Notes under the pieces: model-generated
Database searches by the model: none
What the model was told of the DNA's origin: nothing
What the model saw: only the letters and a program-made list of their open reading frames with translations
In this document: positions 1 to 42,331 of the stretch, piece after piece
How positions within the stretch are numbered: position 1 is the stretch's first letter
Layout of the letters: each line of letters opens with the position of its first letter
Source: a bacterium
GTDB lineage: Bacteria; SZUA-182; DTGQ01
Reading direction: 5' to 3'
DNA length: 42,331 nucleotides
NCBI GenBank assembly: GCA_040752695.1
Contig: JBFMGO010000040.1
Coordinates: forward strand, 1 to 42,331
Program-made: the position numbers and the translations under genes

Positions 1-489
1 AATATGATACCTTTTCCGATAGATTTCCCTTAATGTTTCACTATTAAAAATTATCCGTTCACTTATGGTTATTCCAACCCACTCAATGCCGTAGAAGAAA
101 ATATTTCTCATGGTGTTCCTACTGTGCTTCATGTTATCCGCCCGTATGAAAGTTATCGCCGGGACTCGCCTTAGTTTGATGGGCAGCAGGCAAAGAAAAG
201 TATAGAAAGGTCCGAAATTGATAATTGCCTGAATATGATGCTTCCTTGTTATTGTGAAACTTTTCAGGAGCGATCCAATGATAAAATACAGCCAGAAGGA
301 ACTGTTTTTTTTCTTTAAAAGCGGAGATGACAACAGGCAGGGCCTGATATGCGTATGAGTGACAGGCAATTCTTCAGAGGAGAGATAATAAAGATTATGT
401 CCTTCTTTCGCCAAAGCTTTGTACACAGAATAAAGCCTGCGGGTAAACCCTCCCTCTTTGTGCATATAAAAAAGTGATAGAATAGTCAC
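1..489 (-). CDS. Glycosyltransferase family 4, N-terminal domain (partial, runs off the left edge)
   Basis: Not in the ORF track. Manual translation from GTG at 489 is open to position 1: MTILSLFYMHKEGGFTRRLYSVYKALAKEGHNLYYLS...ERIIFNSETLREIY. The GG...L...GH.V and 'IIFNSE.L' patterns are typical of the GT4 N-domain, and the gene lies at the end of an EPS export cluster. Confidence 0.8.
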   Translation of the reverse strand, partial: MTILSLFYMHKEGGFTRRLYSVYKALAKEGHNLYYLSSEELPVTHTHIRPCLLSSPLLKKKNSSFWLYFIIGSLLKSFTITRKHHIQAIINFGPFYTFLCLLPIKLRRVPAITFIRADNMKHSRNTMRNIFFYGIEWVGITISERIIFNSETLREIYRKRYHI

Positions 490-536
490 CGGGAACTCAC
501 TACGACCTAACCAAAAGACTTATGACCTCCGCCGCT

Positions 537-613
537 ATAGTATGGATAAGCTGGTGCACCATAAGCACCATAGACGGATAAATTGGTGTGCCATAGATGG
601 ATAAACTGGCATG
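537..613. repeat. Imperfect ~23-bp tandem repeat (about 3 copies), intergenic
   Basis: atagtatggataagctggtgcacc / atagacggataaattggtgtgcc / atagatggataaactggcatg, with a short partial unit between the first two copies. Confidence 0.7.
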
Positions 614-731
614 TATTCATGGGGGCACTCTATCCTGAAAAATCCTGGCCAGTATGATGGCTGCATCGCGTGTGATGCCGAGCCCACTTTTCGGGACAAG
701 TACTTGAATAGGTACTGATACAACAACGCTC

Positions 732-1520
732 TTAATCGGGAGCTTTATTGAGGACTGTACCGAGTAAATTGATTCCCTGAAGAAGATGAAGAGATTTTTC
801 GACCTGATTGCACGGGGTCTTGCCATACTCTACAACAAGGATAACACCATCGACATATTGAGAAAGGATCAGAGAATCAGCATATCCTAAAAGAGGAGCT
901 GAATCGAAAATGATAAACCGGTCAGAATAACGGTGTTTTACCTCATCTACTAATTGTTTCATTTTTGGAGAGCTGATAACCTCGGCGGAATTATCGAGGC
1001 TCTCATGGCCGGGGAGCAGTGTCAGTTTATCGATACCCGGTGAAACAAGGAGGTCGGCCAGCGGTATCCCGGCAAGAAAATAATCAGACAGGCCCTGCTG
1101 CGTACCATAGAGGCCGAAAAGTGGCCCCAGGGATGGCGTCCTGAGATCGGCATCCACCAGTAAAACAGTGTGCGGCAGCTCCTTGGCTAAACTGATGGCC
1201 AGATTGGCAGCAGTGAGGCTTTTCCCCTCTCTTTCCGTAGCGCTGGTTATCAGCAAGGTGTTTAAACCTTCAAGCTTCACTCTCTGAAGGATCTGAGTTT
1301 TTAAGACCTTATATCGGTTGGACAGGGGGGATTCGTCAAAGAGAGCTATCAGTCTGTTCTCTTTCAAAATTTCCTTCGGTATTTCAACCGTCCTGGTCCG
1401 TTTCGTCTGTTCGTATTGAGGGGGCGGTTCGGTTACGGTGTCGCTCATCTTTTCTTTTATTATCTTATCTCTGACTGTCGCGTCTTTCTCTGATGTGACT
1501 CGAAGTGCTCTTTTATTCAT
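732..1520 (-). CDS. Stand-alone BY-kinase domain (CpsD/CapB/Wze-type polysaccharide biosynthesis ATPase)
   Basis: Walker A ITSATEREGKS, A' LVDADLR, Walker B IFDSAP, and 'YKVLKTQI'. Follows a Wzc-like periplasmic co-polymerase. No C-terminal Tyr cluster. Confidence 0.9.
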   Translation of the reverse strand: MNKRALRVTSEKDATVRDKIIKEKMSDTVTEPPPQYEQTKRTRTVEIPKEILKENRLIALFDESPLSNRYKVLKTQILQRVKLEGLNTLLITSATEREGKSLTAANLAISLAKELPHTVLLVDADLRTPSLGPLFGLYGTQQGLSDYFLAGIPLADLLVSPGIDKLTLLPGHESLDNSAEVISSPKMKQLVDEVKHRYSDRFIIFDSAPLLGYADSLILSQYVDGVILVVEYGKTPCNQVEKSLHLLQGINLLGTVLNKAPD

Positions 1521-1549
1521 TCCTTATTACTCCTTATTACTCCATTATT
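1521..1549. repeat. 10-bp tandem repeat duplicating the ribosome-binding site
   Basis: tccttattac x2 plus tccattatt. On the minus strand this reads ...GGAGTAATAAGGAGTAATAAGGA-ATG. Confidence 0.8.
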
Positions 1550-1596
1550 TCTTTTTATTTTTTTCTTCTTGTCGCTTCTTGTTACTTCAATCCTTA

Positions 1597-3381
1597 TCAC
1601 CCCTTGAGCGGCAGTGAAGACAGCATCTTTTCTCCAAATTTTATTATTTTTATCCATAGCAAATCGAGATGTATAAAAAACAAATGAGTAACCACGGCAC
1701 ATAGAGCTATCACACCCGATAAGGCAAGAACTGCCAGTGCATATTTCCACCGTCGTTTTCTTCTGTCCGCTTTGTTCTCTATCATGGGAACGGCGGTGAA
1801 AACGGGTTTATCGGTAATAGTGCTCAAAACTTCTTCAGAAAGGATAGACTTATCAGTAAACTCTCTTACGCAGGCCAATCCCAAACCCATACCTATGGCT
1901 AAAACGGCCCCTATCAGAAGGATCGCCATTCTATTCGGCTTATAGGGCTCTTCGGGATAAGCACCTGGATCGATGATGGTAAATCTTTCACCTATCTGTT
2001 CTCTTTCCAAAGCTTCCGAGGCTCTTGCTTCCAATAATTTTTGCATCGTTTCGCGGTAGCGGATCTGAGCGTTGTCATAATCGCGGGTGAGCATCTTATA
2101 TTCCTGCTCTATTTGGGGGGCTAATTCCAATCTCTCTTGATATTTGAAAAGCTTATCCTTGAGGTCGTCTTTATCGAGTTTGAGTGACTCCAATTCCATA
2201 TTCAAGGTGGTAATCTGGGTGTCGAGATTAATATAAGCAGGATTATCAGGTTTTTCCTCCAGCTCATTTGAGGCAGCGGATTTGTTCTTCATATCAGCAA
2301 TATCATCTTCCAGATATTGAATTGCTTTTTTCAAGCGAATGACATCCTGATGCTGATCTGAAAATAATGCCTTCTTTTCTTTTAACGAGGCTTGAAGCTC
2401 TTGAAGCTCCTTTTCCTTCATCCTCAGGTTTTCTTGAAGGCTGACCCCTGCCTCTTCTTCCAGCAATTTGATTTCTTTCTCTATTCTTATTAAATCAGGA
2501 TGATTTGCAGAATATGCAGCCTTCATTATCCTGTAGTCACCATAGAGCTGGGCCAGCCTTTCCTGAAGGAGAACCGATCGGCCGGTTTTCGTCTTGACTC
2601 CAGGCAGATAAGGATCAGTCAGACTAAGCTGGCCCTGCAAATATACCTCTCTTTCTTTCAAACTCTCTATCTGCCTGTCTACGTTATCCAGTTCTCCCTG
2701 GATTCTGGCAAGAATCTGCATATTAACCTGATTCATCTCAGGTAAGCTGTTTAAATATTTTGCCTTAAATCCGGCGATTTTCATTTCCGATTCGGAAATG
2801 GTTTCAGCGAGCCTTTTTAATTCTGCTTCAAGGAAAATAGAAGTTGTTTCTGCTTTCTTTTCCCGTATTTTTAAGTTTTCTTCCAAGTATAAGGAAGCTA
2901 ATAAATTGACGACCTTCTGGACTTTTTCAGGATTTTCCCCCTCGAAGAAAAGTTTAAAGGCAATAGTAACCGTAGTTGCTCTCCCGGTCCGCTGGTCATT
3001 GGCTTCTGAACTGATCATCTTGAGAGAAATACTGTTTCTCATTCTTTCGATGATTTCCTCGACTGTTTTCTTCTTCCTCAGATCAGGGTATAAGTCGAGG
3101 CGGTCGATGATCTCAAGGAGCCTGTTTCGACTGGTGATCTGCTGAGTAAGCATTTCAATCGTCTGCTCAGCGTAAGAGGTAACCGTACTGCGGATAAGAT
3201 CGTTGGGGACCTCCTGTCCCTCTATAAGAATTGTGCAACTGCTCCTGTAAACAGGGGGAAGGACAAAAGCCACTATGGCAGATATCAAAAAAACACTGAT
3301 AAAAGGGATGAATAGATATTTTTTGCGGCGTTTAATGATATTGAAATAATTAAAGGTATTTTTATCTGTTTGCTCTTCCAT
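1597..3381 (-). CDS. Polysaccharide co-polymerase / chain-length determinant (Wzz/GumC/Wzc-N), copy 1
   Basis: N-terminal TM followed by LPPVYRSSCTILIE, a long coiled coil with a YSANHPD motif, and FTIIDPGAYPEEPYKPNR plus TM (GNVR-like region). Confidence 0.9.
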   Translation of the reverse strand: MEEQTDKNTFNYFNIIKRRKKYLFIPFISVFLISAIVAFVLPPVYRSSCTILIEGQEVPNDLIRSTVTSYAEQTIEMLTQQITSRNRLLEIIDRLDLYPDLRKKKTVEEIIERMRNSISLKMISSEANDQRTGRATTVTIAFKLFFEGENPEKVQKVVNLLASLYLEENLKIREKKAETTSIFLEAELKRLAETISESEMKIAGFKAKYLNSLPEMNQVNMQILARIQGELDNVDRQIESLKEREVYLQGQLSLTDPYLPGVKTKTGRSVLLQERLAQLYGDYRIMKAAYSANHPDLIRIEKEIKLLEEEAGVSLQENLRMKEKELQELQASLKEKKALFSDQHQDVIRLKKAIQYLEDDIADMKNKSAASNELEEKPDNPAYINLDTQITTLNMELESLKLDKDDLKDKLFKYQERLELAPQIEQEYKMLTRDYDNAQIRYRETMQKLLEARASEALEREQIGERFTIIDPGAYPEEPYKPNRMAILLIGAVLAIGMGLGLACVREFTDKSILSEEVLSTITDKPVFTAVPMIENKADRRKRRWKYALAVLALSGVIALCAVVTHLFFIHLDLLWIKIIKFGEKMLSSLPLKG

Positions 3382-3389
3382 CGATGCCC

Positions 3390-4610
3390 TTACTGTATTT
3401 TGTAGTTATTATCAATCCTTAGCTTAAGAAAAATAGTATCTCGCCTTCCCTCCTCAGAAGTCTCAGATAGACTCGATGATGTGATTTTTTTGCTTATTTG
3501 GGGGCTATAGGTGAGATCGAGAAAAATATATTTCCTCAATCTGTGAGTGAGAGAGATGCTGTACACAAAATGGTCATTTTTATGTTTCTGCTGAAAACCT
3601 GAGAGATAATCCTCAGACTTCGATATGATCCGTACCCACCGAAACGTTCCGGTGGTTGTTTTGAGAAAAGAATAATCCGCGGAAAGAGACACCTTTTCCC
3701 TGGTTATTGTTCCATAGGACCCCGATGGAGAAATATCCTTAGAATAAACTATACTTACGTTGCCTTTGGAATGTTGGTAAAGAAAAGAAATGCCGCCGAA
3801 TCCGCTTCTTTCTTTCTTGTGCATGCTCTCAGAGAGGATGGTGTTCTTGGCTGCTTGTGTTTCACTGTAGATGATACCCGAACTGATCGATATTTTCGAT
3901 AGTTCTCTGAGTCGATAATCCAACCCTAAAAGAGAATGGAAATTGTCTGTAGACTGGTTATATTGATTGTTGTAATCATACCGTGAATAACCATTGTTCC
4001 ATGATAAAGTCGCTCTTCCATCATGCAAATACTGAGAAACAAGGATGGATCCGTCATGAGTTTGATAACCTACATAGCCGGATTTATCATAGGAAACCTC
4101 GGAGTATTGATAAGAGAAGGAAAGCTGTGACCTTTCCGAGAGAAGCCAGGTTATCTGCGGTCCCCCTGAATATCTTTTGCGGTCGGTATGGCTGTAAACA
4201 ACGCCGGTTTCCTCCAATTCACTCTCGAACGTAGTGTCCTTGAGGTAAGAGCCTGATAAATTTCCACTCAGAAGAGGTGTCAGGCGGGTATCCCACATTA
4301 ACTGGTACTGTTCCCTTTGCGTATTCAATTCATCGTGCTTTTTGTGTTTAATAAAGGCCATTCCCGCTTCCGCACGTAAGGAATTGAGAGGAAAACTATT
4401 TTCCCATGTAAGGTGGGGAGAAAAAGTGAACATCCAATCTGTTTCGGGATTCCGTGTATTCCAAAAGATATTCGAATCATACCCTTCTTCTACGGTCAAT
4501 CGCGTAAATACATGGTGCTCGCCCCCGAACCCCTGACCGGGAAAGGATGCTGCGAAGAAAACCGTCAGCAAGAAAATAATAACAAGCCTTTGATATATCG
4601 TGAATTTCAC
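3390..4610 (-). CDS. Outer-membrane beta-barrel protein associated with polysaccharide export (WzpX/EpsX-like)
   Basis: Signal peptide, 'EEGYDSNIF...DWMFTFSPHL' N-terminal motif, alternating aromatic beta-strands, and position between the OPX and co-polymerase genes. Confidence 0.75.
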   Translation of the reverse strand: MKFTIYQRLVIIFLLTVFFAASFPGQGFGGEHHVFTRLTVEEGYDSNIFWNTRNPETDWMFTFSPHLTWENSFPLNSLRAEAGMAFIKHKKHDELNTQREQYQLMWDTRLTPLLSGNLSGSYLKDTTFESELEETGVVYSHTDRKRYSGGPQITWLLSERSQLSFSYQYSEVSYDKSGYVGYQTHDGSILVSQYLHDGRATLSWNNGYSRYDYNNQYNQSTDNFHSLLGLDYRLRELSKISISSGIIYSETQAAKNTILSESMHKKERSGFGGISFLYQHSKGNVSIVYSKDISPSGSYGTITREKVSLSADYSFLKTTTGTFRWVRIISKSEDYLSGFQQKHKNDHFVYSISLTHRLRKYIFLDLTYSPQISKKITSSSLSETSEEGRRDTIFLKLRIDNNYKIQ

Positions 4611-4655
4611 TTCCGACTCGATAATTTCCGGCTCGATAATTTCCGGTTGGATCGC
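4611..4655. repeat. 15-bp imperfect tandem repeat x3 directly upstream of the start codon
   Basis: ttccgactcgataat / ttccggctcgataat / ttccggttggatcgc. Confidence 0.8.
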
Positions 4656-4732
4656 TCCTGATTCGATCTATGGCACTGGATTACTGTGATATACTGGATC
4701 AGCATGATAGTGGATTGCTACGGTTATATTGC

Positions 4733-5362
4733 TTACGGTACAATGATTACATCTCCGCTTTGAAGAGTAATATTCTGTTCGAGATATTTGCCTTTTTTGA
4801 TATCTCTATAGTTGAATGCTAATTTGGTATTTTCACCTCCACTGTTTCTGAGAATGAAGATCCTGGTCTCCCTGGCAAATGGAGTGAGCCCACCGGCAAG
4901 AGAAAGAGCCTGAAGCACAGTAATAGTCCTTCCCATGGTATAAACACCGGGACGGGCAACCGCACCCAGAACATAAACGTTCATGCTTTTTACCTGCATA
5001 AGCATTACGGTCACAACTGCTTCGGGGATATATTTACTGATACCTTCCGTTATCTTCCCCTCCAGTTCTTTCACGGTGACACCTGCCGCCTGCAACTCTC
5101 CGACAAAAGGGAATGAAATTTTTCCGTCCGGTCTTACCGCTACCTGCTTGGTCAGGTTCGGTTCCCTCCAGACGGAAATTTCCAGGATATCCTCAATCCC
5201 TATTGTATATGACGGCTCGCCGCTCTCTTCCTTGCTCTCTTCATATGATGAATCGCTGCTCCCTTCCTTTTTGGATTCCTGCGCAGGTAATGCAGCAGAA
5301 AAGAAGAAAAAACAAAAAACAGCTATGACAAAAACAGGGGAAAACCTTTTTTTAAAAAGCAT
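4733..5362 (-). CDS. wza: Short OPX (Wza-family) polysaccharide export protein, Poly_export domain plus one SLBB domain
   Basis: YTIGIEDILEISVW...VRPDGKISFPFVGELQAAG, VYVLGAVARPG, ALSLAGGLT, LQSGDVIIVP. No C-terminal outer-membrane helix. Confidence 0.9.
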   Translation of the reverse strand: MLFKKRFSPVFVIAVFCFFFFSAALPAQESKKEGSSDSSYEESKEESGEPSYTIGIEDILEISVWREPNLTKQVAVRPDGKISFPFVGELQAAGVTVKELEGKITEGISKYIPEAVVTVMLMQVKSMNVYVLGAVARPGVYTMGRTITVLQALSLAGGLTPFARETRIFILRNSGGENTKLAFNYRDIKKGKYLEQNITLQSGDVIIVP

Positions 5363-5460
5363 AGTACTATTCCTCAGTTGTAATTGTGGGTTGCCTTTTC
5401 AACTTTTTCTTTGTATCCACTGACATACAAGCTTGCTGGATATTTTTGGATGAGAGCATA

Positions 5461-5506
5461 ATCAGGAGATTTATGATTTCCTGATCAAGAGATTTATGAT
5501 TTCCTG
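5461..5506. repeat. 23-bp tandem duplication containing the stop codon of the TPR gene
   Basis: atcaggagatttatgatttcctg / atcaagagatttatgatttcctg (1 mismatch). The stop codon at 5494-5496 lies inside the second unit. Confidence 0.9.
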
Positions 5507-7893
5507 CCTTGTTTATTACTCCATTGTTTTTGTAATAAGACAGCCTTATCCCGAAAGAGAGGATCGAGTTGGTATTTCATTGCTTTTTCCAGGTACTGGA
5601 GTGCTTCTTTTGCATCGCCCTTCTCGTGGAGAATTATAGCTGCATGCAGGTTGCAGATACCTTCATTGGGAGAGATATCCAGGGCTTTTTGGATATAGTC
5701 CCATGCAGTATCGAGCTTACCCTGTTTGTACGCTACCCAGGCAGCGGTGTCTAAGTAGGTAGGATTTCCTGGCTTTATGGAAAGGGATTGAGCAGCCATC
5801 CGAGCCGCTTCTTTCAGCCGTTCCTTTTCCGAGTAATACTCTGCGTAGGAAAAGGCCAGATTGTTCAATAGAATGGGAATGTCCCCGTTTCTTTCCAGCA
5901 TCTGTTGATATACTTTGATCCCATCCTTCCAGTTGCCGCAAGATTCGTAAAGCGCTGCCAGTTGCAGGCCGACAGGCAAAGTCGGCTGCCGTTGATAAGT
6001 CTGTTCGAATTCATCCACTGCCTTATTCAGTTTTCCCTGTTTGATATACATTTTAGCCAGGGCTATATAGGGGCTGCTCCATTGGGGAGCTAATGTACTG
6101 GCAGCCAGCAATTCTTTTTCACCTTTTTCCCACAACTCCTGGACCATATATGTCATGCCAAGGTAGTAATGGAGCGAAGGAGTATCAGGGGCGTCCTTAA
6201 GCAGTGATTTTAAAAGAGTTGCTGCGGTATCAAATTCTTTTCTTTCATGGTAAATACCCAAAAGAGCCTCAAGAGCCTGTTCCAGCCCGTCTTTCTTGGT
6301 CATGGCCTGTTTGAACCAGGTTATCGCTTCATCAGGTCTGGCCTGCATATACCGTAAACGGCCCATTTCGATATAGCCTGTAAAAGACGAAGGGTGCACT
6401 TGGATAAGATATTGAAAATCTTTCTCTGCTTCGGGATAATTTTTTTCCGCTCTTCTGATGGCACCCCGTTTTACGAGAAATCCGACATCGTCCGGTTTCA
6501 GAGTAAGGCCGTCTTCCAAAACTTTCAATGCCCTGGGAGAATTTTTCAGATGCATATAGAAATCTACAAGTTCCATCCTCAACATAGGGTCAGATGGATG
6601 TAACCGAAGCACTTTCTGCAGGGTCTCTTCTGCCAAAGAATTTTTTTTATTCGCCAGTTGGCACCTGGCCAGTAAAACATGAGCTTCCGAAAGTTCCGGA
6701 CGAGCCACCGCAACCTGGTTGAGATTAAGTTCAGCCTGCTCCAGTTCTCCAAGCCGGAACAGGATTTTTCCGAGGAGAAATCTGGCATCCACGTTACTCT
6801 GATTGCCCTTTAGAATTTTCGTACACATATCATGTGCATCCCGCAGCTTTCCCTGAAAAGCGTAAAGAATGGCTTTCTCCTGGAAGATGCGCTCCTTGTC
6901 GGAATCAGATAACGAAAGGGCCATTGTCTTATCCAAAAGATCACGTGCAGAGTTAAGCCGCTGTCTTGATCTGAGTAACTGGCTCAATTCTATAACGATA
7001 TCGATATTTTCCGGTTGATCGGAGAGGACTTGCCTGAATGTCTCCTCGGCCTTTTCTTCCTCCCCATGCCTGAGAAAAAAGTGTGCCCTCTCGCGAAGCA
7101 ATTCAGGAGGGAGGACTTCAAAGGCAGCCTTTGCTTCTTTTATCATTCCAAAATCTTCAAGGATCCGGGCCCGCAGCAAGGTGAGTTGTCCCTGATTCCC
7201 GTTACTTTTCACCATGGCATCCAACTCCTTAAGAACCCCCTCCTTATCTTTCGCCTGATAAAAGTACCGGGCCATCAGGATATAGGGTGGAATTTCTGAA
7301 GGAGCGAGAGCCTGCCAGGTACGGGCCGCATTCTTCATTTTCTCAAAATCTCTCAATTGTCTAAAACAAAAGGCCAAGAGGCGCTGTATGTCCTTATCCT
7401 TGTCTCCATCACCGAGAGGGGAAAGGATTGTAATAGCATCTTTCGGTTGCCCGAGGTTGAGATACGATTCTGCCTGAATGATGCTATATCTTGGCTCATA
7501 ATCCTTTGGAGCTTTCAATTGCGCTAATTCATCAAGGGCTCTTTGTGCCTGCGTCTTATTCCCTCTGGCCAAAAGAGCGGCTATTTCAAGCCTTGCCTCG
7601 TCAGACTCAGGGTTAAGTTCAAGGGCAATCATGAATTGCCGGTAACTCTCTGAATATCGGGCTTGAGTACCGTAACATTTCCCCAGGGAGAGTCTGACCC
7701 GAATATTCTTTGGATCAAGCTGCAGCGCGCTCTTATACTCCAGAATTGCCCGGGCTGTATCTCCCTCAGCCGCGAGGTGATCACCCTTGACCAAGTACTT
7801 ATTTACCCGCTCTGTTCTGGACGAGCAGCCAACAAAAACAACCAAGGAGACACATATGGTAAATGATTTTGTTAATTTCATGAAATTACTCAC
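5494..7893 (-). CDS. TPR-repeat lipoprotein (PrsT-like, PEP-CTERM/EPS-associated)
   Basis: Lipobox-like VVFVGC, TPR repeats throughout, and C-terminal LNNLAFSYAE...YLDTAAWVAYKQG. Confidence 0.8.
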   Translation of the reverse strand: MSNFMKLTKSFTICVSLVVFVGCSSRTERVNKYLVKGDHLAAEGDTARAILEYKSALQLDPKNIRVRLSLGKCYGTQARYSESYRQFMIALELNPESDEARLEIAALLARGNKTQAQRALDELAQLKAPKDYEPRYSIIQAESYLNLGQPKDAITILSPLGDGDKDKDIQRLLAFCFRQLRDFEKMKNAARTWQALAPSEIPPYILMARYFYQAKDKEGVLKELDAMVKSNGNQGQLTLLRARILEDFGMIKEAKAAFEVLPPELLRERAHFFLRHGEEEKAEETFRQVLSDQPENIDIVIELSQLLRSRQRLNSARDLLDKTMALSLSDSDKERIFQEKAILYAFQGKLRDAHDMCTKILKGNQSNVDARFLLGKILFRLGELEQAELNLNQVAVARPELSEAHVLLARCQLANKKNSLAEETLQKVLRLHPSDPMLRMELVDFYMHLKNSPRALKVLEDGLTLKPDDVGFLVKRGAIRRAEKNYPEAEKDFQYLIQVHPSSFTGYIEMGRLRYMQARPDEAITWFKQAMTKKDGLEQALEALLGIYHERKEFDTAATLLKSLLKDAPDTPSLHYYLGMTYMVQELWEKGEKELLAASTLAPQWSSPYIALAKMYIKQGKLNKAVDEFEQTYQRQPTLPVGLQLAALYESCGNWKDGIKVYQQMLERNGDIPILLNNLAFSYAEYYSEKERLKEAARMAAQSLSIKPGNPTYLDTAAWVAYKQGKLDTAWDYIQKALDISPNEGICNLHAAIILHEKGDAKEALQYLEKAMKYQLDPLFRDKAVLLQKQWSNKQGRKS

Positions 7894-7913
7894 ATGTTTA
7901 ATAAAACGGTATC

Positions 7914-8591
7914 TTAACCACCGTTCAATACAATTCCCAGGAATTTTTCCTGAGGCAGCATATTCGTGGCGCTCTTTACATTCTCACGCGGTATTTTACC
8001 CCATCTGGCAACAAAAAGGATTCCATCGACATATTCAGAGAGGATCAATGGATCCGGGTACAGGCAAATGGATGGAACATCAAAAATAATGAAACAATTT
8101 TTATATCTTTCCTTAAGTTCTTCTACCAGAGCCTTCATGCGAGGAGAACCCAGAAGTTCCGGTGCCTGGGAAATGGAATTGCCGGCAAGCAGGATTCTGA
8201 GATTATGGATGCCGGGATTTATGAAAAGCTCTTCCACTGTTTTTTCACCGCAAAAATATGAGCTTAACCCGATTGCTTCTGATCCGAGCTCCAGAATTTC
8301 ATGAATCGCAGGCTTTCGCAGGTTCAGATCGACCAACAGCGTTGTGTGGTTTCTATCTTTGGCAAAAGTTACTGCTAAATTGAGGGCGATGGTACTTTTC
8401 CCATCGCCTGAATCAAATCCGGTTACCATAATGATCCCCTGCTTATTCAAACGCTGCATGATCCGGGTTCGAAGTAACCTGAATTCATCACTGACTCTGT
8501 GATTCTCCTCTATCGCCATTACCTTATGAACTATGAGGGTTTCAGGGGCTATTTTTGCAATCCTGGCATCCGATGGTGTAAAATCCTGCAC
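7914..8591 (-). CDS. Stand-alone BY-kinase domain (CpsD/CapB/Wze-type), copy 2, degenerate
   Basis: EFRLLRTRI, Walker A GFDSGDGKS, A' LVDLNLR, Walker B IFDVPS. Ends LGIVLNGG with no Tyr cluster. GTG start preceded by AAGGAG. Confidence 0.88.
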   Translation of the reverse strand: MQDFTPSDARIAKIAPETLIVHKVMAIEENHRVSDEFRLLRTRIMQRLNKQGIIMVTGFDSGDGKSTIALNLAVTFAKDRNHTTLLVDLNLRKPAIHEILELGSEAIGLSSYFCGEKTVEELFINPGIHNLRILLAGNSISQAPELLGSPRMKALVEELKERYKNCFIIFDVPSICLYPDPLILSEYVDGILFVARWGKIPRENVKSATNMLPQEKFLGIVLNGG

Positions 8592-8627
8592 GGTTTCCTC
8601 TCCTTAATTCAGGAATTCAGTAAAAAT

Positions 8628-8695
8628 GTGCTCTTATACAAGAAAAGGTGCTATTACACAAGAGAAGGTGCTGCTATACAAGAGAGTGTGCTTTG
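8628..8695. repeat. 20-bp imperfect tandem repeat x3 spanning the stop codon of the co-polymerase gene
   Basis: gtgctcttatacaagaaaag / gtgctattacacaagagaag / gtgctgctatacaagagagt / gtgctttg. Stop codon at 8674-8676. Confidence 0.85.
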
Positions 8696-10494
8696 AAAAA
8701 ACGAACGAGTTCGGAATATAAAACATAAAAATCAATGACGTAGCGGTGGACCATATACAAGGCAATAACGAAAGCACATAAAATTGCGATGGTTAATACT
8801 ACCTTCGTCCGTCTTGCCCGAGCTATTTCCTTTGGTGTTTTCATAGCGGAAATACTGGCCAGTACCGGTATCCCCGTTATTGCCTCGAGGGTATTACAGT
8901 CTCTGATATTTTCATCAGTGAATTCGTGTAAAGTGACCAGGAATATGGCAAGCCCGCACCCTATCAAGACCCCAAGCACCATGATCAGGATACGATTCGG
9001 CTTATAGGGCTTATCCGGAAGAAAGGCAGGTTCGACCACGGTAAACCGTTCTCCGAGCTGTTCTTCTTCCATGCCCTGGGAGATTCTGGCGGATAAAAGC
9101 TTTTCCATGATTTCGTTATAGTGCATCTTGGCAGATTGATAGTCTCTGTCGAGTTCATTAAACCTCGCAGCTACTGAAGGCATGGTGCGCAGCTTTTCTT
9201 CAATATCCTGAGCCATTTTTTCGAGGTCGAGCTTTTCGACCTCCAGGGAGGCGATGGACATATCTATGCGCTCCAATTCCGCTTTTAAAGCTACATAACT
9301 CGGATTGGTCGCCTCAAGATCTTCAGATGTATCCACGTCTGTCTGCTGCTGCGACTTTTGAAATTCATCCTGCAGGGTGTCGATTTCCTTCGTAAGCTCC
9401 TTTACCGAAGGATGCTGCGGAGAATATTGTGATTTGAGCTCTATCAGTTTTATTTCGAGTTCTTTCAATCTATCCAGTGTCTGGTTATCCTGTGCCTGGT
9501 TATCCAATGTCTGGCCGCTGCCTGGCAGTGTCTGAGTCTGTCTTTTTTCGTTCAGGATGGCGGTCTCCCGCATATTTGCTTTGACGAGCGGATGTTTTCC
9601 CGAATATTGAGAAAGCAATTGCGCACGTTCCAGTTCCAATTGGGTGAGTCTCTCCCTGGGGCTGATGGTCCTCCCGCTTTCATGAGGATTTAAAAGAGCG
9701 ATTCGGTGTTTCAAGGGAATCTTCTGGTTTTCCAAAGAGCGTATTTCTATGGTAATGCTGCGCAGTTCGTTGTTAAGCTTTTCTATCTTTTGTATGTTAA
9801 AATTCATGAAATCAGGCAATTCCTCAAGATGCTCCTGCCGAAACTCCGCTATCTGCCTTTGAAGATTGTCCAATTCCCCCTTTGTATCCTTTAATTGTTC
9901 ATCGAGAAATTTCGTCGTGCTCTGGATATGTTTTTCCCGCGATTCAAGGTTTTTCTCCAGGTAGTAGGAGGAAATTTCGTTGGCAACTGCTTGAGCCTTT
10001 CTCGGATCTTCATCCTGGAAGGAAAGACTGAAGGCGATTGTCAAAAGGGTAGGGCGGTTTTGCTCCTGATGGTGAATCTCTGCATTGATGGTTTCAATGG
10101 CAATTCGATGTCTTATTTTTTCAATAAGCGTATCAATGCTGAGATATTTACGCTTTTGAGAAAAAAGATCGTATTTTCTCATAAGGCTTAAAATCCGGGA
10201 ACGTGACATGACTTCCTGGGTAATGGTCTGAATCCGCTGCTCTGCATAGCTTGTTACCGGCGATGATACAAAAACCTGAGGGATGGATTGGTTTTCTATG
10301 AGAATGGTTGCCTTGGACATGAAAATGTCGGGAAGCACCAGGGCTATGACCAAACTCAGGGCGCTTATACAAGACAGAGGGATAATAAACCACCATTTGC
10401 ACCTTACAAGGATTTTGAGCAGTTTGGCAAACTCCTGCCGCTCATCCATAGTATCGGCGCTGTATGACTTCTCTTGATTCGAAGCATTATTCAA
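8674..10494 (-). CDS. Polysaccharide co-polymerase / chain-length determinant, copy 2
   Basis: Paralog of 1597..3381 (VTSYAEQ.I..ITQ...SR.R, IAF.L.F..E.P.K, Y...HP, GERFT...P...P..PYKPNR). TTG start, with an alternative ATG at 10449. Confidence 0.9.
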   Translation of the reverse strand: MNNASNQEKSYSADTMDERQEFAKLLKILVRCKWWFIIPLSCISALSLVIALVLPDIFMSKATILIENQSIPQVFVSSPVTSYAEQRIQTITQEVMSRSRILSLMRKYDLFSQKRKYLSIDTLIEKIRHRIAIETINAEIHHQEQNRPTLLTIAFSLSFQDEDPRKAQAVANEISSYYLEKNLESREKHIQSTTKFLDEQLKDTKGELDNLQRQIAEFRQEHLEELPDFMNFNIQKIEKLNNELRSITIEIRSLENQKIPLKHRIALLNPHESGRTISPRERLTQLELERAQLLSQYSGKHPLVKANMRETAILNEKRQTQTLPGSGQTLDNQAQDNQTLDRLKELEIKLIELKSQYSPQHPSVKELTKEIDTLQDEFQKSQQQTDVDTSEDLEATNPSYVALKAELERIDMSIASLEVEKLDLEKMAQDIEEKLRTMPSVAARFNELDRDYQSAKMHYNEIMEKLLSARISQGMEEEQLGERFTVVEPAFLPDKPYKPNRILIMVLGVLIGCGLAIFLVTLHEFTDENIRDCNTLEAITGIPVLASISAMKTPKEIARARRTKVVLTIAILCAFVIALYMVHRYVIDFYVLYSELVRFFKAHSLV

Positions 10495-10534
10495 AGCAGG
10501 TTCTCACAATGATCCTACGCGCGGATTATCCGAA

Positions 10535-10606
10535 GATGTATCCACGATGTACCTGCGATGCACATACGATATACCTGCACCTGCGCTGTACCTGAAATTT
10601 ACCTGC
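10535..10606. repeat. Degenerate 11-bp tandem array (about 6 units) beginning at the stop codon of the PEP-CTERM gene
   Basis: gatgtatccac / gatgtacctgc / gatgcacatac / gatatacctgc / (acctgc) / gctgtacctga / aatttacctgc. Stop codon at 10599-10601. Confidence 0.75.
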
Positions 10607-11177
10607 ATTCTCTTCCGGACCTTTGCATGAATATTGAATTTTCGATAGAGGCATGCCTCAAGAGAAGAAGAATCAAAAGACCCAGGCCGAGAAGAATAAG
10701 GCTTGAGGGGAGAGGAACAATTGTCGTCGTTGTATAGGTATAATACACACCTTCCGGAAGTGCCTGCGAAATCAGCTTGTAGGGAAAGGGGTAGTCGTAG
10801 TTGCCATCTGGATTATCCCAGGAGCCGAGAATGGGATCCTGAATCGTAAAAGGAGTTCCTCCTTCTAATGAAAGCAGCAATCCGGATCTCAGGTACGAAG
10901 GGCTATGATAATTTGTACAATAACCGGCTACACCGCTTGATGTGATGAAAACCTTCCAGTAAGCGTCCTGCTGATCGACCGATAAAGTAACACCAGCCAG
11001 GTTCTCCCCAGCCACGTTTTCCTTTATTATGCTGCATTGAAAACCATTAATTTTCGTAAAGTCAAAGGAATCATCAAACCCGATCTTAACGGTATATGCC
11101 TGGACTGGCAATGCTTTCGACGTAAGGACCAACAGAAGTATTATGGCACAATACCATACTCCTTTTTTCACACTCAT
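10599..11177 (-). CDS. PEP-CTERM (VPLP-type) surface protein, possibly with a cohesin-like beta domain
   Basis: Signal peptide from MSVKK (ATG at 11177 with GAGGAG RBS). C-terminus TTTTTIVPLPSSLILLGLGLLILLLLRH is a VPxP motif, TM segment and weakly basic tail. Confidence 0.8.
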   Translation of the reverse strand: MSVKKGVWYCAIILLLVLTSKALPVQAYTVKIGFDDSFDFTKINGFQCSIIKENVAGENLAGVTLSVDQQDAYWKVFITSSGVAGYCTNYHSPSYLRSGLLLSLEGGTPFTIQDPILGSWDNPDGNYDYPFPYKLISQALPEGVYYTYTTTTIVPLPSSLILLGLGLLILLLLRHASIENSIFMQRSGRECR

Positions 11178-11216
11178 TGGCTTTCTCCTCACTTTTGTTT
11201 TCAAGATCCTTATCTT

Positions 11217-12038
11217 TCACTTCTTCCTTAATTGAGCTTGAATACAGTTGATATCTTGAATAGTGATAATACCGTCATTATTACAATCAACCCATTCATG
11301 TGCATCTTCGCTCTCTTGCGGTTGTCCATTATTGGCTTCGAGGTACTCTTCAACAACAGCAATATCGCCATCTTCAACCGTCCCGTTTCCATCAGCATCA
11401 CCACGCTGTATGATATTGCCGCCCGCCTCCACTGGTTGTCCTATATTCAAGGATCCGAAAGTCACGTACTTATGATCGAGCACTTTCCCTTCATTCGTAA
11501 CAAAATTGACATACTTCCCATCTCTTGCATAGCCGAGCTTCATCAACGAGGAGGAAGGTGGATCCTTTGGATGCTCATTACGCTCGAACTCGACTTTTGC
11601 CAGGAGCACCCTTTCTCCGGTAACTGCTGTCATGTTGGGATCGGTAAGATCAAGCTTTCCTACGATAATAATTACCTCTCCAGGCGTGCTGATCTTATTG
11701 GGATCGACATAGGGGTACTTTCCCTGCACATCTTTCATGAACCATACTTTTTCATTCTTGTGAGCACTTTTGAGGGATAATTGGGCTGGATCGTACTGAA
11801 GTTTCACCCCTGCACTGACCAGTTTGTAAGAATAGGTATTTGCGTAGATACTTATCCCAAGATTATTCTCTGTGTACGCCCCTTCAAGGAATACCTTTAT
11901 TGCTTCCGCTGACCATGCTGATGGTGCCATCATGGTCATTATCACCGTCATTGTCATCGTAATGATGATGCCAAGGCATGACCCCATCAGATAAGTTACC
12001 GGGACTGCACAACTTAACTTTTGTCTGTAGACTCTCAT
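11217..12038 (-). CDS. Secreted cohesin-like plus dockerin-like protein
   Basis: Signal peptide; LVSAGVKLQYDPAQL...VLLAKVEF is a cohesin-type pattern; two EF-hand-like repeats GDADGNGTVEDGD and DCNNDGIITIQD form a dockerin-type C-terminus. Confidence 0.7.
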   Translation of the reverse strand: MRVYRQKLSCAVPVTYLMGSCLGIIITMTMTVIMTMMAPSAWSAEAIKVFLEGAYTENNLGISIYANTYSYKLVSAGVKLQYDPAQLSLKSAHKNEKVWFMKDVQGKYPYVDPNKISTPGEVIIIVGKLDLTDPNMTAVTGERVLLAKVEFERNEHPKDPPSSSLMKLGYARDGKYVNFVTNEGKVLDHKYVTFGSLNIGQPVEAGGNIIQRGDADGNGTVEDGDIAVVEEYLEANNGQPQESEDAHEWVDCNNDGIITIQDINCIQAQLRKK

Positions 12039-12088
12039 CTTTTCTTCTCTTCTTTCTCCCTCTATTCAGGGTCAATGGAAGATCTTCC

Positions 12089-13585
12089 CTAAAAACAGGC
12101 ATTCAAATCGATCTGCAATACATCTACCGCAAGGGGTGGCCCATCGATCTCATCAGCAGTCAGCCAGGTAAAAGACAGCCAGGCATTTTTGGCCACTCCC
12201 AATTGGGCGTTTAAGATCCAGCCCTCGGCATTCGTTCCACCAAGATGAAAATCAGAGTCTGTAAAAGCATCGATCACGGCATCTGCTTCCAGATGCTTGA
12301 GAAAAAAAGAACAATTCCACTGCCACAAGTCTTTTACCTCACGGTGCCCAACGGATACCCCAGCCTGATACCCTTGGGTTTTTTCAGGAATATCCTGACC
12401 GGCTCTCTTCTTATAACCGGTTCTCTCATTTACCTTTTCCTTGTCGAATCCTATATTCTTCACGTAATCTGCCATCAACCGGATAATGACAGGATTAAAG
12501 AACGCGATATCGAAAGAGCCATTGATATCCAGTTGATTATAATCAGAGGCCAGAGCTAATTTTTGCTTGACGCCGGTATCAGTAATTTTTGTGTTAATAT
12601 CAAAAAGAGTATTACCCTTTTGCTGGAAGGCGGGCAGGGTATAGTCTTTCTCGTCATCAGCCTGCAAAGGCTCATTAAACTCACCTTCTATATTCTGGTA
12701 GTCATAATAGGCAACGGCAAGTTTAAATCCGAGAAGCGAGAGCCAATCATATTTTACACCGATCTGACCTCCATAAAAGTATTTATCCTTTGAAGAGAAT
12801 TCCACTTCCTGGAGAGGAAAAATACCGCCAGTGAAAAAGCCGCCTCCATTCCACCTCTTTTCAGCCTGACTTTTTTCGTCACAGGTATCGACAGTCAGGG
12901 CCAGTCCTTCTAAATTGATATCCTTGTCCCAGACAAGATCGGTGGAGTCGAACGGATTCGGTATTCTTCCAAACCAGAGTGCCGTTTTTTGGATTGGCTG
13001 CCACCTAAGGTAAGCTCTGTCAAACACGATGCCGTCTTTATTACAATAATCTCCGAGTGTCTCATTGGTCGAGACAGGCTCTTTTTCGTTGCCGGTCGTC
13101 AGGCGGGTGCCAATATCCATCCGCTCATTGACCTTTGCGATTAAGGATAGCCGCAAACGGATACGGACCCTTTTCCGGTCCTGATGGGTATTCATAATCG
13201 TATCAGGCTCTGATGGTTTCATCAGTTCGGCATTATCCTGAGAAAAGAAATCGCCTTGAAGACGAAAGCGAAAATCTTCGCTCAACTTTACATTCTTCAG
13301 CCACGCCGGTATCTTGCTTGCATTCTGCAAGGTGTTCAACAGGTTCCCTTGATCTACCAGGATCTGTTCTTCCGACAGCATTATCTTTTCTTGTGCATCC
13401 AGCTTGCGTTCGGCATTTTTAAGCCTTTCCAGAATATCTTTTATCTCCTGGGCAGTCAATTCTCCGCTGTCCCCGGTGTCAGAACTCTCTTGCGGTGTAT
13501 CACTGCATAAACCGGCGCTGAAAGAACAAAAAATGCATGTCAAAACGATAATTATTATCAAGCCTCTCTGCTTTCCCATAACCAC
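12089..13585 (-). CDS. Putative porin (Porin_5-like) with an N-terminal coiled coil
   Basis: PAWLKNVKLSEDFRFR, R.RIRLRL, RLTTG...PVSTNETLG, DLVWDKDINLEG, DSDFHLGGTNAEG, and a C-terminal Phe (IDLNACF). Confidence 0.85.
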   Translation of the reverse strand: MVMGKQRGLIIIIVLTCIFCSFSAGLCSDTPQESSDTGDSGELTAQEIKDILERLKNAERKLDAQEKIMLSEEQILVDQGNLLNTLQNASKIPAWLKNVKLSEDFRFRLQGDFFSQDNAELMKPSEPDTIMNTHQDRKRVRIRLRLSLIAKVNERMDIGTRLTTGNEKEPVSTNETLGDYCNKDGIVFDRAYLRWQPIQKTALWFGRIPNPFDSTDLVWDKDINLEGLALTVDTCDEKSQAEKRWNGGGFFTGGIFPLQEVEFSSKDKYFYGGQIGVKYDWLSLLGFKLAVAYYDYQNIEGEFNEPLQADDEKDYTLPAFQQKGNTLFDINTKITDTGVKQKLALASDYNQLDINGSFDIAFFNPVIIRLMADYVKNIGFDKEKVNERTGYKKRAGQDIPEKTQGYQAGVSVGHREVKDLWQWNCSFFLKHLEADAVIDAFTDSDFHLGGTNAEGWILNAQLGVAKNAWLSFTWLTADEIDGPPLAVDVLQIDLNACF

Positions 13586-13615
13586 CTATCCCCATAATTC
13601 CTTTCCGGTAAGATT

Positions 13616-13651
13616 ATCAGCCTCAAGCCTTCCATCAGCCTTAAGCCTTAC
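13616..13651. repeat. 18-bp tandem duplication just downstream of the TpsA stop codon
   Basis: atcagcctcaagccttcc / atcagccttaagccttac. Confidence 0.8.
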
Positions 13652-13660
13652 CTGCCATTT

Positions 13661-16600
13661 TCATTTTCCTGTACTTTTCCCATTCTCTTTCTCTTTATCT
13701 TTTTCTTTCTTGTCTTCCTTCCCTTCATCTTTCTCTTCAAATCCAATTACTTTTACATCTATATCTCCATCGAGGGAGAAAGCCTTCATCGCCTCCTTTA
13801 TCGATGTCATTCTTTTGGCAGCGGTATCCGCCACCGAAGATTCTTCGGTGAGTTTTGTTTGAGGCATCAGATTCCCGGACCCTGTCAAGGCACCGATATT
13901 TGCAGAGCTGTCTCCCACTGATGGAACCCCTGTTGAGCTCCCGGAAAAGCTGATGTTCTGAACGTTCTTATAGCTCTGTGCAGCCATGGCAACATTTCTT
14001 CCTACGATTTCCGCCTCACCGGCATCGATTTCACCTTTCGGTGCATAGAGGAAGACATCTCCTTGATCGGGTGGCCCTTTGGGACCTTCAAGCCCGTCAG
14101 GATCATAGGTTAAGGTACGGATGCCGCTGCCGACTGCGGGAGGCTCAAATTTTATCACGGCTACACCATCAATGATTTCGATCTTTGGCGGTTCGGTATT
14201 TATGGCAGTCTTTGAGCCCCTGCCGGCATTGATGTTTCCAAAATCGCTCCATATCAGAATATCTCCTCCCCTGAAGGTCATGAGCCTGGATTCATTTACA
14301 TTGACATCACTACCGGCAAAGACATTGATCTTTCCGCCTGCAGCGGTATAGATACCAGAATTCTTGAGCTTATTCTCATCAGTGGAAAACGTTGTTCTTC
14401 CTACGTTGACAATGCCCCTGGCTATGATGAAAAGATCTCCTTTTTCTCCACTTGCGTTGATCTGTGAGTCAAACAAATTAATATGACCATCTCCCGGTTT
14501 TTCCGATTGAAAGGTTGGATTGATAAGGTCTCCTCGTATTTTTTCGTTAACGTACTCTTCAGCCGGATCAGCACCTTCCTCATTGAGCAGCCTGCAATAC
14601 TCATCAGCTTTCGGTTTCAATTCGTTAAAAAAGGTATTGATTTTATCATTGTCCATATCAAGGTCATAACCACTGACAACAGCCAGTGAACTCTTTTTCT
14701 GACCAAGTGCAGGATTATAATAGTGCCCCACTGACTGAATTCCTCTGCTGACGCCAAGATCGATGCTGTTTCCAGCCTGAACAAGGAGGAACCCCGGACC
14801 GCCATGCTCGATCCCTGTGACACCATTAACAAGCGACGAGGAACTGAAGGTGATATCCGCTCCTGCCCTGATATGTGAGGTATCTTCTGGCAGAATATTC
14901 TGGCCTTGATACCAGATATCACTGATATTCCGAAAAGCGTCAATTTCCGCCTTTTTCGGTAAAACAAAATTTACATCCCTGATGTCACCACCATCCTCTC
15001 CGTCTTCAAGAGCAGCACCAGCCAGCTTATAGGCGGCACCAGCCTGAATGCTGACAGGAACCGGATCGTCTTCATGAATCGGATTGTCCGCATGTTGTGA
15101 TGGTGAAGTTATCTTGATGGCAATAGTATTTTTATTATCAGGGTGTCTGCCAAACACTTCCCCAGGATCAAGGTCCGAGAGGAGAATTGACGAGCGCTTA
15201 AATTGACCATTGTAATATAATCCATCGATATCTCTTCCGGCCTTCAATACGAGGTTTCCCGTTTTGGAAGGTGCCAGGCAAAAATCGCCGGATAAACGAA
15301 TGTCCCTTTGAGCATACACTTCCAGCGTGGGAGGGAGGATGGTATTTCTTATATTCGAGGGATTTCCAACAAGGTTGCCGATATTACCTGAAATATTCAC
15401 ATCTTCGGTCAGAGCCCTCAGGGTAACTCGTGATTCGGGAGAATAGGTGAGATTCCACTGAGCATCACCGTTAAAACCGTCCCGTACTATGCTGGGATTT
15501 ACTATCGTGCCTAATTTGATATTCCCCTGGGCAATCAGGGACATCTTCGAATCGAAAACTTCCAGGGTGAGATCATCCTGGTTATGGAGGGCACTATTGG
15601 CTCCGATATTCCCCATGGCAGAGTAATATCCCTCCCCCTGCTTTACTAAAAACTTTCCATATATATCTCCGCCTGAAAAGATGGCAACATCACCTGGGCC
15701 AAAAGCCCCGATCTGGCCGAGAAAATCTCCACCTGTTGAGACTCTCAGATTGCCCCCGCCCATAGTTGCCAGTCCCTGAGTAGATTTATCTCTGTCATAG
15801 CTTGCCGACCAGGCAGTTACACCTTCCTTTGGGTCATTATATGCATTATCCCATGATGTTTTATTCAGACGATCACCAATACTTCCACCTACATCGATAT
15901 TTATGTCACCACCATTGGTATACTTCCAATACGAACTTTTTTCAGATTCGGAAGGAGGTTCTCCCACAGTGCGTATCGAGCCAAGAAGATCCGATTTGGA
16001 CAGTTGGCTATAATAGGAAATCAAATGGAGATCCTTCCCGATTTCAATCTGAATGTCTCCCGTTCTGGTCTGGATAGCCCCACCTGTAATTTCCAGCGAA
16101 CCCGTAACCATACCGTGTATCCGGTTATTTTCCGAAGCTATATTAAAGGGAATCTTATTGAAAGGAGTAATTTCTATATCTTGGAACATCACAGAACTTC
16201 TACCGAGACGCCCTATTATGGTATCGTTGCCGGAGGCAAAAGAAATAGGTGCATATTTCGTATAAACTGCCTTTTCGTCTGCTATAATCAGGTTTCCTTT
16301 TCCCTTGATTACAGCCAGAGGATCGGCACTTGCCGAATCCGCACCTGCTGCCAGATTCAATCGCCAGGAGGAATCGCCAGTTATCTTTTTGTCAAAAAGG
16401 TTACCGTTAATGTTCAGATTATCACCTGCCCTCAGGAAAAGCGTTCCTGGTTCCAGGGGAGGAGTTCCTGGTTCTTCATGATACCAGTCGTTGAGATTCC
16501 AGTCTGAAGAAAGGGACAATGAACCATTATCGGATATTTCTATTCCAGGACGAATATGGAGTGTATTATCGTCATCAAGGGACAGGATGCCGTCTGCAAG

Positions 16601-19600
16601 AAGCCTGTCCTTTATACTGGCGGTGTTTACAGTCATAAAGGTTTTCGTATCTGAAGCTATGGCATCGCGATTGATTATCGTGCCATCTTCACTGATAAAG
16701 TCAGCCCCGCCGTACACCTTGACAGGCTCGACAATAACCTCGGAGGCTCCCTGCACCGTTGTCTTTTGCACATTCAGCCGGACCTCTCCTTCCTGGTCCT
16801 GGCGGAGAGCGCGGAAGGTAACTTCTTCTGCGTCAATGAGGACATTTTTTGATTCTGTCCCTTTCAGAATCAAATCCCCTTGAGCTGTACTCAGGATAAC
16901 CTCTCCACCTGGAGTAAAAATTCCAGTTGTTTCATCTCCGGTCTGGTCGATGGCGCTGGCATCCAGGGCAAGATTACCAAGGCTATACAGTTCCACTCTC
17001 CCTGTTTCAGACCCTTCAGAAGGGGCTTTGATTGTGCCAAAAACATCGAGCTTCCCACCATCGGCTACTACCTTAACCGTGTGGGCCATCATCTGTGTAT
17101 CCTCTGGCAGTGTTATATCGCCACTGCGGAAACGAAGGTCGATCGAGTGGTCAAAGCCGCCGCTTTTCACCTTGTCGTTCAGTTGAGAAAGATCGACTTT
17201 ACCTTCCACGATGCCGAATCGGTCTGCATCGAGAATGAATCTGCCACCAAGACCTTTCGTGGTCTCTTCTTCCTCTGTTTCTTTTTCTCCGGCATCTCCT
17301 TTTATATCACCATCGAGAACGACCGTTCCTTTGGGTGCATACAGGCTGAGGGTTCCCGCATCGCCCTGAGCGCCCGCTGAGACATCAATGAGTGTGTTAT
17401 CCGCCATATCTATTTGTCCCACTTCGGTGGAGAGGGAAACCTTTCCTCCAGAAGCATAATCACTTCCCTGAGCTAAAATTTGAGAGTGGTCTTTGAGAAA
17501 AATCCCCTGGCCTTCACCGGAACCATTGCCATGAAGGGTAATCTGACCGCTTTGGACCTCGATAATTCCTTTGTTCAGGATGATATCGTTGGCTGAGATG
17601 TTCAGGGTTCCTCCTGGAACGGTACTCTCACCTTTCGTTCCTTCACTGTTCCCGTTTATGGTTACCTTGCCGGCCGGTGCATTAATCGTGAAGCGGGCGA
17701 CTTCATAAGGCAGATCTTGATTCTGGGGAGAAAGCTTTTTGTCCAGATAAGGAGATGTAGTCACCCGCGCTGCGGTGATATTCAATTCATCTCCCTTGGC
17801 GGTAATAGATCCAATTCCGCTGAGGGTCAGGTTATTTTTGCTCTTGAGATCGATTATCCTGAAACCTTCAAGAAAAATATCTCCATTTCCGATGACGATC
17901 TCTTCAGCATCGAGGGACAGGGTACCGGTATTCGACAGGGTGCTTCCAGTACCTGGAAGGTTGTCGGTGGTATTCAGAAGGCTTATTTTTTTGAGAGGGA
18001 CATAACGAACGGTATCTCCCTCGGTAATTTCCCGACCGGTAATCTTAACGGTGAGTTCATCGGCAGGAAGGTCGGTAATCTCAAGAAGCCCGGTAATCTT
18101 TGGTGTGTCAAGAGTCAGGAAAACATCGCCTAAATGAAATTCAAGTGCTTTTTGAAAAACCAGTTCCGTGCGGCCGGTAAGGATAATATGCGTAAAGCCT
18201 TTGGTAATGCGGTTGAGCTCCTCGGGAGTGAAAGCAAAATCGGTTTCGTTCTGCTGCAAAGAAAGATCAGACACGATTGCAATCCGGTCACTCATCAGGT
18301 TCAGGGTGCTGCTCTTTACCTGAATATTATCTGTACTTGCAACGGTAAGGTTCTGACATTCCAGGTTGAGAGCATGACTTGACTCCAAAAGGGCATCCTT
18401 CGCAATGGTTACCTTCCCCTTTGGGGATATCAGGCTTATATGTCCTTCATTTTCTGGGATGTGTCCTTCAGCATCCTTTTGCGCTTCTGCATTCAGTTGT
18501 GCGCCTGGCTGTACGGTAATTCCCTTCGTTGCAGACAGGGTAAGGTTTGTCCCAAAAAGATGGGCCCCCTCCTGCACCGTGATATACTCGGTCCCCTGAT
18601 ATTCTTCCCCATTCTTCTCAATATGGCCAAGGGAGATTTCCTTGAATCCCTTTGCCGAAAGCGCGCTGACATCGACATACAGTTTATCCTTCAAATCCTC
18701 GGGTATTTGGTCATCGAAGGAAAATTCAGGGAGCAGTGCATTATAGCTTTGCCCGATAAAAATCGTTTTGCCACTCAGTTCGATCAGGTTTCCTTCATAT
18801 GATATCTCTGGATGCTCTGGATCCTGGAAGGGTTTTCCGCTCATGGCTCCTTCCAGAATGGAAGTGTCTCCTTTGATGGAAATCCTGCCGGCATCTCCTG
18901 CTGTCATTTGAAATTGATTGAAATATCCTTCAGCGTCTCCGGCTGTCATTTTTATTTGCATGGTGCTGAGGTTTCCTTCCTGCTTTGCCGTTATCTCCTT
19001 TTCTCCCGTGCTTACCGCGTAAAGGTGCGGAACGTTTTCTGTGTACCCGCTGTCGCGTATGGTCGGAAATCCCCTGGTCACCGGACTTCCTCCATTTGAA
19101 CGCAAAGAGGTATCATAGGCATGATAGACACCAAGATCGGTAATAATCATTGCGCCTGGCAAGAATGCAAATTCCTCGGGCAGAAGTGAATAGACCCCTT
19201 CGGATACTCCTGAAACTCCCTCAAGGTATATGGCCCTTCCCGGCCGCACAATGCTGTTGTCAGGGAAAATGACATATCGCCCTTCCCTTGAAAGAGGATT
19301 TTCCGTACCCTCAATGCCTGGCAAAAACTGATAGGCAAATATCGATCCACCACCATCAACGGAAATCTGTGCACCGGCATCAAGAATAACCTCGGATCCA
19401 TTCAGGGATACTGAATCATGAGGTATCAGAGCTTCCTGGGTCTTATTCGGGTTTGCTTTATCACTCTTATCAGGAATGGTCCATGAGGAAATGGAGAGTT
19501 CTCCATAATTAACCGGGGTTTCCCCCGTTGTGGTTATTTTACTTCCAGCAGCCAGATATATCCGATCTGTTGCCTCACCAGTCTCTTCTGTCTGACAGAG

Positions 19601-22600
19601 AATGATTTCGCCCATTGGCGCTGCCAATGTCCCTCTGTGTTCAATATTTTGAGCCTCGATAGTCAGTTTGCCCCCGGCAGAATATACATGGCTGGTGGGG
19701 GTTCCCTTTCCAGGCAGTATGGTGACTTTTTGGTCGGAATGAATAGTAAACTGAGAGAGGGTGGTAGGATAAATCCGCTCTGCCTCCAGAGTCAGATCAC
19801 CAGCGGTATTCAGGTTTCCCCTCCATCCGAAATCCATGAAGTTATCCCCGATTTTCATTAAGTTATGCGTATCACTCAAAGTCAAATCGTGTTCTGACTT
19901 CAGGTGGACATCCTGAAAGTCGGAAAACTGAATATCCCCCTTTATATCAATCCAATTTCCGGCGCACCGTATCAATGCCCCTCCCTTTTGTAGTGGCTCT
20001 GTATTATATTGATCACTGTTCATGATACAAAGCCATGGGCTTCGAAGATAGATTTGCAGGTTTTCCGCTCCTGATGCTTTCAATAAAGGAGCATCGAGGA
20101 TAAGACTTCTTTGGGGAGTTAAGCTCAGGGATTCTTCAAAATCAATCTCACGCCGGCTTCTTACGACAAGAGCATCGAACCCGCCGCTTTGATCCAAAGA
20201 ACCCTTCTGTACCACCCTTTTCATGTCATCAACATAAAGAGATAATCCATGATTACTATTGTTCTGTTCAAGAATGAGTTCGCCACCGGTAACACCCTCC
20301 ATTTTCGCATGCCCGATCAGTTTTACACCTTCCAGCCTGCCCTGAATGATTTTATCATTATTATCTTTCGAGGGATTTATATTTCCGCCAAAGGCTAAGG
20401 TGATGCTCCCGGCACTGCCGGCTGCTGGTAAGGACTCATACGTTCCATCATTTTTTCCCATAAGGATGAAGGTGGGCTCAGAGCCTGAAACATCGATCAG
20501 GCATCCATTCTTCAGATAGAGATTTCCGCTATCCACTTTGCTTGCCTCGAGCTTGACGCTTCCACCGGGCAGCGGTGTAGATCCATACGGCAAACCATCG
20601 GCCAGCGGTTTTTCATCCTGCTTGTTAAAACCGGCTGCTATAATCCTGCCGGTCTCTTCGAGGGTAAGATCATGCTCATCGGCAGAGATGGAGATAGTAC
20701 CTGCTAAAGATTCCACGCACCCCGCTATCGTGGTTATATTGGCCTTCATTTTGATCTTTCCGCCTGGCGAGGTCTGCACCTTTGCTCCTGAATCTATTTT
20801 CAGCTCGGCTTCAGTAGTGGACGCAGGTTTATTCTCTCTGTCTACACTCTCTCCGGCAATACAGGTTATGGAAGATGGACCAAGATATCCCAGGGGAAGC
20901 ATGACATATGGTGAAGAGTATGGATCGGGCTCTTCCCCTAATCCGATATGGGCCGGTTGAGAAGAAGAGGAAGTTATTTTTAACAGAGGCTCAGGCAGTT
21001 TTGCCTGAGAGGGAGTAAGAACAGATCCGTCTGTGATCTGTATATTGTCTTCACTTATCAGTTTGATATGAGTAAAGCCTGTAGATGTAAAAGCGTTATC
21101 TGACAGAATCAGTTCTTCTCCCGTGTTTTCGGTTTGAAGTGAGTTTTCGGGAATAACCCTGATCTCACCCGTGTGGAGCGAAAGAGTACCGCCGGACTGT
21201 CCGCACAGAGAATGCCCGTGCAGGTCGCCATTCAAAGAAAGGCGTAAACTCCTTAATTCCAGAGTACCGGCATCCCCTCCCTTTATCTTCCCGGTGCCAT
21301 TGATGGTGTATCCGCCACTCACATCAAGCAAAGATCCCTGCTCGATATGGATTCCACTCTGAGGTATTCCTCTATCAATAAGAGTGATAGTTCCGCCATT
21401 TACCCTGCTGACATTAAGAGGTAAAAGATAATCGATTTTCTCTCCACTGGCAATTAATGCGCTGTTTTCTTTAATATGAATTCCTTCAGGCAAATTCTCC
21501 GGCAAGTCAAGAGGATTGTCCCCACCATCGGAGGTAAAGTTACTATCGCTGTTCAATTTAATCATGCCGCATGGAACACTGATTTCTCCCTGATGTACGA
21601 TACTACGCGCTGCTGCGTCGAAAAATCCTCCGGCAGGCAAAGCGATGCGGGTATCTTTCTCGGTGGTTATTCCAATGTTGCTGTAAACGGAAAAATTGAA
21701 TAATCCGGTCTCGTTTATCTGATGTTCTGATATCCGGCTGATGTACGTGTCGGACAATTGATCATCAGGTCCAAGGTCCTCAAGAGGCTGCACCTCGGGC
21801 TGGATGACAATTTCATTGGTACAAAGATCCCTGACTGGATATAATTTATCAAGATAATAATCGCCTATCTGAAGGCTTCCTCCCTGAGGCTGCTTGGCAC
21901 CTTTGCTGATTGTTTCATAGCCGAATTCATCCAGGGGCGTGGATAATTGAGTTTGAAAGACGCCTCGGGTAACTGAACCATCCAACCGTCCATCAAGTAC
22001 TATCCTCCTGGCCCGAAGAAAAAGCGATCCGGCATCATGACCTTCAAAGTGAGAGGGCAGATAATCCAAAATAGGTACAACTCCACCGTAATAGAGTCCC
22101 TTATAGGGTATCTTGACACCAAACCGCGGATATTCTTCATAGAAAGTATCCAAGACCTTGTCATAATGAATCCATTGTGGTGCAGCGCTGATATCGTAGA
22201 TCTTATTTCCGGCTAATACTTTTGTTGTACTTCCGAAGCTCTGTGCATAGAAAATACCGCCGCCGGAAAAATCAAGAGAAGCTCCCTTTTTAAAGATAAT
22301 ATCCCCTGATAGGGCTTCTACCTCAATTTTTCCGCCTTCCGTACAGTTCTCAATGGCTGTTTTTTCTTCTAGATCGAGGGAATTGGAAACATTGCCGATT
22401 GATGATCCCGTATAGGCATTGAACGAGATCGTCGTTTCCTTGAGCGGGCCATATTTCTGCCCAAAATCATCCCTTAATTCAACACTATTGAGTTTTACTT
22501 TCAGAATGTGATCTTCAGCCGATAGGGCCGCCCACAGGCCGCTTACATCGATTACGCTCCCCTCCCCAAGGTAAACTTTATCCAATGCCCGCATGTTTAC

Positions 22601-23779
22601 AGTACCCGAAGGGGCAATGATGATTCCCTTATGCTCTATTTGATCTACTGATGTATTTTCAAGAGAAGGCGTATCTTCGGGTTTCGGATTCGGCTCCGGA
22701 GTCCACCCTCCTATATTGATTTCACTTTTCATCAATGAAGATCCAATAACTTTTTCCTGCGAATCACTTATTGAACAGGCGGTAATGCTTTTTTCCCCTG
22801 TGGTCACTTTTTCTGAAGCCAGCAATTCAATATTTCCATTTCTCTGGACAGCCCTGACAGACCGTATTAAACCCTCCTGCCTGATTGTCCGTCCGTACAT
22901 ACCTGCCAGACCAAGGTCTGAAATGAGCTGGCCGCTTTCAAAATTCACTGCTTCACCTTCAACATCCACAGCAGGCTCTTCTTCTGCCCGGTTTTTCACC
23001 AGATAGCCAAGCCGCGCTGGATCAGGGTTGTCTAGCATTACCAGTTCAATCGCACATCCGGCTGCAAGACCGATCTGCCCGGCTGGAGATTCAATAATGC
23101 CGTGATTCTCTACCGAAGATCCAAACAGGAAGACGGAGCCTCCATATTCAGTTTCTATCTGTCCGTGGTTGGAAACGACAGCATCGGAAGGAGGATCACT
23201 CGATGGATCCTGGTAATTTTCCAGTCTAAACCATAATTTTTTTTTAAAATCCTTGTTTTCCCTATCCATAAAATCATCATTATGCAGGTTCAAAGAAGAG
23301 GCTATCAGGGAATGGACATTGACTCGTGAACCGGGGCCGAAAAGAATACCGTTTTGATTAATCAAATAAACCTTTCCATCCGCCGTAAGTCTTCCGAAAA
23401 TCTGGCTGGGACTATGATCAAAGATGCGATTCAAGACCGTCCAACTGGTTTGCTTATCCTGATCGAAATGAACATGCGCATCCTTGCCGATATTGAACGA
23501 CTCCCAGCTAATAACGGCATCTTTCTCCTCCTGATATACGGTAAGCTGGTTATCACTCGTCCTTACAACGGACTTGATACCATCGGCTTTGATTTGACCT
23601 GCCTCCATTTTCACCTGGGGGAGGGTATTCGGGAGGGGGGGAGGAAGATTTTTCGAGCCATAATATCCGGGGATCAAAGGTTCTCCAAAGGCGGGAAGAT
23701 GTACCAGGCAGAGGTTAAAAACCATGAAAAAGACCACTCCCTTTCCCCTGAGCTTATTCTTTCTGAACCCTTTTATCAT
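13661..23779 (-). CDS. Large TpsA exoprotein, filamentous-haemagglutinin family, with a DUF3739-like C-terminal domain (PdtA-like)
   Basis: Signal peptide; TPS domain (WESFNIG, VLNRI, SQIFGRLTADGKVYLINQNGILFG); beta-helix repeats (IDVSG, AGSITL); C-terminal GGDILIWSDFGNINAGRGSKT...GSGIRTL...LYAPKGEIDAGEAEI. Confidence 0.92.
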   Translation of the reverse strand: MIKGFRKNKLRGKGVVFFMVFNLCLVHLPAFGEPLIPGYYGSKNLPPPLPNTLPQVKMEAGQIKADGIKSVVRTSDNQLTVYQEEKDAVISWESFNIGKDAHVHFDQDKQTSWTVLNRIFDHSPSQIFGRLTADGKVYLINQNGILFGPGSRVNVHSLIASSLNLHNDDFMDRENKDFKKKLWFRLENYQDPSSDPPSDAVVSNHGQIETEYGGSVFLFGSSVENHGIIESPAGQIGLAAGCAIELVMLDNPDPARLGYLVKNRAEEEPAVDVEGEAVNFESGQLISDLGLAGMYGRTIRQEGLIRSVRAVQRNGNIELLASEKVTTGEKSITACSISDSQEKVIGSSLMKSEINIGGWTPEPNPKPEDTPSLENTSVDQIEHKGIIIAPSGTVNMRALDKVYLGEGSVIDVSGLWAALSAEDHILKVKLNSVELRDDFGQKYGPLKETTISFNAYTGSSIGNVSNSLDLEEKTAIENCTEGGKIEVEALSGDIIFKKGASLDFSGGGIFYAQSFGSTTKVLAGNKIYDISAAPQWIHYDKVLDTFYEEYPRFGVKIPYKGLYYGGVVPILDYLPSHFEGHDAGSLFLRARRIVLDGRLDGSVTRGVFQTQLSTPLDEFGYETISKGAKQPQGGSLQIGDYYLDKLYPVRDLCTNEIVIQPEVQPLEDLGPDDQLSDTYISRISEHQINETGLFNFSVYSNIGITTEKDTRIALPAGGFFDAAARSIVHQGEISVPCGMIKLNSDSNFTSDGGDNPLDLPENLPEGIHIKENSALIASGEKIDYLLPLNVSRVNGGTITLIDRGIPQSGIHIEQGSLLDVSGGYTINGTGKIKGGDAGTLELRSLRLSLNGDLHGHSLCGQSGGTLSLHTGEIRVIPENSLQTENTGEELILSDNAFTSTGFTHIKLISEDNIQITDGSVLTPSQAKLPEPLLKITSSSSQPAHIGLGEEPDPYSSPYVMLPLGYLGPSSITCIAGESVDRENKPASTTEAELKIDSGAKVQTSPGGKIKMKANITTIAGCVESLAGTISISADEHDLTLEETGRIIAAGFNKQDEKPLADGLPYGSTPLPGGSVKLEASKVDSGNLYLKNGCLIDVSGSEPTFILMGKNDGTYESLPAAGSAGSITLAFGGNINPSKDNNDKIIQGRLEGVKLIGHAKMEGVTGGELILEQNNSNHGLSLYVDDMKRVVQKGSLDQSGGFDALVVRSRREIDFEESLSLTPQRSLILDAPLLKASGAENLQIYLRSPWLCIMNSDQYNTEPLQKGGALIRCAGNWIDIKGDIQFSDFQDVHLKSEHDLTLSDTHNLMKIGDNFMDFGWRGNLNTAGDLTLEAERIYPTTLSQFTIHSDQKVTILPGKGTPTSHVYSAGGKLTIEAQNIEHRGTLAAPMGEIILCQTEETGEATDRIYLAAGSKITTTGETPVNYGELSISSWTIPDKSDKANPNKTQEALIPHDSVSLNGSEVILDAGAQISVDGGGSIFAYQFLPGIEGTENPLSREGRYVIFPDNSIVRPGRAIYLEGVSGVSEGVYSLLPEEFAFLPGAMIITDLGVYHAYDTSLRSNGGSPVTRGFPTIRDSGYTENVPHLYAVSTGEKEITAKQEGNLSTMQIKMTAGDAEGYFNQFQMTAGDAGRISIKGDTSILEGAMSGKPFQDPEHPEISYEGNLIELSGKTIFIGQSYNALLPEFSFDDQIPEDLKDKLYVDVSALSAKGFKEISLGHIEKNGEEYQGTEYITVQEGAHLFGTNLTLSATKGITVQPGAQLNAEAQKDAEGHIPENEGHISLISPKGKVTIAKDALLESSHALNLECQNLTVASTDNIQVKSSTLNLMSDRIAIVSDLSLQQNETDFAFTPEELNRITKGFTHIILTGRTELVFQKALEFHLGDVFLTLDTPKITGLLEITDLPADELTVKITGREITEGDTVRYVPLKKISLLNTTDNLPGTGSTLSNTGTLSLDAEEIVIGNGDIFLEGFRIIDLKSKNNLTLSGIGSITAKGDELNITAARVTTSPYLDKKLSPQNQDLPYEVARFTINAPAGKVTINGNSEGTKGESTVPGGTLNISANDIILNKGIIEVQSGQITLHGNGSGEGQGIFLKDHSQILAQGSDYASGGKVSLSTEVGQIDMADNTLIDVSAGAQGDAGTLSLYAPKGTVVLDGDIKGDAGEKETEEEETTKGLGGRFILDADRFGIVEGKVDLSQLNDKVKSGGFDHSIDLRFRSGDITLPEDTQMMAHTVKVVADGGKLDVFGTIKAPSEGSETGRVELYSLGNLALDASAIDQTGDETTGIFTPGGEVILSTAQGDLILKGTESKNVLIDAEEVTFRALRQDQEGEVRLNVQKTTVQGASEVIVEPVKVYGGADFISEDGTIINRDAIASDTKTFMTVNTASIKDRLLADGILSLDDDNTLHIRPGIEISDNGSLSLSSDWNLNDWYHEEPGTPPLEPGTLFLRAGDNLNINGNLFDKKITGDSSWRLNLAAGADSASADPLAVIKGKGNLIIADEKAVYTKYAPISFASGNDTIIGRLGRSSVMFQDIEITPFNKIPFNIASENNRIHGMVTGSLEITGGAIQTRTGDIQIEIGKDLHLISYYSQLSKSDLLGSIRTVGEPPSESEKSSYWKYTNGGDINIDVGGSIGDRLNKTSWDNAYNDPKEGVTAWSASYDRDKSTQGLATMGGGNLRVSTGGDFLGQIGAFGPGDVAIFSGGDIYGKFLVKQGEGYYSAMGNIGANSALHNQDDLTLEVFDSKMSLIAQGNIKLGTIVNPSIVRDGFNGDAQWNLTYSPESRVTLRALTEDVNISGNIGNLVGNPSNIRNTILPPTLEVYAQRDIRLSGDFCLAPSKTGNLVLKAGRDIDGLYYNGQFKRSSILLSDLDPGEVFGRHPDNKNTIAIKITSPSQHADNPIHEDDPVPVSIQAGAAYKLAGAALEDGEDGGDIRDVNFVLPKKAEIDAFRNISDIWYQGQNILPEDTSHIRAGADITFSSSSLVNGVTGIEHGGPGFLLVQAGNSIDLGVSRGIQSVGHYYNPALGQKKSSLAVVSGYDLDMDNDKINTFFNELKPKADEYCRLLNEEGADPAEEYVNEKIRGDLINPTFQSEKPGDGHINLFDSQINASGEKGDLFIIARGIVNVGRTTFSTDENKLKNSGIYTAAGGKINVFAGSDVNVNESRLMTFRGGDILIWSDFGNINAGRGSKTAINTEPPKIEIIDGVAVIKFEPPAVGSGIRTLTYDPDGLEGPKGPPDQGDVFLYAPKGEIDAGEAEIVGRNVAMAAQSYKNVQNISFSGSSTGVPSVGDSSANIGALTGSGNLMPQTKLTEESSVADTAAKRMTSIKEAMKAFSLDGDIDVKVIGFEEKDEGKEDKKEKDKEKENGKSTGK

Positions 23780-23791
23780 AAAGAATTTCCT

Positions 23792-25453
23792 TTAGAATTG
23801 ATAGGTTAAATAGAAATAACTCTGTGCCTCGCCCTTTGAAGTCATGTCAGTTTCGTTCAGGGCAACTCCCCAGTCAAATCCATATTGAAAGTGTTTACCA
23901 AAAGTCCCCGCAAGGCCGATACCGACACCCTGAAGAGTAATACCCATATTCTTGCTTTCCACGGTGGTCTCCCGGCTGTCCTCGCTCAACTTGTCGAGCA
24001 CCTGCAGGAATGCTGCATCGTAAAAAGCGTGCACCTTCAGATTATCTGATCTAAAGAAGCCAATCAGCCGGAAAAGGTTGGGGCTTTGAATCTCCGTAGT
24101 GAGATGAACCGCATTATCTCCAAGCTCTTCGCTTTCCTTATACCCCCTGAGGTTATCTATTCCTCCAGCAGGATATTGCTCATTGGAAATCAAAGGCTGG
24201 TTGGCCAGTTGTCCATCCAATTTGAATAACAGGCCGGCACCCTCTGGCAAGGGAAAGGAGCGCTCTACCCGGGCTGTCAGAAAAAAATAATTCCCTCTCG
24301 CCCGATAGCGCTTCTTCTTAAATTCTTCCTTTTCGGTCGAAAGCCCTCGAAAGGCCATATTAAATGAAGTACTCACATTTGTTGAACCGTATGAATCAGG
24401 AAAAGTGGTGCTGTAGGATAGAAAGAGAGGAACATACTGAATGGGAACCGGAGGAGTATCCGTGTCCTCACCTTCTCCGTTTTTCAGGCCAATGTTTTCT
24501 TTAAAATCTTTATAATCGATGCCCAGGCAGATCGTATGCTGCCAGTAGTCTGAAGTATAAAAAGGGATAAAGTATCTAAAGCCGGCAATACTCCCCTTCC
24601 CGAGTATGTGAATCTCCCCGCCTTCCGTGGCTGTCTCACTGTCCGACTTAATATAGTATAAAGACATGGTATGCTCAAACTCCCAGGGAGGTGAAAGGGA
24701 ATAGGAAAAATAAAGGGATTGGACCTCACTCCGATCCTCTGGCGAGGTCTGATATTGAGCTGCTATGGTGTGATCCATCTGCCAGAGATTATCGTAGCGC
24801 AGTGCGCATATGGCCCTTAAATCCGGAGTGGAATGAGTGGAGCGGTTATTCACCTCGAGATTCCCGTGAATGGGAAGCCGGTCTTTTACTTGCAGTTCGA
24901 CATTGATGATATCCAATTCTCTTCCAGGGATCAGGACCGGTTTTACCTGGAGATCCGGATTGCTGCTGATGCGGCCTAATTGCTCCTTGACGCTGGGCAG
25001 ATAAAGAACAGTGCCGGATTGGAAACTGGATAGCTGCCGCATGATTTTCTTTTTGGTAACAAACCGGTTTCCGGTGATGGTCACCTTTCCGACCCTGGAT
25101 TCAATGACCTGGAACCTGACTACTCCATCCTTTATGGTTTGTTCCGGAATATTTACCAGGACTGTAGGATATCCTTTCCGGTGAAAGAAACGTTCCAGCG
25201 CTGCACGTGCCTCCATCACATCTTTTTCCGTTTTCCCTTTTCCTTTATAGAAAGAAACTTCCTGCTCTACCTCCTTATCATCCAAAACGGTATTCCCTTC
25301 AATGATAAATTTTTTGATTTGAAAGGTAACCTCCTCATCCTCCGCTAAAGATCCATCCTCCGCTTCTCCTCTTGCCACAGATATGCCAAAGATCATGAAA
25401 ATTACCAGGAGGAGCAGAGCTTTTTCGGTAATTTCTAATGATTTTCCAAACAA
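23792..25453 (-). CDS. TpsB transporter (ShlB/FhaC/HecB family)
   Basis: POTRA region (IEGNTVL, GYPTVLVNIPEQ...GVVRFQVIE), VRGY-like motif GGIDNLRGY, C-terminal YLTYQF, and adjacency to TpsA. Confidence 0.92.
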   Translation of the reverse strand: MFGKSLEITEKALLLLVIFMIFGISVARGEAEDGSLAEDEEVTFQIKKFIIEGNTVLDDKEVEQEVSFYKGKGKTEKDVMEARAALERFFHRKGYPTVLVNIPEQTIKDGVVRFQVIESRVGKVTITGNRFVTKKKIMRQLSSFQSGTVLYLPSVKEQLGRISSNPDLQVKPVLIPGRELDIINVELQVKDRLPIHGNLEVNNRSTHSTPDLRAICALRYDNLWQMDHTIAAQYQTSPEDRSEVQSLYFSYSLSPPWEFEHTMSLYYIKSDSETATEGGEIHILGKGSIAGFRYFIPFYTSDYWQHTICLGIDYKDFKENIGLKNGEGEDTDTPPVPIQYVPLFLSYSTTFPDSYGSTNVSTSFNMAFRGLSTEKEEFKKKRYRARGNYFFLTARVERSFPLPEGAGLLFKLDGQLANQPLISNEQYPAGGIDNLRGYKESEELGDNAVHLTTEIQSPNLFRLIGFFRSDNLKVHAFYDAAFLQVLDKLSEDSRETTVESKNMGITLQGVGIGLAGTFGKHFQYGFDWGVALNETDMTSKGEAQSYFYLTYQF

Positions 25454-27366
25454 AGATCCAGTTCCTTCCGTAATGAAGGTGCAGTGACAAATTCGTTCAT
25501 TTTTTTGATGATATCCGAATGAGCGTCCATAAGGACAATCAACGGATAACCATCCTGCTGGTAGAGTTCCTTATACTTTTTTTCCTTTTCCGAATTGATT
25601 TTCAGCCAGATAAAGTCATCAGCAAGGGCATTGATAAGAGGATGCGGAAAGGTTTCCTGGAACAATTTCTGACACCACGGACACCAGTCCGCATACAGGA
25701 GAAGTACAACCGGTTTATTTTCCTGTCTGGCAAGAGCGAGTGCCTGGTCATGATCTTCCATCCAGGAGAGTTCTTTTCCCTTGAATTCCGATTCCTTGGT
25801 AAGAGAAACCACTTCAAAATCGATAACAATGTTCTTGCCTGCCAGAGGGTGATTAAAATCGACGGTGAAACTCTCATCATCCGCCTGAGTAATGATTCCT
25901 ACCTTTCCCTCATCAAGCTGGATTGAAGCGCCGATAGTAGGCTGCATGGAAATCACGACATCATTCCCGTCCAGGTAGACTCCGGCTGTTCCAAAGGGGT
26001 CTTCTATCTGCTCTCCATCTTCAACAATAGCTTCGAGCCTGGCATACTGCGGGGTAACTTCGGTTACGTCAGCATCAAAATAGGGAGTCAGGTGAACACG
26101 GTCATGAAGATTGGGAAAGGTTTTAAATTTTTGAACATATTGATCAGCCGGTATTGTCTGTATCTTTGGTATTCTTTTAACTCGTTGTAATTTTTGTATT
26201 TTTTTTTCGTCGCGGGGGATACCGAGCTTGTCGGCAGGAATGGTAATCTTGCCTGTTTGATGAACTACGAAACCGATCAAAGCCTCGGATAATCCAGGAA
26301 TCATATCCAGTTCACCCACGATCATTTCTACAGGAGTGAATTGCTTCGGTTTTTGATAGGCTGCCATTTTTACCCTGCCGGGATCCTGATCGACAGAATC
26401 TTGAGTTGTAAAAAAGACCTGACCATCTTCTAAAGATATAGTATAGTCAATATAAATCAGGTCTCCTTTCTGCACTTTGTTCTTGTCTTCCGGCTGGTTT
26501 TCCCTGCTTTGAGATGTATCCTGGGGAGAAGGATTTGCCAATGCCTTGACCTGACAGGTTAGCTTTTCTCCGCCAAAAGGATGACCGAAATCGACGAGTA
26601 TTGCCTGGTCATTCACATTGCTTATTTTCCCTACAAAAGAACCGGCTCTCACCAGGTCTCCGGCCCTGGCATCAATTTCGATATCGTAATGATCGCCCTT
26701 GTCCCGGATTATTCCCTTTCTGAAGGGAGGAACGGGGACTATGGAATTAGGCTCGGCAAAAAGCCCGGCAGTAATGCTTTCTTCGCCGATAGAGGTAATT
26801 TTCGCTGAAAACAAGGGATCGGGAATCTTCACCTCCTGTCCCACTGTCGGCTCCATGCCCCGGTGGGATTCAATATAAGATGCCTTGCTCATCTTGAGCT
26901 CTTTTGGTCTTCTCCTGACTCTGGTCATAGAGAGAAAGCGGTCTTCTGGTTTGAGATTGGCAGGCACATTTGCATCGAGCTCGAAGCTGTATTCTTTTTC
27001 CACTTCACTTCCAACAATGAATTGGGAGAGTTTGGCTTTAATAACATCATCGATCCCTGTAAGAAAATTATCCTTTGAAATCGGAATCTGCTCACCAGCT
27101 TTGAGGGAAAGATAATTATATACGTTCTGCCGTGCAAAAGCTGATGATTTCGGATAGGAGGCATCATCCTCAGCGATATTTTTCGAAGTGGTTGCGACTA
27201 CTGTGCCATCAGGAAAGCGGCAGGTATAATCCAACCGGATCTGGTCACCATTTTTCACGAGGCTTTGCTTATGAATACCGGTACAACCAAAAAGAGAGGA
27301 GAAAAGGAAGAAAACTATGATGAGCGGAAATGCGAGGATAAAACCTTTTTTTTCTTGTTCTGACAT
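25435..27366 (-). CDS. Lipoprotein with two SlyD-like FKBP PPIase domains and a C-terminal thioredoxin-fold domain
   Basis: Lipobox LFGC; FKBP1 VKNGDQIRLDYT...VDFGHPFGGEKL; FKBP2 VQKGDLIYIDYT...VDFNHPLAGKNIVIDFEV; thioredoxin motif YADWCPWC. Confidence 0.85.
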   Translation of the reverse strand: MSEQEKKGFILAFPLIIVFFLFSSLFGCTGIHKQSLVKNGDQIRLDYTCRFPDGTVVATTSKNIAEDDASYPKSSAFARQNVYNYLSLKAGEQIPISKDNFLTGIDDVIKAKLSQFIVGSEVEKEYSFELDANVPANLKPEDRFLSMTRVRRRPKELKMSKASYIESHRGMEPTVGQEVKIPDPLFSAKITSIGEESITAGLFAEPNSIVPVPPFRKGIIRDKGDHYDIEIDARAGDLVRAGSFVGKISNVNDQAILVDFGHPFGGEKLTCQVKALANPSPQDTSQSRENQPEDKNKVQKGDLIYIDYTISLEDGQVFFTTQDSVDQDPGRVKMAAYQKPKQFTPVEMIVGELDMIPGLSEALIGFVVHQTGKITIPADKLGIPRDEKKIQKLQRVKRIPKIQTIPADQYVQKFKTFPNLHDRVHLTPYFDADVTEVTPQYARLEAIVEDGEQIEDPFGTAGVYLDGNDVVISMQPTIGASIQLDEGKVGIITQADDESFTVDFNHPLAGKNIVIDFEVVSLTKESEFKGKELSWMEDHDQALALARQENKPVVLLLYADWCPWCQKLFQETFPHPLINALADDFIWLKINSEKEKKYKELYQQDGYPLIVLMDAHSDIIKKMNEFVTAPSLRKELDLCLENH

Positions 27367-27412
27367 GCTAAATCTCTCATTGAATGGTTATTTTGTTGAG
27401 GGTTAAAGTATG

Positions 27413-27443
27413 AGGGTCTCTCCTTGCAATAAGGAGAGACCCT
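27413..27443 (-). terminator. Perfect 13-bp stem hairpin, probable terminator or stabilising stem after the PstS-fold gene
   Basis: agggtctctcctt-gcaat-aaggagagaccct, about 45 nt downstream of the stop at 27488. The U-tract is weak. Confidence 0.65.
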
Positions 27444-27487
27444 GCTTGATGAGTACCGACTACTTATAAATTACAGCCTGGGCATTG

Positions 27488-28804
27488 TTATATGCGGCCG
27501 GGATAAGACCAATCGGTCGCTTTTTCGACAGTCATTTCAGTCTTGTTTGCCCAGAAGTTAGCCTTGGAGGCTGGGAGATGACTATCTGCATAGGTGAAGA
27601 ATTGAGCGTGAAGTGCATCAAGAGCTGTATCTTGACCTCTCGTGTAGCACTCATACAACCACTGAGCTGACCAGAAGTCATAGACACCTAAGGCGATGGT
27701 GTATTTGTTGGCAGGTGCACCCTGATAGGTGAGCTGATAGGTAGTTGGATAACTCGTATTCGGGCCGCATCCCTGGTCTGCATCTGCATAACCGACAGCA
27801 GCAGCTATCTCGCCATCATATCCGGCATTCTGCTCGATACATTTCATCATGTCGGAAGAACCATCGTTAAAAAAGGTTGACTCGCTCTCAGATGTGACCA
27901 ATGGCCAGTCTCCACGCATGACTGCTGCATGAAGAGTTGCATGGGTTCCAGACCCTGCATGACGCATACAACGAACGATGTATTTTTCAGGATATATAGA
28001 AGGTTTGACGAAATGTCTGGGCCACCAGATTGGAGGCCATGGAATTGGCCACCAGCAGGGAGGCCAGGGGCAGAAATCGGTCCACATGCTAGCCTGTCCG
28101 GAGAAAATCAATACAGCCTGTAAGCGGGTAAGGTTGGTCACGTTATTGGGGTCATACTCAGTATGAAGAGCCGAAGGATTATAGGCCAGGGCATTGTTGG
28201 CAAAAAAGCCAAAAGGCACAACAAGAGGTCTGTGATAGATCAATCCGGTAGTATCGATCGGCTGTAAATTACGTGTTACCCAGCCGCCACCCAGATGTCC
28301 TTTCAGTTGACCTTCTGAATATTGAGAGAAGGTTTCACCGGCAACGTCTGAGGCGCCAACGGTTACGATACAGCATTTTTTGGGAGTAGTGGCCGGATCG
28401 ATAGTGTGGTCGGCCCAATCTGCTTCCGACACCAGAGACTCGTCTATCATATCACGATATCTTGGACCTGCGCTTGAGCATGAAGGCTGGCCGCCTACTT
28501 CTGGAGGAGGTACTTGACCTTTACAAGCATAAATACCATCATAAGAAGCTTTGGCAGTATAGCGAATGATATACGTATCCGCGCCCTTCGTACCCATGGT
28601 TATACCAAGTTTTCCATCTCCGGTATACTTAATGCCCGTACAACCCACCACATTCTGTAAGAAATCTCTCGCCTGTTCATTCCAGACAAGGTATTGTGCT
28701 GATGCACCGTAAAGGTTAATTTCATAGTTCCGTGCTACGGAAGAGCCAGCCATTGCTGCAATTGCCGCCAGAATAATAAAGATCTGCAAAAATCTTTTAG
28801 ACAT
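27488..28804 (-). CDS. Secreted PstS/DING-like substrate-binding-fold protein
   Basis: Signal peptide; INLYGASAQ, VGASDV, VVPFGFFAN, NLTRLQAVLIFSGQASMWTDF, RHAGSGTHATL and AVGYA match the order of PstS-family motifs. 11 Cys. Confidence 0.7.
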   Translation of the reverse strand: MSKRFLQIFIILAAIAAMAGSSVARNYEINLYGASAQYLVWNEQARDFLQNVVGCTGIKYTGDGKLGITMGTKGADTYIIRYTAKASYDGIYACKGQVPPPEVGGQPSCSSAGPRYRDMIDESLVSEADWADHTIDPATTPKKCCIVTVGASDVAGETFSQYSEGQLKGHLGGGWVTRNLQPIDTTGLIYHRPLVVPFGFFANNALAYNPSALHTEYDPNNVTNLTRLQAVLIFSGQASMWTDFCPWPPCWWPIPWPPIWWPRHFVKPSIYPEKYIVRCMRHAGSGTHATLHAAVMRGDWPLVTSESESTFFNDGSSDMMKCIEQNAGYDGEIAAAVGYADADQGCGPNTSYPTTYQLTYQGAPANKYTIALGVYDFWSAQWLYECYTRGQDTALDALHAQFFTYADSHLPASKANFWANKTEMTVEKATDWSYPGRI

Positions 28805-28926
28805 AATTAAGTCTCCTTGCCACTGATTTGTTACGATACGTTATGTAAGGGACTGAAAATTCCGGAAAAAACCGTGATGAAAAAGCTCAAAGATGAGAAA
28901 ATCTAAAAAAGTATTAAGACCGGACC

Positions 28927-29610
28927 TTATGCACTATGTCTTCTTTTAATACCGACCAGGCCCAGAATACCAGAAGCGAGGAGTAATAATCCGCCGGGAA
29001 TAGGAACAGTGCTGATCTCCATCCGGTAAGGCGTGTCACCCGTAACAAGAACGGGAGCACCTAATCCTACTTTGTGGAACTGATAGAGGTACATTTTACC
29101 AACAAATCCATCTGAAAGGCTGTCTTCACCATCAGAAAAATCTTTGTTGAAGCCAGCATACTGTCCATGTACAGCGTGGCTATCAAATGAATACCAATAT
29201 GAGCTAGGGTTAGAAGTCGAGATTTGAGCGTCACCATCTGCATCCGAATCATTGCTATACCATGCACCTTTAACCGTGCTATTAAAGGCACTCGAAAAGG
29301 TGGTTGTCTTAGTGGTAGAGAATGAAGGAGCAGTGGGACTGGTAGTAGCCCAGTAGTAATCATAGCTACCATCGGTGTTTTTGATATAGCTGAAAAATCC
29401 TGTATAATAACCATCCATGACACCAGGATCCGCAATAGTTTTAACAGCTCCCATACCACTGATAGCACCTAAATCATATCCATACTCAATGCCTTCGACT
29501 TCATTGAAAATAACCTGATAAAGATTTCCTTCTTCCCAATAAGCATTGGCATTACTCATGAGGGCAAATACTAAACATGCAGCAAATAAGATACTGACTA
29601 CTTTCTTCAT
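28927..29610 (-). CDS. PEP-CTERM (VPIP-type) surface protein
   Basis: Signal peptide MKKVVS...ANA (ATG at 29610 with GGAG RBS). C-terminus TVPIPGGLLLLASGILGLVGIKRRHSA. Confidence 0.9.
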   Translation of the reverse strand: MKKVVSILFAACLVFALMSNANAYWEEGNLYQVIFNEVEGIEYGYDLGAISGMGAVKTIADPGVMDGYYTGFFSYIKNTDGSYDYYWATTSPTAPSFSTTKTTTFSSAFNSTVKGAWYSNDSDADGDAQISTSNPSSYWYSFDSHAVHGQYAGFNKDFSDGEDSLSDGFVGKMYLYQFHKVGLGAPVLVTGDTPYRMEISTVPIPGGLLLLASGILGLVGIKRRHSA

Positions 29611-30135
29611 TCGATAGTCTCCATATATGGTACTTGTTATCATCATTATTTTTCAGTGTGATATGCCTTGACTTTGTCAATCTCTTGACCGTTTTTCCCT
29701 CCTTTAATGTCACCCCCTTTCTACAATCATGCCCGCTCTCATTTCTCCTCCCATTCCTCGTCCCCTGACCGCTGTCAGGAGGGGATAGCCAAGAGCGCGC
29801 TGTTGAATATACGGGGCTTCCTGGTCCTTAAAAAAACAAAGAAGTCAGCAAAGTACCCATTTAGGAAAATATTAATTATCATCCATACTCATCATCAATT
29901 TCCGAAGCATTATAAAGTACATTCATTATGAGATTATTATGTCCATATTAATTTCGTATTAATTTAAGTCTTTTCTCGATTCGAAGAAACTTATCGCATG
30001 GATTTTCGGCAACTGGGTCTTTCCTCTGGCAGAGATCTGGTGTTACCGCGCCAAAGGATACCTCGGTCATTTGCGCGAAACGAAGAGCCCTTGCTGCGGC
30101 AGAGGATGGAAAAAGTGTCCTTGTGTAGAGAATAA

Positions 30136-32421
30136 TTATTTCAGGCTGTCGATAAAACAGCCACCTGAACCATTGCCGGAGGAATGGGACTTCGTCGTAA
30201 GAGCAGGGCCACCGATATCGATGATATTTCCATCAGCGACCAGGTCGTCGTCCCCTCTTTCGCCGTCGATAAAATAGAGAGTGATAATATTCCCTTGGAT
30301 TTTGGCTCCGGTTTGACCATCGTATAAAAAGGCATACCAATGAGGATTATCAGGATCATCGGGTGTGGGACCATATTTATAATAGGTATCGGAGGTGATT
30401 TCCGGTGGAAGATAAATGGTCACTGTGGTCGATCCGTCAGTATTTAAACTGCTTAACGAAAAATTGAGCTCAAATAAACCCCAGAGGATAACATCAGAGG
30501 GAGGATTGGGAACATCGCCGAGATCGCTCAGGTCAATGGGTATCATCTCCGGGATCTGGATTAAAGAGGGTGATGCGAGGGTGATGTAATACTGGCCGTT
30601 ACCAATATGCAGAGAAGCGACATTGGGTTGAAGGCAATCCGCAATACCATCTCCATTGCCGTCATAATTCGGGTTATCCCCTTTCGGTCCTTTTTCTTCG
30701 ATATCGGGTACACGGTCTTCATCGGTATCAATATCGTAAATGGAGATGAAGGTTACTGTCACCTCCCGGTCCCTATCCACCGTGACGGTGTTGGTAGTAT
30801 TTTTTATACCGTCATGGTCGGTCCCTTTCCATGATTGTAGCTGATAGCCAGCGTCCGGTGTCGCTTTCAGCGTGACTCTGGTGGTATCCGTATACGTTCC
30901 CGAACTCGGCTCCAGGCTGCCGTTGCCTATTACCCTGCTCGTTAATTGATAGGGCAGCATGGTAAAAGTTGCCTTGACTTTGACCGCCTTGTTACCATCC
31001 GGCTTGACAATCGTTGTATCATCCGTATCGTTCGGGTCATTATCCCAATGATCAAATATCCACCCTGAATAGGGGTGGGCTTTCAGCTCGACCGTATCGC
31101 AACATGCAGGATATTGCTCTACCGTACCTTGCCCATCGATAGTAACTTTTACGATATTGGGATCGATGATGATAAGAGGGGGCTTTTCCAGACACTCGGC
31201 TTTTCCAAAAGATCCTGCGAACTTGGATACATCCAGGTCTTTTATAGAATTTTCGCAATCCTCATAATGAGCCAGATCTCTTCCATCAACATCATCGTCA
31301 TTGTCAAAGTCGCCCCAGCATTTTCCCGTTTCCTTGAAGACAGCGGATATCTCTTTGTCATTATTCATCTTTATGGTAACAGGATTGTTTTGATCCTCCT
31401 GGTACCATCCCCATTCAATAAATCTCCAATCCATGGCTGCGTTCGCTTTGAGCTGGACATCAATATCTTTCATCAGGGTGATTACCGTATCTTTCTTGGC
31501 ACACTCCATGACATCAAACAGGATAACGTTTCCGTCAGCATCAATTTTCGGCAGTATCTTCAGATCATTCGGATCATACCAGGGGATAACGCCCACGGTC
31601 CCCTGACCTTCAATGGTTAATGTTAACGTGACAAAAGGATTTAATACCACGCTGCCGTCTTCATAAAAACGGAGCATGGCAATATAAGGTGTGTGTTTAC
31701 CTTCAATAAATCCGGCTTCCCATGTAGTTTTTAATGGGTTAGATGGATCTGGTATCTTTTTCCCTTCGAATTTGTAGAGATATGCATCTACATAATAACA
31801 GGAATTCGGGTTATTAAAAGCCTCCACACTTATTTCACCTGCACCTTGATCTAATAACCCACCAAGACTTCCCAGTGTTTTTCCAATAAAATTCATATTA
31901 AAGTAATAGGATTTTGGACTTGTTTTAGGTGAGGGGATAGAAACTACATTCCTTTTTCCGTCCTTTCCTTCAAGCATTGTATAACAGCCTGCTACCATAT
32001 TGAAGGCGCTTTCAAAGGTGGTAAGTTGCCTCTCATAGTGAACATCCGGTTTTCCCGTTGAATTTGTTACGAAATAGGCGATATAACAATTGGGTATCCC
32101 CATGGTCTTGTCAGCATAGATCCTTTTGTGAGAGAACATAGCCATACGAAGATCATTCCAGTTATTCTTTGCAAAATATCCAATCCGAAAACCTGCTTCA
32201 GGTTGGATAAGTGTGACGTTTCTGCCTTCCGGGTTGCTGAGATACCAGGATTCGACAGTTCCCAGGTCGACGGCTACTTCTTCATCATTTTCTGTGCCGG
32301 TGATCACTTGGATAAGGTGATCTTGTACGAAGTAGGCAGCCATGGTTTTACTACAGGGAAAAGTGATAGTCATAATTGCTACAACAAAAACGTACGGTAA
32401 CAATTTTATTTTCTTTTTCAT
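30136..32421 (-). CDS. Multidomain surface protein: PEP-CTERM-paralogous N-domain, InlB-B-like repeats, dockerin-like motif, choice-of-anchor-U-like domain, GGCFI tail
   Basis: Three LT..I.G.G.V...V.L.A....W.F..W repeats, GDFDNDDDVDGRDLA, YYKYGPTPDD...HWYAF...ITLYFIDGERGDDD...DGNIIDIGGP, and the end SGNGSGGCFIDSLK. Confidence 0.75.
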   Translation of the reverse strand: MKKKIKLLPYVFVVAIMTITFPCSKTMAAYFVQDHLIQVITGTENDEEVAVDLGTVESWYLSNPEGRNVTLIQPEAGFRIGYFAKNNWNDLRMAMFSHKRIYADKTMGIPNCYIAYFVTNSTGKPDVHYERQLTTFESAFNMVAGCYTMLEGKDGKRNVVSIPSPKTSPKSYYFNMNFIGKTLGSLGGLLDQGAGEISVEAFNNPNSCYYVDAYLYKFEGKKIPDPSNPLKTTWEAGFIEGKHTPYIAMLRFYEDGSVVLNPFVTLTLTIEGQGTVGVIPWYDPNDLKILPKIDADGNVILFDVMECAKKDTVITLMKDIDVQLKANAAMDWRFIEWGWYQEDQNNPVTIKMNNDKEISAVFKETGKCWGDFDNDDDVDGRDLAHYEDCENSIKDLDVSKFAGSFGKAECLEKPPLIIIDPNIVKVTIDGQGTVEQYPACCDTVELKAHPYSGWIFDHWDNDPNDTDDTTIVKPDGNKAVKVKATFTMLPYQLTSRVIGNGSLEPSSGTYTDTTRVTLKATPDAGYQLQSWKGTDHDGIKNTTNTVTVDRDREVTVTFISIYDIDTDEDRVPDIEEKGPKGDNPNYDGNGDGIADCLQPNVASLHIGNGQYYITLASPSLIQIPEMIPIDLSDLGDVPNPPSDVILWGLFELNFSLSSLNTDGSTTVTIYLPPEITSDTYYKYGPTPDDPDNPHWYAFLYDGQTGAKIQGNIITLYFIDGERGDDDLVADGNIIDIGGPALTTKSHSSGNGSGGCFIDSLK

Positions 32422-32473
32422 CTTTTCCTATCCAGTGCTATAGGGGTTAAGGTTTTAATGCTTCTCCCACGAC

Positions 32474-32698
32474 TCAGGTTACTTGTCTTAATATTTCTTC
32501 AAATTTTTCGACCCGTGCAATACATCCTTGTGTAAAGTTAATCTTTATGTAGCCAGTGAACTTTTCCTCTGACAGTCCTTTAAGGTACTCTAAGAGAGCA
32601 GCGGTTTTATTGGTAGAGTTTTTCTTATTTTTCGAGGCATCCATGCCGCTTTTTCCCTCAGCATTATCCCTGGATTTTTCATCATCTTGTTTTGCCAC
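32474..32698 (-). CDS. Small hypothetical protein (DUF2292/YezD-like)
   Basis: GTG start with a strong GGAGGA RBS. Core LLEYLKGLSEEKFTGYIKINFTQGCIARVEKFEE has a helix followed by an F.G.I.I....G.I..VEK.E pattern. Confidence 0.65.
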   Translation of the reverse strand: MAKQDDEKSRDNAEGKSGMDASKNKKNSTNKTAALLEYLKGLSEEKFTGYIKINFTQGCIARVEKFEEILRQVT

Positions 32699-32824
32699 AG
32701 TTTAATCCTCCGGAGGCTTTTAAAACAATTTTTAAAACAATCAACAACTCTCATCCATGAAACATTCCCCCTGATCCGTAACACTTTGAAGTAGTAAATT
32801 TTTTTCATTTCATTTCACCCAGGG

Positions 32825-35281
32825 CTACAGCATTCTCAGCTTCTCAAGTTCTTTCCTGGCCTCTCGTGTTTCATCCAGATTCATCGGGGAATCAGCGGCT
32901 TTTTCCAGATAGCGACAGGCATTGTCTTTGTCTCCCCCTTTTAAATAGCACATTCCCAAATGGTAGGCATACACCGGATTACTCATACTCAGGCGTCCAA
33001 GGTTCTTATAGATTTCTATCCCTTTTTGATACTGCCCCTGTTTACAATAAATCCAGGCCAAGGTATCCATGGCGTTATATTGATTGGGATGATCCTGGAC
33101 AAACTGGGCGGCCATGACTTGAGCTTTCTCTAAATTTTCCTTTGAAGGAAAATATTCCGCATACATATAGGCCAGGTTATTGGCGGCGAGCGAGAAGGTG
33201 GGATATACTTCTAAAATCTTCTCAAAAGTATCTTTGGCCTTGCCGTACTCTTTATCCTTTAAATAAAGCAGCCCGCAGGCAAAATCGGAAAGGGGGTGCT
33301 GCGGGTTTTTCTTTTTGAGTTCCTGAAAAAAGGCCAGTCCCCAGCCGTGCTTTCCCTCCCGTGAAAACAACTCAACCAGTTGAGAGTAGGGCGTAAGCCA
33401 GCCAGGCTGGGCCGTAATGGCCTGGACAAAGGCTTTCCTGGCCTCCTCTTTATCTTGATTGACGATATGAATGCGGCCCAGCAAGTCGTACATGATATGG
33501 TCAGGAAACTTTTTAAAATGCCGGGAGCATATCTGTAGTGCTTCATCCGCTTTTTTCTCTTCGAGAAGACAACCGACAAGACCCTCCAGCGCAGGGAAAT
33601 AGCCGCTTTTGCCTGCAAGCGCTTTTTGAAACCGCGTCTTGGCTTCCTCTTTCTTTTTTTGCTTTATGGATAGTATTCCCAACTGATAATGAGCCATTGG
33701 ATTATTAGGATCTACTTCCAGCACCTTTTGATAGGAGCTTTCCGCTTTACTCAATTCATTCATCTTCGCATACGTATCACCGAGCTTACCCAGAATGGCG
33801 ATATCTTTTGGATTTTTGTCTGCCAGCGTCTTGAGCTGAGTGACGATATCCTCTACGGCCTCTTGCCTCCAGTAGATATCAAGGAGAGAATCGAGAGAGG
33901 AGTATAATTTGGGATTCAAGGCGAGCGCTTTTTTCAGGTAATCTACTGCCAGATTCTCTTTCTTATTTAACAGATGCGCCCTGGCCAGCCGGTCATACGC
34001 CGGAGCATAGTTTGGCTCCTGGTTAATGCAATGGTTAAATTCGCCAATAGCCTCAAGTCCTTTCTTATATCCTAAAAATATCTCACCCCGTAAAAAATGG
34101 GCTTTGAAATCCTTGGGATTTTTTGCGATAACCTGATTGAGTTCCGTTAAGGCCAAATCAGGCTTGTTTTGATCTGCATAGAGCCGGGCAAGCTGATTCG
34201 ATATTGCCAGAGACTCTACACTCTCCGGCTCAAGAGCAGCCGTTTCCTTCAAAAGCTCAATGGTTTTTTCCGTTTGTTGATGGTCTTTATAAAAAGCTGC
34301 AAGAGCAAGACGAAGCTTATAGCCGGGAGAGATCTTTTTGATACCCTCTTGCAGAATCACCCGTGCCTTATCCTCTTCTTTGTTATTCGCATATGTCTGG
34401 GCCAGTAATATGCGGTATTCCTCTTTGTCCGGCTCCTCATCTATCAGCTTCTGCAATACCGCTTTTCCTTTATCAGCCGATTTTTCAATCTGAAGGTAGA
34501 ACCGGGCAAGAAGGAGTTGATCTTTATTGTTTTTGTAAATCTTCTCTGCCGCATCCAATTTATCCTGAATGATAGAGACATTAGCCAGGGCAAGAGAAAG
34601 TACTGATGTATCCTTGAGCCTGGAAATGCCTTCCCTTAAAATATTTTCCGATTTTTCCAGGTATTTTTGCCGAAGATATATTTGAGAGAGCAAAAGATAG
34701 GCTTGGATGCTGTTATCTTCATGGGCAACGCCCTTGCCGGTGCCTTCGCCGGTACGTTCAGGACTACTGTCTCCAAGAGAGATAATCTTCCTGAGAATTT
34801 TCTCTGCCTGGGGATATTGTCCCTGAGTAAAAAAAAGAGAGGATTTCAAAAGAAGGGCTTCGCTATTCGAGGGTTCCTTTTGGAGTACCAGCTCGACCCT
34901 TTCCTTTGCTTCATCCCATTTTTTCGCCAGAAGATAGATACGTCCCAGAAGAATTTGAGCTTCCAGATAGTCTGGATTCAGCTCAATCGCTTTACTGGCC
35001 ATGACAAATGCCTTATTCAAATCTTTAAGCTGAAATTCGCAGGAAGCCAGATTATAGTATCCTTTGTCAAATTTGGGATCAACTTTCAAAGCATTTTTAA
35101 ATTCTAATTTGGCTTTGGTATAATCCGATTTTTCCATGAGCTGTATTCCCCTTTGATAGTATTTTTCTTTCATATCCTTGGGGGATGAACACTGAGTAAT
35201 CCATATTCCCATAAAAAGAACGATAACGATGTATACTATTTTCTTCTTGCTTATCATTTCCTTCATTTTTCTGCCTCTCAT
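32825..35281 (-). CDS. TPR-repeat probable lipoprotein (PrsT-like), second copy
   Basis: Hydrophobic N-terminus ending IWITQC, AKLEFKNALKVDPK, TPRs throughout, and AANNLAYMYAE...AMDTLAWIY. Confidence 0.8.
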   Translation of the reverse strand: MRGRKMKEMISKKKIVYIVIVLFMGIWITQCSSPKDMKEKYYQRGIQLMEKSDYTKAKLEFKNALKVDPKFDKGYYNLASCEFQLKDLNKAFVMASKAIELNPDYLEAQILLGRIYLLAKKWDEAKERVELVLQKEPSNSEALLLKSSLFFTQGQYPQAEKILRKIISLGDSSPERTGEGTGKGVAHEDNSIQAYLLLSQIYLRQKYLEKSENILREGISRLKDTSVLSLALANVSIIQDKLDAAEKIYKNNKDQLLLARFYLQIEKSADKGKAVLQKLIDEEPDKEEYRILLAQTYANNKEEDKARVILQEGIKKISPGYKLRLALAAFYKDHQQTEKTIELLKETAALEPESVESLAISNQLARLYADQNKPDLALTELNQVIAKNPKDFKAHFLRGEIFLGYKKGLEAIGEFNHCINQEPNYAPAYDRLARAHLLNKKENLAVDYLKKALALNPKLYSSLDSLLDIYWRQEAVEDIVTQLKTLADKNPKDIAILGKLGDTYAKMNELSKAESSYQKVLEVDPNNPMAHYQLGILSIKQKKKEEAKTRFQKALAGKSGYFPALEGLVGCLLEEKKADEALQICSRHFKKFPDHIMYDLLGRIHIVNQDKEEARKAFVQAITAQPGWLTPYSQLVELFSREGKHGWGLAFFQELKKKNPQHPLSDFACGLLYLKDKEYGKAKDTFEKILEVYPTFSLAANNLAYMYAEYFPSKENLEKAQVMAAQFVQDHPNQYNAMDTLAWIYCKQGQYQKGIEIYKNLGRLSMSNPVYAYHLGMCYLKGGDKDNACRYLEKAADSPMNLDETREARKELEKLRML

Positions 35282-35495
35282 TACTTCATTACTTCACTGA
35301 GGCTATCCCTGTCTTCCCTTTTTCGATAGAGCTTCGCCCCGTAAATTCCATCTCATGGTTTTCCTTTCAAATATGAAACCGGTAAAACTCGCAATCAATT
35401 CTTATGAATGCCTTAGAATGCTTTATAAGTGCCTTATGAATGATTGCCAGCAAATCTTATGAATGATTATTGATAAATCATGGTTAGCGTAAGGA

Positions 35496-35560
35496 AAATC
35501 AACAGCATTCAGGATATTTGAGATCAACGGTGATCAGGATATTTGAAATCAACAGCGAAA
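35496..35560. repeat. 25-bp imperfect tandem repeat (about 2.5 copies)
   Basis: aaatcaacagcattcaggatatttg / agatcaacggtgatcaggatatttg / aaatcaacagcga. Confidence 0.8.
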
Positions 35561-35733
35561 AATTCAGAAAATCAAAGTCTGCTCTATGATACGGAAGATT
35601 TGCTAGGAGAAAGTCAGAATTATGTTATTTTTTCATTAAAGGTTTATTCTTCTAAACAAACAACAGGTTATTTCCATTCATTGGGGAGAGGGATGAAAAC
35701 CTGCCGCCTAATTTCATACGCGCTGTACGAAGG

Positions 35734-35765
35734 CCAGAGTATCAGGCATCCAGAGTATCAGGCAT
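35734..35765. repeat. Perfect 16-bp tandem duplication 9 nt downstream of the FN3 gene stop
   Basis: ccagagtatcaggcat x2. Confidence 0.9.
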
Positions 35766-35774
35766 GATGTACAC

Positions 35775-36209
35775 TCATGGAAATCGATGAGTGCTGGAAA
35801 GATGGGCGATGAAGCATCCACTCCCATAGGAACCATCAGATGTTGCCGACGAAATGCCGGTAATCAAAAGGGGAGAGACTTCCTTCGAATAGTCGCTCTT
35901 CTGATGATAAACATCATAGGCAGTGACGGCAAGGAAGTATGTTTTTCCATCATCAAGACCGGTCAGTATATAGCTGGTCACATTACCCGCATCGACAGGA
36001 GAGTTGCCCTGCTGTGCTCCAGTACCATCATAGGGCTCTCCGGAAGAGGCGGCTTTGTAGTAAATTTTGTATCCTGCCACATTCTGGTTTGCTTTCCAGG
36101 CAAGGGCGATATCGAGGGCATACGTTTTTGATATGATGAGGAGGGAAGGGAAAAGAGTGAAAGAGAGCGTTATTGTCCAGGCAGACAAATAGTGGAATAC
36201 CTTTTTCAT
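35775..36209 (-). CDS. Small secreted fibronectin type III domain protein with a GCFI tail
   Basis: Signal peptide; LAW...VAGYKIYY...TSYILTGLDDGKTYFLAVTAYD...SDYSKEV; ends GSYGSGCFIAHLSSTHRFP; AAGGAG RBS. Confidence 0.85.
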   Translation of the reverse strand: MKKVFHYLSAWTITLSFTLFPSLLIISKTYALDIALAWKANQNVAGYKIYYKAASSGEPYDGTGAQQGNSPVDAGNVTSYILTGLDDGKTYFLAVTAYDVYHQKSDYSKEVSPLLITGISSATSDGSYGSGCFIAHLSSTHRFP

Positions 36210-36492
36210 GCTGTGCTCCTTCGATATTCACATGCGTAAGAAAGGTTGAGGAGATCCCGATCCAACAGTAACAACTTCCTCATCAGCCGCTGGTTGCCGG
36301 TTCCTTGGTAACTCGCTATTTCATCACAGCTTTTTGGAGCACCTACGATAATGTAATACTATTCGATGGTTATACCCATCACAGTATTTTTTGTCTTGCC
36401 TGGACTATTTCTTCACCTCTTTCCTGAGTGGATGGTATAAAAGCCCCATCCCGGCTTTTGTCGAAAAAGTCGGATTACGAAACGCCCATTAC

Positions 36493-36665
36493 CTATTTCC
36501 TGATCCGGTAACCCACTTTTCGTATGGTTTCGATATGCTCGCCTGCACTGCCCAGTTTTTTTCTCAGCCCGGCGATCTGCACATCGATAGACCGCTCTGT
36601 CACTGCGTAGTCATCGCCTTTGACAGCGTTAATGACTGATTACGGGTAAAGACCCATCGTGCCAA
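36493..36665 (-). pseudogene. Frameshifted relic of an OmpR/PhoB-family winged-helix DNA-binding domain
   Basis: Manual translation: LARWVFTRNQ-(1-nt frameshift)-INAVKGDDYAVTERSIDVQIAGLRKKLGSAGEHIETIRKVGYRIRK*. No receiver domain was found upstream. Confidence 0.85.
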
Positions 36666-36905
36666 ATTGATGTTCTTCTCAAGTGATACCCCACCCTCAC
36701 ATGAAGAGGTTTTTATGCCAGGCGATGACAAAGGTGGCTCGTTTAATGCTACCGGGCACGGCAAACTGGTTGAGATAATTCCTGCGGGGGCAGTACTTTA
36801 GGTATATGAGGAAAGGCAGGGAGCCAAAAACCAGCAATTTGAAGACAGGGGGACAGGGAGAAATACCAAAAGGGAGGAATGACAGCCTGCTCCTGTCCCT
36901 TTTCG

Positions 36906-37325
36906 TTATTCTCCAATGATTTTTACCAGAACCCGCTTTCTTCTGCGGCCATCGAATTCACCGTAGAAGATCTGCTCCCAGGGGCCAAAGTCGAACTGGC
37001 CATTCGTGATAGCTACCACTACCTCTCTTCCCATGATCTGCCTCTTGAGGTGAGCGTCTGCGTTATCCTCTCCTGTCCGGTTGTGCAGATACCGGGAGAC
37101 GGGCTCATGGGGTGCCAACTGCTCCAGCCATTTCTCGTAATCCTGGTGGAGTCCGGACTCATCGTCATTGATAAACACTGAAGCCGTGATATGCATGGCA
37201 TTGACCAGACATAAGCCCTCTTTGATTCCACTTTCGGCCAGACATGCCGAAACCTGCGGAGTTATGTTAATGAAAGCGCGGCGATTCTCTGTTTTGAACC
37301 ACAGTTCCTTCCTATAGGATTTCAT
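36906..37325 (-). CDS. yjbQ: YjbQ / UPF0047 family protein (secondary thiamine-phosphate synthase)
   Basis: [51 protein letters not shown]. Likely start MKSYRKEL at 37325. Confidence 0.95.
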
Positions 37326-37451
37326 AATGAAAAATTCCCCGCTATTCATTGCTGTTATGGTATTCTTTGCTCCCACCGATGATAGTGGCATCGATGGGAG
37401 CAAATCATCAATGTTCAGATAAGGCCGTCGTTCAGTCAGGACCGGTTATCG

Positions 37452-39221
37452 TTATTCTACCTCCAGCGGCAGCCTGAGTTCCTTGGGCTTGTTATCATCA
37501 CCGATTACCTTTACTCTGAGCTGTGCATCCCAGGTTATGCTGCTTGGGTTGGCGTTCGTGTTAAAGACACGGACCATAAAGAGCTTTTTTGTATGACAGG
37601 GTTCGGGTGTCTCCTCAATGGTATTCTCAGTTTCTCCTGTGATTCTCAGGTTCTCTGATGATGGTGCATTAGGATCTTCCGAAGTCGTAATCAATGTTAC
37701 AAGATCGATTTTAACTTGCGTGCCGTCTACCAGCGGATTCCCCCGGCGATCAGACACAACAATGTAAAAATCTTTGTATTGTCCAGCCTTAATCAAGATA
37801 CTTGGCCCTGAATAGTTATTAACAGCGATAGGAGGAGGATCTGTCGGAATATTGCCTCTGCAAAATAGCGTATCATCGATAAATCGGTCATAGATCCTGA
37901 TCTCGCTCCTATCAGAGAAAAGGATTTCTATACTTCCCCAAATGAAAAGCCTTCTGTCCCACTTGCCATTTCCGGAATCCCACTGGCCCGGGTTGGGAAA
38001 TAGATCCTCTTGATCCCAGAAGTGTTCACCAAGGTTATACCCACCGCCATTTTCATCGAGAAAGGGCTCAGACAGGTCTTGTTCAAGAGGTTCGCCACTA
38101 TCATATACCCCATTGGAATTATAATCCACGAAGCTTTCCTGACCTACGGCATAGGCCATAACCGTAGCCATCCCATCCGTCCGGGGCTTTGGTTCCTGAC
38201 TGGTCAGCTTAGCTGAGGCTGCACCAGCAGCATCTGTCCATGCAGTAGCAGTAATTGAACCGCACTCGGTCGTAAAATAAACAGCAGTCCCTGCAGGCAC
38301 AGGATTTCCATACTGGTCGGCCAAGCGTACTGTTATCTCTGTTTCTTTATCATTATGTACACAACCGGCGATATTGTAACTACTGGCGCCTAAGCTAAAA
38401 TGCCTGGCATCCGGAGGACCGGCACAGATAATCAGCACCCGGGAATCCGTCCGCAACGGAACGCCGTTTACTTCAGTGTAAGCGGTTACGGCAACGGTTC
38501 CAGCTATCGTTCCGCTGTTTACAGAAGTGCTGGCCTGCCCTTCTTGGGTGAGACATAAATCCGTCGCCAGTTTTTCTCCTCCGCCGTTTCCCAGCAGTAT
38601 GAAATGGACTTCAGTCCCATCTTTGACGGGAGATCCTGCACTGTCCCTGACCATGAATGCTACTTCCACTGTTTCCGACAGACCGGACCCTTTCACTCCC
38701 AGTACTCTTTGATCATCTTCGGTCGGGTAGATATATTCGATACTGCCGCCAGCGGATTTTTGTTTGTTGATGGTGATAATGAACTTTCGCTCTACAGAGC
38801 CGCAGACAGCGGTAATGGTAGCCTTTCCCCAGTTACTGCCAGCATGAAAAGTAACTCGGACCATTCCCTGGACATTAGTTGTTGCAGAAGAAGGAGTGAT
38901 GGAAGTACCCATCAGATCAGTAAAAAAGGCTACCTCTACTCCGGCACATACTGGATTCTGGTCACTGTCGTAAAGAATGGCTTCAACAGTCGTGTCTGTA
39001 TTAACATCGAGAGCCGGCGCAACTGACAGGCTGATGCTTTTCACCTCAACGATCATGCCGTTGGCCGTCACTGTGGCGTCGGAGGAATCTCCGGAATTAT
39101 CATCACCGCACCCCATTCCCCAGAGCAGGGATAAGATACACAAAACAAGGGCAATGGATCGACACAGGTGGAAAAGACTCTTGCCGTTTTTTTTCTTCAA
39201 GGCCAATGGTATCATTTTCAT
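37452..39221 (-). CDS. Invasin/intimin-like Ig (Big_1) domain lipoprotein
   Basis: Lipobox-like WGMGC; three Big_1-like repeats (D...NPV..G..V.F.T..G.I....TD..G.A...L); Ca-binding-like DYNSNGVYDSGE. Confidence 0.8.
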   Translation of the reverse strand: MKMIPLALKKKNGKSLFHLCRSIALVLCILSLLWGMGCGDDNSGDSSDATVTANGMIVEVKSISLSVAPALDVNTDTTVEAILYDSDQNPVCAGVEVAFFTDLMGTSITPSSATTNVQGMVRVTFHAGSNWGKATITAVCGSVERKFIITINKQKSAGGSIEYIYPTEDDQRVLGVKGSGLSETVEVAFMVRDSAGSPVKDGTEVHFILLGNGGGEKLATDLCLTQEGQASTSVNSGTIAGTVAVTAYTEVNGVPLRTDSRVLIICAGPPDARHFSLGASSYNIAGCVHNDKETEITVRLADQYGNPVPAGTAVYFTTECGSITATAWTDAAGAASAKLTSQEPKPRTDGMATVMAYAVGQESFVDYNSNGVYDSGEPLEQDLSEPFLDENGGGYNLGEHFWDQEDLFPNPGQWDSGNGKWDRRLFIWGSIEILFSDRSEIRIYDRFIDDTLFCRGNIPTDPPPIAVNNYSGPSILIKAGQYKDFYIVVSDRRGNPLVDGTQVKIDLVTLITTSEDPNAPSSENLRITGETENTIEETPEPCHTKKLFMVRVFNTNANPSSITWDAQLRVKVIGDDNKPKELRLPLEVE

Positions 39222-39454
39222 TACATCGCTCCTACTGTTTTTTTATTGTTTCCTGTCTTTCATGAGCTGCTGCCAGCCATTATCCGGTACTTAACCCAGC
39301 CATTGTCCGAAAAATCATTCATCCGGCCGGTAAGGTGTGGAAATGAAGATGTGAATGACTAATCCTATCTCTTTCAGAGAGCTTGATGACATGGCTCTTT
39401 CAGCATCGAGAGTCAATAAAGAGGCAATTTTAAAATAAACCTGCAAGGATTGCT

Positions 39455-39470
39455 AGCAAAAAATATACCA
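39455..39470 (-). promoter_or_regulatory. Sigma54 (-24/-12) promoter candidate
   Basis: The minus strand reads TGGTATATTTTTTGCT (GG-N10-GC with TTGC), about 234 nt upstream of the Ig lipoprotein start. An AT-rich tract lies further upstream. Confidence 0.65.
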
Positions 39471-39685
39471 AATTCATATCTTATCTTTTTATCAAAGTCA
39501 AATGTATAAAAATCTCATAAATTATATAAAATTTTGTTATTTCGAATACTCCCCAACCATTGGTCATGAATGACCATGAAATTCGCTACACATTATATGC
39601 AAAGAAAGTTACAGCCTCACCATCATGACTATATTTTTGCACTTTTTGTCATTTCCGCGAAGCATGAGTTGACAGGCAAATTCTG

Positions 39686-39790
39686 CTCTTGCCATCACCG
39701 CGTGGATATCCAGCTCTTTGCCATCATAGTATACATATCCTGTCTCTTTGCCATCATAGCATACATATCCTGCCTCTTTGCTATTACAGT
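39686..39790. repeat. 30-bp imperfect tandem repeat (about 3.5 copies) beginning across the stop codon of the GltG-like gene
   Basis: ctcttgccatcaccgcgtggatatccag / ctctttgccatcatagtatacatatcctgt / ctctttgccatcatagcatacatatcctgc / ctctttgctattacagt. Stop codon at 39784-39786. Confidence 0.9.
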
Positions 39791-41550
39791 GTGGGGAGAA
39801 ATACGAAGGGATACGTCACCACCGTAGTTGAGCCGGCCGGGACCGGGGCAAAGCGCCAGCTTCGGATCATGCTGAGCATGCACTCTTCCAGACTGGAACT
39901 GGACTTGTCAAACGTAGAGGATATGACTTCCGCGCTGGAAACCTCCCCTTGAGCAGTGATGGTAAATTCTACCAAAAGCCTGCCTTCCAGGCTGGAATAT
40001 TGTTGCAGCGCTTTATTGTAGCAGTAGACGATGCTCGGCTTGTAGGATAACACTACGTCCAGGATGGCCGAAGGAGTGCGGGACTGACTCTTGGGTCCTG
40101 TAGTCTTGACCTCAACGATCTTCTGGAGGGCAAGATCATCCCTGGTCGGCAATTGTACGTTATCGGTCTTTTGGTGTGCAGCCACCAGGTCGTCGATCTT
40201 TTGGGCCGATACGGGTGCATCCGGTTTTTCTGATTCTTCAGACTCCTTCCCGTCATCGCCCTCTCTGGCTTTCCCGTCATTTCGGGCCGTTGTCTCCCCG
40301 TCCTTCCCGTTTCCCAGAAGGAGCTCATCATCAGGCTCTCCCCCCGCCAGGACATCTTTCGGAGAATCGGCCTTTTCAATTTGCCTGACCAGCGTGTCTT
40401 CTCCACTGATCGCATTCTTGGTCAGGAGGTTCAACTGGGAATCGACGGGTGAGGCAGATGCACGGGAAGACTCACGGGAAGAGATCATGCCCAGGATTCC
40501 GATCGAATTAAGGTCAACTTTTTTCTTCGGCGGAGGGGAGGGAGCATTTTCTTTTTCCTGATCCTGATCTTTCAATCCTTCGGTCGATGCGACCACAGGC
40601 GTTCCTGACGGAGCTCCGCCTTGCTGCGCTGCCTTCTCTTCTTTTTCTCCCGCTCCTGCGTCTTTGGCTGCTGTTTCGGCCTCTGGCGAAAGTTTTTTGG
40701 GCAGGGGAGGAGTGGGCTTGCTTTTTTCTTTGGCATCCTCCGGGGTTTCGGATTCTTTTTTCCGGTCGTCTGAAGGAGCGGGCTTTTCCTCTTCTTTGCC
40801 GGTATTGGTCTTGATTTCCTCCTGCTCTTTTTTCTCCTGTCCCGGAAAAGATTCCTCTCTTTCCGATGAAATGATCAGTTTGACAAACCGCTCGGGGATA
40901 TTATCCAGGGTAGCCTGCCGTGGAGGAGAGGAGGGGAGGGGGACCATCTGCACATACAAAAAGAAGAGCAGATGGATGCCCAGGGAAAGGGTAAACATGA
41001 GCCAGAATCCCTTTTGATCATCCTGGAAGAAACCGGCCTTACTCCCATCCGCTAAAACCTGTTTTCCCCTGGGTTCCTTTGGTGCCCTGGGCTTCTTGAT
41101 CCGGGGAGGCGGCGGCGGCATCGGCACATACTCCAGGGTCAGCCGCAGGGTTTCATAGGAGAGTTCGGCCCTGCTTCCCACGGGTAAAAGGAGAATATGT
41201 CCCTGGTCCTTGCGGGGCAAAAGATTGAGCCGCCTGAGACTATCGATCGTAACCGATTCGGTCTGATCAGGCTGGCAGATGGTGCCGGTCATTCCTCCTG
41301 GAATGAAGAGTTCGTAGCCACCTCCCCATTTCTTTTTCAGAAAGGTGAACCTCTTCAAAGGGCAGGGGGAGGGGATGACCAGGTCATTTCCCGGCCTGTT
41401 TCCTGCGGTGACGAGCCCTTTTTTCAGGAGGAGCTTTTCGCTCTCTCCCGATTCCCTGTCTATCTGGAGCTGTAAAACCAGCTTTCTTTTTTCCTTATGG
41501 GGTGTATCCGGCTGATGATGGCCGGCTTCCCCTTCCGATCGCAAAGCCAT
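39784..41550 (-). CDS. GltG-like (AgmX/PglI C-terminal, TonB-C-like) inner-membrane protein
   Basis: Degenerate FHA-like N-terminus (VTAGNRPGNDLVIP), single TM with SLGIH, IPERFVKLII, long Glu/Lys/Pro linker, and C-terminal IVYCYNKAL...LEGRLLVEFTI...CMLSMIRSWRF...VTYPFVF. Confidence 0.8.
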   Translation of the reverse strand: MALRSEGEAGHHQPDTPHKEKRKLVLQLQIDRESGESEKLLLKKGLVTAGNRPGNDLVIPSPCPLKRFTFLKKKWGGGYELFIPGGMTGTICQPDQTESVTIDSLRRLNLLPRKDQGHILLLPVGSRAELSYETLRLTLEYVPMPPPPPRIKKPRAPKEPRGKQVLADGSKAGFFQDDQKGFWLMFTLSLGIHLLFFLYVQMVPLPSSPPRQATLDNIPERFVKLIISSEREESFPGQEKKEQEEIKTNTGKEEEKPAPSDDRKKESETPEDAKEKSKPTPPLPKKLSPEAETAAKDAGAGEKEEKAAQQGGAPSGTPVVASTEGLKDQDQEKENAPSPPPKKKVDLNSIGILGMISSRESSRASASPVDSQLNLLTKNAISGEDTLVRQIEKADSPKDVLAGGEPDDELLLGNGKDGETTARNDGKAREGDDGKESEESEKPDAPVSAQKIDDLVAAHQKTDNVQLPTRDDLALQKIVEVKTTGPKSQSRTPSAILDVVLSYKPSIVYCYNKALQQYSSLEGRLLVEFTITAQGEVSSAEVISSTFDKSSSSLEECMLSMIRSWRFAPVPAGSTTVVTYPFVFLPTL

Positions 41551-41556
41551 AGTCGT

Positions 41557-42087
41557 TTATGTCTCTTTATGAAGAACGTGAAGCGAAATCCTCCCGAACT
41601 CAGCCTGTCCACAGGTGTAGATCAACTTCTTGATAATCTGATAAGGAATACTTTTATCCGCCTGTATAATGACCTTTCCCCGGAACTTGATTTTATCCGG
41701 ATTCTGCCGGGCAATAAGAAGGAACATTTCCTTGCTCTGACTTAACTTTTCGTACAATTTTCCATTCAACATTTCTTTTTGTGAACTGAAATTCTCGATG
41801 GTATCGACAAACTCACCGTCCAGGAGCACTACCTGCGGGGTTGCGGAGACAGTGGTGGAGACTTCCGGAGATTGGGCTGCGGTTGAGATCGGCAATTGCA
41901 GATCTTTTGCCAAAAGGGCCATTTCCGGCATAGTCGAAAAATTCTTGATCAGGAAAACCAAAAGGATTGTCAAGACATCTACCAGGGAGGTCATGCGGAC
42001 GAAGATGCCCCGTTTCCGCCTTGCCCTTGCCATCCGGCGTTGAACAATGGTTCTTCTCGCGCTCTTTTCTTGTGACAATGTATCCAT
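41557..42087 (-). CDS. exbD: ExbD/TolR-family protein (AglS-like)
   Basis: MTSLVDVLTILLVFLIKNFS (conserved TM Asp), LQLPIS, and IIQADKSIPYQIIKKLIYTCGQAEFGRISL. Confidence 0.88.
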   Translation of the reverse strand: MDTLSQEKSARRTIVQRRMARARRKRGIFVRMTSLVDVLTILLVFLIKNFSTMPEMALLAKDLQLPISTAAQSPEVSTTVSATPQVVLLDGEFVDTIENFSSQKEMLNGKLYEKLSQSKEMFLLIARQNPDKIKFRGKVIIQADKSIPYQIIKKLIYTCGQAEFGRISLHVLHKET

Positions 42088-42130
42088 TTCTCCTTACATG
42101 AATAACTTTATGATAAAAAATGCATTATAT

Positions 42131-42174
42131 CTTTTGCCGTCGCTTTACCTTTTGCCGCCGCCTTACCTTTTGCC
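42131..42174. repeat. 18-bp tandem repeat (about 2.5 copies) spanning the stop codon of the partial ExbD-like gene
   Basis: cttttgccgtcgctttac / cttttgccgccgccttac / cttttgcc. Stop codon at 42163-42165. Confidence 0.85.
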
Positions 42175-42331
42175 AGCCGAAAGAATAACATTTATCAGGC
42201 CGCAGGCCCGGCATCGGTCCATGGCATGGATGAGGTGATCATAAATGATGCTGTCTTCTGATTCGATGATGATATTTTCCCTCTCAGGAAAGACATCCTT
42301 GACCTTGCGCAGGATCGTCTCCAGTCTGTCA
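42163..42331 (-). CDS. ExbD/TolR-family protein (AglQ-like), C-terminal part only
   Basis: Not in the ORF track. Manual translation ...DRLETILRKVKDVFPERENIIIESEDSIIYDHLIHAMDRCRACGLINVILSAGKR* matches the ExbD periplasmic domain pattern. Confidence 0.8.
   Translation of the reverse strand, partial: DRLETILRKVKDVFPERENIIIESEDSIIYDHLIHAMDRCRACGLINVILSAGKR

Follow-up and report, generated by a model that had tools for sequence, protein, structure and literature searches.

The stretch of DNA analyzed here (the window, 42,331 nucleotides) contained a run of genes in which every gene from position 32421 down to position 1 was encoded on the minus strand, and from 29646 down to 732 the open reading frames overlapped or were separated by no more than 131 bp (Table 1). 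The earlier note had described a co-directional run leading into polysaccharide genes, and the ORF coordinates bore this out; the run is genuine, and chance does not account for the neighborhood. Domains were called with Pfam and NCBIfam hidden Markov models at the cut-offs of the models, and folds were assigned by structure model, Foldseek, and profile search.

Table 1. Genes and gene groups of the window, with the basis for each assignment or its order.
Feature	Position	Strand	Basis or remark
PrsT-like TPR protein, 818 aa	32825..35281	-	TIGR02917 292 bits, under cut-off 312
Large secreted protein, 761 aa	30136..32421	-	Two Flg_new_2 domains and choice-of-anchor U end
Small protein, 239 aa	28927..29646	-	VPIP, hydrophobic, and basic tail, PEP/VPLPA-CTERM-like
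PstS-fold (PBP_like_2) secreted binding protein, 438 aa	27488..28804	-	Structure model, Foldseek, profile search
FKBP-FKBP-thioredoxin foldase, 643 aa	25435..27366	-	FKBP_C and Thioredoxin_7
TpsB outer-membrane transporter	23792..25453	-	POTRA_2 and ShlB
TpsA giant exoprotein, 3372 aa	13661..23779	-	N-terminal TPS domain and C-terminal DUF3739
Porin_5 protein, 498 aa	12089..13585	-	Porin_5 E 3.6e-123
Small secreted protein with C-terminal dockerin, 273 aa	11217..12038	-	Dockerin_1 30.2 bits
Small PEP-CTERM-like protein, 201 aa	10599..11204	-	VPLP, hydrophobic, and basic tail
XrtA-type polysaccharide genes	1..10494	-	Same order in congener G002

The domains expected for TpsA, TpsB, the porin, and the FKBP/thioredoxin foldase were all confirmed by model searches. 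DUF3739 scored 106.6 bits against a cut-off of 27 in TpsA, whose C-terminus ended in a conserved VxVIGF motif and whose last 300 residues were conserved across 33 taxa, while TpsB was 32-66% identical to the TpsBs adjoining canonical TpsA genes. The foldase was a fusion of what are two separate genes in Desulfosarcina and Geobacter, and FKBP-Trx was present in 12 of 34 carrier genomes, every time inside the locus. Pfam and NCBIfam searches gave no family match for the 438-aa protein; the PstS fold claimed for it was upheld by a structure model (pLDDT 90.4), by Foldseek, in which the top matches were all PstS (E 5e-12), and by profile search. It carried a conserved RHAGSGT anion loop, and the RxxGSGT pattern aligned to solved phosphate-binding proteins and was invariant in 35 homologues.

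The choice-of-anchor U end of the 761-aa protein scored 53.7 bits against a cut-off of 32. The N-terminal domain of this protein was module-specific and occurred also in the 239-aa protein, a match that was weak on direct comparison (E 0.003) and clear through intermediates. The 239-aa and 201-aa proteins had been proposed as PEP-CTERM proteins; in the window, the VPLPA/PEP-CTERM-like tail of the former (20.4 vs 25.35) and the PEP-CTERM tail of the latter (just under, 19.2 vs 20.7) fell below the cut-offs, whereas homologues of both in other loci exceeded them, including those of the 239-aa protein at L093:10195-10917 (VPLPA-CTERM, 28.8 bits, cut-off 25.35) and L009:14328-15077 (PEP-CTERM, 21.6 bits, cut-off 20.7). 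The 239-aa family, and small module proteins with such tails, weakly resembled the floc protein PepA. For the protein thought to combine cohesin and dockerin, the dockerin stood and the cohesin was unconfirmed, as no cohesin model matched. The position of the dockerin gene after the porin was kept in the congener G002 and in G008, and the 201-aa protein was kept in G002.

The PrsT-like gene formed the upstream edge of a block common to the window and G002. At the other end, the polysaccharide genes comprised two pairs of chain-length determinant and tyrosine kinase, a second PrsT-like TPR protein, an OPX exporter, an outer-membrane protein, and the start of a GT4 glycosyltransferase. A flanking chain-length determinant exceeded the cut-off of its XrtA-system model; PrsT, tyrosine kinase, and exporter were each under theirs. 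These flanking genes matched components of XrtA/PEP-CTERM exopolysaccharide (EPS) systems of the EpsH/PrsT/PrsK-PrsR type, and the literature searched on those systems does not describe TPS pairs, Porin_5, or a Ton motor as belonging to them.

The suggestion that TpsA(DUF3739), Porin_5, PstS-like protein, and foldase form a conserved unit was supported by its recurrence across distant taxa. The survey covered the best 80 of 579 Porin_5 loci, with representative loci annotated by Pfam. Among those of the best 80 with at least 7.5 kb upstream, a DUF3739-type TpsA end was found in 48 of 51, ExbB* (a special ExbB with a periplasmic DUF2341 and a lectin-like domain) and ExbD each in 49 of 51, and TonB in 48 of 51; a coiled-coil protein and/or PpiC gene was found in 50 of the 62 with at least 2.5 kb downstream. 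Besides the congener, the gene set recurred in Desulfobacterota, Geobacter, and Nitrospirota; plasmids and Beta- and Gammaproteobacteria carried it in reduced form. Gene order in the congener was kept from the PrsT-like gene through GT4 at 40-76% protein identity, and G008 kept the core FKBP-Trx-TpsB-TpsA-Porin_5-dockerin. In Desulfosarcina and Geobacter, genes for a PEP-CTERM protein, a PstS-like protein, FKBP, FKBP-Trx, and TpsB lay upstream of TpsA, and in both Desulfosarcina loci these stood in the order of the window. DUF3739 was found in 5 of 201 genomes of an even Desulfobacterota sample, and all four genomes with a full-length Porin_5 match were among those five. Of the 34 carrier genomes, 20 had the PstS-like gene, in each case on the contig that carried DUF3739 and 7-18 kb away from it, and it was single-copy and within the module in all 20; the 14 carriers lacking it were mostly Beta- and Gammaproteobacteria. 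These data showed that the content, and largely the order, of a set comprising secreted paralogues that differ in their sorting ends, PstS-like protein, FKBP/thioredoxin, TpsB, TpsA(DUF3739), and Porin_5 is conserved in the source lineage, Desulfobacterota, Geobacter, and Nitrospirota. The window holds a locally rearranged copy of this widespread multi-gene envelope system around a two-partner secretion pair.

The ExbB*-ExbD-TonB trio belongs to the conserved core of the module, as, among the best 80 of 579 Porin_5 loci, 55 had 4 kb or more of upstream DNA and 53 of these carried it. In nearly all other carriers the trio lay between TpsA and the porin, with a membrane-anchored coiled-coil protein after the porin. 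In the source genome, the trio and the coiled-coil partner were located on another contig (G000:C36:4419-8621), unlinked from TpsA and the porin, and in the congener the trio was 36 kb downstream. The statement in the earlier note that the locus lacks adjacent ExbBD/TonB was therefore a misreading of a core component that had been relocated. The contig end of the window did carry genes for an ExbD (41557-42087) and a TonB-like protein (39784-41550); these belonged to a divergent type, distinct from the motor genes of the module. Among 41 relatives searched, DUF3739, full-length Porin_5, and a DUF2341-ExbB of about 600 aa co-occurred in the same three genomes.

The model of the Porin_5 protein consisted of a long N-terminal helix (stalk) followed by a beta-barrel. 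Its best structural match was OmpM1, a stalked outer-membrane attachment porin of Veillonella parvula in which a long helical stalk likewise precedes the barrel (E 5e-16, TM 0.75 on target), and the alginate exporter AlgE was next. Sequence identity to OmpM1 was about 15%, and no SLH domain was found in Porin_5.

The resemblance to the pdtA region of P. aeruginosa agreed with the published descriptions. There, the cluster pdtA-phdA-pdtB-exbB2-exbD2-tonB4-PA0696-PA0697-PA0698-PA0699 of the sigma-VreI/PUMA3 regulon combines a giant TpsA and its TpsB with an ExbB-ExbD-TonB of its own, a putative porin, a PPIase, and a small secreted protein (PMC7035377, PMC2729926). It adjoins the secreted phosphatase LapA, and phosphate starvation induces it via PhoB and VreI. 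The system had been called undescribed, which is half right: a link between TPS, ExbBD, and PA0696 had been pointed out in 2009, and it is the function that the published accounts leave unexplained. Judged by this published gene list, the module is colinear with pdtA-PA0699, and a copy on a Klebsiella plasmid (TpsA end (DUF3739-like)-TpsB-ExbB*-ExbD-TonB-Porin_5-hypothetical-YbjN-PPIase-hypothetical-LysR) matched the list gene for gene. Unlike the pdtA cluster, the window had its motor trio and coiled-coil protein unlinked from TpsA and porin, an FKBP-thioredoxin foldase instead of PpiC, and PstS-like and PEP-CTERM-type genes inside the module; it lacked the Hxc type II system and VreAIR genes and was embedded in an XrtA polysaccharide locus. 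The secreted partner in P. aeruginosa is of the PstS/DING type.

The proposed link to exosortase, PEP-CTERM, and EPS loci recurred beyond the window. An exosortase was found in 31 of 34 carrier genomes, and in 17 of the 33 genomes with DUF3739, by our own reading, a strong match lay on the same contig no more than 55 kb away; among the 41 relatives it was found in 16, including all three carriers. XrtH-like exosortase genes lay inside the module in two genomes, as did PEP-CTERM ORFs in other taxa, and a second, rearranged module copy in a Syntrophobacteraceae locus (L038) adjoined ChnLen-TyrK-PrsT genes. The window itself contained no exosortase; those of the source genome were on other contigs. 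Since EPS-type genes lay within 10 kb downstream in just 7 of the 46 loci with enough DNA, and since the Klebsiella plasmid and (by colinearity) P. aeruginosa presented contexts without visible exosortase genes, matrix building with exosortase cargo is not a universal role.

Here the module is situated within an XrtA polysaccharide locus, and many carriers have it close to exosortases; for this reason the role that we consider most likely, at about an even chance, would be a motor-assisted surface-fiber and matrix apparatus working with exosortase-sorted proteins and exopolysaccharide, such as a floc or biofilm scaffold. TpsB would thread the beta-helical TpsA of about 3300 residues to the surface, and the lipoprotein-like FKBP-thioredoxin, replaced in other carriers by a PpiC/SurA-like protein, may hold TpsA or the barrels in a competent state in the periplasm. 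The DUF3739 end, which is conserved, would remain at the envelope. A station spanning the envelope, where the fiber would be anchored, gated, or remodeled, could be made up there of the stalked Porin_5, the proton-driven ExbB*-ExbD-TonB motor, and the coiled-coil protein, physical roles that we infer for all three. The PstS-like and PEP-CTERM-type proteins may be accessory cargo or decorations.

Nutrient capture, likeliest of phosphate or a similar oxyanion, is a strong rival that fits several observations about equally well, and we regard it as possible rather than probable. Fiber and exoproteins would harvest a ligand outside the cell, a motor-gated Porin_5 would pass the ligand or its loaded carrier, and the PstS-like protein would receive it. 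HxuABC of Haemophilus influenzae follows this logic, as a review describes a TPS pair there that is tied genetically and functionally to a Ton-energized outer-membrane importer for capturing an external ligand; the PEP-CTERM zinc-uptake exoprotein ZepA is a further precedent. The intact anion loop, the single-copy PstS-like gene confined to the module, the dedicated Ton-type motor, and the reported induction by phosphate starvation of the P. aeruginosa cluster, which adjoins LapA, all suit this reading, as do a response regulator adjoining the motor genes that matched PhoB best (251 bits, under the cut-off of 296) and a phoU gene adjoining the porin on a Methylomagnum plasmid. However, HxuC is a plugged TonB-dependent transporter, whereas the stalked Porin_5 has no plug domain, and Pfam searches of the window matched no TonB-dependent receptor model. 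HxuA is small, whereas the module's TpsA is a fiber of near-constant length not obviously required for uptake, and the module's motor has its own lectin-like ExbB. Pfam and NCBIfam found neither pstCAB nor any further ABC transporter genes in the window, 14 carriers have no PstS-like gene, and the strong exosortase/EPS linkage would be unexplained.

That an adhesin-type TPS operon and its private helpers simply landed in a polysaccharide locus, with no functional coupling to PEP-CTERM or EPS, is unlikely. The 39 of 46 canonical loci without nearby EPS-type genes and the patchy, mobile distribution of the module, including plasmids, would accord with it; the embedding retained by the diverged congener, the L038 copy, the frequency and proximity of exosortases in carriers, and the exosortase-like genes and PEP-CTERM cargo inside the module argue against it. 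A CdiA/CdiB-like contact-dependent inhibition or toxin-delivery system is very improbable: the giant TpsA with TpsB, and Imm11 and Imm49 immunity-family genes elsewhere in the genome (contig C36), would fit, but Pfam and NCBIfam gave no toxin, pre-toxin, or immunity family match to TpsA or its neighbors at E <= 0.01, the C-terminal end of TpsA is conserved where CDI toxin ends are variable, and a porin rather than a small immunity gene lies downstream.

With the fiber-and-matrix role preferred, the module represents a widespread gene set that would export a giant surface fiber, embedded in this organism among genes for polysaccharide export and sorted surface proteins, in a layout with a displaced motor.

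TpsB, a TpsA ending in DUF3739, a Ton-type motor trio (ExbB*, an ExbB of ~600 aa with DUF2341 and a lectin-like domain, with ExbD and TonB), Porin_5 and a coiled-coil protein, with or without a PstS-like protein and a foldase, formed a module that was one conserved system; the window held a variant of it in which Porin_5 was joined directly to tpsA and the motor and coiled-coil genes had moved away. The window was a complete contig of 42,331 bp (G000:C40), and all its sizeable genes lay on the minus strand. HMM scans of its 23 proteins with Pfam and NCBIfam-type models gave the order in the table, and all intergenic gaps from 29646 down to 732 were at most 131 bp. Because of this order and these gaps, the gene list of the earlier note was correct with three caveats: no cohesin was detected in the 273-aa protein by any model at E <= 0.01, both PEP-CTERM-type cargo tails fell just under the curated cut-offs, which homologues elsewhere pass, and the ExbD/TonB-like pair at the contig end had been overlooked. 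Scanned for promoters and terminators, the stretches 1-14000 and 27000-42331 yielded about as many sites as shuffled sequence, which was uninformative; within these stretches, no minus-strand terminator-like sites were found in the module's intergenic gaps. A search for RNA runs that contain 10500-20400 of the window listed none.

Features of the window, in gene order along the minus strand, followed by compared features on C36 (another contig of the same genome), on a plasmid and at loci fetched from other genomes (L-numbers)
Feature	Position	Strand	Basis or placement
ExbD	41557-42087	-	HMM
TonB-like protein, 588 aa, AgmX/PglI-type (GltG/GltJ-like) C-terminal domain	39784-41550	-	HMM
Big_1/Invasin_D3 protein (589 aa), then YjbQ-family protein, then small fn3 protein	35775-39221	-	HMM
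PrsT-like TPR protein	32825-35281	-	HMM
761-aa protein, two Flg_new_2 domains and choice-of-anchor U end		-	HMM; after PrsT-like gene
239-aa protein, VPIP + hydrophobic + basic tail		-	after 761-aa protein
438-aa protein, no family match in HMM scans		-	after 239-aa protein
FKBP + thioredoxin protein, 643 aa	25435-27366	-	HMM
TpsB, POTRA_2 + ShlB		-	HMM; after FKBP + thioredoxin gene
TpsA, 3372 aa, TPS domain + DUF3739		-	HMM (DUF3739 106.6 bits); after TpsB
Porin_5		-	HMM (E 3.6e-123); after TpsA
Dockerin protein, 273 aa		-	HMM; after Porin_5
201-aa protein, PEP-CTERM-like tail		-	after dockerin protein
XrtA-type polysaccharide genes: two chain-length determinant + kinase pairs, second PrsT-like protein, OPX, outer-membrane protein, start of GT4	1-10494	-	HMM; last in order
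XrtA-system chain-length determinant (TIGR03007)	8674-10494	-	HMM
Motor trio	G000:C36:5494-8621		
Response regulator (L092)	G000:C36:3716-4531		after C36 coiled-coil gene
Separate FKBP and FKBP-thioredoxin genes (example)	L093:6374-8645		
XrtH-like exosortase genes	L030:7676-8686, L095:6360-7352	+	TIGR04177 85.6 and 80 bits (cut-off 86); signature TIGR04178 above cut-off
Klebsiella pneumoniae plasmid copy (L099)	NZ_CP065459.1, 1-13800		

TpsA carried an N-terminal TPS secretion domain (PF05860, 92.1 bits against a cut-off of 33.5; TIGR01901, 83.4 bits), and TpsB was an Omp85-type protein with a POTRA domain (PF08479, 58.7 bits) and a ShlB barrel (PF03865, 54.1 bits), its gene ending 12 bp before tpsA. 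By domains and adjacency, the two would constitute a type Vb two-partner secretion pair, with TpsB-dependent export of TpsA predicted. The C-terminal end was DUF3739, as the earlier note had proposed (PF12545, residues 3171-3286), alignable with 32 other module TpsA ends, and a full-length Porin_5 gene followed 75 bp past tpsA. The last 300 residues looked like continued beta-helix repeats and carried a conserved terminal ...KWL-V-V-IGF motif. In 28 of 33 carriers, from several phyla, the TpsA open frame was 3249-3573 aa (two were longer, at 3839 and 4115 aa, and three were cut short, at 222, 832 and 1326 aa), as if the length of the fibre were constrained. Contact-dependent inhibition of the CdiBAI type, in which a variable TpsA end would deliver a toxin, was rejected, as HMM scans gave no toxin, pre-toxin or immunity family match and the TpsA end was conserved across taxa, not variable.

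The arrangement was retained in the nearest genomes. In a congener (G002), the entire order from the PrsT-like gene to GT4 was kept at protein identities of 40-76%, and a 16.6-kb contig from a genome of the same order (G008) kept FKBP-thioredoxin, TpsB, TpsA, Porin_5 and the dockerin protein. Among 41 relatives, DUF3739, full-length Porin_5 and the ~600-aa DUF2341-ExbB were confined to the same three genomes (that of the window, G002 and G008), the remaining Porin_5 and DUF2341 matches being partial or within very large proteins. DUF3739 occurred in 5 of 201 evenly sampled Desulfobacterota genomes, and all four genomes with full-length Porin_5 (E <= 1e-128) were among those five. Exactly one DUF3739 match was present in 33 of the 34 carrier genomes. 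A further 21 of the 201 Desulfobacterota genomes had weaker, partial Porin_5 matches only, in proteins of ~360-580 aa unlinked to DUF3739; these made up a second, shorter Porin_5 subfamily, of which a single genome had as many as four or five separate frames.

A 24-sequence Porin_5 alignment yielded 579 confirmed relatives in species-representative genomes, of which the best 80 loci were kept and searched by tblastn with window proteins (E <= 1e-6) and representative-locus proteins (E <= 1e-4). Within these best 80 of 579, loci with at least 7.5 kb upstream (n=51) carried a DUF3739-type TpsA end in 48 cases, ExbB* in 49, ExbD in 49 and TonB in 48, and where at least 4 kb of upstream DNA was available (n=55), ExbB* was found in 53, missing only from G008 and from L038, a Syntrophobacteraceae locus. 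A TpsA end was lacking at three loci: L020 came from an NC10 genome devoid of DUF3739, L038 was rearranged, and in L069 the upstream protein was a shorter one with a TPS domain. Downstream, where at least 2.5 kb was available (n=62), a ~225-aa post-porin protein was present in 42 loci, a PpiC/SurA-like PPIase in 13 and one or both in 50; the locus foldase in the window was FKBP-thioredoxin rather than PpiC. Pfam assignments in representative loci identified ExbB* as a ~600-aa fusion of DUF2341, Laminin_G_3 and MotA_ExbB with a TonB of the TonB_2 type as partner, and the small post-porin protein combined a hydrophobic segment near the N-terminus with a long stretch resembling a coiled coil and a motif conserved at the C-terminus. 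The survey and these assignments together gave the canonical order TpsA - ExbB* - ExbD - TonB - Porin_5 - coiled-coil protein - (PPIase), which was seen in Desulfobacterota, Geobacter, Nitrospirota, Thiobacillus, Hydrogenophaga and Gammaproteobacteria.

In the window, the gap between TpsA and the porin held no ExbB*, ExbD or TonB_2, and no coiled-coil protein followed the porin. The conclusion drawn earlier, that the system lacked ExbBD and TonB, was nevertheless wrong, as the trio was encoded on contig C36 of the same genome. Its ExbB* was 44% identical to a Desulfosarcina one and had the same three domains, and the 261-aa protein following its TonB_2 was a member of the coiled-coil family, matching six post-porin proteins from elsewhere in blastp at E 4e-12 to 1.7e-25. 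In G002, the trio and coiled-coil gene shared a contig with the porin and lay 36 kb further downstream, with polysaccharide genes and an exosortase between, and displacement of the motor was common to the window's genome, G002 and G008. As the window's genome has five further ordinary ExbB-like genes, ExbB* was an additional, specialised motor. On C36, the response regulator had PhoB as its best model (251 bits, below the equivalog cut-off of 296), and genes of the immunity families Imm11 and Imm49 stood at the start of the contig. The ExbD/TonB-like pair at the end of the window was rejected as the module motor: it had no tblastn match to the module ExbD or TonB_2 at E <= 1e-4, its TonB-like protein bears an AgmX/PglI-type end, and the 15.7 kb that precede the module in G002 do not contain it. 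A partner ExbB/TolQ gene for this pair may lie past the contig end. Homologues of the Big_1/Invasin_D3, YjbQ and fn3 proteins were likewise not found in those 15.7 kb.

Upstream of TpsB, the 438-aa protein had at least 615 relatives, many with PBP_like_2. Its model, built from 35 relatives, reached a pLDDT of 90.4, the best structural matches were all phosphate-binding PstS proteins (E 5e-12, TM 0.8 on target), and the family profile retrieved PstS chains by sequence (E 4.8e-14). The RHAGSGT motif, invariant across the 35-sequence alignment, aligned with the RAAGSGS/RAQGSGT loop of PstS chains, and further correspondences to other phosphate ligands of E. coli PstS presumably exist. Judged by its predicted structure, the protein is a PstS-type binding protein, with a type II periplasmic binding fold and an RxxGSGT anion loop. 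No ABC transporter family match that could represent a PstCAB-like partner was found among the 23 window proteins. A PstS-like homologue was present in 20 of 34 carriers, always on the same contig and 7-18 kb from DUF3739 (distances read from match tables), and FKBP-thioredoxin in 12 of 34, always within the locus. The conserved unit of TpsA, porin, binding protein and foldase put forward in the earlier note was thus upheld, as it was kept in relatives and recurred in distant taxa. In two Desulfosarcina genomes and Geobacter argillaceus, a PEP-CTERM-type protein of the 239-aa family, a PstS-like protein, FKBP, FKBP-thioredoxin and TpsB lay upstream of a canonical TpsA. These genes were co-directional and in window order in both Desulfosarcina loci, preceded in D. 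alkanivorans by a large protein starting with a 239-aa-family domain; in G. argillaceus they were spread over both strands, and in two Betaproteobacteria TpsB alone was upstream of TpsA. In Desulfosarcina and Geobacter, the place of the 643-aa FKBP-FKBP-thioredoxin protein was taken by an FKBP gene with an FKBP-thioredoxin gene next to it, and the fused form was seen in one other carrier (G074, 646 aa). The 761-aa and 239-aa proteins had an N-terminal domain in common, for which the direct match was weak (E 0.003) and intermediates matched both (E 5e-14 and 2e-10).

The proposed link to exosortase sorting and exopolysaccharide was borne out by exosortase genes in most carriers, PEP-CTERM ORFs within modules and the retained embedding in G002. 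One chain-length determinant passed the XrtA-system model TIGR03007 (294.5 bits, cut-off 278.85), the second copy falling below it at 264.2. For the other polysaccharide proteins, the best models were PrsT (292 and 284 against 312), the XrtA-associated tyrosine kinase (169 and 193 against 231) and the XrtA-associated exporter (144 against 180), all below cut-off. The polysaccharide part contained two chain-length-determinant and tyrosine-kinase pairs and, with the PrsT-like gene upstream of the module included, two PrsT-like TPR proteins; both duplications were retained in G002. The window had no exosortase, and three strong and one weak match to PF09721 were found on other contigs of its genome. 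Exosortase-family genes were present in 31 of 34 carriers and in 16 of 41 relatives, all three carriers included, and in 17 of 33 genomes a strong match lay within 55 kb of DUF3739 on the same contig, as read from match tables in which many assemblies were fragmented. Small XrtH-like exosortase genes even occurred within the module, between ExbD and TonB in D. alkanivorans and adjoining TpsB in G. argillaceus; PEP-CTERM ORFs did so in Thiobacillus and Deltaproteobacteria. In L038, a second rearranged copy directly followed chain-length, kinase and PrsT-like genes. Counting against the link, among the best 80 of 579 loci only 7 of 46 showed EPS-type genes in the 10 kb that follow.

In the Porin_5 model (pLDDT 76), residues 43-89 formed a long helix ahead of a barrel, and its best match was the stalked attachment porin OmpM1 (E 5e-16), with the alginate exporter AlgE and general porins next. 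A TonB-dependent transporter, with a plug and a 22-strand barrel, was rejected, since Porin_5 was the sole family match and the model showed a helix and a porin-size barrel. Complex prediction for Porin_5 and the last 300 residues of TpsA, both as alignments, scored 0.01 against a mark of 0.32, which was evidence neither way. The dockerin protein was rejected as a counterpart of the post-porin coiled-coil protein, as G008 has both side by side and blastp found no similarity between them.

Copies of the module were also carried on plasmids. A plasmid from a clinical isolate of Klebsiella pneumoniae had the order TpsA end - TpsB - ExbB* - ExbD - TonB - putative porin - hypothetical - YbjN - PPIase - hypothetical - LysR. 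The TpsB match fell in two adjoining pieces, so this gene may be interrupted; the plasmid's gene table, known to be incomplete, listed no gene for TpsB or the TpsA end. On a Methylomagnum plasmid, genes for a substrate-binding protein, TpsB and TpsA were divergent from porin - cax - phoU. DUF3739 and Porin_5 had zero matches in 14 control genomes. P. aeruginosa carries many OprD-family porins, and the OprD family matched only E. coli among the controls; P. aeruginosa was therefore evidently not included, and the controls say nothing on its DUF3739 or Porin_5 membership. The gene list published for its pdtA cluster, in the available text, comprises pdtA, phdA, pdtB, exbB2, exbD2, tonB4, PA0696 (putative porin), PA0697, PA0698 (YbjN family), PA0699 (PpiC PPIase) and PA0701 (LysR), an order that equals that of the Klebsiella plasmid gene for gene (PMC7035377). 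From this colinearity we infer that the P. aeruginosa cluster proteins belong to the module families. The same text describes the TonB system as uncharacterised and gives no known function for PA0696-PA0700 (PMC7035377), and homologues of the TPS, ExbBD and PA0696 proteins travelling together in several proteobacteria were already noted in a passage of an earlier paper (PMC2729926). A literature search returned no description of this module and nothing on DUF3739 or Porin_5 in such a context; DUF2341 on ExbB-like proteins was mentioned, in the literature found, only as an unexplained appendage.

We favour a mechanism in which the motor, TonB, the coiled-coil protein and the stalked porin would form a trans-envelope station that anchors or remodels the TpsA fibre exported by TpsB, and in which station and fibre, jointly with exopolysaccharide and exosortase cargo, would act as a structure of the surface or matrix. 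Its main rival is capture of phosphate or another oxyanion by the module, for which the PstS-like protein, the Ton motor, the PhoB-like neighbour on C36, the phoU neighbour on the Methylomagnum plasmid and, in the portions of the literature available, the regulation of the P. aeruginosa cluster by phosphate starvation all argue. The matrix and phosphate-capture readings could merge into a phosphate-scavenging appendage. In the specific form of such an appendage, which we consider unlikely, a proton motor with lectin-like ExbB, the stalked porin and a membrane-anchored coiled-coil protein would both hold and power a TpsA fibre of fixed length (~3300 residues) that displays PstS-like and exosortase-sorted proteins beyond the polysaccharide layer. 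If this were true, the module would also be the scaffold of the PstS/DING-bearing appendages described, in the excerpts available, in phosphate-starved P. aeruginosa (PMC3949141; PMC2242829).

The kind of system was already known but unexplained, and what is new here is the rearranged, split variant. The textbook account of two-partner secretion has just two proteins. The TPS pair described here is accompanied by as many as ten fixed partners, in five or more lineages of bacteria and also on plasmids. Among these partners are a dedicated Ton-type motor, a porin with a stalk, a coiled-coil protein, foldases, exosortase cargo and a PstS-like protein that lacks a transporter. According to the available parts of the published accounts, the P. 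aeruginosa pdtA region is the only studied representative and is expressed in the course of infection, with induction when the bacteria touch human cells and within embryos of the zebrafish; in a nematode model PdtA adds to virulence, and the accessory genes are still listed there as of unknown function. Our study adds a defined parts list and natural split variants such as that of the window, and cultured carriers that are not pathogens are at hand in Desulfosarcina alkanivorans, Geobacter argillaceus, Thiobacillus denitrificans and Hydrogenophaga sp. The service of a Ton motor to a secreted fibre, and the use of such fibres by exosortase systems, are thereby made testable.
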